Notes under the pieces: model-generated | What the model was told of the DNA's origin: nothing | The model's database searches: none | What the model saw: only the letters and a program-made list of their open reading frames with translations | Made by a program: the position numbers and the translations under genes | Shown: positions 1-64,000 of the stretch, piece by piece | How positions within the stretch are numbered: position 1 is the stretch's first letter | How the letters are laid out: each line of letters opens with the position of its first letter | From: Alphaproteobacteria bacterium | Lineage (GTDB): Bacteria; Pseudomonadota; Alphaproteobacteria; UBA7985 | NCBI GenBank assembly: GCA_049612785.1 | Contig: JBMZBW010000001.1 | Location: forward strand, 7-64,006 | Length of the DNA stretch: 64,000 nt | Direction of reading: 5' to 3'

Positions 1-28
1 AAACTTTACCGTTCACAAAGCATCTGAC

Positions 29-80
29 CAGTCCCCGAAAGAACCAGTCCTCTTCATTTCGTCAGTCCCCGAAAGAACCA
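29..80. repeat. 18-bp perfect direct repeat cagtccccgaaagaacca, two copies (29-46 and 63-80)
   Basis: Identical 18-mers read directly in the sequence. They lie about 500 bp upstream of the M23 peptidase gene, at the window edge. Confidence 0.6.
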
Positions 81-570
81 ACCGAATTGACGTAACAATT
101 TTATGCATTCCAACCCCCTAAAGGGTCAGATCATAACGTGTGTCAAAGATGCACTTGCCTACGCTTAAAGCTTCAGCTTCCTCAGACCATTATAGCCCCA
201 AAACCAAAAACTCAGCGCCAGCCGCGCATCCTCTCTTTTTTTCTTAACCAACAATGTCAAAGAACAGTCCGGAGCCGCCGATGCGTTTCGTTTGAAGCGC
301 TGTGTGCGCCGGAAGTGAGCGGGGTTTACGCCCCTGCTTCGGGCTTGTCAAAGGCCAAAATCAAAAAGTTCAAGGCGTGATCGCAGGGGCAGACAGCAGC
401 CTTTTGCAAGGCTTGTTAAATAAAGGACCAACATGAGAACATCGGAAAATTATGCGGTCCTCAATTGAGCTTTTTTTCGTTTGGCCCTATTCAAGTCACA
501 GAAGTGTGGATAAAGCCCTTTCCCAAAGGGACTTGGATCAATGTGCACGACAGGTACGGCGAGTACTTAG

Positions 571-2052
571 GTGCAGCGACAAGGGGACGGTGTCTTGAAA
601 GCCATAGCGCTCGCAGGATCTGTTTTGCTTATATCTTTTTGCGCCGTTCGTGCGGCTCATGCGGACTGGATTTCCACCATGGTCCGATATGAGCGCAATT
701 TGAGCGCGGCCAATGATATGGCCGTGGGCGGTGCCGTTGCTCAGGAGCCCGTTGTTCGGAGAGGCTTTGATTTCAGCTTCCTGACGCGTCGTGTTCAAGG
801 CAAAAAATCGCTCTCCAGAATTCGTGAGCCTCTCAATGAAAACGATCTGATGGTTACGGATCGTCACGTTGGCATGGACATGAATGCGGAAATGCGTGCG
901 GTTGAGCGCCCGGCCATTCTGGAATTGCGGAAATACGCGACAATCGAGAGTGGCGATAACCTGGTTAAGATCCTCAATAAACAGGGTTTGGCACGGACTG
1001 ACGTCAATGCCATCAACAAGGCTGTCAGTCAGGTCTTTGACCTCCGCAAGCTCATGCCCGGTTGGCCCGTTTCGCTTAACTTGGATGCCTCGGTAGAGCC
1101 GGGTGCACCCGGACGCCTGATCTCTCTGCACTTTGAGCCGTCTGAAGATGTAACCGTCTCGGTAGAGCGCACGCCCACCGGGTTTGCGGCTCATCGCGAC
1201 GAGACGGTCTATATAGAGAAGCTGATGGTCGCTTCTGGCACCATTCGTCAGGGGTTCTGGAAAGATGCCAAGGCGATGGGTCTTCCGGACCGAATTGTCG
1301 CCAATGCCATCCAAACCCATCGCTGCGTGACAGACTTCAATAAAGACATCCAAATCGGCGACAAGTTCAGTATTCTGTTCGATGCACGCCTGACGGAAGA
1401 TGGGCGGATCGTGGATTCACAGAAGATCCACTACGTGTCATTCGAAACCCGCGGCGGGAAGCGCGAAGTCTTCCGCTTTGAGCAGAAAAACTCAACCGGA
1501 TATTATGATCGCGATGCCAAGCAAAGCTGCGCGACATCTTTCTCCCTGATGCGGGCGCCATTGGCGCGGCCTTATCGCATGAGCTCGCCGTTTAATCCCA
1601 AGCGCAAGCATCCAATCACCGGCAAGGTTCGCCCACACCGCGGCGTCGATTATGCGGCATCGAAGGGTACCAAGATCTTTGCTGCGGGTGATGGTGTGGT
1701 GATTGCCAAGCGGACTCATTCGGGTGGCTATGGCAAGCACGTGATCATTAAGCACAACGATATCTATCAGACGCTCTACGCCCACATGTCCCGGTTCCCG
1801 AAAAACCTTCGGGTCGGCTCGCGCGTCAAGCAAGGGCAGGTCGTTGGCTATGTCGGCACCACGGGTTCGTCGACGGGTAACCATCTGCACTTTGAGATCA
1901 AGAAGTATGGCAAGCAGATTGACCCTGTGAAATCCAAGCTTCCACGCGGTCAGAAACTCAGTGGAAGTGCTCGGAAATCCTTCCTGATTGTCCGAGACAA
2001 TACTCTGGGCATGATTTCTGGCGCTGAACCTGTCATCGCGCCAAAGGAATAA
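571..2052 (+). CDS. M23 family metallopeptidase with N-terminal signal peptide and extra domains
   Basis: C-terminal motifs HRGVDYAA...GGYGKHVIIKH...GTTGSSTGNHLHFEI are typical of LytM/M23 peptidases. There is a signal-like N-terminus. A TTG at 595 with an AAGGGGA ribosome-binding site 7 nt upstream is a plausible alternative start. Confidence 0.8.
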   Translation: MQRQGDGVLKAIALAGSVLLISFCAVRAAHADWISTMVRYERNLSAANDMAVGGAVAQEPVVRRGFDFSFLTRRVQGKKSLSRIREPLNENDLMVTDRHVGMDMNAEMRAVERPAILELRKYATIESGDNLVKILNKQGLARTDVNAINKAVSQVFDLRKLMPGWPVSLNLDASVEPGAPGRLISLHFEPSEDVTVSVERTPTGFAAHRDETVYIEKLMVASGTIRQGFWKDAKAMGLPDRIVANAIQTHRCVTDFNKDIQIGDKFSILFDARLTEDGRIVDSQKIHYVSFETRGGKREVFRFEQKNSTGYYDRDAKQSCATSFSLMRAPLARPYRMSSPFNPKRKHPITGKVRPHRGVDYAASKGTKIFAAGDGVVIAKRTHSGGYGKHVIIKHNDIYQTLYAHMSRFPKNLRVGSRVKQGQVVGYVGTTGSSTGNHLHFEIKKYGKQIDPVKSKLPRGQKLSGSARKSFLIVRDNTLGMISGAEPVIAPKE

Positions 2053-2059
2053 CGGAAAA

Positions 2060-2098
2060 GGGGAGCGCACCACTCAGGCAAGCTCCCCTTTTTTTGTT
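2060..2098 (+). terminator. Rho-independent terminator (GC hairpin plus T-run) between the peptidase gene and the convergent clpB
   Basis: ggggagc...gctcccc stem followed by tttttttgtttg. Confidence 0.5.
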
Positions 2099-2115
2099 TG
2101 CAAGTCGCGCCTTGT

Positions 2116-4722
2116 CTAGGCGACCAATTCTTCCTGCTTTTCGTGCGTGACCAGAATGGTTGAACCGACCTGGTCCACCACGACAGCGTCTCCGGCCTTC
2201 ACGCTGCCATCGAGCAGTTGGCGCGCCAGCTGATCTTGAACAACGCGTTGGATCACACGCTTCAGCGGTCGCGCGCCGTAGAGCGGATCGTAACCTTCCT
2301 GCGCCAGCCATTGTTTGGCGGCTTCGGTCCAGGTCATGTCGATGTCGCGACCATCCAGCCGCTTGGCCAGACCCTGCATCTGAATCTCAACGATGAGATC
2401 CATGACTTCGGGCGCTAAACGGTTGAAGAAAAGTATTTCATCCAGCCGGTTGAGGAACTCGGGGCGGAAGTTCTGCCGAACAATCTTCATCACCTCGGCT
2501 TGCACCACATCGTCTTCCGACGAGGCACCCGGCTCAGTTATCAGCTTAGCGCCAAGGTTCGAGGTCAGCACGATGATCGTGTTGCGGAAGTCAACCGTGC
2601 GGCCTTGACTGTCCGTCAAACGGCCATCGTCGAGGACCTGCAGCAGAATGTTGAAGATGTCCGGGTGAGCCTTCTCAACTTCATCAAACAGCACAACCTG
2701 ATAGGGCCGGCGGCGAATGGCTTCGGTCAGAATGCCGCCTTCGTCGTAACCCACATAGCCGGGAGGAGCGCCAATCAGTCGGCTGACAGCGTGTTTTTCC
2801 ATGTACTCCGACATATCCAGACGCAGCATGGCCGTATCATCGTCGAACAGGAAGGATGCAAGTGTTTTGACCAGCTCGGTCTTGCCCACGCCCGTCGGAC
2901 CAAGAAACAGGAAACTTCCCTGTGGCTTGTTGGGGTCGGAAAGGCCCGCGCGGGCGCGGCGGACGGCCTTGGAAATGGCTGTCACGGCCGCTTCTTGCCC
3001 GACCACACGTTTGGCCAATGCCTGCTCCATCTGCAGCAGTTTTTCCCGCTCACCTTCCAGCATCTTTTCAACCGGAATGCCGGTCCACTGGGCGACGACG
3101 CGGGCGACATGGTCCGTGCCAACAACTTCCCGGACTTGCGCGGTATCCAGTTCGTCAAAGCTCTTCAGCTTTTCTTCCAATGTCGGAATGGTGCCGTATT
3201 GCAGCTCCCCGGCACTGCCCAGATCGCCGGTTCGTTTGGCGATTTCCAGCGCGGTCCGTGCTTCGTCCAGTTCTTCCTTGATGGCCTGGGCCTCGGCGAG
3301 TTTTGCCTTGTCCGCGTTCCACTCCGCCGACATGTCCTCAGACTGCTTTTCCAGGTCAGCCAGCTCTTCCCGCAGCAGCTTGAGCCGCTCTTTGGAGCCT
3401 TCGTCGCCTTCCTTTTCCAGCGCGAACTGTTCCATCTTCAGCATATCAATCCGTCGGTCGATCTCGTCCAGCGCGGCGGGTTTTGTGTCCACCTCCATGC
3501 GGAGCTGAGCTGAAGCCTCGTCCATCAGGTCGATGGCTTTGTCAGGCAGGAAGCGGTCAGTGATGTAGCGGTCGGACAGCTGTACGGCAGCGACCAATGA
3601 CGCGTCCGAAATCCGTACCCCATGATGGGTTTCGTACTTGCCCTTGATGCCGCGGAGGATCGACAGCGTTTCCTCGGTCCCCGGTTCATCGATGTAAACG
3701 GGCTGAAAGCGCCGGGCCAAAGCGGGATCTTTCTCGATGTACTCGCGGTATTCGTCCAGCGTCGTCGCACCAACGCAGCGCAGTTCACCGCGCGCCAGTG
3801 CAGGCTTGAGCATGTTTGACGCGTCCATAGCCCCATCGGTTTTACCCGCGCCGACGAGCGTATGAAGTTCGTCGATGAATAGGATGATGGATCCGTTCGC
3901 CGCTTCGACATCTTTCAAAACCGCTTTGAGCCGTTCTTCGAACTCACCACGATACTTTGAACCGGCAATCAACGCGCCCAGGTCCAGCACAAGCAAACGC
4001 TTGCCGCTGATGCTTTGCGGCACGTCATCGTTGATGATGCGCAGTGCGAGACCTTCCACGATGGCCGTTTTGCCCACGCCGGGTTCCCCGATCATGACCG
4101 GATTGTTCTTCGTTCGCCGCGAAAGAACCTGCACGGCGCGGCGAATTTCGTCTTCGCGGCCAATCACAGGGTCCAGTCGGCCTTCAGCCGCATCGGCGGT
4201 CAGGTCGCGGGTATACTTTTCCAGGGCTTCAAAACCGTCTTCGGCCGCCGCGCTTTCTGCGGTTTTGCCTTTGCGCACGGACTCAATGGCAGCAGCCATT
4301 TTCGTGGCATCCGCACCGGCCCCGCGGAATGCTTTTCCAGCGGGGGAGTCTTTGCTCTCAATAACGGCCTGCAGCAGGCGATCTGTCGTAACGAATTGGT
4401 CACCCGCTTCGCTGGCCAGCTTTTGAGCGCGCGTAACGACTGCGCCCATTTCTTTGTTCAAAAAGACCTGTTCCGCCCCGCCGCCAGAAACCTTTGGCAT
4501 GCTGGAAAGATCAGATGTCAGGGCTGATTTTACGGGTTCAGCCTCTACACCAGCAATGCTCAATAGACGAGGAACCAAGCCGGTTTCGTCGTCAAGCAGG
4601 CTCAGGGCGAGGTGGGTGGGGGTTATAAATTGGTGGCTTTGTTCAGCAGCCAATCCCTGCGCCGATTGCAGAATCGTGCGCGCACGCTCGGTAAAGCGAG
4701 AAATATCCATATCAGTCTCCAA
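2116..4722 (-). CDS. clpB: ATP-dependent chaperone ClpB
   Basis: 868 aa with two AAA+ modules (GEPGVGKT and GPTGVGKT Walker A motifs), a Clp N-domain and a long coiled-coil middle domain. Confidence 0.95.
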
Positions 4723-4802
4723 AATCCGGCCAAAGCACCTGAGTTCAGCGTGGTCTGGCTTGGGTTGAGGCCGCGCCCGCTATGCGGCGCGCGGTATGAC
4801 TC

Positions 4803-4836
4803 GGATATGGGAAATCTTGCAGCCTACGCAAGGGTC
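4803..4836 (-). promoter_or_regulatory. putative RpoH (sigma-32) heat-shock promoter for clpB
   Basis: On the minus strand: CTTGCG, then 17 nt, then CCCATATCC, about 80-110 nt upstream of the clpB ATG. This resembles the CTTG-N17-CCCCATNT heat-shock consensus. Confidence 0.3.
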
Positions 4837-4848
4837 AGGGGCGGTTTC

Positions 4849-5544
4849 TCAGGCTTCGGACTCGTCGGTCTCGTCCATTGGCGGTGGGGCTGGCACTGGC
4901 TTGGGTGCCCGGCTTTCGACAATGGCTTCCCCTTCTGGAGCTTCCATGCCCGCGTGGAACAGAGGAATGTCCGGTTGATCCTGCTCTGAGGGGTCAACTT
5001 GCGCTGAGTCACCGGCTGAACCCGCATTACCCTGCTGGGTGCGTGGTTTCCGCTCGCGACGCTGGCGGCGGTCCTCGCGGTCACCTTTTTCGCCACGTTC
5101 GCCCCGGTCGCGGTTGCGTTCTCGACGATCTCGGCGGTCATTGCCACCTTCGCCGCCTTCGGAGTCCTCGCGGGCCTGCTGTTCACTGCGTTCCTGCGGT
5201 TCCGGCATATCGGGACGGAAAATCAGGGGATCTTCAAGCGCCTCAGGCGGGAACTGGTCCTTTGGGTTGCCGCCACCACGCCGATTGCCACCGCCCATGA
5301 CTGTCGCAGCCAGATGCAGGCGCAGATAGTGCTCAGCGAACTGGTAGTAGGCTTCAGCCTGAATGTGGTTCCCGGCTGCTGTCGCTTCGCGTGCAAGTGC
5401 AGAGTATTTGTCATAGACCTGATGCGCATTTCCGCGAACGCGAACGTCCGGGCCATTGGAATCAAAAACCTGATTCCGAGTGGGGATCGCACCCTGCTTC
5501 TGTTGCTTTGGCTGACGCCCACGGCGATTATTGCCCTGCCTCAT
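4849..5544 (-). CDS. DUF4167 domain protein with Arg/Asp/Glu-rich low-complexity C-terminus
   Basis: The N-terminus MRQGNNRRGR...QVYDKYSALAREA...AEAYYQFAEHY matches the conserved DUF4167 pattern of alphaproteobacteria. The start was moved to the internal ATG at 5544, which has an AAGGAAA ribosome-binding site. Confidence 0.6.
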   Translation of the reverse strand: MRQGNNRRGRQPKQQKQGAIPTRNQVFDSNGPDVRVRGNAHQVYDKYSALAREATAAGNHIQAEAYYQFAEHYLRLHLAATVMGGGNRRGGGNPKDQFPPEALEDPLIFRPDMPEPQERSEQQAREDSEGGEGGNDRRDRRERNRDRGERGEKGDREDRRQRRERKPRTQQGNAGSAGDSAQVDPSEQDQPDIPLFHAGMEAPEGEAIVESRAPKPVPAPPPMDETDESEA

Positions 5545-5740
5545 GTCGTTTCCTTTGCCCTCAGGCGGAAGTGGTATTGAACGTTTGACGGTCCGGGGGG
5601 TTATGGGAAAACCGCGCGGGAGATCTGTCATCCGAAGCGAGACCGAGAGCCAGCGACCAAACCGCTCGCTCCCAAAGCTTTGGGCTCGCAATTAGCCGGA
5701 ACCTAGACTTTGCGCGCCAGATTTCCAAGCGAAAAAGCCA

Positions 5741-6589
5741 CTACGGATGAGCGACGAACACCAGCGCACGGGGAATACCGGCGAGGTCGTTTCGCTGCGC
5801 GCGCAGGGTCCAGCCGAATGCGTTTGCGATTTCAATCACAGCCTTGGTTTGACCAATCCCAAGTTCAAGCGCCAGAAAACCACCTTCATTGAGAAATCGA
5901 CCCGCGTTTTTCAGGGTATCCCGATAGAAGTCCAAACCATCCGCTCCGCCATCCAGCGCGCGAAGATCGTCATAGTCGCGGACATTCCGATCCAGATGAT
6001 CGAGGTCTGGGGTTGGTATGTAAGGGGGGTTGGAAGCAATGAGGTCAAAACGGGCGTCGACGCCGCTGAACCAATCGCCGACAACAAACCGGGCTCGATC
6101 CTGAAGTCCAAGGGCCTGAGCATTGGACCGCGCTGTTTCGATTGTTTTGCTGTCCTGGTCGATCCCAAGACCATGGGCCGAGTTCAACTCGCTCAGGAGT
6201 GCCAAAAGTATGGCGCCGGAACCCGTGCCAAGGTCCAGAATGGTTTTGGGGGCGGGGTTGCCACAGGTTTCGATGACCAGTTCAACCAGCGTCTCCGTAT
6301 CGGCGCGCGGGTCAAGCGTTGCCCCGCGAATATCCAGCTCTAACCCCCAGAACTCCCGACGTCCCAAAATGCGCGACAGTGGCTCGTCTGCCAGACGTCG
6401 AGCGATCAGGCTGCTGAGAACTTCGAACTGTTCGCGGGTCAGAAGGGCATCAGGCTCGGAAATCTGCTGAACCGTGTCCCACCCACAGGCAAACTCCACC
6501 AGCCGGCGCGCTTCGGTCCGCGGTTGTTCGGCCACTTCATGCAGCGCTTTGGTGGCGTCGGTGAGCCAGGCTTCCAAGCGAAGCAACAA
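5741..6589 (-). CDS. prmC: release factor glutamine N5-methyltransferase PrmC/HemK
   Basis: NPPY motif (IASNPPYIPT) and a SAM motif (LDLGTGSGAI). It sits immediately downstream of prfA. Confidence 0.85.
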   Translation of the reverse strand: MLLRLEAWLTDATKALHEVAEQPRTEARRLVEFACGWDTVQQISEPDALLTREQFEVLSSLIARRLADEPLSRILGRREFWGLELDIRGATLDPRADTETLVELVIETCGNPAPKTILDLGTGSGAILLALLSELNSAHGLGIDQDSKTIETARSNAQALGLQDRARFVVGDWFSGVDARFDLIASNPPYIPTPDLDHLDRNVRDYDDLRALDGGADGLDFYRDTLKNAGRFLNEGGFLALELGIGQTKAVIEIANAFGWTLRAQRNDLAGIPRALVFVAHP

Positions 6590-6593
6590 GGCT

Positions 6594-7670
6594 TTATTCG
6601 CCCAGTTCCGCCAGACGTGCGGCCTGGTCTTCTGCGGTCAAAGCTTCGATCACTTCCCCCAGACCGTCACCGGCTACGATCCTGTCCAGCTTATGCAGGG
6701 TCAGATTGATGCGGTGATCTGAAACCCGGCCCTGCGGGTAGTTGTAAGTCCGGATCCGCTCCGAGCGGTCACCGCTTCCGACTTGGCCCTTACGATTGGC
6801 TGCGCGCTCAGCATCGGCTTCATCCCGTGCTTTCTCATACAGACGCGCGCGCAGGACCCGCATGGCTTCTTCACGGTTGCGGTGCTGTGACTTCTGGCTT
6901 TGCGTGACGATGATCCCGGTCGGAAGGTGGGTAATCCGGACCGCTGAGTCCGTGGTGTTCACGTGCTGACCACCGGCGCCAGAGGCTCGCATGGTGTCGA
7001 TGCGAATGTCTTCGGCCTTGATCTCAATATCGACTTCTTCGGCTTCGGGCAGCACGGCCACTGTTGCCGCTGACGTATGAATGCGACCACCGGACTCAGT
7101 GGCTGGAACACGCTGGACCCTATGCACGCCCGATTCAAACTTGAGTGACGCGAAAACATTGGTGCCGTTAATGCGCGCAGAAACTTCTTTCAGCCCGCCC
7201 ACGTCGTTTTCGCTCATCTCCAGGATCTCGAACTTCCACCCCTGCAGCTCGCAAAACCGTCGGTACATTGCCAGCAAATCCCCGGCGAACAAGCCGGCTT
7301 CATCGCCACCAGTACCGGGTCGAATTTCGAGGATGGCGTTTCGGCTGTCTGCTTCGTCGCGGGGCAGCAGCAGGACCTTCATCCTCTGCTCCGTCGCTTC
7401 GATTTCGTCCTTGAGCGCGCGGGCTTCCTCCTCAGCCATGGCGCGCATTTCTGCGTCATCTTCGCTGGCAGCGAGGGCCTCAGCGTCGTCAAGATCCTGC
7501 ACGGCCTTCTGAAAAGCGCGCATTTCTTCCACCACAGGGCTCATTTCCGAGTATTCGCGGGTGAGCTTGGTGTAGTCCGCGCTTCCAGGTTCGGGATGAT
7601 CGGCGAGAAGGGCTTGAATTTCCTCGTGCCGCCGAACAACGGTTTCGAGTTTGGAGACCAATGAACTCAT
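6594..7670 (-). CDS. prfA: peptide chain release factor 1
   Basis: [20 protein letters not shown] motif and a PxT-type release-factor fold. 358 aa. Confidence 0.95.
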
Positions 7671-8908
7671 GCGCTCATTTCCTCAACCAAAGATGAAAGC
7701 GGCACTTCGCGCTGTTCACCGCCCTCCATGTCACGCACCAATGCAATCCCGGCCTTCAGCTCGTCCTCGCCCAAAATGACCGTTTGCTTTGCCCCAACCT
7801 TGTTGGCGCGGGTCAGGCGCTTCTTCATGTTACCGCTGTAGTTCATATCCACCTGAACGCCATTTGCGCGCAGCTCAAACACCAGCTTTTGAGCCACGAT
7901 CTCAGCTTCTTCGCCTAAAGGGACAAAAGCCACCGGTGCCGGTTCAGCGGGCGCTTCGCCCAGCAGCATGGCCAGTCGGTCTACGCCCGCTGCCCAACCA
8001 ACGCCCGCCATCTGTGGCCCGCCAAGCAACTTGGACAAGCCGTCATAGCGCCCGCCGCCCAGTACTGTACCCTGCGCGCCGAGTTGCTCGGTGATGAATT
8101 CAAAAGCGGTGTGACAGTAATAGTCAAAGCCCCGCACCAAATTGTCATCGTGCTTGTAGGGCAGGCCAAGGTTATCGAGACCGGCTTTGACCGTGGCGTA
8201 ATGATCCTGGGAAACAGCGTTCAGATGATCGACGAACTTGGGTGCATTCGGCAGCAACGCCCGGTCGCCTTCGTCCTTGCTGTCCAGAATGCGCAAAGGG
8301 TTTTTCTCAAGTCGTGCGAGCGAGTCTTCGCTGAGTTTGTCGCGATGGTCACTGAAATAGGCAACCAGCTCGCTGCGGTACGCGTTCCGACTTTCGGTAT
8401 CGCCGAGCGTATTGAGGTGAACCGTGATGTGATCCGTCAGACCCAGATCGCTCAGGATCTGCCAGCCACAGGCAATGACATCGACATCTGCTGTGGGTTG
8501 TTCCGGCCCAATCAGCTCAACACCAATTTGCGTGAACTGCCGATACCGACCCGCCTGGGGCCGTTCATAGCGGAACATCGGGCCCGCGTAGAAATACCGT
8601 CCGGGCAAATCGTGGGTCAGGCCGTTTGAGATGACCGAACGCACGACCCCGGCGGTGTTTTCAGGGCGCAAGACCACGTGATCCCCGCCTTTGGTCTGGA
8701 AATCGAACATCTCTTTGGTGACAACATCGGAGGATTCACCCAGAGGCCGGTTGAAGACTTCAACCTGCTCAAACATCGGGGTTTCCATGCGGTCGTACCC
8801 GTAGGAGCGCGAAACAGCATCAGCCGTATCGACCACATGACGATGGGCGCGACCCTCTGCGCCATAGAGGTCACGGGTGCCTTTTACCGGTTGCAGCTGT
8901 TTCGCCAT
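7667..8908 (-). CDS. hisS: histidine--tRNA ligase
   Basis: N-terminal KGTRD motif, class II motif 2 ([14 protein letters not shown]), and a C-terminal anticodon-binding domain. The latter argues against the HisZ paralog. Confidence 0.8.
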
Positions 8909-9003
8909 GTCTCAAATCTCAGTTTGTTGTCTCGCCAACAAGTAGGGGACAGGGCTTGTCCATGGCAAGACCAATGCTGAGACGACAGCCTTGTCTGGAA
9001 GTC

Positions 9004-10110
9004 TTAGTAGAGCGCTACGGCTTCTGCGTCAGGATTGGAGAACGGGAGCAGGTACTCGCGGTTCAGGGGCCAGACAACAGGTTGGTTGCGGTCGGGAACT
9101 TCTGGCTCAGCCATTTCGTCACCGACGAAGATTTCGAGGTTTCGAGGCGCAACCGTAAAGAGACGCAGACCGTCCTGGTGTGTGACAGACAGTTCGTCAT
9201 CACGCTGCAGCATGCGGGACGCAATGATGTTGTCCTGATAATCCCGCACCTGAACCCATACGAGGTCTACCGCCACCAGACGGTACCGAACCGTTGTATC
9301 GATTTCAGGATCGTCTTCGCGACTTGGCGCGACGGCGACTTCCCGGACTTTTGGAATTGGAACACCAAAGACGTTCTCAGCAACCGGCGCTTGGTAGCGG
9401 GGATCAAGGTCGCCCTCAGTACCAGACTGAATGACCACAACTTCCTGACCTTCTGGAACGTCACGAAGAACCGGCTGAACGGGCAATTCTCTGCCTTCGA
9501 TTTCCAACACCCGCTTGGCCGTTGGATCAGAGGCCGTAACGCCGTACAGGAACGTATCAGCCACAACAGCGTTTTCGTTGCCCAGGTTTGCTGTGGCGAC
9601 GTTTCGATCATCACTGGCAACCACGGTCCACAGGGTCCAGCTCGACATCAGGCCAACCACAGCCAGCAAAGCAAAGACAAAACGGCTGACGGTTGAATCA
9701 TTGCGAGCGCTGGTGTGCGCCATGGCAAGTTTCTGCGGAACCGGCGGAGCCTGCAGGTCGTCGATTTCCTCGCGGAAGCGCGCAACCATGTCTTCAACCG
9801 GCAAGCCCAGATACTTGGCGTAGGAGCGGACGAAACCAATGGCGTAGGGCCGAGCTGGCAATTCGTCGTACCGACCATCTTCGAGCATGCCCAGATAGTG
9901 CGGGCGGATGCGCAGGTGTTCGGAGACTTCTGGCAGGTCGAGGCCGTAAGCTTCGCGGTAAGCTTTCAGGATGGCAGCGAGCGGATACGCCTGCCACTCA
10001 TTGGGGTCGTAGTCAAAACGCACAGGTGCGTCAGTCCAGTCATCCACGGCAACGTGGATGTCAGATGATGCCGTTCCCTGTCGGTCCCAATAGTCCAATG
10101 AAAACCCCAA
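9004..10110 (-). CDS. RodZ-like cytoskeleton protein (HTH_25 domain, transmembrane segment, DUF4115)
   Basis: HTH segment AAILKAYREAYGLDLPEVSEHLRIRPHYLGMLEDGRYDELPARPYAIGFVRSYAKYLGL, followed by a transmembrane helix and a C-terminal domain. The true start may lie downstream of the ORF start. Confidence 0.6.
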   Translation of the reverse strand: MGFSLDYWDRQGTASSDIHVAVDDWTDAPVRFDYDPNEWQAYPLAAILKAYREAYGLDLPEVSEHLRIRPHYLGMLEDGRYDELPARPYAIGFVRSYAKYLGLPVEDMVARFREEIDDLQAPPVPQKLAMAHTSARNDSTVSRFVFALLAVVGLMSSWTLWTVVASDDRNVATANLGNENAVVADTFLYGVTASDPTAKRVLEIEGRELPVQPVLRDVPEGQEVVVIQSGTEGDLDPRYQAPVAENVFGVPIPKVREVAVAPSREDDPEIDTTVRYRLVAVDLVWVQVRDYQDNIIASRMLQRDDELSVTHQDGLRLFTVAPRNLEIFVGDEMAEPEVPDRNQPVVWPLNREYLLPFSNPDAEAVALY

Positions 10111-10253
10111 TTTTCTTAAATTCCCGAGCCTGCGTTTGCGGTTTCAGCTCGGTTTAATTCGCGTGCGCAAATTACAGTCAGCCTGAGGCAAAAACAAGGC
10201 GAGTCGCCAGAGGGCGCATAAACTTTTTCGGATTCGCTTATTAATAGCGTAGA

Positions 10254-10616
10254 TCAAGAAGATGCTATCAATCCGGGCAGAGATTCACCACCTGCGATAT
10301 GTATGTGGAAGTGCGGCACTTCCTGATGCGCGTGTTTTCCGTGATTCGCAAGCAATCTGTAGCCCGACTCGGTCACCCCTTCGAGGGCCGCTACAGCCTG
10401 CACAGCTCGCATAAAACCGCCAATCTCAGCATCTGAGGCAGCGGTCGAAAAGTCATCAAAACTGACGTACTCACCCTTGGGAATGACGAGCGTATGCACC
10501 TTGGCTTGCGGGTTGATGTCACGGAACGCCAAAGCGAAGTCATCCTCGTAAACTTTATCACAAGGAATCTCGCCGCGCAGGATCTTCGCGAAGATGTTGT
10601 TGCTGTCGTAAGCCAT
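10254..10616 (-). CDS. HIT family (histidine triad) protein
   Basis: HVPHFHIHI histidine-triad motif. The start was trimmed to the ATG at 10616 (MAYDSNNIFAKIL), which has a GAGGAAG ribosome-binding site. Confidence 0.8.
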   Translation of the reverse strand: MAYDSNNIFAKILRGEIPCDKVYEDDFALAFRDINPQAKVHTLVIPKGEYVSFDDFSTAASDAEIGGFMRAVQAVAALEGVTESGYRLLANHGKHAHQEVPHFHIHIAGGESLPGLIASS

Positions 10617-10638
10617 GTTTTGCTTCCTCGTTTTCAGT

Positions 10639-10980
10639 CTACTTGAGCCGACCTGCGCGCTCTTCGAGTTCGGGCATTTTGTGCCGTTTGGCGAGCTCTT
10701 TCCAAACGTCTTTGGGGGCAATACCGCGGTCTTTCCACATCACCAGCATGAAGTAGAGCACATCGGCAGATTCTTCGATCAGGTGGCCCTTCCGCTTTGC
10801 AATGGCTTCGATCACTGTTTCGACAGCCTCCTCACCAAACTTCTGAGCGATTTTGGCCGTTCCGCGTTCGAACAGGCGGACGGTTCGACTGTCGGAGTTT
10901 TCGCCTTTCTTATATTCGGCGTGACGGTCTTCAATGGTCTTGAAAACACGGTCTAGAACTTCAGCGCTGTAGCTGCTCAT
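10639..10980 (-). CDS. hisE: phosphoribosyl-ATP pyrophosphatase
   Basis: 113 aa with a HisE-like alpha-helical MazG fold pattern ([19 protein letters not shown]). It overlaps hisF by 4 bp. Confidence 0.85.
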
Positions 10981-11750
10981 GCGGAAACCACCTTGCGTGT
11001 TGGAATGCCGGCCTGGGCCATGTGATCTTTTACCTGACCAATGCTGTAGGTGCCAAAGTGGAAAACTGATGCAGCGAGCACTGCGTTAGCCTTTCCTTCA
11101 ATGATGCCGTCAACAAAGTGTTCCAGCTTGCCGACGCCACCGCTGGCAATCACTGGAATCGGAACAGCTTCCGCTACAGCACGGGTTAGATCGAGGTTAA
11201 AGCCAATTTTGGTGCCATCGCGATCCATAGAGGTCAGCAGAATTTCTCCCGCACCGCGCCGGGCGACGTCCTCGGCCCATTTTACCGCATCAATGCCGGT
11301 ATTGTGCCGACCGCCGCGGGTATAGACATCCCAGCCCGTGCCGTCTTCGCGGGCCTTCGCATCGATGGCAACCACGATGCATTGGCTGCCGTATTTGCCC
11401 GATGCACGATCGACCAAGTCGGGATCAGTCACCGCTGCAGAGTTCATGGACGCCTTGTCCGCCCCGGCGAGCAGCAGTTTTCGCACGTCTTCCACCGCCC
11501 GAACCCCGCCGCCAACGGTCAGCGGTACAAAAACCTGTTCCGCCGTTCGCGCGATGACGTCGTAGATGGTTTCGCGGTCTTCGTGGCTGGCCGTGATGTC
11601 AAGAAAACACAGCTCATCGGCTCCGGCTGCGTCATAGACCTTGGCTTGCTCAACCGGGTCACCCGCATCGACAAGATCGACAAAGTTCACGCCTTTAACC
11701 ACACGCCCGGCGTGGACGTCCAAACAAGGGATGACGCGGGCCTTAAGCAT
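10977..11750 (-). CDS. hisF: imidazole glycerol phosphate synthase cyclase subunit
   Basis: [12 protein letters not shown]...GADK...IASGG TIM-barrel signature. Confidence 0.95.
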
Positions 11751-12474
11751 GGCACAGTTCCAGCGCAGCTTTCAGGTCGATCCGGCCATCATAGAGCGCG
11801 CGGCCTGAAATCGCGCCTTCCAGATTGGCACCGTTTTCCTTTGCATCACGCACGGCGCGAAGGTCTTGGATATCGGCAACACCGCCGCTCGCAATGACCG
11901 GGATGGAAATGGCGTTGGCAAGATCAACAGTGGCTTGCAGGTTAACCCCAGTCAGCGCGCCATCGCGGTCAATATCGGTGAAAACAATGGCAGCAACACC
12001 CGCGTCTTCGAATTTCTGAGCCAGTTCCAAGGCTGTCATCTCCCCGGTTTCGACCCAGCCTTCAACCGCCACTTTGCCGCCTTTGGCGTCGATCCCGACA
12101 ACAATCTGACCGGGAAAGAGGCGGCAGGCTTCGATGACAAGGTCCGGATCTCGCGCGGCGATGGTGCCGAGGATCACACGGTCGATCCCCGCATCAAGCC
12201 AGTGGCGGATGTTTTCCAGCGTGCGGATCCCGCCGCCAAGCTGCATCTTGCCGGGGAAAGCGGCGCGAATTGACTTCACGGCTGCATCGTTGATGGGCCG
12301 ACCTTCGACCGCACCGTTCAGGTCCACCACATGCAACCAATCGCATCCTGCTTCAGAAAAGGCTCTCGCCTGTGCGCCGGGGTCTTCGCCATATACGGTT
12401 ACAGCGTCCAAATCGCCATAAAGCAGCCGAACAACCTGACCTTCCTTGAGGTCAATGGCAGGGAAGAGGATCAT
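11743..12474 (-). CDS. hisA: 1-(5-phosphoribosyl)-5-[(5-phosphoribosylamino)methylideneamino]imidazole-4-carboxamide isomerase
   Basis: [17 protein letters not shown] start and IASGGV motif. The start was trimmed to the ATG at 12474. Confidence 0.9.
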
Positions 12475-12475
12475 A

Positions 12476-13036
12476 TCAAGTGAGTTCCTTGGCGTAGTGG
12501 TGACCGGCAATCCAGCGGCCATCGACGAAAGCATACTGCGGCTGCGTTCCCCAACGCGTGTAACCCAGACTTTCATAGGTCCGGATTGCGTTGGTTTGGG
12601 TTTCCCGCAAATCCAGCGTCAGTGCTCGAAGGCCGATTGTTTGCGCATCGGCTTCAACGGCATCAATCAGCATATGGCCCAGCCCCTTGCCCCGCGCCCA
12701 ACTGGCGATAAACGCGGACGTCACGCGGCCCAGCATGGCTTGAGCTTCGTTGTTCCGTGGGTTGAGGTGCAGCTGGATCGAGCCGGCGATCAGACCATCG
12801 AGACGGGCAACAAAAACCCGGCGATCAGGGATGAGCATCAATCCCTGCCAATAGCGTTCCAGCGTGTCGCGAGGTGGCGGCGAAAGCCAGCCGAAACCGC
12901 CGCCCGCTTCAATTGCATCGACGGTTGCGTCACACAGATCCTGTAAGTCGCCTTCGCTCAGGTTTTCAGCCAGCGAAACCGATTTGCTGGCATCCTGACT
13001 GAAGACTTTTGAGCGTTGCGGCGTCACGGCTTCCAC
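12476..13036 (-). CDS. GNAT family N-acetyltransferase embedded in the his operon
   Basis: Acetyl-CoA binding motif region ([17 protein letters not shown]). 186 aa. Confidence 0.7.
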
Positions 13037-13650
13037 CTCAAAAACTGGGACAGCAGTTTCAGACCCATGGCCTGACTCTTTTCCGGGTGAAACTGGGTTC
13101 CGATCAGGTTGTCTCGACCGACCACGGCTGTCACTTCTCCGGCATAGTCTGTGACCATTAACTGGTGCTCGTCCTGCGCCGTTTCAAAGGCGTACGAGTG
13201 GACAAAGTAGACGTCTTCGCCCGCCAGACCGTCCAGAACCGGGTGCGATGCGCCTTTTTCACTCAGGCTATTCCAACCCATTTGCGGAATTTTAAGACGG
13301 GGGTCGCTGGGTTGGATGGGCGCAATGTCGCCCGGTATCCAGCCAAATCCCTCGTGGACGCCATGCTCAAGTCCGCGTGTCGCCATCAGCTGCATGCCCA
13401 CACAAATCCCCAGATAGGGTTTGGCTTGGTTCAGGGCAAAGTCGGTGATGGCTTCATACAAACCATCAATCGCCTTCACCCCCGCAAGACAGTCTGCAAA
13501 AGCGCCCTGACCCGGCACAACCAGATAGTCCGCAGCACGAACAGCCTCGGGGTCAGCTGTGACCTGCACGGGACTGTCAGCCACGCGCTCAAGCGCTTTG
13601 GCGGCGGATCGGAGGTTTCCGGAGCCGTAATCGACGACAACAATCTTCAT
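13024..13650 (-). CDS. hisH: imidazole glycerol phosphate synthase glutamine amidotransferase subunit
   Basis: MKIVVVDYGSGNLRS start, catalytic Cys in GICVGMQ, His/Glu near the C-terminus. Confidence 0.9.
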   Translation of the reverse strand: MKIVVVDYGSGNLRSAAKALERVADSPVQVTADPEAVRAADYLVVPGQGAFADCLAGVKAIDGLYEAITDFALNQAKPYLGICVGMQLMATRGLEHGVHEGFGWIPGDIAPIQPSDPRLKIPQMGWNSLSEKGASHPVLDGLAGEDVYFVHSYAFETAQDEHQLMVTDYAGEVTAVVGRDNLIGTQFHPEKSQAMGLKLLSQFLRWKP

Positions 13651-13653
13651 CGT

Positions 13654-14259
13654 TTATCCGTCCAGAGCACCTTTGGTCGAAGGGATCTGGTCCGCGGCAC
13701 GGGGATCCACGCTCACGGCCATACGCACCGCCCGGGCAAAGGCCTTGAAGCAGGCTTCAGCCTTGTGGTGGCTGTTCGCACCGTAAAGCACGGCGATGTG
13801 GACGTTGGCCTGTGCAGCGTTGGTCACTCCCTGGAAAAACTCACGGAACAGTTCGGTCTCCATAGTCCCGAGGGTTGGCATTTCAAAGGTTGCATCCCAA
13901 ACCAGATGGGGCCGACCTGAAAAATCCACGACGGCGCGGGCCAAAGCCTCGTCCATAGGAACGTAGGCGTGGCCATAGCGATTGATGCCGCGCTTGTCTC
14001 CCAAGGCCTCTTTGATTGCCTGACCCAGCACCAATCCGACATCTTCGGTGGTGTGGTGCGCATCGATGTGTAGGTCGCCTTTGGCCTCCACGGTCAGGTC
14101 CATGAGCGCATGCTTGCCGAACAGATCGAGCATGTGATCAAGAAAGCCGATTCCGGTGGAAATCTGGTTTTTGCCAGTTCCGTCCAGATTGAGAGTCAGG
14201 GAAACGTCTGTTTCACTGGTTTTGCGCTGCAAAGATACGGTCCGCGCGGATGAAGCCAT
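13654..14259 (-). CDS. hisB: imidazoleglycerol-phosphate dehydratase
   Basis: RKTSETDVSLTLNLDG...IDAHHTTEDVG motifs. The 324-aa ORF was trimmed to the ATG at 14259, giving 202 aa. Confidence 0.9.
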   Translation of the reverse strand: MASSARTVSLQRKTSETDVSLTLNLDGTGKNQISTGIGFLDHMLDLFGKHALMDLTVEAKGDLHIDAHHTTEDVGLVLGQAIKEALGDKRGINRYGHAYVPMDEALARAVVDFSGRPHLVWDATFEMPTLGTMETELFREFFQGVTNAAQANVHIAVLYGANSHHKAEACFKAFARAVRMAVSVDPRAADQIPSTKGALDG

Positions 14260-14329
14260 GGGGCGTACTCCGTGGATACAGGTGGTGGTGGCTCTATGTA
14301 GCAGGGTCTTTGGTTGGGGTCCAACCAAG

Positions 14330-14365
14330 GCTGTGACTTGCGACTGAGGCCTGCGCATCCTACGT
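14330..14365 (+). promoter_or_regulatory. putative sigma-32 type promoter upstream of hslVU
   Basis: CTTGCG, then 16 nt, then CCTACGTC, about 45 nt upstream of the hslV ATG. It shares the same CTTGCG -35 as the clpB candidate. Confidence 0.25.
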
Positions 14366-14410
14366 CTGTGACCAACGCAATAGAGAAACCAATCGGGAAA
14401 TATCACGCTT

Positions 14411-14989
14411 ATGAGCGATGAACACGTGATGCACGGCACCACCATCCTGTCCGTCCGCAAAGGCAACGAAGTTGTCGTGGCCGGTGATGGACAGGTGAGC
14501 CTGGGTCCTACGGTCATGAAAGGCACGGCAATCAAGGTCCGTCGCCTCGGTAAACGCAACGACGTTATCGGCGGTTTTGCTGGTGCAACGGCGGATGCCT
14601 TTACCTTGTTTGAACGGCTTGAAGCCAAGCTGGAGACTTACCCCGGACAGCTGGTTCGCGCAGCCGTGGAGCTGGCCAAAGACTGGCGGTCAGACCGTTA
14701 CCTGCGCCGGTTGGAGGCTATGTTGATCGTCGTAGATTCCGAGCATTCATTGATCGTGACAGGAACCGGTGACGTGGTTGAAGCCGAGGCCGATGGTGTA
14801 CTGGCCATTGGGTCGGGCGGGAACTACGCCCTGTCGGCTGCACGTGCGCTCATTACAATCGAAGATGACAGCCTGACAGCTGAGGATATCGCGCGTCGAT
14901 CCATGAAAGTGGCCGGTGATATCTGTGTTTACACCAACCATTCTGTGCGTCTGGAAAAGCTCGAAAACAAAGCGGGAAGCCAAAAATAA
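14411..14989 (+). CDS. hslV: ATP-dependent protease subunit HslV
   Basis: [21 protein letters not shown]. The mature N-terminal Thr is probably exposed after removal of a short propeptide (MSDEHVMHG). Confidence 0.9.
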
Positions 14990-16302
14990 TGGGAAATACC
15001 AACTTTTCACCCCGTGAAATCGTCTCCGAGTTAGACCGGTTTATCGTTGGACAAAATGACGCCAAGCGCGCGGTTGCTGTTGCACTGCGGAACCGCTGGC
15101 GTCGTCAGCAATTGCCAGACAATCTGCGCGAAGAAGTGCTGCCCAAAAACATTCTGATGATCGGACCCACGGGTTGCGGCAAAACCGAAATTGCCCGGCG
15201 TCTGGCAAAGCTCGCCAACGCACCCTTTATCAAGGTCGAAGCGACCAAATTCACGGAAGTCGGTTACGTGGGCCGTGACGTTGAGTCCATCGTGCGCGAT
15301 CTGGTGGAGCTGGCAATTACTAGCACGCGGTTGCAGCAGCGTGATGCCGTGAAGGCCAAGGCGGAAATCATCGCTGAAGACCGCCTGATCGACGTGCTGA
15401 CTGGCGCAGAAGCCAACAACGACACCAAGCAGAAATTCCGCAAGATGCTGCGCGAAGGTAAGTTGGATGACCGTGAGGTCGAGGTTGACCTTAATGACAA
15501 ATCCGGTGGCGGTCTGCCGACCATGGATATTCCCGGCATGCCCGGCGGTCAGATGGGGATGATCAACATCGGCGACATGCTCGGTGGCTTGGGTCAGCGC
15601 AAGGTCAAGCGGAAGCTGAAGGTCAATGAAGCTTACGAGCAGCTGGTCGAAGAAGAGGCTGATAACCTGATTGATCAGGAAGACCTGACGCGGACTGCAA
15701 TTCAGCGGGTAGAAAACGATGGCATCGTTTTTCTCGATGAAATCGACAAAATCGCTGTGAACTCTGACGTTCGCGGCGGGTCGGTGAGTCGGGAAGGGGT
15801 GCAACGGGATTTGCTGCCGCTCATTGAAGGCACCACGGTCACGACCAAGTATGGTCCGGTCAAGACGGACCACGTCTTGTTCATCTGCTCTGGCGCGTTC
15901 CACCTGTCTAAACCAAGCGATCTGCTGCCAGAACTTCAGGGCCGCATGCCGATCCGGGTCGAGCTGAACCCGCTGACCCGCGACGACCTCAAGCGTATCC
16001 TGACGGAGCCGGAAAACTCTTTGGTCAAGCAGTATGTAGCTTTACTGGGCACCGAGGGCGTTTCGCTGGACTTTGACGAAGCGTCCATTGACGCTCTGGC
16101 GGACCTTTCGGCTGAGATCAATCAGACGGTCGAAAACATCGGCGCACGCCGCCTTGCGACAGTGATGGAGCGTTTGCTCGAAGAGATTTCTTTTGCTGCG
16201 CCAGATCGAGGGGGTGAGACCATCAAGATCACCGAAGCCAAGGTCCGAGAAGAAGTCGGCGAGTTGGCCAAGGATGCCGACCTGAGCCGGTTTATCCTCT
16301 AA
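14989..16302 (+). CDS. hslU: ATP-dependent protease ATPase subunit HslU
   Basis: [15 protein letters not shown] Walker A motif and an HslU intermediate domain. 437 aa. Confidence 0.95.
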
Positions 16303-16309
16303 GGCAAAC

Positions 16310-16831
16310 TCAGGCTTTCCACTGCATGGGTTGCAGGTCACCACGCAGGTAAAGCGGGTGACCCGGCTCCCCGTGTTTGGTGAGTGTGAAGGCTTTGAGC
16401 GGGAAGGGCCTGAGCAGGTCCTGAAGCGCAGCGGAGCGATCCAAATGCGCGCCATGCGTGCCCCAACCACAGAGCAATGTGCCGCCCAGATCATGTACGA
16501 CCGTCGCTGTCTCCAGAATGGTTCGGTCATTGTCCGGGCCAACGGGGTCGGGGTGGGCTTTCATGTTCTTTGGGTCAGTCGCGCGATAGGCAAAGGCGTT
16601 CAGGACGATTACTTCGCCGTAACCCCAGCCCGCCGCGTAGCGTCGGCATTTGGCGACGGTCGGGTCGTCTTTGACCTCATCGGCGGTGCTGGGATTGAGC
16701 AGGATGAAGGCAATCACCGGCTTTTCCTGTTCCAGCAAGCCAGCAGGTCGCCGTAAGAAATAGCGGTGAGACCGATCTGGGGACCAGGTTGTATCAGTCC
16801 CCGGAAACAGAATGTCGCTGGTGGTCGGCAA
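16310..16831 (-). CDS. DUF1643 domain protein
   Basis: The pattern IAFILLNPSTAD...GYGEVIVLNAFAYRATDP matches my memory of the DUF1643 family (about 170 aa). Confidence 0.55.
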   Translation of the reverse strand: MPTTSDILFPGTDTTWSPDRSHRYFLRRPAGLLEQEKPVIAFILLNPSTADEVKDDPTVAKCRRYAAGWGYGEVIVLNAFAYRATDPKNMKAHPDPVGPDNDRTILETATVVHDLGGTLLCGWGTHGAHLDRSAALQDLLRPFPLKAFTLTKHGEPGHPLYLRGDLQPMQWKA

Positions 16832-16835
16832 GCGC

Positions 16836-18095
16836 TTAGGGCCGGGTCTGGCCGGAACCTTCGACCACGTATTTGTAGGATGTCAGCTGCGCCGCTCCAA
16901 CCGGGCCGCGCGCATGCATGCGACCCGTGGCAATTCCAATTTCTGCACCCATGCCAAACTCGCCACCATCGGCAAACTGTGTTGAGGCATTGTGCATGAC
17001 GATTGCTGCATCAACTTCGCGCTGGAAGCGGGCGGCTGCGTCTGGATCAGCCGTAATGATGGCCTCGGTATGGTGCGAGCCGTGGGCGTTCACGTGCTCG
17101 ATGGCTTGATCAAGATCGCTGACAACACGCACGGACAGCACGGAATCCAGATATTCCGTGTCCCAATCTGCTGCGGTTGCTGCGCCGATACCGCTCACCA
17201 GTGCCTGTGTTGCCTCATCCCCGCGAATGTCTTCACAGCCGGCTGACTTCAGTGCTGCAACAGCGCTTGGGAGGAACTGGGCTGCTACGTCCTGATGCAC
17301 CAGCATGGTCTCAGTCGCGCCGCAAATCCCGGTCCGGCGCATCTTGGCATTGACCACGACCTGTTCAGCCATCGCCAAGTCTGCATGAGCGTCCACGTAA
17401 GTGTGGTTGATGCCATCAAGGTGGGAGAAGACCGGCACCCGCGCTTCGTTTTGTACGCGCTCGATCAAGCCCTTGCCCCCGCGTGGGACGATCACATCGA
17501 CGTACTCCGCCATTTTCAGCAACATACCAACCGCTTCCCGGTCTACCGTTGGAACCCGTTGCACGGCCTCCGCTGGCAGGCCCGCTGCGCGCAACCCATC
17601 CTGCATGCACTCGAGGATGACGCCGGAGCTGTTAAAGCTGTCGGATCCCCCACGCAGGATCGCGGCATTTCCTGCTTTCAAGCACAGGGCCGCCGCGTCT
17701 GCGGTCACGTTGGGACGGCTTTCATAGATGATGCCAATCACGCCCAAAGGCACAGCAATCCGGCGAATGCGCAAACCATTTGGACGGTCGGTCGTCTCTA
17801 GCTCTTTACCCACGGGATCATCAAGCTCAGCAACAGAGGCCACACCGGCGGCCATGCCCTCAATCCGCTCTGGGGTCAGCAGAAGCCGGTCGAGCATCGC
17901 TTTGCTCAGGCCTTTCTCCTCGCCTGCTTTCATGTCGATTTCGTTCGCCGCGACAATGTCATCAACGCGCGCACGAATGGCAGCAGCAGCAGCATGCAAT
18001 GCTTCTTTCTTCTGCGGTGCCGGGGCCAGAGACAGCGTGTGCGCAGCGGCGCGTGCAGATTTTCCCAAAGCGTTCATGCTATCTTGCAGACTCAT
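16836..18095 (-). CDS. proA: gamma-glutamyl phosphate reductase
   Basis: Aldehyde-dehydrogenase fold. 419 aa. It is paired with proB, which is typical. Confidence 0.95.
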
Positions 18096-18132
18096 GGCGA
18101 GCTCCCTTGCCCATCAGAAGGTGAATTTTATC

Positions 18133-20390
<2,258 letters not shown>

Positions 20391-20419
20391 TTATATGAAA
20401 CCAGAGTATCGGCGGTCGC

Positions 20420-20737
20420 TTACTTAGCGCCCTTGATGCCCGTGATTTTCACGACGGTCTGGTGCTGACGATGACCGTTGGTGCGACGGAAGTTTTTCCG
20501 GCGACGACGACGGAAAACCAGAATTTTCCGTGTGCGCTTCTGTTCCATCACTTCTGCGGTTACGGTTGCGCCTGCGACCGTTGGAGTGCCGAGGGTAACC
20601 TTGTCGCCTTCGCCGACCATCAGGACCTGATCGAAGGTGATCTTGTCACCGACTTCAGCTTCCAGCTTTTCGATTGGGAAAACGGAATCAGTTTCGACGC
20701 GGTATTGCTTACCGCCAGTTTTGATGACTGCGTACAT
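20420..20737 (-). CDS. rplU: 50S ribosomal protein L21
   Basis: MYAVIKTGGKQYRVE start. Confidence 0.9.
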   Translation of the reverse strand: MYAVIKTGGKQYRVETDSVFPIEKLEAEVGDKITFDQVLMVGEGDKVTLGTPTVAGATVTAEVMEQKRTRKILVFRRRRRKNFRRTNGHRQHQTVVKITGIKGAK

Positions 20738-20974
20738 TTATGTGCTGTCCTATTGTTGCAGCTGACGCTCTTGCTGTGCGGTCGAATCAACCGCGGGGCG
20801 CCTTGGCTTGTTGATAGAGCCGCTTTCCTATGCCCAGACCCGACAGAGGTCAATGAAAACCACCTGTTATCAGTGCATTGCTGCTGCTATCCCGCGTAGG
20901 GCTCATGTAAGCAACGCGTAATCGTAGGCTCGGAGCTGTTGCGGCTCTTTGCGCTTTGTCCTAGACACGGCGGT

Positions 20975-21064
20975 GGAGAGGTGCCGGAGCGGTCGAACGG
21001 GGCGGTCTCGAAAACCGTTGTGCGCGCAAGCGTACCGAGGGTTCGAATCCCTTCCTCTCCGCCA
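20975..21064 (+). tRNA. tRNA-Ser (anticodon CGA)
   Basis: Hand-folded cloverleaf: GGAGAGG/CCTCTCC acceptor stem, anticodon loop CUCGAAA, long variable arm, TTCGAAT T-loop, encoded CCA. Confidence 0.85.
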
Positions 21065-21132
21065 GCCTTTGTTTGACTGATGGCCCACCACGGGATCTCC
21101 CAAGGGACGCGCGAACGTCTTTTGGAAGAATG

Positions 21133-21909
21133 CTAATTTCGTACAGCAACAACTTCCATACAAACGCGATATCTTTTGCTAATTCCATAACGCACTGGGT
21201 TAAAACCGCACTCTTCCAGTAATGAAAACAGCCGGCTTCTACTGAAATTGTGATAGTGTTCCAATTCACCTAAGTATGGATTGGCATTATTTTTTGTCAT
21301 CAATTTCCATACAAGATTCTCTGTATTTGGCATGGACAAAGTAATGCACCCACCTTCTTCCATCTTGGAATGGAGAGAGAGCAAAACATCTTTTGGATAG
21401 GGAATGTGCTCTAGAACATCCATCATACTGACAACAGCAATTTCACTTTCGAAATCAATAGTTTCAACTAATTGACAGTACGCTTCGAAACCAAGCTGTT
21501 TTATTGATCGTACACTTGTGTTTCTCAAATCAACGCCAATCGGATGAAATCCAAATTCTTCTGCCGTGAAGAGAAGGGAGCCATTGCCGAAACCAACATC
21601 AAGCCAAGTTCCACTCGATTTATAGGGCAGGACTTTCTCAATGATATCAGCGGACTTTACTCTTTGCTGTTCAATTTGAAATCCAACTTTCTGATTTTCC
21701 TGTGTATTTTGGAATATAATTTCAGCGGCGTCGTCTGTGAAATACCCGTCAATAAATTGGTGGCCACAGTCGTTACAGTCCATCCACTGCATCTTTCGCG
21801 GTATAATTTTATTGTACATGGGGTGTTCACCGCAGTCCCCCGTCAAAGATTTCGCAATTGAATCGGAGCTACATAAGGGGCAGCGGTCATAGATTATTCT
21901 TGGTTCCAC
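21133..21909 (-). CDS. class I SAM-dependent methyltransferase with N-terminal Cys4 zinc ribbon, in a low-GC cassette
   Basis: CPLC...CNDCGH zinc-ribbon motif, SAM motif I (LDVGFGNGSL), and a conserved VLEHIPYP. The gene is about 38% GC against a roughly 57% background. Confidence 0.7.
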   Translation of the reverse strand: MEPRIIYDRCPLCSSDSIAKSLTGDCGEHPMYNKIIPRKMQWMDCNDCGHQFIDGYFTDDAAEIIFQNTQENQKVGFQIEQQRVKSADIIEKVLPYKSSGTWLDVGFGNGSLLFTAEEFGFHPIGVDLRNTSVRSIKQLGFEAYCQLVETIDFESEIAVVSMMDVLEHIPYPKDVLLSLHSKMEEGGCITLSMPNTENLVWKLMTKNNANPYLGELEHYHNFSRSRLFSLLEECGFNPVRYGISKRYRVCMEVVAVRN

Positions 21910-22122
21910 TTTTTTATGGCCTTCCTTATTTTATCATTTCTCACCGCAGCGCCTTTGCGCCTTCGAAATTGAGATTTTATAATTTCTTATTGAGACGATG
22001 CATACTTAGTCATCTTTATCGGCCCGGTCCTAAAGTTCAATAACGCAATTTTTTGATTTCCCTGACGATGCTTCTGGTAGTGGCAGAGTCGGGTTGTGTG
22101 CTTGAGCGAGCGCAGCCGGGGT

Positions 22123-23478
22123 CTAGTCTGCCATCCAGCGCCGCTGAACCCAGAAACGATGCTGCAAAAGGATAGCGGCGCAAAACAGGCCGACGACCAG
22201 CCCCAACCACACGCCAATCTCCGCCAGTGGCGTCCAGAATCCGAGCAGATAGCCCGCTGGCATACCCAAGGCCCAGTAACTTACGACAGCGTGGATCATC
22301 GGCGTTCGCGTGTCTTGAACCCCGCGCAGTAGGCCCATGGCCATAACTTGCATACCGTCGGCAAGCTGGAACAGCGCTGCTACCGCCATTAAGCCAATGC
22401 CAATACGAATGATCGCTTGAGCCTGTGGTTCCTCTGGACTGAGAAACAGTCCGATGAGAGGCCCCGGCAAGCCGAGGAACAAAAGCATGGTGAGGCCAAT
22501 CATCAGCAGGGAGCACAGGATCGCGACCTTTCCGCCACGGAGCAGGTTTGGCACATCGTCGCGGCCAAAGGCACGACCAGCGCGCACTGTCGCTGCCTGA
22601 CTCAAGCCAATGTGGACCATAAACATGGTGGAGGTAATCTGCATCGCGATACCATGTGCGGCGAGTTGCTGTGTGCCGATCCATCCCACCATCAAGGCTG
22701 TTGCTGTGAACAGGCCGCTTTCTGCCAAATGGGTCAGGCCGATGGGCCAGCCCAGTTTGTACACGGCGCGGAAGGCTTCCCAATCAGATCGCCAGAGCCT
22801 TTGGAACAGCACGTACTGCGGCAACTTTCGCCGGATAAACAGACACAGTCCCAGCAGCATCAAGCAATGATTGAGCAAAGTGGCGATCCCGGCGCCGGCG
22901 ATGCCAAGCTCAGGAAACCCCCAATTGCCAAAAATCAGAAGCCAGTTGCCCGCGGCGTTACCCACGCCGCCAACAACGGTGACCCAGAAAATGACCTGTG
23001 CCCGTTCCAGAGCCGCCAAGTAACTCTTGAGAACCATGACCAGCAGCGCCGGAAACATGCCCCATCCTGCGATCCGCAGATAAACCTGTGCCAGATCTGC
23101 GATTTCCGGGTTTTGCCCCAGCAAGCGCAAGATCGGCGCGGACCACCACATGATGGGCATGAGTGCCGTTCCCGCAATCACAGAAAGCCAGAGGCCCATC
23201 CGTGTCACCCGCCGGACCTGAGTGGGATTATCGGCACTGGCTGCGGAGGCCACCATGGGCATAACGGCATGAGAAAAGCCGCTGCCCACCACAAACAGGG
23301 TGAAAAAGAAGGAATTAGCCAGCGCGCCAGCCGCCAGGGCCTCGATACTGTACCAGCCGAGCATCACGGTATCGGTTAATCCAATAAGGGCGTGAGCAAG
23401 ATGACTGCCCACAAGCGGGACGCTCAACAGCAGCATCGCCCTGGCGTGACCTCTGAGACTCAATACTGTGGCTGACAT
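22123..23478 (-). CDS. MATE family multidrug efflux transporter
   Basis: 451 aa with 12 predicted transmembrane segments and a NorM-like repeat architecture. Confidence 0.85.
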   Translation of the reverse strand: MSATVLSLRGHARAMLLLSVPLVGSHLAHALIGLTDTVMLGWYSIEALAAGALANSFFFTLFVVGSGFSHAVMPMVASAASADNPTQVRRVTRMGLWLSVIAGTALMPIMWWSAPILRLLGQNPEIADLAQVYLRIAGWGMFPALLVMVLKSYLAALERAQVIFWVTVVGGVGNAAGNWLLIFGNWGFPELGIAGAGIATLLNHCLMLLGLCLFIRRKLPQYVLFQRLWRSDWEAFRAVYKLGWPIGLTHLAESGLFTATALMVGWIGTQQLAAHGIAMQITSTMFMVHIGLSQAATVRAGRAFGRDDVPNLLRGGKVAILCSLLMIGLTMLLFLGLPGPLIGLFLSPEEPQAQAIIRIGIGLMAVAALFQLADGMQVMAMGLLRGVQDTRTPMIHAVVSYWALGMPAGYLLGFWTPLAEIGVWLGLVVGLFCAAILLQHRFWVQRRWMAD

Positions 23479-23930
23479 CCGTTACCCTGACCTGACGCGT
23501 CCTTCTGTGGGACCGCCTGCCGTCAAGATCGACCCTTCATGACCTTTCATCAAGAAGTTTTGTCTTTCCCTGAAGCCCGTGTTGCGCGTGAGCGTCTTAA
23601 AGGGCGCTGAAGGGGCAAGAGAGGCGATATTTGTTTGGGGTGGGGCTGTCGTTTTTGTGCCGCGTCGCATCATAAAGTTGAAGTAGGGAAGGCGAAATTA
23701 CCCTTAGAGGGCCAAAATCACCCACGACTCTGAACATTATGCAACCCCGAAAACATTGGAAAATCGCATAAATAGTGATGCACGACTGCAACATTACTGT
23801 AAAAAGGCGCTGTAACCTATTGAAATAAGGCATTATCATTTCGTAAAAGGGCAATGCATTTGAATTTGAAGCGCACTTTATCAGCGCATCCGGTTGAGTT
23901 TTTTCAGATTGGCCGGGCATTTTTGGAGAA

Positions 23931-25577
23931 ATGATTATGAAATTTCACTTGTTCGCAGGCTCATGCCTTGCAGGTGTCTCGGCTGCCAGCATTTCAAACG
24001 CAGTGGATATTACCCTCGGCGGCTCTATCGATATGGGTATCGAGTTCGGGGTCAGCAAAAACAGCGGTGCCCTGACCTTTGCAGAGGCTTACAACGGCTT
24101 TACCCTCTCCTTCGACCTGAGCGGTACAACCGATATGGGTATGAAGTACGGTGGTTCCTTCTCGTTGGGCACCACGGCTTCCATTGAGTTCAATCCTTAC
24201 GTTTCCGGTGACAAAAAATACCTCGGTAAGGCATCGGTTGAAGGCGCAAACGACATCGTCGGTATGGCCTACAACGTCTCTGGTGGTGCAGCGATCGCTT
24301 CATCCCACATCGTCGCAGTAAAGATCAACTCAAGCTGGCGCTCGGTTGGTGATGTTCGGACGGATTACGTCATCGAGCTGTCCCCAAGCTTTGTTTCCAG
24401 CAACATCTGTAAGGTTGCTGGCCGCGCTGTGGCTGTCGGCTCAAGCTCAATCGTCGCTGGGGATTACGGTCCGTCGACTGCGCCGCAATATGCAAACGCT
24501 GTTGCCAGCGGATACTTGCCTGTTGGTCAGGTTGTTCAGAACACAACCACGAGCGTCCCTGCCGCTGTTGGCGGCGTTGCTGGTCTAAACGCTGGCCAAG
24601 CTTCCGTTGCTGCCACTGTTGGCTTCGAGACGACAAAGGGTGCTGTCGTAGCGATCACAAAGCCGATTGCCGCTATTGCAGCAAGCGCATTTTCAAACCC
24701 CGGCTCCGCAAACATCACCCGTTTTGCCTACCAGGACAAAGGTAGCGTCGACTTTGATGGCTCTGGCAGTGACGGACCAACCGTTACCAGCGCGCGGATT
24801 TACGCTGGCCCGTTCATGGAAGTCAAAATGGCGTCTTCAACCACGAAACTGGTCGTTGGTGCGGCCTGTGTCGAAGGCTTGAACACTTCTGACGCGGCTT
24901 TCTACCTTGATAACGTTTCCAAGGTCATGACTGCGACTGATGCTTCGATCTTCGTCGAAGGCGGTTTTGGTCGACTGACCCTGCAGTCCGGTGATTACTC
25001 TGGTGGTGTTACATCGATTGCCGGTGCCGGCGATCAGGCTGACATCAAGGCTGACGGTCTGGTCGTGATTGGTGAGAGCGTCGGTCTGTTGGGCGCCAAC
25101 CCTTATGTTGCTGTCGATCTGGCACCAAGCTCCTCTTTGGGTGAGCTGGAGCTTGTCACCGGCGCAAGTGTCAACATGGGCAATCTAATTGCGGCCTTTG
25201 ACTTGAAAGTCGGTAGCGATGATCTGATCGCGCTCGATACCTGGGATCTGGGCATGGACTACTCCATGGGCGGCTTGGCCGTTGGCTTTGCGGCTGATTC
25301 CAACAATGACTGGGGTCTGTCTGCAAGCATGGCCGCTGGCGGTTTTGCAGTCGATGCTGAATTCGGCGCAACCGGTAACGAAGACCACACCAAGTCGGGC
25401 ATCGTGTACTCGATCGTTGGTGCAACATCGCTCAACGGCTTTGGCATCTCGCTGGGTCTGGATCAGGATCTGAAGACGTCCTTCGCGGTGTCTTACGGTC
25501 TGGGCAATCTGAACCTCTACGCTGGCTATGATGTTGGTGATGAAGGTGGTGCCGTTGGCGCGACACTGTCCTTCTAA
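23931..25577 (+). CDS. porin-like outer membrane protein (Rhodobacter-type porin family), unusually large (548 aa), paralog 1
   Basis: Signal peptide. Gly/Ala/Ser/Thr/Val-rich beta-strand composition with no hydrophobic helices. The N-terminal GGSIDMGIEFG and SGTTDMGMKYGGSF motifs resemble Rhodobacter porins. It ends in a C-terminal Phe (ATLSF). The upstream region is AT-rich with a strong GGAG ribosome-binding site. Confidence 0.65.
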   Translation: MIMKFHLFAGSCLAGVSAASISNAVDITLGGSIDMGIEFGVSKNSGALTFAEAYNGFTLSFDLSGTTDMGMKYGGSFSLGTTASIEFNPYVSGDKKYLGKASVEGANDIVGMAYNVSGGAAIASSHIVAVKINSSWRSVGDVRTDYVIELSPSFVSSNICKVAGRAVAVGSSSIVAGDYGPSTAPQYANAVASGYLPVGQVVQNTTTSVPAAVGGVAGLNAGQASVAATVGFETTKGAVVAITKPIAAIAASAFSNPGSANITRFAYQDKGSVDFDGSGSDGPTVTSARIYAGPFMEVKMASSTTKLVVGAACVEGLNTSDAAFYLDNVSKVMTATDASIFVEGGFGRLTLQSGDYSGGVTSIAGAGDQADIKADGLVVIGESVGLLGANPYVAVDLAPSSSLGELELVTGASVNMGNLIAAFDLKVGSDDLIALDTWDLGMDYSMGGLAVGFAADSNNDWGLSASMAAGGFAVDAEFGATGNEDHTKSGIVYSIVGATSLNGFGISLGLDQDLKTSFAVSYGLGNLNLYAGYDVGDEGGAVGATLSF

Positions 25578-25637
25578 AAGGACCTTTTTTTCTCGCAGCT
25601 CCGGTCGCTTTGCGACTGGGGGTGCATCCTAGAGTGA

Positions 25638-25678
25638 AAAGAGCCTGTCAGGGTCCATCCTTGGCAGGCTCTTTTTCG
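25638..25678 (+). terminator. Rho-independent terminator downstream of porin 1
   Basis: agagcctg...caggctct stem followed by ttttt. Confidence 0.5.
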
Positions 25679-25755
25679 TCTGTGCCCCAAGACTGGCGTG
25701 GACAAGAGGAAGGCAGGTCGTCAAACTCCGGCTTCTCGTAAAACCGGAACGTGCA

Positions 25756-28248
25756 ATGACCACCAAAATCAGCTCAGACTACCTCATTGTCGGCACTGGC
25801 GCCGTTGGAATGGCATTCGCGGACGTTTTGCTGAGCGAAACAGACGCGACAATGACCATGGTAGACCGCTATCCGGCTCCCGGAGGGCATTGGAATGTCG
25901 CTTATCCCTTTGTTACGCTGCATCAACCCAGTGCTTTCTATGGCGTGAGCTCAAAAGAGCTGAGCAAAGGGCATGTTGATCAGATCGGCTTGAACAAAGG
26001 ACTGAGTGATCTGGCCACGGGCGCCGAAATCAAAGCCTATTTCGATGAAGTGATGCGCCAAACATTTCTGCCTTCGGGCCGAGTGCAGTATTTTCCCATG
26101 TCAGACTATCAGGGGCAGGGGCGCTTCACCTCTTTGCTCTCCGGCGCTGAGAGCGTGGTTGAATTCGACACGCTCGTCGACGCAACCTTTCTTAAAACCA
26201 GCGTGCCAGCGACGCATGAGCCGAACTTTACTGTCGATCCGGGCGTTTCTTTCATTCCGATCAACGGATTGGTCAACGTTCAGGAGCCTCCAGAGCGCTA
26301 TGTCATCGTAGGAGGCGGAAAAACGGGCATTGATGCCTGTCTCTGGCTCTTGCAGAACGGCGTTGATGCGGATCGTATCACTTGGATCATCCCAAGAGAC
26401 GCGTGGATGCTGGACCGTAACAACACCCAGCCGCGGCGCGAATTTTTCGATCAAACCATTGGCTCACAGGCCGCTTTGATGGAATCGCTGGCCGAAGCAA
26501 CCGACCGGGACGATGCCTTTGACCGGTTGGAGGCCTCTGGCTATTTCCTGCGGTTGGATCCTGCGGTTCGACCGGCCATGTTCCACGGCGCAACCATTTC
26601 TCCGGATGAAGTCACAGCGCTGCGGAGCATCAAAGACGTGGTGCGAATGGGACGTGTTACCCGCATCAGCGCAACGCAAATTGAGTTGACGGAAGGGACA
26701 ATTCCGACGTCATCAAGGGCCTTGCACGTCGATTGCAGCGCTTCCGCCATCACCAATCTCGAAACAAAACCGATCTTCAATAACAAGGTCATCACCCCAC
26801 AGATGGTGCGTTCCTATCAGCCTATTTTCAGCGCAGCACTCATCGCGCACGTTGAGGCGGCTTACGAGGGCGACGCTAAGAAGAATGCCCTGTGTGAGGT
26901 TGTTCCCGTGCCGAATTCGGACAGCGACTTCTTTCGCTTTACTGCCGTTTCAATGATGAACCAGTACAATTGGGGGCAGGATAAGACATTGCGCCGCTGG
27001 ATTGCTGATAATCGGCTGGATGGGTTCAGTAAGCTGATCTCAGACATCCCGAAGGAGGATACGCACCGCCGTGGAACGATCCAGCGCATTCGAGATAACT
27101 CAATGCCTGCAATGATGAAGTTACAGCGCTTCATCAAAGAGCTCGACGACGCGGAAGCCTCCACAAACCCACAGCCGGTGACAGAGCTGCAGATCCATAA
27201 ATCTGACCACACCCAAACACGGCTCATGCCTTTCGCACTCCGTGAGCTGGAGGACGGAGAGGTGAGGATGAAAGTCGAGCAGTTCGGGTTTTCGTCCAAC
27301 AACATAACCTATGCGGTCACGGGGCACAGTCTGCGCTACTGGCAGTTCTTTCCGCCGCAAGGTGACAGTGATGACAGTTGGGGTCTGCTGCCGGTTTGGG
27401 GGTTTGCGACCGTTCAAGAAAGTCGATGTGAAGACCTGGAAGAAGGTAGTCGGCTCTTTGGCTACTGGCCAACGGCGAGCCACGTGACCATTCGGCCAAC
27501 CCACATAAACGCGTCACGTGTGGTTGATGGCTCTCCGCACCGTGCGGATTTGGCGCGAGCCTACAACGCTTATCGGCGCATGGGGGAGCCTAATCCCATG
27601 ATGGATCAACCGATGATGCTGCTCTCACCACTCTATATTACCTCCTGGTGCCTATGGGATTATCTCGTTGATAATCAGTGGTTTAGCGCTAACCGCGTTG
27701 TCATAGTCAGCGCTTCATCCAAGACCAGCATCGGCCTCGCAACGGCCTTGAGCATGGACCCGGAAGCCAAGCCTGCCACGGGGTTAACCAGCAGCCGCAA
27801 CCGTGATTTTGTCGCTGGCCTTGGCCTTTATGATCAAATCGTTTCCTACGATGATCTGACCGAACTCGAAGACACGCCGACTGTGGTTGTCGACATGTCC
27901 GGCAATGCGGAGGTTTTGTCCGGTATTCAGCAATACCTGGGCGATAATCTGAAATACTGCATCAACGTAGGCCTGACGCACTGGGATCAACCTGCCCAAG
28001 GGACCGGTATCCCGAAGGATCGTAAGGAAATGTTCTTTGCCCCTGGGCACATCCAGAAACGCTCGGCAGAGTGGGGGGGCAAGGAACTCGACCAACGCAC
28101 GACAGCATTCATGATGCAGGCGGGGATGAAGGCGCAGGGTTGGATTTCGTACCAGTCTCATCGTGGTTTACAGGGTCTGGAAGCGCTCTACGGCGAGGTC
28201 GTTCAGGGAGCGATTGCCCCTGACAAGGGGCTGGTCATCCAGATGTGA
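25756..28248 (+). CDS. two-domain oxidoreductase: N-terminal FAD/NAD(P)-binding flavin-monooxygenase-like domain fused to a C-terminal medium-chain dehydrogenase/reductase (Zn-ADH-like) domain
   Basis: N-terminus has two Rossmann motifs (IVGTGAVG and VIVGGGKTGID) and a GGHWN segment, in FMO-like order. The C-terminus from about residue 500 has a GroES-like/Rossmann pattern (WGLLPVWGFATV...GSRLFGYWP...VVIVSASSKTSIG) typical of MDR-family enzymes. 830 aa. Confidence 0.55.
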   Translation: MTTKISSDYLIVGTGAVGMAFADVLLSETDATMTMVDRYPAPGGHWNVAYPFVTLHQPSAFYGVSSKELSKGHVDQIGLNKGLSDLATGAEIKAYFDEVMRQTFLPSGRVQYFPMSDYQGQGRFTSLLSGAESVVEFDTLVDATFLKTSVPATHEPNFTVDPGVSFIPINGLVNVQEPPERYVIVGGGKTGIDACLWLLQNGVDADRITWIIPRDAWMLDRNNTQPRREFFDQTIGSQAALMESLAEATDRDDAFDRLEASGYFLRLDPAVRPAMFHGATISPDEVTALRSIKDVVRMGRVTRISATQIELTEGTIPTSSRALHVDCSASAITNLETKPIFNNKVITPQMVRSYQPIFSAALIAHVEAAYEGDAKKNALCEVVPVPNSDSDFFRFTAVSMMNQYNWGQDKTLRRWIADNRLDGFSKLISDIPKEDTHRRGTIQRIRDNSMPAMMKLQRFIKELDDAEASTNPQPVTELQIHKSDHTQTRLMPFALRELEDGEVRMKVEQFGFSSNNITYAVTGHSLRYWQFFPPQGDSDDSWGLLPVWGFATVQESRCEDLEEGSRLFGYWPTASHVTIRPTHINASRVVDGSPHRADLARAYNAYRRMGEPNPMMDQPMMLLSPLYITSWCLWDYLVDNQWFSANRVVIVSASSKTSIGLATALSMDPEAKPATGLTSSRNRDFVAGLGLYDQIVSYDDLTELEDTPTVVVDMSGNAEVLSGIQQYLGDNLKYCINVGLTHWDQPAQGTGIPKDRKEMFFAPGHIQKRSAEWGGKELDQRTTAFMMQAGMKAQGWISYQSHRGLQGLEALYGEVVQGAIAPDKGLVIQM

Positions 28249-28296
28249 GCATCTCAGGGCATTGACGCTCAGCGATTGAGCTTTCATTGACGAGGG

Positions 28297-28641
28297 ATGA
28301 TGTCGATTTTTCGCGATAGGCAGGTAAGGCTTGCCATGCTGCTCCTGTACGGGTTGGCGGCACTGTGCCTGTCGCTTGCCCATGCCGAGCGGATCTTTGC
28401 GGAACCTGTCTTGGATCGACCCAGCTTCTGTCTCAGTGAGGTTGAGGCGAACGAGGCCGGGGGTTTGCCGGATTGCGGTCTTTGCAAAGACTTATCTGGT
28501 GCTGTCCCGACTCATTTTTCGCCTGACGCATTTGCCATCTCTCAGCATGTTGAAGCGCTGCGCTTTGTCTCCATCATCAATGTCGGTCTGACATCGCACT
28601 TACCGCCTGTTGGCTCGCGAGCACCCCCTTTGTTTTCCTGA
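28297..28641 (+). CDS. small exported hypothetical protein (signal peptide, four Cys) immediately upstream of PCu(A)C
   Basis: Signal-like MLLLYGLAALCLSLAHA and a CGLC motif. It is co-oriented with, and 37 bp upstream of, the copper-chaperone genes. This could be a DUF2946-like copper-associated protein, but I cannot confirm that. Confidence 0.3.
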   Translation: MMSIFRDRQVRLAMLLLYGLAALCLSLAHAERIFAEPVLDRPSFCLSEVEANEAGGLPDCGLCKDLSGAVPTHFSPDAFAISQHVEALRFVSIINVGLTSHLPPVGSRAPPLFS

Positions 28642-28678
28642 CTCATCCAACGTAAATTTTGAAATCAGGAAACATCCC

Positions 28679-29185
28679 ATGAAAAAGCTTCTTACTGTTT
28701 TTGCCCTTAGCGCTGCTCTGGGCACATCACTCTTTTCCCACGCAGACGATCAGGCGGACCATCACGGTTTGATGATTACGGAGGCCTGGAGCCGCGTGAC
28801 CACACCCGGGGCCAAAGTTGGCGGCGGCTATCTGAAGATTACCAACCATAGCGACAACGACGATCACTTGGAGTCCGTCGCCTCGGACCATTCTGCCAAG
28901 GCCGAAGTTCATTCCATGGTCATGCAAGACGACGTCATGATCATGCGTCCGCTCGAAGAGGGTTTGGCCATTCCAGCAGGTGAGACAGTGTATCTGGCGC
29001 CGGGCGGTCTGCATCTTATGTTCATGCAACTCCGTCAGCCTCACGTTGTCGGGGAACCATTCGACGCCACGCTGAGCTTTAAGCATGCCGGTGAGAAAAC
29101 CGTGTCGTTCGAAGTCTTGTCGATGCGAGACAGCATGGCGCGCGAAACGCAATCTGATGATCATGCGGAGGAACACAAGCATTGA
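28679..29185 (+). CDS. periplasmic copper chaperone PCu(A)C (DUF461)
   Basis: Signal peptide and His/Met-rich motifs (AEVHSMVMQ...MIMRP...GGLHLMFMQL) characteristic of PCuAC. The start was trimmed to the ATG at 28679, which has an AGGAAAC ribosome-binding site. Confidence 0.8.
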   Translation: MKKLLTVFALSAALGTSLFSHADDQADHHGLMITEAWSRVTTPGAKVGGGYLKITNHSDNDDHLESVASDHSAKAEVHSMVMQDDVMIMRPLEEGLAIPAGETVYLAPGGLHLMFMQLRQPHVVGEPFDATLSFKHAGEKTVSFEVLSMRDSMARETQSDDHAEEHKH

Positions 29186-29781
29186 AAGCGCTTCGTTATA
29201 CCTTGTGGGCAGCAGTCGTTCTGGCCGTTGCCGTTGCTGGCGCTATGGTCTGGACGCTCAACCAGCCGGGTCAAACAAACTCCTCAGGAACCGGAGCGCC
29301 CACGCTGGGCGCGCCGTTTTCTCTGGTTGAGGCGAACGGTGAGCCCATAAGCGAGCGCGCCTTTGCCGGGCGACCGACGGCTCTGTTTTTTGGTTTTACT
29401 CAGTGTCCTGAGGTGTGTCCGGTTTCGCTTTACGAGGTCTCTACCCTCATGGATGAACTGGGGGCAGAGCGCCGCGATCTGCAGGCTTTTTTCATCAGTG
29501 TAGACCCGGAACGCGATACACCTGAGGTTCTTGAGTCTTACATCTCACCTTTTGCTGACAACATTCGCGGAATCACGGGTGACTTGTCCGGCATTCTCGC
29601 GCTGGCTAAAGCGTGGGGGATTCACGTCGAAAAGCTGCCTTTGGCAGATGGCGACTACACGGTTGATCACACGGCATCGGTGATTTTGGTGGATCGGGCG
29701 GGAAAGTTCAGAGGAACAATTGCCTACCGCGAAAATCATGAAACCGCCCTGGAAAAACTCAAGCTGATCATCGATCTCTAG
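29182..29781 (+). CDS. SCO1/SenC family copper chaperone (thioredoxin-like)
   Basis: CPEVCP metal-binding motif, an N-terminal transmembrane anchor, and a 4-bp overlap with the PCuAC gene. Confidence 0.85.
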   Translation: MKALRYTLWAAVVLAVAVAGAMVWTLNQPGQTNSSGTGAPTLGAPFSLVEANGEPISERAFAGRPTALFFGFTQCPEVCPVSLYEVSTLMDELGAERRDLQAFFISVDPERDTPEVLESYISPFADNIRGITGDLSGILALAKAWGIHVEKLPLADGDYTVDHTASVILVDRAGKFRGTIAYRENHETALEKLKLIIDL

Positions 29782-29943
29782 GCTTCTGATTCTCTTTTTT
29801 TAATAGGTTTGTCTGCATTTTAAACGATTTAAGATAGGTTATGCGTGGATTCGCGTATATCAGTCGCATAACAGCATTAAATGTCAGTATCATTAGAATA
29901 AGTCGATAATAACTAAATCACCTTTTGGTTTAGGATTTCGACT

Positions 29944-30321
29944 GTGAATCTCGTCATGAAGTTAGCGGCTTTGGTGCTTGTGCTGTGTCCGGCACTGGCA
30001 AACGCCCAGTTTCAGAAAGTGCGTGCAACCGTGAGCCTTCCGGAGCGGTTCGCCCAGACTAAAGTCTGCGATACTTCAGCTTTTCCCCCTTTTAACCGAC
30101 ATGGGCCGTGGCATTTTGATCTGTGTAACGGTGCTGCAGAAGTCATCGTGAGTTGCCACATCTCGGCTTCGATGCGGGCTAAGGAGGTTTTGCCTTCCCC
30201 CATGCTTCGTCGCGCTCTACTGCGGATGATTGAGGAGTTTGAGGCTGGCGCAGGCGTGGAAGAGGCTGTTCACAGCGCTTTGGAGCTCAGATGCGAATAC
30301 GTGTTGAGTGTACCGGGATAA
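29944..30321 (+). CDS. hypothetical secreted protein (signal peptide, Cys/His-containing)
   Basis: Signal peptide MKLAALVLVLCPALANA. Preceded by an AT-rich intergenic region. No recognisable family. Confidence 0.4.
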   Translation: MNLVMKLAALVLVLCPALANAQFQKVRATVSLPERFAQTKVCDTSAFPPFNRHGPWHFDLCNGAAEVIVSCHISASMRAKEVLPSPMLRRALLRMIEEFEAGAGVEEAVHSALELRCEYVLSVPG

Positions 30322-30386
30322 AAAAAGGGGCCAGCACGATTACCGTGCCGGCCCCTCTCGCATCATCAGATTTCAGAACTTTAGCC

Positions 30387-31700
30387 TCAAGTTGGCGGTA
30401 GTTGCTTGGGTGCTTGTGCGGCACGGGTTGGCAGACCAACACTGCCACTCGCCCCGCAATCGGTGCATACAGCCCGCCAACGCGTGTGTTCCGCTCCACA
30501 ACTCGAGCACACCTGCGGTTCAATGGGCAAACTATGACCATTGAGCGCCGTCGGGGATCGGTCCCTTCCGTCGGTTTCCAGGTTTTGAAGCCGAAGCTTG
30601 AGTGCATTGACCCCCACCGCAGAAGAGGTTTCCGGCAGGTCGCCAACGGCATCTTTGGCGATGGCAATATCGCCGCTTTCAATGGCGGCCTCAGCGCGCA
30701 GGTATTGGCTGAACAAGGCGCTTGGGTTTGCCTGAACCAATTCCGCAATGGCGGTGCGCTTCGCAGCAATGCTTTGAGGGTCAAAGGCTCGAAGGTAGGT
30801 GGTTGCGACACCGGCAGTCGGGCGCAGACGCCATGCCTCCACAGCGTGTTCAATAGCCCGCCGCTTGTTGCCGAGTTCGAGGCTGGCCCGTGCTGCCAGC
30901 GAGCGGGCAGGGATGAAGGTAGGGTCATCGGACAGAGCCCGCGTCGCGTGATCAACGGCTTGTCGCCAAGCGCCCTTTTCTGCTGCTTGGAAGGCCAGAT
31001 CCGTTTCGGTCAGGGCCAGACGGTTTTTGGCGTCAGAAGAAGACAGCAGGCGGCGACTGGCCAGTCGTTTGACAGCGCGTTGCGCGCCTTCGAGCTGGCC
31101 TGTCTGGAGACCCATTTCGTACTCGGTTTCCAAGATCCAAGGGGCGTTGGGTTTGATTTTGCGGGCGCGTTCCAACAACTGCTGAACCTCTTTCCGGTCC
31201 CCGCGCGCGAGGGCCTGCATGGTCTTGCCACGCAGACCGAGAAAGGCGGTTTCATCATTCTTCGTCATTTCGTCGAAGTATTTTGCCGCCGATTCCTCAT
31301 CCCCGTTGAGCTGTGCGGCTTGTGCGGTCAGAAGCATGGTCGCTGGGGTTTCTTCGAGCAATTTGTTGGCTCGGCGGGCTTGCTTGTCGGCCTCGTCAGG
31401 GTCACCGGCGGCCAGCGCAACCAAACCATGGGTCAGAGCCTTGTAGCCTCGGTTTTGCCGAGAGATACGCGCGTTTTTCGCCATTTCTGCCGGCATAGCA
31501 AGTGTGCGACGCACGGCGAAATACACCCAGCCAAAGAGCCAAAAGGCAATCAGCAGCCCAAAGAATACAAAACCAAGGTGAAGTTTCAGGCGGTAGCCAA
31601 AAACCTCGAAGGACGCGTTCCAGTCTGGGTTTTCACTGAACACGTAAGCAATCAATGCCAACACGACAAAGAAAGCAGCAAGCAGGATAAATCGGACCAT
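30387..31700 (-). CDS. HemY-like protein (HemY_N domain, TPR repeats, C-terminal Cys4 zinc ribbon)
   Basis: N-terminal double transmembrane region plus TPR repeats, with a C-terminal CSSCGAEH...CTDCGA. In alphaproteobacteria this gene is typically immediately downstream of Mic60. Confidence 0.8.
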   Translation of the reverse strand: MVRFILLAAFFVVLALIAYVFSENPDWNASFEVFGYRLKLHLGFVFFGLLIAFWLFGWVYFAVRRTLAMPAEMAKNARISRQNRGYKALTHGLVALAAGDPDEADKQARRANKLLEETPATMLLTAQAAQLNGDEESAAKYFDEMTKNDETAFLGLRGKTMQALARGDRKEVQQLLERARKIKPNAPWILETEYEMGLQTGQLEGAQRAVKRLASRRLLSSSDAKNRLALTETDLAFQAAEKGAWRQAVDHATRALSDDPTFIPARSLAARASLELGNKRRAIEHAVEAWRLRPTAGVATTYLRAFDPQSIAAKRTAIAELVQANPSALFSQYLRAEAAIESGDIAIAKDAVGDLPETSSAVGVNALKLRLQNLETDGRDRSPTALNGHSLPIEPQVCSSCGAEHTRWRAVCTDCGASGSVGLPTRAAQAPKQLPPT

Positions 31701-31732
31701 AGTGTCGTCTCCCGTTCAGGCTTCCCAGCCGG

Positions 31733-33259
31733 TTAGTTGGATACCGATGCGCGGGCCGAATTCAGGGTCGTGGTTACCCAGTCCCCCAGAATGCGGCGCT
31801 GATCTTCGTAGGTGGCGCGATTACCTAAATCCGTGACAAGACCGTCAAAGCGAGCTTGCGTTTCGGGAGAAAGGTTCATTTCAACCGTATCATCAAGCAA
31901 CTCCGTCAAAGCTGCGTCGTAGTCACCTTCAAGCACTCGAGCGGAGGCGCGGGCCATGTTGCCTTCGATGCCGGGAATGGCTGAGATATCTTCAATCTTT
32001 TCGATTGAGACCAGACTTTCCAGGCGCGCGATGACCTTACCGCCCCGCCCTTCGGCAGAGTTGATACGGGTTTCATTGATCAGCTTGGGGCTGAGAGCCT
32101 GAATGGTTTCGGCCAGGATTTGCTGAGTTGGGACGCGCATATCGGCAATGGCGTCCACGGTAGAGAGCACGCTCAACAGGGGCGCTTCGGTTGGGTTCAA
32201 TGCTTCCAGCGAAGACATATGAGACCGAACCGGGGCAGAGGACGCCAAAGCATCCCGAAGTTGGTTTACGGCGAGAACCTTGGTGGACGTCTCAACCGAG
32301 ACTTCTTTGAGCGCCGTGAATTCATCGCTGAGCCCACTCATCGACTCTGCGACCACAGCAAGCTGTTCCGCCGTCAGCGCTTTGGCTTCATCCAGTGTTG
32401 TCGACAGGGCAGACATTTGCTCACTCATGGTCGATTGGACGCTTGCCAATCGCTCGCTGAAGGCTGCAGAGGTCTCTTCAAACTGGGCTGTGACGGCTGA
32501 GCGGGTTTCGCTGAGGGCAGAATCGGTTTGGCTCGATAGATCCGCAAAGGCGCTCATGCCTGCATCAATAGAGGACTGCAGACCGGCGATTTGGTCGTTT
32601 GAGGATGCCCGGACGTCTTCGATGGCGACTGCGATTTGCTCGCTGACCTGCGCGGGCAGATCATTCAGGGCGCCTTCGGCGTTCTGCAGGCGCTCGGTCA
32701 GGTTTGCGACGAGGGTCTGGTTGCTGGCAAAGTCGGTGGAGAGTTCACCCAGTCGAGCCAGAGAACCATCCATGGTTTCTGCCAAGTCGGCAATCTGTGC
32801 ATTGACTGAACTCAGTGCGCCCTCTTCGTCGAGGTTCATCAAAGCGGTGGGCTCAGCCGCAGCTGCCGGTACCACGTCTGCGCGGTCCAAGCTGGCGGTA
32901 ACGCGGTCCAATTCGGTGTTCAGGGCGGCAATCGTCGCGGCAAGGTCAGCTTCGACCTGATCGACGCTGCTCTTCACAGAAGCCAGCTCTCCTTCGAGCA
33001 AAGAGAGGTTGGCCGATCCATCTTTGGGCGCTGCTTCAATGGCCTTAAGTCGAGCTTCAATGCTCTCAAAGGTTCCTTGGGTCTCACTGAAATCTGTAGG
33101 GTCGTTGTCCCGGATGACAAACACCAGAGCAATCGCGCTCACAACCAGCGCAAGAACGGCAACGATGAGCGAAAGATTCATCGACTTCTTTTCAGAAGCT
33201 TCCGTTACATCTTCCGCGCTGGCTTCAATGATAGTGGCTTCTTGGGTGTTCTCGGCCAT
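31733..33259 (-). CDS. mitofilin/Mic60-like protein (alphaproteobacterial Mic60 homolog)
   Basis: N-terminal transmembrane anchor, long coiled-coil region, and a C-terminal mitofilin-like domain. Its position between hemD and the HemY-like gene matches the known conserved synteny. The start was trimmed to the ATG at 33259 (MAENTQEAT). Confidence 0.7.
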   Translation of the reverse strand: MAENTQEATIIEASAEDVTEASEKKSMNLSLIVAVLALVVSAIALVFVIRDNDPTDFSETQGTFESIEARLKAIEAAPKDGSANLSLLEGELASVKSSVDQVEADLAATIAALNTELDRVTASLDRADVVPAAAAEPTALMNLDEEGALSSVNAQIADLAETMDGSLARLGELSTDFASNQTLVANLTERLQNAEGALNDLPAQVSEQIAVAIEDVRASSNDQIAGLQSSIDAGMSAFADLSSQTDSALSETRSAVTAQFEETSAAFSERLASVQSTMSEQMSALSTTLDEAKALTAEQLAVVAESMSGLSDEFTALKEVSVETSTKVLAVNQLRDALASSAPVRSHMSSLEALNPTEAPLLSVLSTVDAIADMRVPTQQILAETIQALSPKLINETRINSAEGRGGKVIARLESLVSIEKIEDISAIPGIEGNMARASARVLEGDYDAALTELLDDTVEMNLSPETQARFDGLVTDLGNRATYEDQRRILGDWVTTTLNSARASVSN

Positions 33260-33478
33260 GATTTGGTTCCTTAACGAATTCGCGGCGCGCTGATGCGTGT
33301 TTGCAGTTGGGGCAGAAACATGTGGTGGAGCCTGCCCGTTCACGGTCCGCAACATCGCGTTTTCCAGAGACTTGCCAGATACAAACTACTGCCGACATCG
33401 ACGCAAGCCAAGAATACGTGACGAAATGCTTGGAAGCACCCAGCACACCAATTTATATAAAATTTTTTATAAATAGAC

Positions 33479-34264
33479 TCAAAACGCAAGGGATTTCAGA
33501 AGTTCGAGCATGGACAGGCGGTTGGAAGACTCTGGAAAAGCCATTTCAGTCCAGAATTTTGCCGAAAATCGGGTTCGCTTTCGTGCTGTCAGGCCAATGA
33601 GACGAAGTTGATCGGGTCTCTTGGCCCCTAATTTTGTCAGCAGTGATTCGAAACCCTGCCGCTGAGACGGTGATAGCGCGAGGACTGAAAGTGCCGGAGC
33701 CTGTATGATTTCGCGGGCTGTTGCAGGCGTCCACGGGTTAAGGAGGGACAGCGCGCGATGATAAATCGGCACAAACAAATCCCGCTGTGGATCAAGTTTG
33801 ATGCTCAATTCGGTGGGCGTCAGCGCACGGTTGCCGAGATAGATTTTCGGATGCGCTTCCAGAGCAGCGGGGAGCCCCTCGCGGCGAAAGCCACCTGTGG
33901 CGGACCAGACAGGTGTGATCCCGAGCGCCCTGACAGCCTGGCTGGTTTCCGGGCCTGGCGTGATGATGCGCAAGGACGAGCGAACATCTGGAAACCAAGA
34001 TTGACGGGCAAGGGCAACCGCGGCGCGTGGGCTGGGAATGACAACCAGAGCCTCCTCCAGAGGCCCATTGGTGTCTGGCAATGCGGCTTTCACAGCAGAG
34101 TCGACAAAGAGACTCGCTCTCAGCACCCGGCACCCCCGCTGCCGAAGCACGGTGGCATAGGGCTGCGCGGCGACGTCCTGTCGATCTGTGCACATCAGAA
34201 CCAAAGGCTGCGATGGTCCTGAGCGGTTGACGAGCCTTGGTCGGTTGCGCCAAGCAGAGGGCAT
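33479..34264 (-). CDS. hemD: uroporphyrinogen-III synthase
   Basis: HemD-like two-lobe pattern, about 260 aa. It lies upstream of Mic60 and the HemY-like gene. The ATG at 34264 was chosen as start; it overlaps the divergent tsaD ATG. Confidence 0.65.
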   Translation of the reverse strand: MPSAWRNRPRLVNRSGPSQPLVLMCTDRQDVAAQPYATVLRQRGCRVLRASLFVDSAVKAALPDTNGPLEEALVVIPSPRAAVALARQSWFPDVRSSLRIITPGPETSQAVRALGITPVWSATGGFRREGLPAALEAHPKIYLGNRALTPTELSIKLDPQRDLFVPIYHRALSLLNPWTPATAREIIQAPALSVLALSPSQRQGFESLLTKLGAKRPDQLRLIGLTARKRTRFSAKFWTEMAFPESSNRLSMLELLKSLAF

Positions 34265-35324
34265 GTTGGTTCTTGGCATCGAGTCTTCTTGTGATGAAAC
34301 CGCTGCAGCGGTTGTGGACGCGTCGCGCCCGGTTGGAAAACGCATTCTCTCCAATGTTGTTTTCAGCCAATGGGACGCTGTGCGCAAGTATGGTGGTGTC
34401 GTGCCCGAAGTTGCTGCGCGGGCTCACGTCGAAAAAATAGACCCTGTCACGGAGCAAGCTTTGGCGCAGGCCGGGGTTTCCGTTGGCGATCTGGATGGGA
34501 TTGCCGCGACTACTGGGCCGGGTCTGATTGGTGGTGTGATTGTTGGGGCGAGCTACGCCAAAGCTGTGGCTTTGGGCGCGGAGAAGCCGTTTCTCGCCAT
34601 CAATCACCTTGAAGGGCATGCACTGACGCCGCGTCTGGTTGATGACGTGGACTTTCCTTATTTGCTGCTTTTGGTCAGTGGCGGTCATTGTCAGACTTTG
34701 CTGGTTCGCGGTGTCGGTGATTATCAGCGTATCGGGACAACGATTGATGACGCCATCGGAGAGGCCTTTGATAAGACGGCCAAGATGATGGGCTTGCAGA
34801 TGCCCGGAGGTCCGGCGGTCGAACAATTGGCGCTACAGGGTGATGATCGGGCTGTTCCTTTGCCGGTGCCTTTTAAGGGGCGACCGGGAACTGATTTTTC
34901 CTTTTCAGGGCTCAAGACAGCGGTGCGACGTGCTGTAGAGGGCGATGCCGGCTATCGGTCCGAAGACGTCGCAGCGAGTTTTCAGCGTGTTGCCTTTGAG
35001 TCGTTGATTGATCGGACGCGGCGCGCGGCGCAGGGCGTAGATCTGGGGCTGAGCGCACTTGTTGTCGCGGGCGGTGTTGCGGCAAACCAGATTTTGAGCA
35101 GGAAACTGCAGGAACTGGGAAGCGAGCTGGGGCTCAAAGTGGTGGTGCCGCCGCTGTCATTGTGCACGGATAACGGCGCGATGATTGCCTGGGCTGGCGC
35201 AGAGCGGCTGGCATTGGGGCAATTGGACGATTGGTCGGAACAGCTGGGCTTTGCGCCAAGACCGCGCTGGCCGCTTGACCCAGATGCCCCGAAGTCGACC
35301 GGTGCGGGTGCAGCGAAAGCTTAA
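34263..35324 (+). CDS. tsaD: tRNA N6-adenosine threonylcarbamoyltransferase TsaD
   Basis: MLVLGIESSCDETAAAVV start and HLEGH metal-binding motif. The start was trimmed to the ATG at 34263. Confidence 0.95.
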   Translation: MLVLGIESSCDETAAAVVDASRPVGKRILSNVVFSQWDAVRKYGGVVPEVAARAHVEKIDPVTEQALAQAGVSVGDLDGIAATTGPGLIGGVIVGASYAKAVALGAEKPFLAINHLEGHALTPRLVDDVDFPYLLLLVSGGHCQTLLVRGVGDYQRIGTTIDDAIGEAFDKTAKMMGLQMPGGPAVEQLALQGDDRAVPLPVPFKGRPGTDFSFSGLKTAVRRAVEGDAGYRSEDVAASFQRVAFESLIDRTRRAAQGVDLGLSALVVAGGVAANQILSRKLQELGSELGLKVVVPPLSLCTDNGAMIAWAGAERLALGQLDDWSEQLGFAPRPRWPLDPDAPKSTGAGAAKA

Positions 35325-35400
35325 CGGTGCGGGTGCAGCGAAAGCTTAGCGGTGCGGGTGCAGCGAAGGCTTAGCGGTGCGGGTGCAGCGCAAGCTTAGA
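35301..35400. repeat. tandem direct repeat, 25-bp unit x4 (ggtgcgggtgcagcgaaagcttaac)
   Basis: Four near-identical contiguous 25-mers. The first encodes the last 8 codons and stop of tsaD; the last abuts the stop of the convergent DUF1674 gene. Confidence 0.9.
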
Positions 35401-35608
35401 AATCGATGCAGCGGCCTTTGGATTGCCAGTCGCCAAAGGTTGTAGGCTCTTGTCCTTCGGGTCCGCCATCTTCGGGTTGGCGTGCTGCGGCGAGGCCTTT
35501 AAAGACTTCATGCACCGGACGCATGTCGCCTGCATCCCCGGCCAGAGGCTTTTCCGGCTTGGCGTTTGTCGACTTCTGGACCACTGATGTTTTGAATTCT
35601 GAACTCAT
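35396..35608 (-). CDS. DUF1674 domain protein (SDHAF4-like)
   Basis: 70 aa with C-terminal ...PTTFGDWQSKGRCIDF, matching the DUF1674 signature GDWE.KGR..DF. Confidence 0.65.
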   Translation of the reverse strand: MSSEFKTSVVQKSTNAKPEKPLAGDAGDMRPVHEVFKGLAAARQPEDGGPEGQEPTTFGDWQSKGRCIDF

Positions 35609-35627
35609 ACTGTGAAAGTAGTGTTTC

Positions 35628-36947
35628 TTGGCTGAAGGTAAAAGACCCCAAAAGGGCGCACGCCCTGCAAAGCCCGGACGTGTTGATTATGCCCGTCTGA
35701 CGGCGGCGCGAACGCTCGAAGCGGTTCCAGCCGAGGGCCTTTCACTGGATGAAGCCTTTAACCGGCAAGCCAAAGGGCTGTCACCAAGGGACCGGGGCTT
35801 TGCCTGGCGACTGGTGCGCATGGCCATGCGCCACCATGGGCCTTTGCTGCATCTGATGACTGAGGTGCTGGATAAGGGGCGCAGCGGGGTTCCGCCGTTC
35901 ATTCAAGCCGTGATCCGGCTTGGTTTTACGGATTTGCTGCTGTTGGACACCCCGCCTCACGCTGCAGTTTCCTCAACGGTGAACCTGCTCGGCACGCGCT
36001 CCACTCAACGGTACCGCGGGATGGTCAACGCGGTTCTGAGGCGAGCGGATCGAGAACGGGATGCCTTTCTCGAAACCCTCTCCCGGCAGCCGTCGCTTCC
36101 CCATTGGCTCGCCGATCGTTGGCGCAAGCAGTGGGGTGAAGAAAGCGTGGCGCACTTCGATGCTTTAGCGCGTCAGGAAGCGCCGCTTGATGTCTGTCTG
36201 GTGGATCGGTCGGTGCAGGTTCTGGACGGAGCGGAACCACTGCCAACAGGTCAGTTTCGGTTTTCTGATGGCTTTCCGACATTTCAGGACAGTGAGATGG
36301 GCAAAAGTGGGAAGTGGTGGGTGCAGGATTTTGGCGCGCACCTTCCCATTGCCGCCTTGGGTGACTTGAAGGGAAAGGTCGCAATCGATCTCTGCTCAGC
36401 GCCGGGCGGAAAGACCCTGCAGCTTGCCCGTGCCGGGGCAGACGTCGTTTCGGTTGATAACAGCGGTCATCGATTGGAGCGGGTTACGCAGAACCTTGAA
36501 CGCACAGGTTTGAAGGCTGCTGTCAAAAAGATTGATGTACTGAAATACAGCCATAAGCCGGTCGATCTGGTGGTGCTTGATGCGCCCTGTAGCGCTTCGG
36601 GCACGTTTCGCAAAAACCCGGAAGCGCCCTGGCTGCGCTCGCCTACGACTTTGCTGGAGCATGCAAAGACCCAAGCCAAGATGCTCGACAAGGCGGTGGA
36701 ACTGGTCCAACCCGGCGGCACGTTGCTCTATATTGTCTGCTCCTTGGAACAGGAAGAGGGCGAGGGACAGGTGCAGGCGTTTCTGGATCGACAGTCGCGA
36801 GTAAGCCTGGATCCTTTCACCGATGAAGATGTTCCGGGACTGTCAAAAGCGCTGACTGCCGAAGGCACCTTGAGGATCCTTCCAAGCCACTATGCAGAGA
36901 GCGGGGGCGTGGACGGATTTTTCGCGGCTCGCTTCAGGGTCGCATAA
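35628..36947 (+). CDS. rsmB: 16S rRNA (cytosine-C5)-methyltransferase, RsmB/Sun family
   Basis: NusB-like N-terminal domain followed by a SAM methyltransferase domain with catalytic Cys (LDAPCSASGT...YIVCSL). TTG start. Confidence 0.8.
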   Translation: MAEGKRPQKGARPAKPGRVDYARLTAARTLEAVPAEGLSLDEAFNRQAKGLSPRDRGFAWRLVRMAMRHHGPLLHLMTEVLDKGRSGVPPFIQAVIRLGFTDLLLLDTPPHAAVSSTVNLLGTRSTQRYRGMVNAVLRRADRERDAFLETLSRQPSLPHWLADRWRKQWGEESVAHFDALARQEAPLDVCLVDRSVQVLDGAEPLPTGQFRFSDGFPTFQDSEMGKSGKWWVQDFGAHLPIAALGDLKGKVAIDLCSAPGGKTLQLARAGADVVSVDNSGHRLERVTQNLERTGLKAAVKKIDVLKYSHKPVDLVVLDAPCSASGTFRKNPEAPWLRSPTTLLEHAKTQAKMLDKAVELVQPGGTLLYIVCSLEQEEGEGQVQAFLDRQSRVSLDPFTDEDVPGLSKALTAEGTLRILPSHYAESGGVDGFFAARFRVA

Positions 36948-36992
36948 GTGTCATTAAGGGGCGCACCTGAATGACTTGCTGGAACCTGAACT

Positions 36993-38543
36993 GTGACCAC
37001 ACCCCACAAACGCGCTCTCCTCTCTGTATCTGATAAAGCTGGCCTCGTGCCTTTTGCCCGTGCTCTGGCCCAAATGGGTTTTGAACTGGTCTCGACCGGC
37101 GGAACAGCGTCCCTGCTGGCCAATGAAGGTCTGGCAGTGACCAAGGTATCCGAGGTGACAGGCTTTCCTGAGATCATGGGTGGACGCGTCAAGACGCTGC
37201 ATCCGAAGGTTCACGGGGGCCTGCTGGCTGATCAGGCGAACCCCGAGCACATGGCAACGCTGGATGAGCAGGAGATCGAGCCTTTTGGTCTGCTGGTCGT
37301 GAACCTCTACCCTTTTGCCTCGACGTTGGCGGGTGGAGCAGATTTCGCGACCTGTATTGAGAACATCGACATCGGTGGTCCGGCCATGGTGCGGGCCTGT
37401 GCCAAGAACCATGCCTCGGTGCTGCCGATTGTGGACCCAGGCGACTATGAGCGCGTCATCGCTCTGATCGAAGCTGATGGACTGGATGCCCAGACACGGC
37501 GTGGGTTCGCTGCTAAGGCCTTTGCTCATACGGCGCGTTATGACTCGCAGATTAGTCGTTGGTTGCAGGATGCAGAGGGTCCGGCAGGCTTTCCCGATGA
37601 GCTCAGTTTTGCCGGCGCGAAGTCGCTGGACCTGCGCTATGGCGAGAATCCACACCAAAGCGCGGCGCTGTACCTCACCGCCGAACAACGCCCCGGCATC
37701 GCAACTGGAGAGCTGCTGCAAGGCAAGCCGCTTTCTTACAACAACCTCAATGACGCTGATGCTGCTTTTGAGCTGGTTTCCGAATTCGATGATCCAGCAG
37801 TGGCCATTATCAAGCACGCTAACCCTTGCGGTGTTGCGTTGGGGGACGATCTCTACGGCGCGTACCGTCGTGCCTTGTCCTGTGACGAAACCTCAGCGTT
37901 TGGCGGCATTGTCGCCTGTAATCGCACCTTGGATGGATCCGTCGCTGCGGCCATTACGGAAATCTTTACGGAAGTTGTCATTGCGCCGGATGCCGATGAC
38001 GCTGCGCGGGCTGTTTTCGCGCAGAAGCCGAACCTGCGACTGGTTCTGACCGGCGGCATGCCGGATCCGGCTGCCAAGGGGCTCACGGTGAAATCCATTG
38101 CGGGCGGTCTGCTGGTTCAGTCGCGTGATGATGAACAGGCTACTGTTGAGACCTTCAAGTCAGTCACAGCGAAGCAGCCCGATCAAACCACGCTGAACAA
38201 TCTGGCCTTCGCTCAGCGGGTCGCGAAGCATGTCAAATCCAATACCATCGTGTTGGTCGCAGGTGGTGCAACGTTGGGCATCGGCGCTGGGCAAATGAGC
38301 CGCGTGGATGCAGCTCACCTTGCCATCAAGAAAGCGGGTGAAGCCGGGTTGGATGTTCAGGGAGCCGTTGCTGCCTCAGACGCTTTTTTCCCCTTTGCAG
38401 ACGGGATTCAGGCATTGATTGATGCGGGGGTGAGTGCTGTGGTTCAACCGGGTGGTTCGATGCGTGACGATGACGTCATTGCAGCAGCCGATTCCGCAGG
38501 AATGTCGATGGTCTTCACGGGAACGCGACACTTTCGGCATTGA
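36993..38543 (+). CDS. purH: bifunctional AICAR formyltransferase/IMP cyclohydrolase
   Basis: [15 protein letters not shown]-like IMP cyclohydrolase N-terminus and a C-terminal AICAR transformylase domain. GTG start. 516 aa. Confidence 0.95.
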
Positions 38544-38634
38544 TCGAAACTGCACTGGGTCATGGACTTTGATGCCGTCAACGCCTACCTACAGCCAGTC
38601 AAACATGTAAAAATTCTTTAGGACAACGGACATC

Positions 38635-41319
38635 ATGCTTCAGCGCTTCGCAAAAGCAGTCTTCGGTAACGCAAACGCCAAGTACTTGCGCGGCCTTGAG
38701 TCGAAGGTTGCGGCCATCAACGCCCTTGAGGCTGAGTATGAGGCGCTGAGCGATAGCGCGCTTAAAGACAAGACGGCCGATTTCAAACAGCGGTTAGCAG
38801 ACGGTGCGACGCTGGACGATCTTTTGATCGAGGCTTTCGCGGCTGCTCGTGAGGCGGGTAAGCGGGCTTTGGGCCTTCGCATGTTCGATGTTCAGCTCAT
38901 GGGTGCCATGGTGCTGCACGAGGGACGCGTCGCCGAGATGAAAACCGGTGAAGGTAAAACCCTGACCGCTACGGCCGCTGCTTACCTCAACGCGTTAAGC
39001 GGCAAGGGTGTGCACATCATCACGGTGAACGAATACCTCGTGCAACGCGATTCCGCTGACATGGGCAAGCTGTATCAGGCCCTGGGTCTGACAACCGGAT
39101 ATGTGACGGCGGGTATGGGTCTGGATCGGGGTGTGCTGACGCCGGGCGAGATCGATAACGCCAAGCGCCGGGGTTACGGTGCTGACGTGACCTATTCCAT
39201 CGCTGCGGAGGTCGGGTTTGACCACTTGCGGGACCAGATGAAACCAACACGGGCAGACATGGTGCAGCGCGGTTTCAACTTCGTGATCGTGGACGAGGCT
39301 GACTCCGTCCTCATCGACGAAGCCCGTACGCCTTTGGTGATGTCCGGTCCTGCGGTCGATGTTTCCAACGTGTTCCGGGCGACCGATTTGATCGCACAGG
39401 AATTATCTGAAGAAGCCTATACCATCGATGAAAAGACCCGAAATATCCAGCTGACGGAAGAGGGTGTGCCAGAGCTGGAAATCATCCTGCGCCGTCGTGG
39501 TTTGCTGGGTGAGGACAGCGGGCTTTACCAGCCTGAGAATGTCGGCCTGCTGCACAACATCATGGCGTCCCTTCGAGCCCATCGCCTGTTCCACAAGGAC
39601 CAGCACTATATGGTTCAAGGCGGCGAGATCGTGCTCATTAACGAACTCACCGGCCGTGCTCAACCCGGGCGTCGCATGGGCGACGGTGCGCATCAGGCGC
39701 TGGAGGCGAAAGAGGGGCTCACAATCAAGCCCGAGGCCACGACCATCGCCACCATCACCTATCAGAACTTCTTCCGCCAGTATGCCAAGATTGCTGGCAT
39801 GACCGGAACGGCGCTGACCGAAGCGGCAGAATTCGAAGCTATCTACAACATGTTCGTGACAGCGGTTCCGACCAACCAGCCCATGGTGCGGGAAGATCGG
39901 GACGACGTCATCTATCGCTTTGGTAACCAGAAGGTTCTGGCCATCCTTGACGATGTTAAGGAAGCGCATGCCAAAGGCCAGCCGGTGCTCCTTGGCACGC
40001 CGACGGTTGAAAGCTCTGAAATGTATTCCGCCGCACTCAAGGAAGCCGGGATCGAACACAACGTGCTTTCGGCGCGTCAGCATGAGAGGGAAGCCTTTAC
40101 AATCGCTCAAGCGGGTGCGCCCGGCGCTATCACCATCGCAACGTCCATGGCGGGGCGGGGGACTGACATCCAGCTGGGTGGAAATTACGACTTTGCTTGC
40201 GCAGAGGCGATCAAGGGCGTCCGTGACCCGGCAGAACAAGAAAAAATCGCGGAGACCCTTAAGGCTGAAATCAAAGCCGCGCGGCAGAAGGTGATTGACG
40301 CCGGTGGTCTTTACGTTCTGGGGACCGAACGCGGTGAATCGCGCCGGGTGGACAACCAGTTGCGCGGTCGTTCTGGGCGTCAGGGGGACCCTGGAAAGTC
40401 TCGTTTCTACGTTTCGCTCGAAGACGACCTGATGCGTATTTTCGGCCAAGGTCTTGATACCTGGCTCAAGCGTTTCGGGATCGGGGATGATGAGGCAATC
40501 GAGCATCAGTGGATTACCAATGCCATCGCCAAAGCGCAGGAGCGTCGCGAGGGCTACAACTTCGACATCCGCAAGCAACTGATCCGCTACGATGACGTTC
40601 TGAATGATCAGCGTCAGGCTTACGCGGACCTGCGCGATGAGGTTCTGGATGAAGAGGACCTGACCGAAAAGCTTGAAGACATGCGGGAGAAGGCGACCGA
40701 AGATCTGGTTGCCCGCTACATTCCGCCTTCATCCTATCCGTCTCAGTGGGATCTGGAAGGTCTCGAGCGGGCTGCGGCGGCTTTTGTTCCGGCAGGTTTG
40801 GCAATTCAGGAGTGGGCTGCTGAAGATGGTGTTGATGACGAAGTGATCATTGACCGGACGTTGGAAGCTTTCGACAAGCACATGGCGGCGAAGGCTGCGC
40901 AGATTGGTCCTGAGACCATGCGGGCTGCAGAACGGCAAATCACGTTGCGCGTGTTGGACCAGCTGTGGCGGGAGCACATTCAAAACATGATGCGCTTACG
41001 CGAGGGCGTTTCCCTGCGTGCCTTTGGTCAGCGTGATCCACTTGCGGAGTATCGTCGGGACGGTTTTGAGATGTTCGATGGCATGCTCGAGCGGTACCGC
41101 AACTCCGTTGTTGTGGTGCTGGCAAACCTCGAAGTGCGTCAGCCCGATCCGGCTCAGCAGCAGCCGGCTTCTCAAGCTGCAGCCCGACCTGCGGTTGCCG
41201 CGCCAGTCGCCGCTGCGCCGGGGCAGCTGACAGAAGAACAAATGAAGACCACGAAGCGTAACGATCCATGCCCATGTGGGTCCGGCAAGAAGTTCAAACA
41301 TTGCCACGGATCGGTCTAA
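38635..41319 (+). CDS. secA: preprotein translocase ATPase SecA
   Basis: DEAD-like motor domains and a C-terminal CPCGSGKKFKHCHG zinc finger. 894 aa. Confidence 0.95.
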   Translation: MLQRFAKAVFGNANAKYLRGLESKVAAINALEAEYEALSDSALKDKTADFKQRLADGATLDDLLIEAFAAAREAGKRALGLRMFDVQLMGAMVLHEGRVAEMKTGEGKTLTATAAAYLNALSGKGVHIITVNEYLVQRDSADMGKLYQALGLTTGYVTAGMGLDRGVLTPGEIDNAKRRGYGADVTYSIAAEVGFDHLRDQMKPTRADMVQRGFNFVIVDEADSVLIDEARTPLVMSGPAVDVSNVFRATDLIAQELSEEAYTIDEKTRNIQLTEEGVPELEIILRRRGLLGEDSGLYQPENVGLLHNIMASLRAHRLFHKDQHYMVQGGEIVLINELTGRAQPGRRMGDGAHQALEAKEGLTIKPEATTIATITYQNFFRQYAKIAGMTGTALTEAAEFEAIYNMFVTAVPTNQPMVREDRDDVIYRFGNQKVLAILDDVKEAHAKGQPVLLGTPTVESSEMYSAALKEAGIEHNVLSARQHEREAFTIAQAGAPGAITIATSMAGRGTDIQLGGNYDFACAEAIKGVRDPAEQEKIAETLKAEIKAARQKVIDAGGLYVLGTERGESRRVDNQLRGRSGRQGDPGKSRFYVSLEDDLMRIFGQGLDTWLKRFGIGDDEAIEHQWITNAIAKAQERREGYNFDIRKQLIRYDDVLNDQRQAYADLRDEVLDEEDLTEKLEDMREKATEDLVARYIPPSSYPSQWDLEGLERAAAAFVPAGLAIQEWAAEDGVDDEVIIDRTLEAFDKHMAAKAAQIGPETMRAAERQITLRVLDQLWREHIQNMMRLREGVSLRAFGQRDPLAEYRRDGFEMFDGMLERYRNSVVVVLANLEVRQPDPAQQQPASQAAARPAVAAPVAAAPGQLTEEQMKTTKRNDPCPCGSGKKFKHCHGSV

Positions 41320-41351
41320 GAACGGATCGCGCTTTCTGTCTTCAGAAAAGC

Positions 41352-41391
41352 AAAACGGGGATGAAGCAACTGCTCCATCCCCGTTTTTTTG
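41352..41391. terminator. bidirectional Rho-independent terminator after secA
   Basis: acggggatg...catccccgt stem flanked by an A-run and a T-run. Confidence 0.7.
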
Positions 41392-41422
41392 AAACATTGT
41401 CTGCAGACAAAATTCCTTAAGA

Positions 41423-41608
41423 TCAGCCCTTGCCAGGACCTTCAGCAGAACCTTCGCACTCAGCGAGGTTGTTGACGCCATCGGACGTCAGAATGCACGA
41501 ACCCATGCTGGAGCGTACAGCCTTGCCGTTGGAAGAAACGAGGTTGCATGCGTTAGCAACAGCAGCAAAGGCGAAGAGGGCTACGATCGAGCCAATGAGA
41601 GTTTTCAT
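41423..41608 (-). CDS. secreted Cys-containing micro-protein (62 aa precursor)
   Basis: Signal peptide MKTLIGSIVALFAFAAVANA, then a 41-aa mature region with three Cys. Located at the edge of an AT-rich region. Start chosen at the ATG at 41608. Confidence 0.35.
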   Translation of the reverse strand: MKTLIGSIVALFAFAAVANACNLVSSNGKAVRSSMGSCILTSDGVNNLAECEGSAEGPGKG

Positions 41609-42015
41609 ATTTTCCGATCCCATTTTTAGTTTAACGGTAATGTTCCATAACACCATAAAATCCGCAATCTCAAGATATTTTGGATGTTTGACACTGTGGG
41701 GTTCAAACCTTGGAGTTCTTGCAACAGTCACGTTCCCAGTTTGCGCCCAATCTTGCCAAAACCTAGGCAAAACGGGAATTTAGGGCGGATAAACGAGTGC
41801 TTTCCAAATTTTAGACGACTCTCGTACTGAAATGATATTTTAGTATCATAAGCGTTCGAGTCGCTGCACAAGTGTAACGCAGGCTTGCCATTTTTAAGCC
41901 TAATTCCTTGCGCAACCCGCTCAACCTCAAACCGAGTCCCTCTCAGTGGTCTGGCTGATAGCCCATGGAATCAAGGCCCCCCATGGGGAGGCCTTGGGGT
42001 CTGAAAATGGGTCCA

Positions 42016-42495
42016 TCAGAACAGATTTACGGGCTTACCATTGTGCTCGTTTCCGCTGATTTCACGACTTCCGAGGTATTTGTATTTACACTCTCCGATT
42101 GTGCGTGAATTGCCACCAACAGCTTGGCCTTCGACCTTCACTTTGTAGTCCCAAGTGGTCGGGCAAAAGACACCATAGATCCGATGCTGAGGCTCGCCGG
42201 TTTCGTCATTGTAATCGTCCCGGTACTCGAAGGGTTGAATGTTCGGATCGTGCGAAATGACGATTTCAATAGGGAAACTACCGTGTCCCTTCTGCAAATC
42301 GCACTTTGTCTTCAGAACTTCCAGCGTGGCGCGATCCACGTGCCCAGCGTGGAATCCGGTTGGGTACTTGTCACCTCGGCAAATCACCCGGTCTTTGATG
42401 ATTTTATGGTTTGTGTTCTTCAGGCCGTAGTCCACGCGCCCACAGGCCGATAAAAATATTGCGGCGCAGAATGCTACCAGTAGTCGTATAATCAT
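42016..42495 (-). CDS. hypothetical lipoprotein (about 160 aa) in an AT-rich segment
   Basis: Lipobox FLSAC after a hydrophobic N-terminus, six Cys, and a C-terminus ending in LF. The local GC is low. No family recognised. Confidence 0.45.
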   Translation of the reverse strand: MIIRLLVAFCAAIFLSACGRVDYGLKNTNHKIIKDRVICRGDKYPTGFHAGHVDRATLEVLKTKCDLQKGHGSFPIEIVISHDPNIQPFEYRDDYNDETGEPQHRIYGVFCPTTWDYKVKVEGQAVGGNSRTIGECKYKYLGSREISGNEHNGKPVNLF

Positions 42496-42924
42496 GGGAA
42501 ACCCCAGAAATGAAATGTCTTTCCTCCGCTCTCGCAAGCCAAGTGCCTTTTCAAGTAATTGAGTGAAATTACATACAAATGCAGGATAAGTAGGGAGCGT
42601 TGATGGCCGGATCCTTATCCGCGCCAGAATTGCCAAAGACTCGACAAAATACGGGAACTTAGCTTCTTGGATTCGTGTTTTTAGAGCAACAACCGGGCAC
42701 ATATCCCAAAAATAGCGAATTATCTTCAAGACTTTCTCCCAACGGAGGATCAGAAAGCTCCTGTGGCGTCCCTAATAAAGGAACGCAACGGCTCGATCTT
42801 CTTGTGCGAGAGGATCAGCAACTTCCCTTGTGCGAGGGAAGAAGTCCTCCAGACGGAGGCGAAAACTAAATTGTTGAATCCATCTGAATGTGCGTTCGGG
42901 TGGTTCATATGGAGAAGAGAAAAC

Positions 42925-44401
42925 ATGAAAAAGTTCCTGATTGCGGGCTCTAGCCTCGCAGCAGTGGCTGCTGCTGGCTCTGCCGGCGCAGTAGACGTAA
43001 CCCTCGGCGGCTCCATCGACATGGGCGTTGAGTACGGCGTTGGCAAAGCTGCTGGCGAGTTTGCCATTGGCGATGCTTACAACAAAGTATCCCTGAAGAT
43101 CTCCGCTGCAGGCACCACCGATGGTGGCCTGAAGTACGGTGGTTCCTTCGGTCTGGGCACCGACGCTGAGCTGTCCTTCGCGCCATACGAAAACGGTGGC
43201 AAGAAGTACCTCGTGAAGGCGACCCAAAGCGGCCCAACCGACATTATCGGCAACATCCGTGCTGTTTCCGGCGGCGCGACCGTTGGCGGTGCGTCCGGTG
43301 GTGACATCGTTGCTGTGAAGATCAACTCCGATTGGCAGTCTGTTGGTGCGACCGTAACGGGTTACAGCGTGACTCCATCTGCTCTGGCTGCAGCGACCAT
43401 TTGTAAAGTGGCTGGTCGTGCAACCCCTGCGCCTTCTCTGACTGTAACCCGCATGACGGCTAACGGCGCAGCAAACACAGGTTCCGCTGTAGCCATGACG
43501 GCTGCAGGATACCTTCCTGCTGGTCACGTCACCGGTGGTTCTGCAACCCTGAGCGCTGGCGGTGCTGTGGTAAACGCGACCGGCGTTGACATGGACGGAA
43601 CAGGCACGGGTGCTGCATTGACGGGCGACGTTTACGCTGGTCCATTCATGTCCGTAATGCTGCGCTCCTCATCCACCAAAATGGTTGTTGGTGCGGTTTG
43701 TGTAGAGGGCATCGATGCCTCTGGCACCAACTTCTTCCTGGATAACGCTTCCAAGGTCGTAACCGCGTCCGACGCTTCGATTTTCGTTGAAGGTGGCTTC
43801 GGTAAGATCACCCTGCAGACGGGCGACTACGCTGGTGGCGTTTCTGCAATCGGTGACGCGGGTGATGCTGCTGATCTCGATACAGATGGTCTGGCTGTTA
43901 TCATGAGCGGCGTTGGTCTGCTCGGCGCTAACCCATTTGTTGCAATTGATCTTGCTCCTGCATCTGCTCCGGCCAACCTGGAAATCCTGACCGGTGGCAC
44001 GATCGACATGGGCGGTCTGTCTGCAGCAATCGACGTCGCACTGAGCTCGAGCGACGTTGTCGACATCCTGTCTTGGGATCTGGGTCTGGATTATGCTCTG
44101 GGCGATATGGCTGTTGCCTTTGCTTACGACAGCAACAACGACTGGGGCATGAGCGCTTCCATGGACGTTGCTGGCTTCGGCGTTGATGCGACCGTCTACA
44201 GCAAGTCCACTGAAGACCATGCCAAGAATGGCCTGTTCTACTCTATCGCTGCTTCCACTTCCTTGAACGGCTTCGTTGGGTGTTGATCAGGACATGGAGC
44301 CTACTGTCAGCCTGTCCAAGTCTATGGGCGGTCTCAGCCTGTACGCTGGCTACGACGCTGCTGACGAAGGTGGCAAGGTCGGCGCTACGCTGTCCTTCTA
44401 A
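42925..44401 (+). CDS. porin-like outer membrane protein, paralog 2 of the 23931-25577 gene; apparent frameshift near 44270-44286
   Basis: Signal peptide MKKFLIAGSSLAAVAAAGSAGA with a GGAG ribosome-binding site. Collinear similarity to paralog 1 throughout. The reading frame stops at 44286 (LNGFVGC*). The conserved C-terminal strand ...LYAGYDAADEGGKVGATLSF continues in the +1 frame to 44401. Confidence 0.6.
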
Positions 44402-44508
44402 GCTGCTCTCCATCGGCTGACTGCGCTTTGCTTCAGTGAAGCGCAGTCCACTGGGGCGTTTGAGTTTCGCGCAAGGAACCTGACTCCAGAAGAAGATAAA
44501 AATCCCCC

Positions 44509-44554
44509 AACTCCGCCCTTGGACCCTTCGTCCGGGGGCGGATTTTTCTTTTGG
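44509..44554 (+). terminator. Rho-independent terminator downstream of porin paralog 2
   Basis: tccgccc...gggcgga stem followed by tttttctttt. Confidence 0.5.
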
Positions 44555-44581
44555 TGATTGTCGGATGGCGGCGAAAGGCGG

Positions 44582-45103
44582 TCAGAGGCCCTGCGGGTTA
44601 CCGCGGGAGATGACCACGTCAAAGCTGTCCACGTTAATCCCGCTGAACCGATAGCGCGCGTTGCCCAGGTTCAGCACCCGGTAACACAACTGAGTCCCCG
44701 TTGCCCACGTCGGCCAGGATTTGCACACGGTCCCACCGGATAGGGAGTAAGCACCGGTTTCGGTCAGATTTACCAGCAGACCGCGCAATTGCCCGCCTTG
44801 GCCAAAATAGGCCCAGTACTGGTCATCGACCTGTTTGATCGAATTGCCGACCAGCAGTTGCTGCAAGTCCATCTCGCTGAGAATAGCGCCCTGTGCCAAA
44901 GGTCGCGTGCCGCTGACCAGCATGTTGGTCGGTACACCGCCCACGCGAGGTGTCGCCAGCATGTTGCCGGACATTGCCGTTGCGGTTGTCTGTTGCGCAG
45001 CCGTCGGAGCCGACTGGGACGCATCGTTGTTCGCTGACTCTTCGGAGGCCTCGCAGCCGAGGATGGCAAGGGCGCAGAGGCCCGCAAACAGTGCTTTTTT
45101 CAT
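44582..45103 (-). CDS. hypothetical lipoprotein (possibly DUF995-like)
   Basis: Lipobox ILGC, a low-complexity linker, then a conserved-looking domain with a Cys pair (CKSW...CYRV). Confidence 0.45.
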   Translation of the reverse strand: MKKALFAGLCALAILGCEASEESANNDASQSAPTAAQQTTATAMSGNMLATPRVGGVPTNMLVSGTRPLAQGAILSEMDLQQLLVGNSIKQVDDQYWAYFGQGGQLRGLLVNLTETGAYSLSGGTVCKSWPTWATGTQLCYRVLNLGNARYRFSGINVDSFDVVISRGNPQGL

Positions 45104-45135
45104 GCGACCTCGCTTACCCCTCAGATGTGGCCGTT

Positions 45136-46974
45136 CTATGCCGCTTCCGCTGCTGCACGCGCCTTGGCATCGCGCTTACGCTCGTGAATGTCGAGGAACC
45201 GCTTACGGATCCGCACGGCGTCGGGTGTCACTTCCACCAACTCATCGTCCTGGATATAGGCCAGCGCCTTTTCCAGCGTCATATCAATCGGTGGGGTCAG
45301 CGACACGGCATCGTCTGTGCCAGAAGCCCGGACGTTCGTCAGCTTTTTACCTTTGAGCGGGTTGACGTCGAGGTCGTTGCCCTTCGCGTGCTCACCGATG
45401 ATCAAACCCTGATAGACGGGCTGCTGCGGATGAATGAACAGCGGACCACGGTCTTCCAAATTCCACAGTGCAAACGCAACCGAAGTGCCGTTTTCCATGG
45501 AAATCAGCACACCGTTGCGGCGACCGGGAATGGCCCCTTTGTGAGGGCCGTAATGACTGAAGCGGCGGTTCAGAATGCCGGTGCCATGCGTGTCGGTGAG
45601 GAATTCGCCCAAGTAGCCGATCAATGCGCGGGATGGCGCAATGAAGGACAGGCGCTGCTTACCGCCACCCGATGGGCGCATGTCCTTGAGTTCGCCCTTA
45701 CGCATGCCGATTTTCTCAACGACAGCGCCGGAGTAGTCTGCATCCACATCCACCGTCACTTCTTCAAACGGCTCCAAACGGTTGCCGTTCTCGTCACGCT
45801 GGTAAACCACGCGGGGGCGCGAGACGGACAGTTCAAATCCTTCGCGGCGCATGTTCTCGATCAAAACAGCAAGCTGAAGCTCGCCCCGGCCCGCGACTTC
45901 AAAAGCGTCCTTACCGGCGGTTTCCGTAACCTGCAGCGCGACGTTGCCCTCGGCTTCTTTTTGCAGGCGATCCCAGATCAGACGGCTGGTAACTTTATCG
46001 CCAGACAAGCCGGCGAGTGGGCTGTCGTTGACGCTGAAGGTCATGGACAGGGTTGGCGGGTCGATGGGCTGGGCTTTGAGCGGTACATCCACTTCGGGCG
46101 CGCAAAGCGTGTCGGCCACGGTTGCCTTGGTCAGTCCGGCAATTGCGATGATATCGCCTGCTTGAGCGGACTCAATCGGCTGGCGCTCGAGGCCCCGGAA
46201 GGCAAGGATCTTGGTCGCACGACCGTTTTCCAGGTGCTTACCATCCATACCCAGGGCCTTGATCGCCATGTTCGGCGTCAAGGTGCCTGACTGGATACGC
46301 CCGGTCAGGATGCGGCCCAGAAAGTTGTTGGCTTCGATGGTCGTTGCCAGCATGCGGAACGGCTCGTCTGGTTTGCCCACGTTTGGCGCAGGTACGTGCT
46401 CGATGATCTTGTTGAACAGCGGCGCCATGTCCTTGCGCTCATCGTCCAGTTCGTCCGTGGCCCAGCCTTCTTTCGACGAAGCGTACAGAACGGGGAACTC
46501 GAGCTGATCTTCAGTGGCATCCAGTGCAGCGAAAAGATCAAAGGTCTCGTCCAGCACCCAATCCGGGCGACCATCTGGCTTATCAACTTTGTTGATCAGC
46601 ACGATCGGACGCATGCCCAGTGCCAGTGCCTTGGTCAGTACAAACTTGGTCTGCGGCATCGGGCCTTCGGCTGCATCGACCAGCAGGACGACGCCATCTA
46701 CCATGGACAGAATGCGCTCAACCTCACCGCCAAAGTCGGCGTGACCGGGGGTGTCAACGATGTTGATGCGGGTGTTTTCCCACTCAACCGATGTCACTTT
46801 GGCCAGAATGGTGATGCCACGCTCGCGCTCGATGTCGTTTGAATCCATCGCTCGCTCGGCCACGCGCTCATTCTCGCGGAATTGACCGGACTGTTTGAGG
46901 AGGCAGTCGACCAGGGTCGTCTTGCCATGGTCAACGTGCGCGATGATCGCGATGTTGCGCAGAATTTTGCTCAT
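45136..46974 (-). CDS. typA: translational GTPase TypA/BipA
   Basis: [15 protein letters not shown]1 motif and EF-G-like domain order. 612 aa. Confidence 0.95.
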
Positions 46975-47106
46975 CGTGGAGTGCCTTTACGAATGCGCCC
47001 CAGTGGTGGAGGGGAGAGGGCGCTGGTTTGGCAGGGTTTTGAGCGCTGAGGCTCGCGCGGTCAACGCCCTGAAACGCAAGGCTTATCGGCGTAGGATGAA
47101 CGCGTA

Positions 47107-48246
47107 CTAAAGGCTTTTGACGAAGATAACTTTCGGATCAGCGTGGTCCTGCAGGATTTCGAGGCTCTGTCCCTGCTGCAGGTGCGTGATTTTGCCGGGG
47201 CTGAAACTGCCGTGTTGGTAGCGCGTGCCGTCGATCTCCAGAATGAGCGCACGGCGCTGAACCCCGTTGACCCGAACGTTGGATCCGGTGGACCCGAGAT
47301 AAAGGGCTGACTTCTGAACACCATTGGCAGTCAGCCTCGCGCGTCGGGCAAATTTGCGCAGGACGCGAACGATCATGAACCCCAGAACACCCATCTCCAC
47401 CAAGCCCACAAGTGCGAAGACTCCCCCGAATGCAAAGGGCGCATCAGAGCTCAAGGAGACACCCAGGCCGACGGACAGGAAGACGCCGCCGTGAACCAAC
47501 AGGAATGGGATGATGAAAAAATCGAAGAAGGATAACCGAACGAATTTGGTGTGCAGGGCTTGGCCCGGTGGGATGTCGAGTTGGCCGGCTTCTTTGACTT
47601 TTGATCGGGCGAGGGCATCTTCAACGACTTCATCTGAAACCGTACGGCTGATGAAATCTGTGATCCACTTTTCTGCGGCATCTTTTTTGACCTGCATGTC
47701 GCGTCGGGCCTGTGCATCACGCCACGCAAGCCCGCCTTCGTGACCGTGATGGGGCGCGAGGGTATGCTGTTCGGGCGGATCGATCTCTCCGGCCCAAACC
47801 GCCATTTTGGGGGCGTTGGGTAGGACATAGATCGGCAACTGATCGCCTTCAGTCCGACCCCGTAGAGCGATTTCTGGCAGATTTTTGAGGTCTAGCTCGT
47901 GGCCTTCGACGGTTTTGATCCCGGCAGTGGCTTTGCCCGATGAGCCCCAGCGGATACGGCGCAAAGTGGCGTAGGTCAGATAGCCGTCTTCATCAAAGCG
48001 GTCGTAAGTCCGATAAGCCTGCCATTTTCGAACAAGCCCCAGAAGGCCGGGCACGACAAAAACGGCTGTTGCGATGGCAATGACGATGAAATTGTCAGAG
48101 AACCACTGCGGGTTAAGGTGCCAGACCAGATCGCCGCTGGCGCCCCTTTCGCGGTAGAACGCACCGGTTTGCAGGCCCAGAATTAGTACTGCACCCATCG
48201 GAATGATCATGGAAAACAGCGAAAACCAAGGAAACCGCCGCTGCAT
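47107..48246 (-). CDS. hypothetical membrane protein with two (two-transmembrane plus soluble domain) modules, possibly bacterial PH-domain-like
   Basis: Two hydrophobic hairpins, each followed by a soluble domain. Start set to the ATG at 48246, which has a GGAG ribosome-binding site and lies downstream of a terminator hairpin. Confidence 0.45.
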   Translation of the reverse strand: MQRRFPWFSLFSMIIPMGAVLILGLQTGAFYRERGASGDLVWHLNPQWFSDNFIVIAIATAVFVVPGLLGLVRKWQAYRTYDRFDEDGYLTYATLRRIRWGSSGKATAGIKTVEGHELDLKNLPEIALRGRTEGDQLPIYVLPNAPKMAVWAGEIDPPEQHTLAPHHGHEGGLAWRDAQARRDMQVKKDAAEKWITDFISRTVSDEVVEDALARSKVKEAGQLDIPPGQALHTKFVRLSFFDFFIIPFLLVHGGVFLSVGLGVSLSSDAPFAFGGVFALVGLVEMGVLGFMIVRVLRKFARRARLTANGVQKSALYLGSTGSNVRVNGVQRRALILEIDGTRYQHGSFSPGKITHLQQGQSLEILQDHADPKVIFVKSL

Positions 48247-48302
48247 CACCGGGACTCCATATCTTTGTTCGAACGACAGATTAGTATCAAATCCAGTGAC
48301 TA

Positions 48303-48330
48303 AAAAGGCCGCGCAAGGCGGCCTTTTGTT
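48303..48330 (-). terminator. Rho-independent terminator after the DUF2147 gene
   Basis: ggccgcgcaaggcggcc hairpin with a T-run on the minus strand. Confidence 0.6.
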
Positions 48331-48350
48331 CTGCAGAAAATCCAAGAGGA

Positions 48351-48800
48351 TTAGGAGCAGGTCGTCTGGTCTGCTGTCGTGCGCGTAAAGATGCCGATAC
48401 GGCAGGCCGACTCATCGACAACTTCCATGCGGTTGTTGCAGTTACCCGCGCCCATGAAGGCGGTGTTTTCGTCGGTCAGGTGCGCGTGGCCGAAGGGGTA
48501 GGACTTTTCTGGCTCATCCGGAGCATAGGCCTTGCCGCCGCCGTAGGTCGCGATTGCACCCGGCTTCGCTGCTTTCTTGCGCAGATCCGTGAACATGTAG
48601 TTTCCGACGGATTCTTTGTTTTCGTTTTCAAGGATGGCAACGATCTTACCGTTGTAGACTTTGCCCTCTTGGACAAATTCAACGATGGCGCAGCCGCCTT
48701 CGCGACCCTCAGCCGACAACCACATACCGCCGATGTCTTCGGCAGAAGCTGGACCAGCGGCCAACAACAATGCTGCCGCCGCGATAATAAGTTTACGCAT
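48351..48800 (-). CDS. DUF2147-like secreted protein
   Basis: Signal peptide. The pattern GMWLS...VEFVQEGKVYNGKIVAIL resembles the DUF2147 signature. Start at the ATG at 48800, which has a GGAGG ribosome-binding site. Confidence 0.5.
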   Translation of the reverse strand: MRKLIIAAAALLLAAGPASAEDIGGMWLSAEGREGGCAIVEFVQEGKVYNGKIVAILENENKESVGNYMFTDLRKKAAKPGAIATYGGGKAYAPDEPEKSYPFGHAHLTDENTAFMGAGNCNNRMEVVDESACRIGIFTRTTADQTTCS

Positions 48801-48947
48801 ATTTTTTCCTCCCAAGGAAATGCATCAAAGGGCTTAGCTCCCGCCCTTTTAGTGCTTAGGTGGGGACCCCCGTCCCATGAGGTTGATAGACCGGATTTCC
48901 ATGGTGAATTCAAGATCTTCCCATGGTGACTCGATGAATTGTGACCT

Positions 48948-49370
48948 CTAAAAGGATTGTAGCCGCAGCCTTGCACGTTCTCGTAGCGGGTCGAAGTGTT
49001 TCAGAACCTCTGCGAGGGTGTCATGCCGCGCAACGCGTTTAGGTCCATTGTAGACGACAAACTCCCGACCTTTGCCGCTGGCCGCGATTTGTTTGGCGAC
49101 GACAAAATCCGGGTTTTCGTAGGCAGAACGATAGACTGAAAACAAAGCCTGACCTGGCAGAGCATCGATGGCGTAATCTTTCCAATGCCCTGCTGCGACT
49201 TGTTCCGAATAGAGTGACAACAGGCGACCCAGTTCCATCCGATCAAACGAAACATATTTTCGCGCCTTACTGCCCCTAGCCTTGAGGCCGTCCTTAACCG
49301 CATCAAGGTGTCCCGACTTTAGCGTTTTCTTGCTGTCGCGGTAGTCGTCGAGGGAAACAATGTCACTCAT
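48948..49370 (-). CDS. DUF2794-like protein
   Basis: VSFDRMELGRLLSLYSEQVAAGHWKDYAID matches my memory of the DUF2794 core. Confidence 0.45.
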   Translation of the reverse strand: MSDIVSLDDYRDSKKTLKSGHLDAVKDGLKARGSKARKYVSFDRMELGRLLSLYSEQVAAGHWKDYAIDALPGQALFSVYRSAYENPDFVVAKQIAASGKGREFVVYNGPKRVARHDTLAEVLKHFDPLRERARLRLQSF

Positions 49371-49601
49371 GCTGTGGCCTGACCCTTTCCTGTCACTGTT
49401 ACCGGTTGATCAGCCTGCTCACCTTTGCATCGAGGGTGCGCATGGGTGTGCTTGCTGCTTGGTAACGAAATACGCTAAGACGAATCTCGAAATGCGCCTA
49501 GACATAAATTTGGATCACTTTCGACGCTTTCACTCTTGCGGCTGGATTTGATCGAGGACATATGGCGCACCAACACAGCGGTTTGGCTAAGGAAAAATTC
49601 T

Positions 49602-50246
49602 GTGACTGATATTATTCGCGACATTGACGAGGAAATGCGCCGCGACGCGTTTTTGGCTCGTGTACGTCGTTACTCCTGGGTTTTCTTCCTGGTGGTTGTT
49701 GTGGTTCTGGTTGTGGTGACGGTTGGCTATTTCTGGCAGGACCGCCAAGCGCGAATGAAAGCCGCTGCAGCGGGTGAACTTTCCAGCGCTCTGGCGCTGG
49801 TAGAAACCGACGCTCAAGGCGCGAAAGACCAGCTTGATGCCCTGGCGGCAGACGTGGATAACGGCAACAGTATTCTGGCAAGCTTTGAGCGCGCTGAACT
49901 CAGCCTGCGCGAAGGGAACGAAGCAGAAGCGTCCAAGGCGCTGGAAGATCTTGCTGGCCTGCGCGATGGCGACGCCTATGCCAAGGCAGCAACGGTATTC
50001 AGTGTTTATACCGAGATTAACTCTGGCGACGCTGCAAAGCTGATCGGTAAGCTGGATCCGCTGATTGCGGAAGAGGGTGCTTTCACCGAACTGGCTCTTG
50101 ATCTCAAGGCGCAAGTTCTCGCCCGTGACGGCAAAAGCGACGAAGCGCTTCAGGTTCTTGAAACTCTGCTGGGGCGTGAGGGTTTGGATCGCGACTTGCA
50201 GGCTCGTGCTGAAACACTGCGCGACAGCCTTGGCTCTGGGTCTTAA
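49602..50246 (+). CDS. YfgM-like tetratricopeptide repeat membrane protein
   Basis: N-terminal ...EEMRRDAFLARVRRYSW followed by a transmembrane helix and TPR-like repeats. It sits immediately upstream of bamB and der, the conserved yfgM-bamB-der order. GTG at 49602 with an AAGGAAAAA ribosome-binding site. Confidence 0.65.
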   Translation: MTDIIRDIDEEMRRDAFLARVRRYSWVFFLVVVVVLVVVTVGYFWQDRQARMKAAAAGELSSALALVETDAQGAKDQLDALAADVDNGNSILASFERAELSLREGNEAEASKALEDLAGLRDGDAYAKAATVFSVYTEINSGDAAKLIGKLDPLIAEEGAFTELALDLKAQVLARDGKSDEALQVLETLLGREGLDRDLQARAETLRDSLGSGS

Positions 50247-50350
50247 GCTCTCTAAGGTGTCAATCCGCATCGCATAATCCACATAATGGCCGACATTCGC
50301 GGTATGATGCAAAGAGCGTTGGGTCAGAGCAAGCAAAGGGCAGCCGAGAG

Positions 50351-51664
50351 ATGAAGCGTTTCATCAGTATCGCACTACTGGCTCTGACCGTGTCATTGGG
50401 TGGTTGTGAAATCATTGAGCGGCTCAATGAGGAAGACACGTCTTTGCCCGGCAGCCGCATCGATCTGTTCAATGATCAGGCCCTTGGCATTCCGCGCTCC
50501 GCTAATCCGGTATCCGTTCCGAACCCGCAGAATTTGATGGAGTGGAGCCAGCCAGGGGCGACTGCAACCCATGCGGTCTATCACCTCTCGCTGGCTGATC
50601 GTCCCCAGCGTCGTTGGAGCCGATCCATCGGCAGAGGTAACGGAAAAGCCTATCGCATTACGTCCGCGCCCATTGTGGTTAATGGCGTGATCTATGCGAT
50701 GGACAGTCAGCTTCAGATCACGGCCATGCGCCTGACAGACGGCGCGATTGGATGGCGCAAGAATCTGATGCCGGCGTCTGAGAGCGATGGTGTCTTTGGT
50801 GGCGGTCTGGCCTATGGCAATGGCGTGTTGCTCGCCGGGACCGGTGCGGGTCGGCTCTATGGTCTCAGCCCTCGTACCGGGGAAGTCATCTGGCAGCAGC
50901 GCCTGCGGGCACCGATCCATGGTGGACCGGCGGTTGATGGTGATCGGGTCTACGCGACCACAATCGATAACCATGCCGCCGCCTTTAATGTCGCCAGCGG
51001 TCAGAAGCTTTGGGACCATGAAGGCCGTGAAGGGGTTACCACAATCCTGGGGTCTACAGCCCCGGCTGCTGCGGCCGGCGTGACCTATGTGACCTACGCA
51101 AGTGGTGAAGTTTTTGCCCTGGCCTCTGAGACCGGTCGTGTGCTTTGGACTGACACGGTCGCCGGACTGACCGCAACGGCGCGGACTGGAATGTTCATTG
51201 ATGATGTCGGCGGTCCACCGCTGATCGATCGCGATCGTCTGGTCGTGGTTGGTGGTTCTGATCGAACGGTATCCTTTGACATCGACCGAGGGATTCAGGC
51301 TTGGGAGTTGCCTTTTGGCGGGACCCAGATGGCTTGGCCTTCAGCACAGCACTACTTCATCGCCACGGATGCCGGACGTCTCGTAGCGGTGGATCGGGAT
51401 ACCGGTGGCATCGCTTGGGCCCGTTCTTTGCCCAAGTACGCCGATGCTTCACGGTTGGATCGCGTGGAATGGTACGGACCCGTTTTGGCTGCAAACAGGC
51501 TGGTTCTGGCGTCCAGTACGGGTTTGCTGGTCACCATCGCGCCGTCCACGGGAAAGTTGCTGGGACGGGTGCAGAGCCGCGACGGATACGTTGCTCCGCC
51601 GGTAATTGTCGATAACACCATGCTGCTGGTTACCGAAAACGGTGACCTGATCGCCTACAAGTAA
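50351..51664 (+). CDS. bamB: outer membrane protein assembly factor BamB (PQQ-like beta-propeller lipoprotein)
   Basis: Lipobox LGGC and repeated PQQ-like blades (GxxYaxd...G.v.W). Immediately upstream of der. Confidence 0.8.
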   Translation: MKRFISIALLALTVSLGGCEIIERLNEEDTSLPGSRIDLFNDQALGIPRSANPVSVPNPQNLMEWSQPGATATHAVYHLSLADRPQRRWSRSIGRGNGKAYRITSAPIVVNGVIYAMDSQLQITAMRLTDGAIGWRKNLMPASESDGVFGGGLAYGNGVLLAGTGAGRLYGLSPRTGEVIWQQRLRAPIHGGPAVDGDRVYATTIDNHAAAFNVASGQKLWDHEGREGVTTILGSTAPAAAAGVTYVTYASGEVFALASETGRVLWTDTVAGLTATARTGMFIDDVGGPPLIDRDRLVVVGGSDRTVSFDIDRGIQAWELPFGGTQMAWPSAQHYFIATDAGRLVAVDRDTGGIAWARSLPKYADASRLDRVEWYGPVLAANRLVLASSTGLLVTIAPSTGKLLGRVQSRDGYVAPPVIVDNTMLLVTENGDLIAYK

Positions 51665-51714
51665 AGGGCTGAGGCAGTAGTATTTTTCTGCGCGTCGCGT
51701 ACAAGGCGTGAATC

Positions 51715-53118
51715 ATGTTTACTGTAGCTCTCATCGGCCGACCCAATGTCGGCAAGTCGACACTTTTCAACAAGCTGATCGGACGCAAGCGCGCCATCGT
51801 CCACGATGAGCCGGGCGTAACCCGTGACTGGCGTGAGGGCGAGGCCAAGATTGGCGGTGTGTCCTTTCGCGTTTTGGACACGGCCGGGCTGGAAGAAGCT
51901 TTCGACGACAGCCTTGCGGCACGGATGCGCCAGCAGACTGAACAAGCGCTGGGGCAGGCGGATCTCGCGCTGTTCATGATCGACGCGCGCGTGGGCATCA
52001 CCCCGACCGATGAACACTTTTCCAAATGGCTGAGGACGGCGGGGATTGAAACATGGGTCATCGCGAACAAGTGCGAGGGCCGCGCCGGTAACGCGGGCGT
52101 GCTGGATGCCTACAGCCTCGGCCACGGTGACGTACATCCCCTGTCAGCGGAACACGGTGATGGGTTGGGGAGCCTGTTTACCGATCTGGTACAGCGTGTT
52201 TCCGAAGCACCGGTCGAAGAAGAGGCTGATGACGGTCTGAACCTCAATGCCGCGCAGGAGGCTGAAGAAGCTGAAGATGGCCGGTCCTACGAAATCAAAC
52301 CCAACCGCCCGCTGCATCTGGTGGTCGCAGGCCGTCCCAATGTCGGCAAGTCGACGCTGATCAACCGCCTGCTCGGGCAAGACCGTCTGCTCACGGGGCC
52401 TGAGGCCGGGATCACGCGCGATGCGATTGTGGTGGACCTGGCGTGGAAGGACCGCGCCATCCGCCTGTGGGATACCGCCGGACTGCGACGCAAAGCAAAC
52501 GTCAAAGACAAGCTTGAAACCATGTCCAATCAGGACACCTTGCGCGCCATTCGGTTCGCCGAAGTCGTGCTGCTGCTGCTGGATTCTGACGGCGTGCTGG
52601 ACAAGCAGGATCTGACCATCGCGCGGCAGGTGCTTGAAGAGGGTCGCGGCCTGATTATCGGCGTGAACAAGTTCGATAAGGTCGACGATCCCGCTGCGGT
52701 CATGGGCCGCTTGAACGACCGCTTGCAGACTTCTTTGGCGCAGGCAAAGGGCGTGACGACCATGCCCCTGTCCGGGCTGGAAGGCTATAACCTTGACCGC
52801 GTGTTGCAAACGGCTTTTGAGGCGCGCAAAACCTGGTCTACCCGTCTGTCCACTGCATTGCTGAACAAGTGGTTGAGCTACCACACCGAGCGCCATCCGC
52901 CGCCGTTGGTGGCCGGTCGCCGGATCAAGTTGCGCTACGCCACACAGGTCAAATCGCGGCCACCGACGTTTGCGGTTTTCGGCTCGCGTGTTTCGGAGCT
53001 TCCGGGCTCCTACCAGGGCTATCTGATCAACGCCCTGCGCGAGGACTTCGACCTGTGGGGTACACCGATCCGGCTGTTGCTCCGCGCGGGTCAGAATCCG
53101 TATTCGAAAAAGAAGTAA
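51715..53118 (+). CDS. der: ribosome biogenesis GTPase Der (EngA)
   Basis: Two tandem GTPase domains (GRPNVGKST twice) and a KH-like C-terminus. Confidence 0.95.
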   Translation: MFTVALIGRPNVGKSTLFNKLIGRKRAIVHDEPGVTRDWREGEAKIGGVSFRVLDTAGLEEAFDDSLAARMRQQTEQALGQADLALFMIDARVGITPTDEHFSKWLRTAGIETWVIANKCEGRAGNAGVLDAYSLGHGDVHPLSAEHGDGLGSLFTDLVQRVSEAPVEEEADDGLNLNAAQEAEEAEDGRSYEIKPNRPLHLVVAGRPNVGKSTLINRLLGQDRLLTGPEAGITRDAIVVDLAWKDRAIRLWDTAGLRRKANVKDKLETMSNQDTLRAIRFAEVVLLLLDSDGVLDKQDLTIARQVLEEGRGLIIGVNKFDKVDDPAAVMGRLNDRLQTSLAQAKGVTTMPLSGLEGYNLDRVLQTAFEARKTWSTRLSTALLNKWLSYHTERHPPPLVAGRRIKLRYATQVKSRPPTFAVFGSRVSELPGSYQGYLINALREDFDLWGTPIRLLLRAGQNPYSKKK

Positions 53119-53130
53119 ACGGGGCCTCAA

Positions 53131-53913
53131 TCAGGCCGGGATATACGCGCCGTTTTCCAGTCTTTGCCAGCGGTCCTCATCGCCTGCCTGCGGTTCCCAT
53201 CCTTCGATCTCCGCCGTAAAGCGTTCGCCATTGGCTGAGCACGATGCCAGAGCCAGTTTGACGAAGGTGCCGGTGATGCAGGATGGCTCCGGCAATGATT
53301 TTGGATCTTCACCCGGGTAGGCGTCGGCGCGCATGGTGGTGCGAATGCGGCCTGGGTCGACGATATTCGCGCGAACGGGTGTTCCTTTGATTTCTTTGAC
53401 GTAGGACTGCAGGACAAATTCCATGGCGGCTTTGGCCGCACCATAGGGCGACCAGTAAGAACGCGGGTGCAGAGCCGCCCCGCTGGATACCGCAATCAGT
53501 CGACCGGCCTCAGAAGCACGCAGCAGGTCATGGAAGGCGTAGAGCTGGTACTGAAGCGCAGAGAGGTTCGTCGCGATGATCTTGTCAAACTCAGCGGCTT
53601 CCATCTGGGCGACGGGCATAAGGGTGCCGAGCATACCGGCGTTGGACACCAGAATATCCAGCTTGCCAAACCGTTCGTGGACGATATTCGAGAGCTCAAT
53701 CGCCGGTTCAGGTCTGGCAACATCAAACGGGACGAGGATCGCACGGTCATAGCCTTGCGCCCGCAAACTGTCGTCGATGGCTTCGAGGTCGTCGTTTGTC
53801 CGGGCTGCGATGATGATATCTGCGCCTTCGGCGGCAAAGCGCTGGGCAACGGCGGCACCAATGCCTCGCGTCCCGCCCGTGATCAGGGCGAGGCGTCCCT
53901 CTAGCTGGCTCAT
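53131..53913 (-). CDS. SDR family oxidoreductase
   Basis: TGGTRGIG cofactor motif and a YxxxK active site (YGAAKAA). Confidence 0.85.
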   Translation of the reverse strand: MSQLEGRLALITGGTRGIGAAVAQRFAAEGADIIIAARTNDDLEAIDDSLRAQGYDRAILVPFDVARPEPAIELSNIVHERFGKLDILVSNAGMLGTLMPVAQMEAAEFDKIIATNLSALQYQLYAFHDLLRASEAGRLIAVSSGAALHPRSYWSPYGAAKAAMEFVLQSYVKEIKGTPVRANIVDPGRIRTTMRADAYPGEDPKSLPEPSCITGTFVKLALASCSANGERFTAEIEGWEPQAGDEDRWQRLENGAYIPA

Positions 53914-53919
53914 GGTTAT

Positions 53920-54570
53920 TTAGTTTCCTGTACTCGAAATCAGCGTTCCAATGGCGTCATCGCCATCGGCTGAACGCAAGCCGCCGTTGGCTTGTAAGTC
54001 AACACCATTACGCTGTTTTGGACGCGGGTCAGCGTCACGCAGGGTTTCCCAGGCATCCAGAATGCGCAGCTGCAAGTCATCGCTCTGCGTAAACGGCGCT
54101 TGCTCGGCAGCACGCAAGAGCGAGAGAGACACAACATGGACATAGGGCAAAAGACGCGAGTCTTTGACGTTAGGGTGATCCACAGCCGGGGTCCACGTCA
54201 GTGCGGCTGCAATCCACGCGACCCCCGCAATTGCGCCACCCAGCGCAAAGCCAAAGATCAAGCCGGTCAGGTGATCGAGGAACCGAATGGTGCGCGATCG
54301 GATCAGCTTGAAAAAAGGAATAGTCAGGATCGATGCGGCAATAAAAGTTCCGACAAACAGCAAGCCGCCAGCAATAACCTTGGCGATGGTCTCGCTGTCG
54401 ACCCATGCCTTTGTGAACTGTTCGTAGATTGTACCGTTGAATGTCAGGGCAACATACAAACCCGCACCAAAACACACGATGAGCAGCAGTTGCCGAATAA
54501 AGCCCCACATAAAGGAATAAAGGCTGGTAACGGCAATGACAAAGATGATCGCGATGTCGACCCAGTTCAT
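53920..54570 (-). CDS. cvpA: CvpA family membrane protein
   Basis: MNWVDIAIIFVIAVTSLYSFMWGF and four transmembrane segments. Located upstream of radA, as is common. Confidence 0.8.
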   Translation of the reverse strand: MNWVDIAIIFVIAVTSLYSFMWGFIRQLLLIVCFGAGLYVALTFNGTIYEQFTKAWVDSETIAKVIAGGLLFVGTFIAASILTIPFFKLIRSRTIRFLDHLTGLIFGFALGGAIAGVAWIAAALTWTPAVDHPNVKDSRLLPYVHVVSLSLLRAAEQAPFTQSDDLQLRILDAWETLRDADPRPKQRNGVDLQANGGLRSADGDDAIGTLISSTGN

Positions 54571-54688
54571 AAGCGCTCTGTGGTTGTGGTTTTGATCAAT
54601 TTGTAAAACATCTAGCCCAAAGCATCATCGAATGAAAACAGGACTTATTTACGGCAGATTAATCTGAACGGATTTCGCCTCTCGTTCC

Positions 54689-56128
54689 TCAGTCTTTTTG
54701 CCGCCGCGAAACCCCCAGAAAGGCTGTCAGCTCAGTAACATGTTTGGTGTGGTGCTCGTTCAGTGCTGAGCGCGTGCGTTTGGTCTTGCCCCTCGCAGGG
54801 GGGAAGGGAGCGACCACGCTGTCAAAGCCTAACTTTTCCGCTTCTTTGAGCCGCTGAGGGGTGAGCGGTACGGGCCGTACTTCGCCGGTCAAGCCAATTT
54901 CACCGAACAGCACCGTATCACCGGGCACCGGCTGCTTGGCGATTGAGGAAATCAGGGCAGCAGCGACCGCCAGATCGGCTGCTGGTTCAGACAAGCGGAG
55001 ACCGCCAGCCACGTTCAGAAACACGTCCTGACTGGCAAAATTGATCCCGCATCGGCTTTCCAGTACGGCCAGCACCATGGCCAATCGCCCTGTGTCCCAC
55101 CCCACCACTGTTCGGCGCGGCGTGCCGAGTGGGGACGGATTAACCAGCGCCTGTATTTCGACCAGTACAGGCCGGGACCCTTCGATACCGGCAAAAACAG
55201 CTGTTCCGCTCGGTGCCGGTCCACCGCCCTCACCGCGCTGCCCAAGGAACAGGCTGCTGGGGTTGGTCACGGCTGCAAGGCCATCGCCTGCCATCTCATA
55301 GACGCCGATTTCGTCCGCTGGGCCAAAGCGGTTTTTGATGGCGCGCAGGATCCGGAATGGATGACCCCGCTCGCCTTCGAAATGAAGGACCGCGTCAACC
55401 ATGTGCTCTACCACTTTGGGGCCCGCGATTGATCCTTCTTTGGTGACATGCCCCACAAGGATGAGCGCAGTACCCCGTCGTTTCGCAAGACCAATCAACT
55501 CCTGCGCCGATCCACGGACCTGAGCCACAGTGCCGGGCGCAGACTCCAGAGTGTCCAGATACATGGTCTGGATGGAATCAATGATCAGCAAATCTGGCGC
55601 GGCCGGTCCGTCGAACGTTGTCAGAATATCACGGACCGCAGTTCCGGCGGCGAGCTGAACGGGCGCGTCGGCTGCTTCCAGACGCTCGGCTCGCAAGCGC
55701 ACCTGATCCACCGATTCCTCGCCGCTGACGTAGGCAACGGAAACAGGCTGACGGCCTTCTGCGCCGCGCGCTAGTTTGGCTGCAGTCTGCAGCAGCAAAG
55801 TGGACTTCCCAATCCCCGGGTCACCGCCGATGAGCAAAGCCGAACCCGGCACCAGGCCACCACCCGTGACCCGGTCGAGTTCCGCATCGCCTGTGCGCAA
55901 GCGTGGCGGGGGATCGGCTGCACCTGTCAGCTCAACCAGATTGAGCGTCGCGCCACCACCAATGCCGGGCGCGCGACCGCCTTTCTTTCCCAGACCACCC
56001 GGCGTGCCGGTTGCAACGGTTTCTTCCACCAGCGAATTCCAGGAATCGCACTGTTCACACTTCCCGGACCAGCGGGAGGAAACGGCTCCGCACTCCTGAC
56101 AAACATATTGAGATCGTGCCTTGGCCAC
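54689..56128 (-). CDS. radA: DNA repair protein RadA
   Basis: N-terminal C4 zinc finger (CQECG...CEQC), a RecA-like ATPase (GDPGIGKST), and a Lon-like C-terminus. Confidence 0.95.
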   Translation of the reverse strand: MAKARSQYVCQECGAVSSRWSGKCEQCDSWNSLVEETVATGTPGGLGKKGGRAPGIGGGATLNLVELTGAADPPPRLRTGDAELDRVTGGGLVPGSALLIGGDPGIGKSTLLLQTAAKLARGAEGRQPVSVAYVSGEESVDQVRLRAERLEAADAPVQLAAGTAVRDILTTFDGPAAPDLLIIDSIQTMYLDTLESAPGTVAQVRGSAQELIGLAKRRGTALILVGHVTKEGSIAGPKVVEHMVDAVLHFEGERGHPFRILRAIKNRFGPADEIGVYEMAGDGLAAVTNPSSLFLGQRGEGGGPAPSGTAVFAGIEGSRPVLVEIQALVNPSPLGTPRRTVVGWDTGRLAMVLAVLESRCGINFASQDVFLNVAGGLRLSEPAADLAVAAALISSIAKQPVPGDTVLFGEIGLTGEVRPVPLTPQRLKEAEKLGFDSVVAPFPPARGKTKRTRSALNEHHTKHVTELTAFLGVSRRQKD

Positions 56129-56872
56129 TTAGTCCCGCCCCGTCAAAAAAGCCTGAAGCGGCGGAAAATCGCTGTTGTCGAGGTCAGTGATCCGTCCGGT
56201 CCACCCAATTGTTCCCTCGTACAGAAAAGCCACCCGTTGGCAGACTTTGCGCACCGATGCGATATCGTGCGTGATCATGACAGCGGCTGCACCGGTTCGC
56301 GTGATGGTATCCGCCATGAGCTTGTCGATCAGGCCAGCAGAAATCGGATCCAGTCCCGTCGTGGGTTCATCGAAAAACAGAATCTCAGGCTCTGCGGCCA
56401 AGGCGCGGGCCAAACCTGCTCGCTTTTGCTGCCCCCCAGAAAGATCTGCGGGTCGGCGCTCGGCCAGGTTAGCTTCCAAACCAACAGCCTCAAGCATGGT
56501 CAGGGCGCGGTCTCGCGCCTCTTTGCGTCCCATCCCTTCGGCCTGTGTCAGGCGAAAGGCAATGTTTTCCCAGATGGTCAGGGAGTCAAACAGTGCCGCG
56601 CCTTGAAACAACATTCCGATCCGTGCCCGCGCGTTGGCTGCTTCCCGCCCTTTGGCCGTGCGCAGCTCGACGTCGCCCAGCTCAATGGTTCCCGCTTGTG
56701 CTGGTAGTAGGCCCAGTATGGCTTTGAGCGTGACTGATTTTCCGGTCCCTGAACCGCCAAGCAAAGCCAGTGTCTCACCCGGCGCAACCTGAAACCCAAG
56801 ATCATGAATAATCGATTTTCCGCCGAGCGTAACGCTGAGGTTTTGGATGTTGAGAATGGCTTTGGTCATCAC
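56129..56872 (-). CDS. ABC transporter ATP-binding protein, MlaF-like
   Basis: Walker A motif GGSGTGKS and ABC signature LSGGQQKR. Confidence 0.8.
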   Translation of the reverse strand: MMTKAILNIQNLSVTLGGKSIIHDLGFQVAPGETLALLGGSGTGKSVTLKAILGLLPAQAGTIELGDVELRTAKGREAANARARIGMLFQGAALFDSLTIWENIAFRLTQAEGMGRKEARDRALTMLEAVGLEANLAERRPADLSGGQQKRAGLARALAAEPEILFFDEPTTGLDPISAGLIDKLMADTITRTGAAAVMITHDIASVRKVCQRVAFLYEGTIGWTGRITDLDNSDFPPLQAFLTGRD

Positions 56873-57684
56873 ACGATCCCGAACAACAAGGCCGTGAGCA
56901 GAAAGTTGGATGCGAGAATAGCGATGGCGCTGGAAACAACAGCCGATGTCGTTGCTCGACCGACGCCCTCAGCGCCGGCTGACGCTGTAAAGCCGTGAAA
57001 GCATCCCATGACCGCAATCAGGTAACCAAAGACGGCCGCCTTGATCAGACCGCTGCTCAAGTCACCCCCGGTCAGGAACCGCATGACGTTAGAAATGAAC
57101 AAAGGACCGTCAAAACCCAGCTGTAGAACAGCCACCGAGTAGCCACCCAGAATGCCAATGACGTCTGCGGCCAGAACCAGCAAAGGCAGGGAGATCGTTG
57201 CAGCCAGAATGCGCGGGGCCACCAGGTAACGCAACGGATCGACCCGCAGGGTGCTCAGTGCATCAATTTGCTCAGTGACACGCATGGCCCCCAGCTCTGC
57301 AGCCATCGCCGCGCCCATGCGACCGGAAACCATCAGGCCCGCCAGAACAGGCCCCAGTTCGCGCGCGATGGAGAGAGCAACGACTTGCGGGACAGCGGCC
57401 TCGGCGCTGAAGCGCTCAAATCCGGTGTAGGACTGGAGCGCCAGAACCATCCCGGTGAACAAAGCCGTGAGTCCGACCACGGGCAGCGAAAAGTAGAAAA
57501 ACTCAGCCACCTGTCCAATGAAGACGCGCGGGTAAAAGGGCGGGGCAAAAACACGCCATGTGGCTTGGAAAGCGAACAGCGTGCGCGCGCCTATTCCAGC
57601 CAGCAGGCCTAACAGCCCGGCACCAATTCTCGCTAGTCCATCCAGAATCCAGGTCACGCTGGTTCTCAATCGCCCCTTAATCAA
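56869..57684 (-). CDS. ABC transporter permease, MlaE family
   Basis: MlaE-like transmembrane pattern. It overlaps the ATPase gene by 4 bp. Confidence 0.8.
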   Translation of the reverse strand: MIKGRLRTSVTWILDGLARIGAGLLGLLAGIGARTLFAFQATWRVFAPPFYPRVFIGQVAEFFYFSLPVVGLTALFTGMVLALQSYTGFERFSAEAAVPQVVALSIARELGPVLAGLMVSGRMGAAMAAELGAMRVTEQIDALSTLRVDPLRYLVAPRILAATISLPLLVLAADVIGILGGYSVAVLQLGFDGPLFISNVMRFLTGGDLSSGLIKAAVFGYLIAVMGCFHGFTASAGAEGVGRATTSAVVSSAIAILASNFLLTALLFGIV

Positions 57685-57688
57685 ACCA

Positions 57689-58783
57689 CTAGTGGCTCAG
57701 ATACGCCCTTTTTGCACGCCGGGAAAGGCTGGTGAGGATTTCGTAGCTGATGGTCCTCGCTCCTTGGGCAAATCGGTCAACGGTCAAATCACCGCCGATG
57801 ACTTCGACAGGCTCACCGATCCGTCGCAAGGCAGCGGGTGCGTCGGTCAGGTCAAGCACCGCTGTATCCATCGAAACCCGCCCGACTTGCGGGCATAGGC
57901 TCTGCCCCAGACGCACCATCACCCGGTCTGAAGCGGCACGGGGCCAGCCGTCGGCGTAGCCCAGAGGAATAACACCCAGGTGGCTTTCGCGCTGGGCAAC
58001 CCAAGTGCCGCCATAGCCAACCGGCGCGCCAGCTTCAACGGTGCGCAGCTGGATCAGTGGCGCGTGAAGTTGGACGACGGGGTTCATGGGGTTTTCTGCT
58101 GCGTCCGGGGTTGGATTGCCCCCATACAAGGCGAGGCCGGGCCGACCCATGCCGATTTTCAGATAATCATCGCCCAGAAAGTGCCCGGAGCTGTTGATCA
58201 GAGAGGGAATAAATTCACGGTTTGATGCCGAGGCCATGGCCTCTCTGAAAGCCTTCAATTGCGCAGCATTAGAAGGGTTTTCCGGCTCTTCGGCACTGGC
58301 GAGATGGGACATCAAAATCGCAGTTTTAGCGTTTTTCCAAGTGTCTGAAGTTACGCCTTCAGCAACCTCTTGCGGCTGCAGTCCCAACCGGTTCATTCCC
58401 GTATCGACATGGATCGTTGCCTGATCATGGCCTCGCCAGCCCTTGATTTGTTCCAGTGTGTTGAGCACCGGGGTCAGGCTATATTTCTCAAAGGCCGCGA
58501 CCTCCGACAGACCTTCCAAAACACCGATCCAGGGGCCCTCACCGAGCGTCTCCCGCACGGTTCGCCCTTCGGACAGCGTTGCCACGAAAAAGCGGGACGC
58601 GCCCGCATCTCGCAGCTTTGGCGCGCAGGCTTCGACACCCAGCCCGTAGGCGTTGGCCTTTACCACTGCAGCAGAACCCAAGGCACTCAGGCCGTTGAGC
58701 AGCCGCCAGTTTTGGGCGAGGGCAGAGAGGTTGATGGTCAGCTTTGGCTGGTGCGATACGGTCATAGGCGTCTTTGGCGTCAT
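57689..58783 (-). CDS. alr: alanine racemase
   Basis: PLP-binding AVVKANAYGLG motif. 364 aa. Confidence 0.9.
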   Translation of the reverse strand: MTPKTPMTVSHQPKLTINLSALAQNWRLLNGLSALGSAAVVKANAYGLGVEACAPKLRDAGASRFFVATLSEGRTVRETLGEGPWIGVLEGLSEVAAFEKYSLTPVLNTLEQIKGWRGHDQATIHVDTGMNRLGLQPQEVAEGVTSDTWKNAKTAILMSHLASAEEPENPSNAAQLKAFREAMASASNREFIPSLINSSGHFLGDDYLKIGMGRPGLALYGGNPTPDAAENPMNPVVQLHAPLIQLRTVEAGAPVGYGGTWVAQRESHLGVIPLGYADGWPRAASDRVMVRLGQSLCPQVGRVSMDTAVLDLTDAPAALRRIGEPVEVIGGDLTVDRFAQGARTISYEILTSLSRRAKRAYLSH

Positions 58784-58788
58784 TGGTT

Positions 58789-59322
58789 TCAGAGTTTGTA
58801 AGGGACCTCGTCAATAAAACAAAGCTGCTGGGGGAAATCCCACTCGACAAACAACCCATTCCAGATATCGACATAGCCGCGCACCCGGACACGTTGCCCG
58901 ATCCAGTTTTCCGGATCAGGCCATAATTGGCGCACCATGCGCAGCGGTTTGTCCTGAAGCGATACGGTAAAGTCTGTGCGATAGTCGGCACCAAAGTTGA
59001 GGAACCAGCGTTGGCGGCCCTCGAAAACATCCAGGATAACGCCTTCCACCACCATAAAGGAGGCTGGCGTTTTGTTTACCTCTGCGTTTTCCAGATCCGC
59101 GGCTGAAAAAACCTGAACATCCGGGCTCAAGGGCTCGCACTGGGTTGGAAAACGGTGCTCGTCGACCCACTCCAGGGGTCCGAATTCAGCGGTCAAGGAT
59201 TGCTGCAGGGTAGAACCTGTTTCCGCGCGTGCTTCAGCGCCTAGCCAGAGACAGCAACAAAACGCTAATGTAGCGCCGAGAAACCCAAAGGGATGAGAAG
59301 CGGTGAACGAAAACGCGAACAC
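58789..59322 (-). CDS. hypothetical secreted protein
   Basis: Signal peptide FGFLGATLAFCCCLWLGAEARA. GTG start whose 20 bp overlap the divergent polA start. No family recognised. Confidence 0.35.
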   Translation of the reverse strand: MFAFSFTASHPFGFLGATLAFCCCLWLGAEARAETGSTLQQSLTAEFGPLEWVDEHRFPTQCEPLSPDVQVFSAADLENAEVNKTPASFMVVEGVILDVFEGRQRWFLNFGADYRTDFTVSLQDKPLRMVRQLWPDPENWIGQRVRVRGYVDIWNGLFVEWDFPQQLCFIDEVPYKL

Positions 59323-62062
59323 GGGGCGTACACTCTATCTGGTTGATGGATCGGCTTATATCTTTCGTGCATATCACGCTTTGCCGCCGCTGACGCGCTC
59401 AGATGGCACGCCCGTTGGTGCGGTTCGGGGGTTCATGACGATGATGCTGCGGCTGGTGGAAGATCATGCCCGTGACTACATCGGTGTGATTTTCGATGCC
59501 AAAGGCGACACCTTTCGCAACGAGATTTATGATCAGTACAAGGCCAACCGTGACGCGCCTCCCGAAGACCTGGTTCCCCAATTCCCACTCGTCCGGGATG
59601 CAACGCGCGCTTTGAACCTGTCATGTATCGAGCAGCCGGGTTTCGAAGCCGATGACATCATCGCAACCTATGCCAAGTTGGGCGCTGAAGCCGGTTTGGA
59701 TGTCGTGATCGTGTCTTCGGACAAGGACTTGATGCAGTTGGTAAACGACCGAGTCTGCATGCTCGACCCCATGAAGCAAAAAACCCTGCGCTATGATGAG
59801 GTGGTGGAAAAGTTCGGTGTCGGTCCGGACAGGGTGGTGGATGTGCAGTCGCTGGCCGGTGACAGCGTTGACAACGTGCCGGGCGTCCCCGGTATCGGTA
59901 TCAAGACAGCGGCGTTGCTGATCAACGAATATGGCGATCTCGATACGCTGCTTGAGCGTGCAGGCGAGATTAAACAGAACAAGCGCCGTGAAAACCTGAT
60001 TGAGTTTGCGGATATGGCGCGGGTCTCCAGGGATCTGGTGCGGCTGGACACCGCTGTTCCGGATCTCCCGCCTCTCGAAGACCTCCGCCACGAAGCGCAT
60101 AGTGATGAAACCCTGCTTGAGTTTCTGCAGCTCATGGAATTCAAGTCCATCGCACAGAAGATGGGCATGCAGGTCGAAGTCCAAAGCGTCGTAGAAGCAC
60201 CCGAGGCGCAAAAAGAAGTGCCGATCTCGGAGAATAAATACGAGCTTGTAACTACACTGGACGCGCTAGACCGATGGATTGAGCGGGCCCGTGAAGCGCG
60301 ACTGGTTGCTTTCGACACAGAAACCACGTCCCTGGATCAGCAGCAGGCGGAACTGGTTGGCGTGTCGCTGTGCATTGAGCCCGGTGAGGCTTGTTACATT
60401 CCACTGGCACACAAGCCCGGCGACCTGATCAGTGAAACGCCAGAGCAAATCCCTATGGCCGAGGCGATTGGTCGCCTAAAGCCCCTGTTGGAGAGCGCTG
60501 CGGTCCTCAAAATCGCGCACAATGCCAAGTACGATATGGCGGTTTTGCTGCATTCTGGCATTCGGGTTGGGCCTGTTGATGACACCATGCTGCTCAGTTT
60601 TGTGCTTGATGGTGGCAAGCACAATCATGGTCTTGATGAGCTTTCAGACCGCATGTTGGGCCACAAAACCATTGCTTACAAAGAAGTGGCGGGTGTGGGG
60701 AAAAGCCAGGTTACGTTCGACTACGTGACACTGGATAAAGCGCTGGACTACGCTGCCGAGGACGCTGACATTGCCATGCGGCTGCACCGGCGGTTGAAAG
60801 CGCGGTTGGTGCCGGAGAAGATGGCGACGCTCTATGAGACCATGGAGCGACCTTTGATCGGCGTGCTGACCGATATGGAGCGTGAAGGAATCAAGATCGA
60901 TCCGCAGCTCCTCTCCCGCATGTCTTCAGAATTCGCGCAGGACAGCGCGCGGCTGGAAGATGAAATCTACGAATTGGCCGGGGAAAGTTTCAATATCGGT
61001 TCACCCAAACAGTTGGGTGAGATCCTGTTTGGCAAGCTGGGTTTACCCGGTGGCAAGAAAACCGGCAAAACCGGCGCTTATTCCACCGGTGCTGAGGTGC
61101 TCGAAGGTTTGGCAGCGCAGGGGCATGATCTGCCGTCCCGCATTCTGGATTGGCGGCAGGTCAACAAGCTCAAGTCCACCTATACCGACGCCTTGCAGAC
61201 ACAGATCAACCCACGGACCAAGCGCGTCCACACGTCCTATGCCATGACCGGCGCACAGACAGGGCGGCTGTCGTCAACAGATCCGAACTTGCAGAACATT
61301 CCGGTTCGGACCGAGGCTGGGCGCAAAATTCGTTCAGCCTTCATCGCTGAGCCGGGCTGTAAGTTGATTTCCATCGACTATTCGCAGATCGAGCTGCGTT
61401 TGACCGCGCACATGGCCGAGGAAGAAACGCTGCGGCAGGCGTTCCGCGATGGTCTGGATATCCACGCCATGACTGCCAGTCAGGTGTTTGGTGTTCCAAT
61501 CGAAGGGATGGACCCCATGGTCCGCCGGAACGCAAAGGCCATCAACTTCGGCATTATTTATGGGATTTCAGCCTTTGGTCTCGCCAACAATCTGGGCATT
61601 TCCAATGGCGAGGCCAAAGACTTCATCGACCAGTATTTCCAGCGCTTTCCGGGCATTCGTGAGTACATGGAGCGGGCCAAGCTGTACGGGCGCGATCATG
61701 GCTTTGTGCAGACCCTGTTTGGACGTAAAATTCATCTTTCCGGCATTGCCGACAAGAACTTTGCCAAGCGCGGTTTTGCTGAACGTCAGGCGATCAATGC
61801 GCCCATTCAGGGGACGGCTGCGGACATCATCAAGCGTGCCATGCTGCGGATGCCCGAGGCGCTGAAAGCGGCGGGGTTGAAGGGGAAAATGCTGCTGCAG
61901 GTGCACGACGAACTGATCTTCGAGGCGCCTGAAGCCGAAGCAGAGCAACTGGTTGCCGTCGCCCGTGACGTCATGGAGGGCGCTTGCAGCCCTGTGATCG
62001 AGCTGGCCGTACCTCTGGTAGCGGACGCGGGCGTAGCCGACAATTGGATGGAAGCCCACTAG
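59303..62062 (+). CDS. polA: DNA polymerase I
   Basis: 5'-3' exonuclease N-terminus (YLVDGSAYIFRAYHA), a 3'-5' exonuclease domain, and polymerase motifs (DYSQIELR and QVHDEL). GTG start. Confidence 0.95.
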   Translation: MNENANTGRTLYLVDGSAYIFRAYHALPPLTRSDGTPVGAVRGFMTMMLRLVEDHARDYIGVIFDAKGDTFRNEIYDQYKANRDAPPEDLVPQFPLVRDATRALNLSCIEQPGFEADDIIATYAKLGAEAGLDVVIVSSDKDLMQLVNDRVCMLDPMKQKTLRYDEVVEKFGVGPDRVVDVQSLAGDSVDNVPGVPGIGIKTAALLINEYGDLDTLLERAGEIKQNKRRENLIEFADMARVSRDLVRLDTAVPDLPPLEDLRHEAHSDETLLEFLQLMEFKSIAQKMGMQVEVQSVVEAPEAQKEVPISENKYELVTTLDALDRWIERAREARLVAFDTETTSLDQQQAELVGVSLCIEPGEACYIPLAHKPGDLISETPEQIPMAEAIGRLKPLLESAAVLKIAHNAKYDMAVLLHSGIRVGPVDDTMLLSFVLDGGKHNHGLDELSDRMLGHKTIAYKEVAGVGKSQVTFDYVTLDKALDYAAEDADIAMRLHRRLKARLVPEKMATLYETMERPLIGVLTDMEREGIKIDPQLLSRMSSEFAQDSARLEDEIYELAGESFNIGSPKQLGEILFGKLGLPGGKKTGKTGAYSTGAEVLEGLAAQGHDLPSRILDWRQVNKLKSTYTDALQTQINPRTKRVHTSYAMTGAQTGRLSSTDPNLQNIPVRTEAGRKIRSAFIAEPGCKLISIDYSQIELRLTAHMAEEETLRQAFRDGLDIHAMTASQVFGVPIEGMDPMVRRNAKAINFGIIYGISAFGLANNLGISNGEAKDFIDQYFQRFPGIREYMERAKLYGRDHGFVQTLFGRKIHLSGIADKNFAKRGFAERQAINAPIQGTAADIIKRAMLRMPEALKAAGLKGKMLLQVHDELIFEAPEAEAEQLVAVARDVMEGACSPVIELAVPLVADAGVADNWMEAH

Positions 62063-62080
62063 TGGGGAAGGGGTGAAGCG

Positions 62081-62707
62081 ATGGCTGAGAACAAAGGCGC
62101 TGCGAACAAGAATCAGGCTTATGCCATCAATGATGTTGAAGGTACGCGCAAGCTCTACGCGGGCTGGGCCGATACCTATGACAGCGATACCACCGAGGGC
62201 ATGGGCTATGTCGCGCACAAGGTCGTAGCCGATCTTGCGGCGGAGTTTCTGGATAAAGGCACGCCTGTGCTCGATGTTGCGTGTGGAACGGGGATGTTGG
62301 GCACGGAGCTGCGCGAGCGGGGCTTTTCGATCATTGACGGGCTCGACCTGAGTCCGGAGATGCTGGCCAAGGCGGAGGCGCTGGGTGTGTATCGCAAGTT
62401 GGGCGAACTGGATATGACCCAAGCCTGGGATATTGAAGAGGGTACCGTCGAAGCCCTGACGTGCTGTGGGATTTTTGGGCCTTCGGTCATTGGGCCGGAA
62501 CACCTCGTCCATTTGGCTCCACCGATGAAGTCGGGTGCTCGAGCTGTGATCTCGATCAATGGTAAAGGCTACGAGGAACGGCCCTTTGAGGACGCGCTGG
62601 AAGCCTTATTCGACGACGGGCTGTTTCGGGAAATCTATCGCGGCTTTAATGACTATCTGCCTAAAGAAGATATCGATGCGCTCTATGTTGTTCTGGAGCG
62701 ATTTTAG
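62081..62707 (+). CDS. class I SAM-dependent methyltransferase
   Basis: VLDVACGTGMLG motif I. 208 aa. Confidence 0.8.
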   Translation: MAENKGAANKNQAYAINDVEGTRKLYAGWADTYDSDTTEGMGYVAHKVVADLAAEFLDKGTPVLDVACGTGMLGTELRERGFSIIDGLDLSPEMLAKAEALGVYRKLGELDMTQAWDIEEGTVEALTCCGIFGPSVIGPEHLVHLAPPMKSGARAVISINGKGYEERPFEDALEALFDDGLFREIYRGFNDYLPKEDIDALYVVLERF

Positions 62708-63300
62708 CCCGTTAGCAGCAGCGACAAAACGAAGCCGGCCAAAAGCACGCCCATCAAGCGGTTAAACCAGATAATGCGTTGGCCTATGTTCAGCCAGTCG
62801 CGCAGCAGTGCCCCTGCGACCAACCAGGATGTATTGAAAATGGCCGTTGTCGCCATGATGATCAGCGCTGCCGTTACCGCGCCGGCGATGTCGATTGTTC
62901 CTGCCGCCATCACACTGGATGTGACTGTAATGGCCATCGACCAGACCTTGGGATTGAGCCACTGAAATCCTGCCATTTTCAGAAAACCAATGGGCTCGCG
63001 ATTGTCGTTGCCCGTGCTCAACGTCGTGGTGGTCGCGACCTGCCAGGCGAGATAAAGCAGATAGGCGGAACCCGCGATTTTTAGGATGGTTTTGAAGAGG
63101 GGAGCGGCCTGAAAGATTGGTCCTAGACCCAAACCGACGCAGAGCACCAGAACCGGAAAGCCCAGCACAATGCCCAGCAGCATGGGCGTGGAACGCCGTA
63201 ATCCGTGCTGAACGCCCGAGGCCGCGAGCAGCAGATTATTGGGGCCGGGGGTCACCGTAAGCAGTGACATGGTGGTAAAAACCAGAAAGAGGTCGGTCAT
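62704..63300 (-). CDS. LysE/RhtB family amino-acid exporter
   Basis: LTVTPGPNNLL N-terminal motif and six transmembrane segments. Confidence 0.85.
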   Translation of the reverse strand: MTDLFLVFTTMSLLTVTPGPNNLLLAASGVQHGLRRSTPMLLGIVLGFPVLVLCVGLGLGPIFQAAPLFKTILKIAGSAYLLYLAWQVATTTTLSTGNDNREPIGFLKMAGFQWLNPKVWSMAITVTSSVMAAGTIDIAGAVTAALIIMATTAIFNTSWLVAGALLRDWLNIGQRIIWFNRLMGVLLAGFVLSLLLTG

Positions 63301-63564
63301 CGTTTTGCAGGTTTTGGCGTGATGTCCAAGAGGACCACGGCAGCGACCTGCGCGCTATACCGAAAGACATGGTGTCCCAAGAATTTTTCCCTTCGCTCCT
63401 CTCAACGCATGCGAAGAGAGGAGACGAAGGTGCCTTTTGGCTGATTTTGGGCTATCAGCCGTCGCCAAATATCTGGGTGTTGGGCAACACTCAAGAAGGC
63501 CGGCACCTTCGTCCCTAACCTCAAGATTGGGTCAGTAGGGAACGAGCGGTTACTGACCCGATGG

Positions 63565-64000
63565 TCAGAACTTTGCGACTGCGTTAACGAACAGGCCCTG
63601 TTTGTCGAACGAAACGTTCGTCAGGTTGTCGTCAAAGGCACCAAAGTTGTAACCACCGCCAATCTTGAGGTTGTCACCAACGTGGCGGTAGACCGCCGCG
63701 AGAGCTCCGTATCGAATGGCACTTTCGCCAGAGTTGCCGACGTTGCCTTGCCACATCACGCGGCCTTCGAGCAAAGCGTCCCAATTCTTGACAACGTGCC
63801 AGTCAACACGTCCCACCAACAGGTGGATGTTTGAGCCGAACCAGTCGGTGCAAGACCGACAGGAGGTCACTTCCCCGACTTTCACGCCGTATTTTGCGCC
63901 AATGTCGAAGTTTCTTGTGACCTGGAAGATTGCATCGGCTTCACCGATGAGCGAGCGCTGACGGTAGTTCGCGACACCGCTACCAGTCTCTTCAGCCGTT
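63565..64000 (-). CDS. outer membrane beta-barrel protein, C-terminal part only (gene runs off the window end)
   Basis: The minus-strand reading frame is open from 64000 down to the stop at 63565. It has alternating-hydrophobic beta-strand composition and a C-terminal Phe (NAVAKF). Confidence 0.45.
   Translation of the reverse strand, partial: TAEETGSGVANYRQRSLIGEADAIFQVTRNFDIGAKYGVKVGEVTSCRSCTDWFGSNIHLLVGRVDWHVVKNWDALLEGRVMWQGNVGNSGESAIRYGALAAVYRHVGDNLKIGGGYNFGAFDDNLTNVSFDKQGLFVNAVAKF

Follow-up and report, generated by a model that had tools for sequence, protein, structure and literature searches.

Results and Discussion

The two paralogous outer membrane proteins, POR1 and POR2, that lie 18 kb apart in the window examined in this study (a 64,000-nucleotide stretch of an alphaproteobacterial contig) are probably long porins in which one hypervariable insert in loop L2 is reshuffled by recombination, and which would serve as the main diffusion channels of the cell and its main exposed protein surface. 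In sequence searches, the family is restricted to one uncultured marine alphaproteobacterial lineage: 99 matches were found among 1.84 billion representative proteins, with only about 20 full-length clusters, and classical porins match just the first ~80 residues of long porins, the family being isolated in sequence space. Each genome contains 4 to about 10 long-porin copies.

Architecture of the long porins

POR1 is intact, and its parts are as follows.

23937..25577, +: POR1 (copy 1), intact long porin, 546 aa (ORF and translation)
23937..24002, +: signal peptide, residues 1-22, MKFHLFAGSCLAGVSAASISNA / VD (read from the sequence)
24003..24173, +: strands b1-b3, residues 23-79 (homologous to strands 1-3 of classical Porin_4 porins)
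24174..24929, +: giant insertion, loop L2, residues 80-331 (no counterpart in classical porins)
24408..24410, +: Cys158, first family-invariant cysteine (alignments of 55 and 134 sequences)
24411..24791, +: hypervariable cassette, residues 159-285, HV1 - GYLPxG - HV2 (column identity, clustering)
24867..24869, +: Cys311, second family-invariant cysteine (alignments)
24930..25574, +: C-terminal barrel, residues 332-546 (hhalign, model strands)
25023-25043, +: conserved acidic segment GAGDQAD at the L3 position
25568-25583: weaker terminator-like hairpin at POR1

The + strand reading frame of 548 aa at 23931-25577 given in the earlier note was confirmed. It uses an alternative ATG at 23931; the database annotation begins at the ATG at 23937 (546 aa), and database protein P0001, labelled 'MAG: hypothetical protein ACPG40_00125 [Alphaproteobacteria bacterium]', is 100% identical to POR1. 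The signal peptides that had been proposed for both copies are indeed present and of the Sec type, with cleavage after SNA and AGA, and that of POR1 aligns with those of classical Porin_4 porins. Strands b1-b3 of POR1 matched classical Porin_4 porins in hhalign with a probability of 98% (E 2.2e-13, first 76 columns), and the C-terminal barrel did so in global mode with a probability of 94.8% (E 1.2e-8, 211 columns); what remains unmatched is thus precisely the stretch that separates b3 from b4. In the alignments, residues 1-79 of POR1 pair with classical porin columns 1-78, and its last ~230 residues with columns 69-326. Predicted models, which are of moderate confidence (pLDDT 62.9 and 71.5), place POR1 strands at residues 23-39, 46-64 and 70-79 and make the other external loops very short. 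The C-terminal barrel runs from b4-b5 through the acidic segment at the L3 position and the remaining strands to a terminal ...GATLSF with Phe as the last residue, and the IFVEGGFGxLTLQxGD of long porins aligns on the classical vFIsGxFGxLxvGxxD. In Pfam scans, the Porin_4 threshold was passed by P0032, P0103, P0087 and POR2 (E 4e-9; 37.1 bits against a cut-off of 27), while POR1 gave no match, so the Pfam comparison suggested earlier came out positive for one copy only. The scaffold is that of a Porin_4-type porin.

The extra length, which the earlier note had put at about 200 aa beyond classical porins and ascribed to large loops or an extra domain, is one insertion in loop L2, bracketed by a pair of invariant cysteines. 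Each of the 55 sequences checked one by one has exactly two conserved cysteines in its mature part, and both are also invariant across the 134-sequence alignment. Long porins vary in length only through the distance between these cysteines (97-216 aa), the scaffold outside the Cys-Cys segment being constant at 392-400 aa. In POR1, the insertion consists of a conserved base (NVSGG, VKINSxW and YAGPFMEV motifs) and a variable core. The proposed protein would be a Porin_4-type barrel with an inserted L2 domain of roughly 190-310 aa, comprising a conserved beta-rich base closed by the two cysteines, which may form a disulfide, and a hypervariable tip (HV1-GYLPxG-HV2); this domain would face outward, on the extracellular side.

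It could also be argued that these are mainly surface-display or anchor proteins, such as adhesins or an S-layer-like coat, in which the barrel is no more than an anchor for the variable domain, without an appreciable role as a channel. The large exposed domain, the acidic pI (about 4.1) and the many copies agree with this idea, for which major surface proteins of the MOMP or WSP type provide the analogy. However, few parts of the protein are as well conserved as the segment that aligns with the L3 constriction loop, which fits a maintained pore, and a pure anchor role is considered improbable.

A hypervariable cassette on exchangeable modules

Variation among long porins is concentrated in the cassette, where mean pairwise column identity is 0.05-0.36, compared to 0.5-0.95 elsewhere. 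Clustering at 50% identity yields 73 cassette clusters but only 7 for the N module and 9 for the C module. Among protein pairs with identity of at least 95% in each scaffold module, 35 of 91 have cassettes less than 50% identical; conversely, near-identical cassettes occur on scaffolds just 74-83% identical. At the DNA level, a pair of tandem paralogues (L040) has flanks that are 99.7% identical over 700 bp and 98.1% identical over 1077 bp, with a ~330-385-bp cassette lacking detectable similarity. These comparisons indicate that N-terminal, cassette and C-terminal modules reassort among family members. The three modules would be exchanged among paralogues and strains, with conserved motif-coding stretches serving as recombination sites, and the exchange would keep the pore scaffold while changing the exposed surface. 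Both the channel activity and the selective agent are presumed here, with phages or grazers as the putative source of diversifying selection on the L2 domain. Alternatively, there is a limited chance that the proteins are substrate-specific channels in which L2 is a substrate-selecting or substrate-binding module; the paralogues would then widen the nutrient range of an oligotroph, and the cassettes would reflect specialisation, not evasion.

Comparison with known systems

Long porins share with classical Porin_4 porins (PF13609; Rhodobacter capsulatus 3POR, Rhodopseudomonas blastica 1PRN) a signal peptide, the beta-barrel fold and a C-terminal ...F, as well as the b1-b3 motifs VTLGGS..MGV.. 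and TTDGGL.FG.SF, the b4-b5 motif vFI.G.FG.L..G..D and an acidic segment at the L3 position. They differ in length (490-616 aa versus 280-415 aa), in having one L2 insertion of 190-310 aa with two invariant cysteines, and in their marginal or absent scores against the Porin_4 HMM. No sequence similarity to the 18-stranded substrate-specific porins (OprD/Occ, ChiP, LamB, ScrY) was detected, and the homology points to 16-stranded Porin_4 porins, although the Z margin is small and the model only moderately confident.

In Anaplasma, gene conversion diversifies a hypervariable region in the middle of the outer-membrane proteins Msp2/P44 (PF01617; PMC4534519, PMC3338850). Like the long porins, these proteins come from Alphaproteobacteria, sit in the outer membrane and have been reported, or are presumed, to act as porins. 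In both groups the central hypervariable region measures ~100 aa or more and is flanked by conserved 5' and 3' parts, each genome has many copies, and both segmental gene conversion and mosaic alleles occur. Pfam scans of long porins gave no PF01617 match, and there is no sequence homology to Msp2/P44. In addition, each long-porin gene is full-length and has an upstream region of its own, whereas Msp2/P44 have one expression site and truncated silent donors; the long-porin host is free-living and marine, so that selection would come from phages or grazers rather than adaptive immunity; and the variation seen here, by sequence comparison, is among copies and strains. Mosaic variation of surface loops is also known from the hypervariable regions of Wolbachia WSP and from Neisseria PorA/Opa (PMC4534519), which likewise have conserved strands between hypervariable exposed regions that are recombined within and between strains. 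In those proteins, however, variability resides in several short loops and not in one very large Cys-bracketed L2 domain, and the almost identical scaffolds of tandem long-porin paralogues are a further difference.

A probable borrowed tract and a frameshift in the second copy

POR2 differs from POR1 in being interrupted as assembled.

42925..44286, +: POR2 (copy 2), truncated reading frame, 453 aa as assembled (ORF and translation)
43034..43317 (minimum extent), +: proposed gene-conversion tract, residues ~37-131 (comparison with L039/P0103 and L001)
43402..43701, +: Cys160 (43402-43404) to Cys259 (43699-43701), short 99-aa form
44275..44276, +: site of 8-bp deletion, GTCTGTCT (two copies of GTCT) lost (three-way DNA alignment with L001 and L002)
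44276..44401, +: out-of-frame remainder, last ~42 codons, final strands and ...GATLSF (frame translations)
44512..44542, +: strong terminator-like hairpin 3' of POR2, 13 pairs and a T-run

A start at 42925 had been reported for POR2 and stands, but the supposed frame of ~490 aa to 44401 is not continuous: it ends ...SLNGFVGC* with a stop at 44286, and database protein P0121 ('ACPG40_00210') is identical to this product. The terminal Phe and ATLSF, described earlier for both copies, hold for POR1 but are out of frame in POR2, where the remainder lies in the +1 frame at 44273-44401 (stop at 44399-44401); a tblastn query with POR1 residues 505-546 matched 44273-44398. Judged against L001 and L002, near-identical contigs that carry the uninterrupted sequence and a gene intact at 491 aa (P0032), the frameshift results from an 8-bp deletion after base 44275. 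POR2 would be inactivated as assembled, the deletion taking away the last strands and the C-terminal beta-signal, which is required in barrel assembly. The 97-100-aa Cys-Cys form is common to many family members of 490-498 aa.

POR2 would also have recently taken in a ~300-bp tract donated by a third paralogue. Over 284 columns, the tract shows 2 differences from the paralogue L039/P0103 (99.3% identity) and 105 from its own orthologue in L001 (63%), with ~103 informative sites in a row siding with L039; the flanks match L001 at 100% and 95.7%, unlike L039. The breakpoints fall within 43003-43033 and 43318-43329. Searches of JGI metagenome contigs for the junctions of the conversion tract and of the deletion found neither, and both alleles are therefore so far private to the source MAG.

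These absent junctions are also what would be expected if the mosaic tract, the frameshift and much of the reassortment were metagenome assembly artefacts and the real genes ordinary diverged paralogues. Much of the mosaic evidence does come from metagenome assemblies, in which chimeras are possible in multi-copy genes; a contig end cuts the porin gene in 12 of 34 genome loci, and some copies that are split in one assembly are whole in a second. However, the same syntenic locus resumes on either side of a tract of only ~300 bp, and the donor and recipient types share no more than 31 nt and 11 nt of exact sequence at the two breakpoints, shorter than the usual final k-mers of assemblers. The donor module was recovered independently from another sample, where the protein is 100% identical but the DNA only 94.3%, which indicates a real allele under purifying selection. 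Additionally, the tandem pair of L040 is internal to a contig of 499,784 bp, and the invariant cysteines and length statistics are independent of assembly. An artefact is rather unlikely, and the porin variation raised in the earlier note is borne out by evidence of another kind, namely the hypervariable cassette, module reassortment and the conversion tract.

Conserved positions of the two loci

POR1 and POR2 are old paralogues whose chromosomal positions are conserved; they do not form an active pair of repeats that rearranges the intervening 18 kb. Their paralogy was upheld (BLASTP 49% identity over 532 columns, E 8e-154), and all of the collinear motifs listed earlier are present.

25756..41319, no strand: intervening housekeeping block (Pfam scans)
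42016..42729, -: lipoprotein gene upstream of POR2, probable start MIIRLLVAFCAAIFLSAC (translation)
44582..45103, -: lipoprotein gene downstream of POR2, MKKALFAGLCALAILGC... (translation)

The block contains a DUF2855 fusion, PCuAC, SCO1, HemY, HemX-like, HemD, TsaD, RsmB, PurH and SecA, and relatives keep its gene order. POR1 orthologues occupy the MatE / POR1 / DUF2855-PCuAC-SCO1 position in L003-L006 and L017; L007 keeps POR1 / DUF2855-PCuAC-SCO1 with MatE absent and Obg/tRNA-Ser upstream. POR2 orthologues are found at the same position in L001, L002, L010, L012, L015, L022-L024, L028 and L033, where the porin is followed by orf173 and BipA, the upstream SecA and orf237 being visible only in loci that reach that far.

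The earlier note had suggested that the copies act as direct repeats, deleting or inverting the 18-kb segment; a variant has them exchanging sequence with each other. They are homologous and both on the + strand, but their DNA identity is about 66% with a longest exact match of 20 nt, and secA, tsaD and purH are among the genes in between. The comparison with relatives that had been proposed found both loci conserved, 16.5-17.4 kb apart, in species with orthologue identities of only 69-76%, with the bracketing retained in CAJQLX010000009 and CBFIEF010000024. Conservation of the two loci across relatives had been named in the earlier note as speaking against its idea. Repeat-mediated rearrangement is thus not supported, and as POR1 matches the POR2 conversion tract at 78% over 51 bp only, it was not the donor; the direct-repeat explanation is very improbable indeed.

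The stretches upstream of both genes had been described as AT-rich, promoter-like and foreign-looking. They are AT-rich (GC 45% at 23600-23899 for POR1 and 49% at 42001-43000 for POR2), but matches to the sigma-70 consensus were not above chance. The stretch at POR2 is not foreign DNA, since its genes are syntenic in relatives; the upstream lipoprotein gene accompanies POR2 in L001, L002, L010, L015 and L033. The lipoprotein gene downstream of POR2 is syntenic with it in ten loci. Near POR1, the only strain-specific-looking part is a small methyltransferase island adjoining tRNA-Ser; the MatE gene sits between this island and POR1 and is conserved beside POR1 in most relatives.

Porin identity and the insertion in loop L2

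On the best-supported reading, the long porins, the family to which both copies in the window belong, would be diffusion channels derived from Porin_4. The two window genes are as follows.

23931-25577, forward strand: copy 1 open reading frame, intact; in the public annotation the start is 23937, two codons further in (546 aa)
42925-44286, forward strand: copy 2 reading frame, 453 aa, with the C-terminus ...SLNGFVGC followed by a stop
up to 44401, forward strand, +1 frame: the leftover 42 codons of copy 2, including the terminal GATLSF

The Pfam Porin_4 (PF13609) search that had been proposed as a check recovered copy 2 (37.1 bits, gathering cut-off 27) and gave no match for copy 1, while the other family members P0032, P0103 and P0087 scored 30.7, 35.1 and 45.6 bits, respectively. 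Alignment of a 134-member family profile with bona fide Porin_4 porins of 280-415 aa by hhalign gave a probability of 98% (E 2.2e-13), limited to the first 76 columns, which correspond to the signal peptide and strands b1-b3. Taken alone and aligned globally, the C-terminal ~230 residues reached a probability of 94.8% (E 1.2e-8) over 211 columns from b4 to the C-terminus, covering columns 69-326 of the classical-porin template; the motif IFVEGGFGxLTLQxGD aligned on the classical b4-b5 motif vFIsGxFGxLxvGxxD, and a highly conserved acidic stretch (GAGDQADIDADG) aligned at the start of loop L3. The porin-like identity claimed in the earlier note is therefore borne out by Porin_4 profile homology over the barrel parts. 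AlphaFold modelled copy 1 poorly (pLDDT 62.9) and did better, with a deeper alignment, on the intact orthologue P0032, whose model is all-beta (pLDDT 71.5, pTM 0.50); the barrel would have 16 or 18 strands. A Foldseek search with the low-confidence copy 1 model returned generic outer-membrane barrels at TM 0.2-0.3, a result that informs the fold class only. The sequence profile had no meaningful match in the PDB, NCBIfam held no relevant family, no relatives were found among viral contigs, and a BFVD fold search returned phage-borne porin-like entries only and none for the insert.

Because the N- and C-terminal parts align separately to the classical porin, the extra ~250 residues in copy 1 (~190 in copy 2) must all have been inserted at one place, between b3 and b4, which in the known topology of Rhodobacter-type porins (2POR/3POR) is extracellular loop L2. 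The earlier note had inferred large extracellular loops or an extra domain from the additional length, and one large insertion was found. Classical Porin_4 or Rhodobacter-type porins are ~280-415 aa long and have L3 as their longest loop, whereas the long porins measure 490-616 aa and have L2 as theirs, with an insertion of 190-310 aa across the family; a folded domain of that size in L2 of a Porin_4 barrel is without a solved counterpart among the matches found. Two cysteines, and no more, occur in the mature protein in 55/55 sequences of the first alignment, and both are invariant (copy 1: C158 and C311; copy 2: C160 and C259). Their spacing of 97-216 aa explains the whole length variation of the family, and the sequence outside the bracket is constant at 392-400 aa. 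Between the cysteines, copy 1 is hypervariable over residues ~159-285 (column identity 0.05-0.36), a stretch that a conserved GYLPxG island divides into two; those parts of the insertion that lie outside this core are conserved (NVSGG, VKINSxW, YAGPFMEV). The natural reading is that a disulfide would shut the base of a variable surface domain.

Condition of the two window genes

Copy 1 and copy 2 are paralogous, as had been proposed: with the frame of copy 2 repaired, the proteins are 49% identical (E 8e-154), and the DNA is ~66% identical with a longest exact match of 20 nt. However, the earlier note read copy 2 as an ORF of about 490 aa running to 44401, passing silently over a frameshift; the frame stops at 44286. 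Two other contigs with ~99% identity to the window, L001 (from a 105,882-bp scaffold) and L002, have eight additional bases there (GTCTGTCT), directly following the counterpart of 44275, and each encodes an intact 491-aa protein, P0032. The 8-bp deletion in the window thus puts the beta-signal, intact in the orthologue P0032, out of frame, and it takes away the final two or three strands together with the C-terminal Phe signal. The claim that both proteins end in a C-terminal Phe accordingly stands for copy 1, which has both a Sec signal peptide and a C-terminal beta-signal with Phe, and falls for copy 2, which has the signal peptide. If the deletion is real, copy 2 would be incapable of outer-membrane assembly and would be a pseudogene in the source strain; the frameshift allele was seen in this MAG only. 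Both window genes now carry the label 'hypothetical protein' (the database entry for copy 1, P0001, reads 'MAG: hypothetical protein ACPG40_00125 [Alphaproteobacteria bacterium]'), and copy 2 deserves a frameshift flag. A sigma-70 promoter scan 5' of copy 1 and copy 2 found none above shuffled expectation. An inverted repeat (GACTGCGCTTTGCTTCAGTGAAGCGCAGTC, 44402-44445) comes immediately 3' of the original stop codon of copy 2 (44399-44401) and is distinct from a stronger terminator at 44512-44542.

Probable modular recombination across the family and in copy 2

For comparison across the family, each protein was divided into an N-terminal module, a cassette (the hypervariable part between the two cysteines) and a C-terminal module, the N and C modules together forming the scaffold. 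All of the evidence for mosaicism and gene conversion comes from metagenome assemblies. Among 155 full-length proteins, 91 pairs were at least 95% identical in both N and C modules, and the cassette was less than 50% identical in 35 of these 91. Conversely, near-identical cassettes were carried on scaffolds just 74-83% identical, and in some protein pairs the N and C modules were incongruent with each other. Grouping at 50% identity split the cassette into 73 clusters and the N and C modules into 7 and 9, respectively. The same pattern occurs within a single genome at L040, in a pair of tandem paralogues internal to a 499,784-bp contig: at the 5' end, DNA identity is 99.7% across 700 bp (codons 1-164 and the 207 bp before them), at the 3' end it is 98.1% across 1077 bp (from codon ~275 to 238 bp beyond the stop), and the cassettes between, of 330-385 bp, have no detectable similarity.

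Copy 2 differs from its 99%-identical sister contig L001 by one sharply bounded divergent patch.

43034-43317, forward strand: copy 2 conversion tract, with a P0103-type paralogue as source

The tract is 99.3% identical to the gene for P0103 (L039), a third paralogue (2 differences in 284 columns), and 63% identical to L001, while its flanks side with L001 (100% and 95.7%) and not with L039; ~103 consecutive informative sites change allegiance. The breakpoints fall in the coding motifs TLGGSIDMGVE (43003-43033) and KINS (43318-43329). P0103 is a protein of 567 aa whose cassette, C-terminus and gene neighbours all differ from those of copy 2. Over the whole common 5' segment, L039 and the window are 94.3% identical in DNA and 100% identical in protein (135 aa); therefore, the donor module exists independently under purifying selection. 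Copy 1 was ruled out as the donor, with 78% identity over just 51 bp.

That such mosaics are chimeras of metagenome assembly is a legitimate worry, and a scan of JGI metagenome contigs recovered neither of the window junctions (0 matches for the deletion junction and 0 for the 3' conversion junction), so that the deletion and conversion alleles are so far private to this MAG. However, assembly error fits poorly with exact shared sequence of just 31 nt and 11 nt at the window breakpoints, with the return of the window to the same locus on either side of the tract, and with the L040 case, which is internal to a very long contig. On the best-supported reading, the variable face of the cell would be one large Cys-stapled L2 domain on a porin scaffold, and recombination that exchanges modules between paralogues and between strains would renew this domain. 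Porin variation, as raised in the earlier note, holds on the evidence of the recombined cassettes and modules and of the tract, and not on that of the repeat pair from which it had been argued.

Comparison with known systems of surface variation

Anaplasma Msp2/P44, Wolbachia WSP and the neisserial porins combine conserved flanks with a hypervariable centre and vary by gene conversion (PMC4534519, PMC3338850). The long porins resemble Msp2/P44 in having a hypervariable centre between conserved N- and C-terminal regions and, in the metagenome assemblies, in showing segmental gene conversion and mosaic alleles. They differ from Msp2/P44 in having neither a single expression site nor truncated silent donors: each copy observed is a full-length gene, tandem copies have 207 bp of upstream sequence in common, and no partial porin copies occur within the window. 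In Pfam scans at E <= 1 or <= 0.01, the long porins had no match to PF01617 (Msp2/P44). By analogy, the best-supported reading is that the long porins would work like Msp2/P44, WSP and the neisserial porins while belonging to none of those families. A diversity-generating retroelement was rejected as the source of variation, as there is no template repeat (no long near-identical repeat of either cassette in the window) and the cassettes differ in length and lack similarity rather than differing at A positions; no reverse-transcriptase domain was found among the window genes scanned.

In Gram-negative bacteria, the principal exposed proteins are porins, which often serve as phage receptors. A family with a constant pore scaffold and a large Cys-bracketed surface domain swapped among 4-10 paralogues would amount to sequence-defined surface microdiversity in an uncultured, widespread ocean lineage; it could be used as a marker of strain-level phage-host dynamics, and it would account for the breaking of metagenome assemblies at long-porin genes. 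It is possible, if rather doubtful, that an abundant free-living marine alphaproteobacterial lineage possesses combinatorial surface variation akin to that of Msp2/P44, in which gene conversion would move N-terminal, cassette and C-terminal modules between full-length paralogues and thereby continually renew a disulfide-stapled extracellular domain recognized by phages or grazers, with inactivating mutations such as the frameshift of copy 2 forming part of the same arms race.

Distribution of the long-porin family

When 1.84 billion representative proteins were searched exhaustively with a profile, 99 matches only were returned, of which ~20 are full-length 50%-identity clusters and the others are classical porins matched over the N-terminal ~80 residues only. 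Scanning one genome per GTDB species identified 34 loci, which are spread over a handful of MAGs of marine alphaproteobacteria at 4 to ~10 loci each. The porin gene is cut off by a contig end in 12 of these 34 loci (L003-L036), and the long-porin family is a systematic breakpoint in short-read MAG assembly. Tandem arrays of family members were found at L014, L020, L037/L038 and L040. On a 2.38-Mb contig, three tandem members lie beside GntR and MFS genes (L037, 3958-9798; L038, 1713-7550), and individual copies there are broken into two ORFs in one of the assemblies but whole in the second, reflecting either recurrent frameshifts or long-read indel errors. The BipA protein of the window has counterparts of 91-100% identity on hundreds of marine contigs of uncultured origin, and its identity falls to 71-73% in the nearest cultured genera, Oceanibaculum and Nisaea; therefore, the lineage is without a close cultured relative. 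No account of the long-porin family was found in the literature, where one marine structural-variant paper naming a porin covers another matter.

The segment between the two copies

Between the two copies lie genes for a DUF2855 fusion protein, PCuAC, SCO1, HemY, a HemX-like protein, HemD, TsaD, RsmB, PurH and SecA. The setting of copy 1 is kept in relatives (MatE on the reverse strand, the porin on the forward strand, then DUF2855/PCuAC/SCO1), and L007 retains the downstream side while missing the upstream MatE. The setting of copy 2 is likewise kept (SecA forward, lipoprotein reverse, porin forward, then lipoprotein and BipA both reverse). Two other species carry both copies on one contig, 16.5-17.4 kb apart, with 69-71% identity to the window for copy 1 and 70-76% for copy 2 over the assembled part, and more distant genomes (SecA 82%) retain the copy 2 position with a porin that is 42% identical. 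Since both positions are conserved across relatives, the pair is ancient and positionally stable, and by themselves copies 1 and 2 are ordinary conserved paralogues. The earlier note had suggested that they act as direct repeats mediating deletion or inversion of the intervening segment; the conserved arrangement of the pair, the essential housekeeping genes between its members and a DNA identity (~66%) too low for homologous recombination all speak against this. The comparison with related genomes that it had recommended found both porin loci conserved; porin variation arises by another route. The earlier interpretation is partly supported: it was right on the porin assignment and on the large insertion, and the repeat-mediated rearrangement does not hold.

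Several smaller features accompany the porin genes.

21133-21909, reverse strand: SAM-methyltransferase gene directly after tRNA-Ser(cga) (20975-21064), in DNA of 38-42% GC
25756-28248: 830-aa fusion protein immediately after copy 1, with a weak Pyr_redox_2-like N-terminal half and DUF2855
within 41423-42729 and 44582-45103, strand opposite to copy 2: two predicted lipoprotein genes flanking copy 2, with lipoboxes FLSAC and ILGC

The methyltransferase is missing in L003-L007, and in L007 the tRNA-Ser sits immediately 5' of the copy 1 orthologue; the tRNA-Ser/methyltransferase unit (20975-21909) is probably a small strain-specific island at a tRNA. An Rfam scan of the window found tRNA-Ser only. 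The DUF2855 fusion is kept in L003, L005, L007 and L017 and is absent between the porin and PCuAC in L006. At the end of tsaD begins a 25-nt tandem repeat (CGGTGCGGGTGCAGCGAAAGCTTAG, 35300-35399), which has 4.0 copies in the window versus 2.6 in the 99%-identical L001, so its copy number differs between strains. A small secreted Cys-containing protein (MKTLIGSIVALFAFAAVANAC...) is also encoded beside copy 2 (region 41423-42729 / 44582-45103). Pfam gave no match for this protein or for either of the flanking lipoproteins, and both lipoproteins are syntenic with the copy 2 porin in relatives.

Follow-up and report, generated by a model that had tools for sequence, protein, structure and literature searches.

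Background

Among described systems, those closest to the protein reported here are the class B flavoprotein monooxygenases for its N-terminal half and the zinc-free medium-chain dehydrogenase/reductases (MDR) for its C-terminal half. Within the class B enzymes, the closest are cyclohexanone monooxygenase (CHMO) and the small 'type II' bacterial flavin-containing monooxygenases (FMOs), which include SMFMO (4a9w), CFMO (4usq) and PSFMO (4usr) (PMC3829993, PMC4220118). FMOs are identified by the motif FxGxxxHxxx[Y/F], and Baeyer-Villiger monooxygenases (BVMOs) by the fingerprints [A/G]GxWxxxx[F/Y]P[G/M]xxxD and FxGxxxHxxxW[P/D] (PMC4498894). The zinc-free MDR reductases (PTGR1, plant alkenal double-bond reductases, PA1648 of P. 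aeruginosa, CurA of E. coli and quinone oxidoreductases) share the GroES-like plus Rossmann fold found in the second half of our protein. Concerning the neighbouring copper genes, the relevant precedent is CruR (DUF2946) of Bordetella pertussis, which carries an export signal, a CxxC motif and, three residues from the stop, a RAPP motif, and whose homologues were reported at the first position of copper operons (PMC9426467).

In this study, we analysed a window, i.e., the whole stretch of 64,000 nucleotides from an alphaproteobacterial contig, in which the initial annotation had pointed out an 830-aa fusion of a flavoprotein and a DUF2855- or MDR-like domain that is not known as a described enzyme. 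Indeed, a literature search for DUF2855, PF11017 and IPR021276 returned nothing relevant (the PF11017 matches were Plasmodium gene identifiers), and no paper mentioning DUF2855 was found in the literature searched. Our results show that the protein is an undescribed two-module oxidoreductase architecture made of ordinary folds. In Pfam, Foldseek and PDB profile searches, it joins a DUF2855/MDR-like module to an FMO-like flavoprotein that has two domains for dinucleotide binding.

Results

The gene (25756..28248, + strand) is a complete open reading frame with an ATG start, and its translation contains all the motifs quoted in the initial annotation, namely GTGAVG (aa 13-18), GGHWN (aa 43-47) and GGGKTG (aa 186-191), as well as the C-terminal segment RVVIVSASSKTSIG around aa 647-660. 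No signal peptide was found in the 830-aa protein, which is therefore presumably cytoplasmic. Just upstream lies a strong hairpin followed by a U-run (25636..25676, + strand), itself preceded by a smaller terminator-like hairpin (25568-25583); both were found by RNA folding and a terminator scan. The 25560-25690 region that holds them folds at -65.4 kcal/mol (z -7.0), and 0 of 200 shuffled sequences folded as well. These hairpins separate the fusion gene from an upstream 548-aa ORF.

It had been considered that the two halves might be separate genes joined by a sequencing error near 27000-27250, or else that one known family might span the full length. The latter was rejected, since Pfam and NCBIfam searches covered the C-terminal half only: PF11017 was assigned to aa 510-820, and the N-terminal half gave only generic Rossmann families below threshold. 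As for an assembly or frameshift artefact merging two genes, other taxa do carry the modules as separate adjacent genes, but this reading is refuted for practical purposes. The best 120 database homologues measured 817-894 aa, with 98-100% query coverage and 46-92% identity, and more than 120 full-length homologues were retrieved, both from cultured Maribacter isolates and from assemblies in ENA, Logan, JGI and NCBI; for one of them (P0007), a single uninterrupted fused ORF was present on 16 contigs. When compared to the closest locus, dN/dS was 0.05 for the N module and 0.06 for the DUF2855 module, which indicates strong purifying selection on each half, and even the linker, the least constrained part of the protein, is under purifying selection (dN/dS 0.16). 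In addition, the full-length AF2 model (pLDDT 87) rendered the junction as a continuous structure.

The N module (aa 1-470; 25756..27165, + strand) was delimited from AF2 models (pLDDT 85-87), Foldseek and profile searches as a class-B-monooxygenase-like flavoprotein with two dinucleotide-binding domains that ends in a long helix (aa 436-470). The first Rossmann motif, GTGAVG (25792..25809, + strand), is the presumed FAD site. D37, where the second strand ends, is invariant, like G13 and G15, among 43 fusions as well as 50 diverse members of the family. GGHWN (25882..25896, + strand) belongs to the family signature PGGHWN.AYPF..LHQP, in which all family members share G43, G44, W46 and Y50, and HMMER alignments to 4usq and 4a9w matched it to the GGxW...L.L..P segment that also follows the first Rossmann motif in the small FMOs. 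The second Rossmann motif, GGGKTG (26311..26328, + strand), is the presumed NAD(P)H site; G186, G188 and W210 of this region are invariant family-wide, and R214 only among the fusions and close standalone proteins. The two-Rossmann pattern was found by regular expression in 43/43 fusions and 50/50 diverse relatives, and a near-invariant Cys327 sits in a VDC(S/T)A motif.

When the N module was compared to solved structures with Foldseek, TM-scores were 0.58-0.61 for the small bacterial FMOs and 0.50-0.52 for CHMO, and only 0.4-0.6 for any solved monooxygenase; dihydrolipoyl dehydrogenase was matched with TM-scores of 0.40-0.43 at E-values equal to those of the monooxygenases, and YpdA (7a76) was also matched. 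At the sequence level, the best PDB matches of a profile built from the diverse family were 4usq (2.6e-5), 4a9w (2.4e-4) and CHMO (1.8e-3), whereas the best match of the single sequence was the thioredoxin-reductase-like 2zbw (E 7e-5). The likeness to class B monooxygenases thus comprises two GxGxx[GA] motifs in the same order, the best profile matches and the best TM-scores (0.50-0.61). In contrast, identity is only 12-14%, and the module is longer, at about 465 aa, its helical C-terminal third having no counterpart in the small FMOs (about 360 aa, in chains of 357-361 aa). No Pfam family matched the module above its cut-off: Pyr_redox_2 reached E 2e-4 and 19.5-21.4 bits against a cut-off of 26.1, NAD_binding_8 was also below threshold, and FMO-like and K_oxygenase gave no match. 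Neither the FMO motif nor either of the two BVMO fingerprints was found in the window protein, the 43 fusions or the 50 relatives, the closest thing to the first BVMO fingerprint in the window protein being a shortened GGHWNVAYP. Likewise, the window protein contains no redox-active CxxC or CxxxxC pair and no Pyr_redox_dim match. On these motif tests, the module was rejected as a BVMO, an FMO or a disulfide reductase. The FMO/class B reading of this half held for the order of motifs and failed for the FMO and BVMO fingerprints, so that the module is class-B-like rather than a member of either family. Its family comprises at least 947 representatives (50%-identity clusters) at E below 1e-30, typically of about 465 residues with two Rossmann motifs, and the names found for clusters of standalone members were only 'hypothetical protein' or 'NAD(P)-binding protein'.

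The linker (aa 471-509; 27166..27282, + strand) was placed from the consensus, the split-gene junctions and dN/dS, and its consensus PQFQV matches the MxQFQV with which separate DUF2855 genes begin. The DUF2855 module follows (aa 510-820; 27283..28215, + strand), with a PF11017 match of E 5.7e-95 and 319 bits (cut-off 30.9) over model positions 1-334 of 335. It thus covers the full length of the model that defines the standalone PF11017 proteins (about 350-380 aa). Unlike the module studied here, which is covalently joined to a flavoprotein, most members seen consist of this single domain and have a TetR or LysR regulator of their own. As the initial annotation had proposed, this half combines a GroES-like and a Rossmann domain: almost all of the top 30 Foldseek matches in the PDB (E 4e-13 to 3e-11; TM 0.58-0.72 normalised to target length) were zinc-free MDR reductases, and the matches to PTGR1/LTB4 12-hydroxydehydrogenase, plant double-bond reductases, PA1648 and quinone oxidoreductases had E-values of 4e-13 to 1e-10 at 11-14% identity. 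DUF2855 is therefore predicted from these models to fold like zinc-free MDR double-bond/quinone reductases such as PTGR1.

The main departure from these enzymes is a loop, SASSKTS (aa 652-658; 27709..27729, + strand), detected by regular expression and alignment columns in 42/43 fusions, with S652-T657 and G660 as invariant columns. Placed by eye against E. coli CurA, it appears to take the position of the MDR loop AxxGxxG, which was absent from the window protein and matched by regular expression in only 3/43 fusions. The Rossmann-like half contains dozens of invariant polar or aromatic residues (SASSKTS, T678, N682, D713, G716-N717 and T741-H742-W743). The fold search alone supports the MDR assignment, and proof at the sequence level was sought and rejected: the DUF2855 profile gave zero matches to solved MDR enzymes among PDB sequences, hhalign against E. 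coli CurA gave a probability of 2% (E 0.021) with the GroES-like part aligned, pairwise alignment to CurA with a shuffle control was not significant, and among the ADH_N, ADH_N_2 and ADH_zinc_N families, the one signal was a weak match of ADH_N_2 (E 0.026) in 1/9 DUF2855 members. Since AxxGxxG is missing and similarity to MDR sequences is not significant, NADPH binding by DUF2855 is putative.

Across the loci compared, the N module occurs alone, next to a separate DUF2855 gene or fused to it. The modules are encoded by separate adjacent genes with real stops and starts at three loci (L026, L027 and L013); in L027 the two genes overlap by 4 bases (ATGA), and L026 has a ribosome-binding site. 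A fourth locus (L015) is apparently split too, judging from a reading-frame difference only. Most N-module relatives are without a DUF2855 gene within 8 kb, so that the N module can work alone. The C module shares 30-44% identity with standalone and split DUF2855 proteins. Per-domain trees recovered a single fusion clade in only 0-1 of 100 bootstraps, so that the modules have been joined or separated more than once. Taken as a Rosetta-stone pattern, the fused and split forms argue that both modules act on one substrate, and the occurrence of fused, split and standalone forms provides, from sequence comparison, a concrete functional link between the N-module family and DUF2855.

The gene neighbourhoods were heterogeneous, and no metabolic partner was universal. 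An orthologous divergent TetR gene (46-50% identity) flanks standalone N genes and split pairs at 8 loci, and standalone DUF2855 genes lie behind TetR or LysR regulators; no TetR gene was found in the window itself. We take these pairs of a TetR and a two-Rossmann flavoenzyme to resemble EthR/EthA of Mycobacterium tuberculosis, a TetR-controlled flavin monooxygenase system. EthA is a canonical type I BVMO carrying the fingerprints, unlike the N-module family, and the window locus differs further from this system by having no TetR gene. Transporters adjoin the gene in several forms, i.e., MatE in the window clade and MFS or HlyD/ABC/MacB at other loci. A co-transfer of MatE with the gene was considered and rejected, as identity between the MatE of the window and that of Maribacter is only 32% and their likeness is therefore generic. 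Small stress or detoxification genes are also found nearby (ABM, DoxX, DUF4440, glyoxalase, DinB_2, KatG and a SOD/TlpA/MarR island), and esterases or lactonases occur within a few genes, namely Abhydrolase_3 (L017, L018, L032), SGL (L048) and Abhydrolase_1 (L049, L054), which fits ester or lactone products. The flanks of the window locus are housekeeping genes. One standalone DUF2855 gene was located on a Streptomyces plasmid among acyltransferase, methyltransferase, FAD-oxidoreductase and MFS genes.

The genes that follow the fusion on the same strand are a 114-aa ORF (28297..28641, +), a PCuAC gene (28679, the probable ATG, to 29185, +; PF04314 1.9e-35, with a signal peptide after this ATG) and a SCO1/SenC gene (29182-29781, +; PF02630 2.6e-45). 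The 114-aa ORF, described in the initial annotation as a small exported Cys protein, is by its motifs a predicted CruR-type (DUF2946-like) copper-responsive leader that heads the PCuAC-SCO1 operon and is separate from the enzyme. Its features are an export signal, a CxxC (aa 60-63) and a RAPP (aa 108-111) followed by three last residues, all of which are kept in 6 related clade loci. The Pfam DUF2946 match (PF11162) remained below cut-off (E 0.0026; 18.9 bits vs 23.7). As in CruR, PCuAC and Sco genes lie downstream, and the spacing between CxxC and RAPP is 44 residues compared to 45 in CruR; in contrast, the gap after the 114-aa ORF is short (about 37 nt), where the CruR study has long intergenic regions (PMC9426467).

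Discussion

We propose that the fusion is a two-module enzyme performing consecutive redox steps on one small lipophilic or electrophilic molecule, in inducible detoxification or catabolism rather than in copper handling. In this detailed form, the proposal is tentative, slightly short of an even chance; in more general terms, the fusion is probably a two-step detoxifying oxidoreductase. The proposal builds on what we observed (architecture, fold classes, conservation, fused and split occurrence, recurrent regulators), and we infer which cofactors are used, in which order the steps run, by what chemistry and on which class of substrate. FAD and NAD(P)H would be the cofactors of the N module, which is built like the class B flavoprotein monooxygenases, and the C module is built like the zinc-free NADPH-dependent double-bond/quinone reductases. 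In the preferred order, the MDR-like module would reduce an activated C=C or C=O bond, as in enones, quinones or alcohol/ketone pairs, after which the flavin module would oxygenate the product, in a Baeyer-Villiger or heteroatom reaction, through a C4a-hydroperoxyflavin. The neighbouring hydrolases and efflux pumps may subsequently handle the oxygenated product, and the system as a whole would be induced to detoxify or break down a xenobiotic or a stress metabolite. A more specific version, in which a SASSKTS-loop MDR-derived reductase and a fingerprint-less flavin oxygenase form a coupled system converting an enone into a ketone and then into an ester or lactone, from a marine xenobiotic or algal metabolite, is speculative and, we believe, rather unlikely to be right in full.

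A first competing reading concerns the chemistry of the N module. With the fingerprints absent and TM-scores of only 0.4-0.6, oxygenase chemistry is a tentative prediction. The module may instead be an NAD(P)H-dependent flavin reductase or dehydrogenase, of the kind of TrxR-like ferredoxin reductases, YpdA or NDH-2-like enzymes, in which case the fusion would be purely reductive or its flavin would feed a substrate held by DUF2855. The single-sequence match to 2zbw, the match to YpdA, the equal Foldseek E-values of dihydrolipoyl dehydrogenase, the missing fingerprints and the near-invariant Cys327 all speak for it. However, neither a cysteine pair nor Pyr_redox_dim is present, class B monooxygenases give higher TM-scores than dihydrolipoyl dehydrogenase does, and once the diverse family profile is used, the small FMOs and CHMO become the best PDB sequence matches; on balance, we regard the purely reductive reading as an unlikely, though serious, alternative. 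Doubt may also be turned on the other half, since an MDR-derived domain in which SASSKTS replaces the glycine-rich AxxGxxG, which finds no significant sequence match among solved MDR enzymes and which most N-family members do without, could be a non-catalytic ligand-binding, oligomerisation or regulatory domain that delivers or senses the substrate of the flavoprotein. Such a role is difficult to reconcile with the dozens of invariant residues in the Rossmann-like half, with a dN/dS of 0.06 and with standalone DUF2855 genes that have their own regulators, as expected for an autonomous enzyme, and it appears improbable.

The remaining alternatives concern the biological setting. That the fusion tailors a secondary metabolite rather than detoxifies is suggested by the surroundings of the Streptomyces plasmid gene and by structural neighbours of the N module in Foldseek such as DiatB and the LbmA polyketide synthase oxidase domain. 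However, PKS, NRPS and other genes of a biosynthetic core were absent from the surroundings of every fusion locus, and housekeeping genes flank the one in the window, which makes tailoring a distinctly remote prospect. Still less probable is the redox/copper-handling unit of the initial annotation, in which the fusion would act with the exported Cys protein, PCuAC and SCO1, for example by providing reducing power for copper delivery. Indeed, the genes share orientation, only 48 bases and a weak hairpin separate the fusion gene from the 114-aa ORF, and the order fusion/DUF2946-like/PCuAC/SCO1 is kept at L002-L004 and L033-L036. This order is, however, conserved only among relatives with at least 70% identity, and copper genes were absent at all other fused, split and standalone loci examined (at least 20 loci compared). 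In addition, PCuAC and SCO1 are exported whereas the enzyme has no signal peptide, and the 114-aa gene bears the hallmarks of CruR, whose homologues stand first in copper operons. As a general association, the copper/redox unit was thus rejected, and the fusion is probably not part of the adjacent copper-chaperone operon. The finding of the fusion has no bearing on copper biology.

Conclusions

Neither half of the fusion has a characterised relative, and the family of the N module is without a Pfam model. The link between their fused, split and standalone forms means that the two families should be assayed together, for which the Maribacter isolates, Sphingorhabdus sp. Alg239-R122 and the orthologous TetR, the ligand of which would show what class of substrate is involved, offer starting material. 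If the coupled reading proves wrong, the protein would be an ordinary uncharacterised oxidoreductase; if it is true, the fusion would represent a compact two-step biocatalyst, and a coupled reductase-oxygenase would provide the first function for both DUF2855 and the unnamed flavoprotein family.

Results

The two-module oxidoreductase gene (25756-28248, forward strand, ATG start) is a single uninterrupted ORF of 830 aa, and all motifs quoted by the initial annotation were found in its product: GTGAVG (aa 13-18), GGHWN (aa 43-47) and the second Rossmann motif GGGKTG (aa 186-191) in the N module, and VVIVSASSKTSIG (around aa 647-660) in the C module. The fusion is genuine and not two genes joined by a sequencing error, since the best 120 matches in a large protein collection were 817-894 aa long, with 98-100% query coverage and 46-92% identity. 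Their sources included ENA, Logan, JGI, NCBI and Maribacter isolates, and they mostly carried no name or, where named, usually 'DUF2855 family protein'. In addition, 16 independent contigs carry one 71%-identity homologue; relative to its closest locus, the window gene has dN/dS values of 0.05 (N module), 0.06 (DUF2855) and 0.16 (linker); and the alignment of 43 fusions showed a mean column identity of 67%, numerous positions in each half being invariant. The full-length AlphaFold2 model was confident (pLDDT 87.4, pTM 0.71), with aa 436-470 forming a long helix that runs into the second module.

The locus scan, limited to one genome per species, gave 33 loci. Close fusions (70-89% identity) were found in marine alphaproteobacterial MAGs (L001-L004), and a standalone N gene (57-65% identity) in Sphingomonadaceae, Caulobacterales, Hellea, Marinicaulis, Henriciella and Sphingorhabdus, where the flanking sequence retrieved, up to 8 kb, contained no DUF2855 gene. 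Adjacent separate genes for both modules occur in Pseudomonadales (L026), Pseudomonadota (L027) and Saprospiraceae (L013), and apparently also in Pikeienuella (L015). At the split junctions the stop and start codons are real, with an ATGA overlap in L027 and a 68-nt spacer holding an AGAGGA ribosome-binding site in L026; split DUF2855 genes start with MxQFQV, of which the remnant PQFQV is seen in fusion linkers. Among representative clusters, the DUF2855 fusion reduces to one full-length representative and one fragment. The N module is also found fused to a C-terminal DUF4336 domain (protein P0185, 678 aa, Pfam E 7.7e-12), so the flavoprotein gained more than one fusion partner. In per-domain neighbour-joining trees (100 bootstraps), the alphaproteobacterial fusion clade was recovered in 100/100 bootstraps for each domain, while a single clade of all fusions was recovered in just 0-1/100; thus, the modules were joined or separated more than once, and either process would fit the weakly supported deep nodes. 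This fused/split pattern is classical Rosetta-stone evidence that the modules would act jointly.

On the N half, Pfam returned generic Rossmann families, all sub-threshold (Pyr_redox_2, E 2e-4 to 7e-4; NAD_binding_8), and NCBIfam assigned no name. Modelled separately, aa 1-472 (pLDDT 85.3, pTM 0.84) show the general fold of flavoproteins, with a pair of dinucleotide-binding domains. Class B monooxygenases gave the top TM-scores (0.50-0.52 for cyclohexanone monooxygenase and 0.58-0.61 for small FMOs of bacteria, namely 4usq, 4a9w and 4c5o), and dihydrolipoyl dehydrogenase, with E-values similar to those of the monooxygenases, reached just 0.40-0.43. In a search of PDB sequences with a profile of 50 diverse family members, the small FMOs ranked highest (4usq, 2.6e-5; 4a9w, 2.4e-4) and cyclohexanone monooxygenase came next (1.8e-3, over positions 6-195); the profile alignment passes through a GGxW...L.L..P segment common to the N module and its PDB relatives. 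Using the defining motifs of the BVMO and FMO families (PMC4498894), we found both Rossmann motifs in the N module, whereas neither BVMO fingerprint nor the FMO motif occurs in the window protein, in any fusion (0/43) or in any relative (0/50), and the N module holds neither a CxxC nor a CxxxxC redox pair. Since these motifs and the Cys pair are absent, membership of the BVMO, FMO or disulfide-reductase families was rejected, and the N module is, as judged from its sequence, class-B-like in layout and outside all three. The 'FMO-like' label of the initial annotation therefore holds for the two Rossmann motifs and the layout, but not for the BVMO fingerprints and FMO motif.

An exhaustive profile search placed 947 representatives (each one 50%-identity cluster) in the N-module family at E <1e-30 and 2384 at E <1e-10; among the 150 best-scoring ones listed, most are standalone and about 445-490 aa long. 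No Pfam model covers this family, and no informative names were found on its members. A standalone homologue (40% identity, labelled 'NAD(P)-binding protein') lies at 4935-6404 of a Natronosalvus amylolyticus plasmid (L042), a haloarchaeal megaplasmid; thus, the family spans bacteria and archaea.

The C module is matched over the whole PF11017 (DUF2855) model at aa 510-820 (E 5.7e-95). Foldseek against the PDB placed it among zinc-free medium-chain reductases (E 4e-13 to 1e-10, TM 0.58-0.72 normalised by target length, identity 11-14%), among them PTGR1/leukotriene-B4 12-hydroxydehydrogenase, plant double-bond reductases, PA1648, quinone oxidoreductases and enoyl-thioester reductase. The earlier description of this half as MDR-like or DUF2855-type was thus right on both fold and family. 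The sequence-level tie of DUF2855 to MDR enzymes is not significant: the DUF2855 profile matched no PDB sequence, one family member touched ADH_N_2 (E 0.026), hhalign aligned the GroES-like part alone of E. coli CurA (E 0.021), and pairwise alignment of the C module with CurA was no better than shuffled controls. The MDR coenzyme loop AxxGxxG was not found in the window protein; an SASSKTS segment, invariant in the fusion alignment, is what we take, by eye, to be its counterpart, and the C module would be a putative cofactor binder.

Upstream lies a 548-aa exported ORF (23931-25577, forward strand), a candidate porin according to the initial annotation, Gly/Ala/Ser-rich and ending in Phe, which has no Pfam match and is conserved in the close clade alone. 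Two terminator-like hairpins follow it within 25560-25690, a stretch that folds with z -7 and holds the second, very stable one (25636-25676). Since this hairpin separates the two genes, the fusion gene is probably transcribed from its own promoter; a scan found no promoter-like site upstream of it. The wider flanks of the window are housekeeping (obg, proB, proA, L21, a hemY-like gene, tsaD, rsmB), and neither a TetR orthologue nor another copy of either module occurs in the window. Note that GC falls to 0.42-0.44 at 21000-22000 (about 0.55 elsewhere), over a Methyltransf_23 gene (21133-21909, reverse strand) that may have been horizontally acquired, with smaller dips at 23500-24000 and 29500-30000.

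Across loci, orthologues of one divergent TetR (TetR_N + TetR_C_33, 46-50% identical from locus to locus) recur in eight, adjoining standalone N genes and split pairs, and standalone DUF2855 genes on plasmids adjoin TetR or LysR regulators. Recurrent neighbours are transporters (MatE, MFS, HlyD/ABC/MacB), small stress or detoxification genes (ABM, DoxX, DUF4440, glyoxalase, DinB_2, KatG), an island with SOD, TlpA and MarR and, in several loci, esterases and lactonases. On Rhizobium sp. SSA_523 plasmid pHM2 (L039), a standalone N gene (5998-7389) lies inside an oxidative/nitrosative stress island with a TlpA-family disulfide reductase, superoxide dismutase, a MarR regulator, a peroxidase-related enzyme, an Rrf2 regulator, truncated haemoglobin and hmpA. 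On a TARA Oceans contig from the related clade (L034), a Cas3 gene (HD + helicase, 1-886) lies ~7 kb upstream of the fusion gene and appears unconnected with it.

Downstream, after a 48-base gap, stands the copper unit, in which Pfam confirmed the PCuAC and SCO1/SenC identities first proposed. It is headed by a 114-aa CruR-type ORF (28297-28641, forward strand) with an export signal, CxxC at aa 60-63, 44 residues and then RAPP, the end being GSRAPP, three residues and the stop; six clade loci (L002, L003, L004, L033, L034, L036) keep this pattern while the protein middle diverges. These are hallmarks described for Bordetella pertussis CruR (DUF2946), a copper-sensing upstream ORF controlling downstream genes, whose homologues are the first gene of copper operons, some with PCuAC and Sco (PMC9426467). 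Given these hallmarks, the small Cys protein is a predicted leader within the copper operon. The mechanical PCuAC call (28610-29185, forward strand) starts with a TTG (28610) and overlaps the ORF before it; ATG 28679 is probably the true start, as it lies some 37 nt beyond the stop of the CruR-like ORF, has an AGGAAA ribosome-binding site ahead of it and gives MKKLLTVFALSAALG... (signal peptide). Right after SCO1, a 125-aa ORF (29944-30321, forward strand) with a signal peptide and several Cys has no family match, is kept across these clade loci as cluster c5 and may be a further operon member.

Discussion

Tentatively, and at somewhat less than even confidence, we read the protein as a two-module NAD(P)H-dependent oxidoreductase whose modules would act one after the other on a single small lipophilic or electrophilic molecule, within an inducible detoxification or catabolic response. 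In the specific sequence that we favour, itself rather unlikely, the MDR-like DUF2855 module would reduce an activated C=C or C=O, after which oxygenation of the product, by Baeyer-Villiger or heteroatom chemistry, would fall to the flavin module, and hydrolases and efflux pumps would handle what results. The main rival, in which the N module is a reductase and no oxygenase, draws on the missing oxygenase fingerprints and is likewise rather unlikely. It is clearly unlikely that DUF2855 is non-catalytic, and a tailoring role in secondary metabolism is very unlikely; neither biosynthetic core genes nor a universal metabolic partner was seen across the loci compared.

That the enzyme works with the downstream copper genes, as the initial annotation proposed in its redox/copper-handling unit, is highly improbable: transcriptional read-through over the short gap is possible, but the order fusion gene, small ORF, PCuAC, SCO1 is kept in the close clade alone (L002-L004, L033-L036) and missing from every other locus compared, whether fused, split or standalone, the Cys protein belongs with the copper genes as their putative leader, and the flavoenzyme is presumably cytoplasmic. 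Local synteny is the sole tie of the enzyme to copper, with nothing beyond. An artefactual ORF deserves practically no credence, being ruled out by the full-length homologues, the independent contigs, dN/dS and the fusion alignment.

Both module folds are ordinary, and the proteins already stand in databases as 'DUF2855 family protein'; the literature searched held no mention of DUF2855, and as far as we searched the fusion architecture is undescribed. The fusion, unsurprising and mildly interesting to a specialist, offers a handle on two dark oxidoreductase families.
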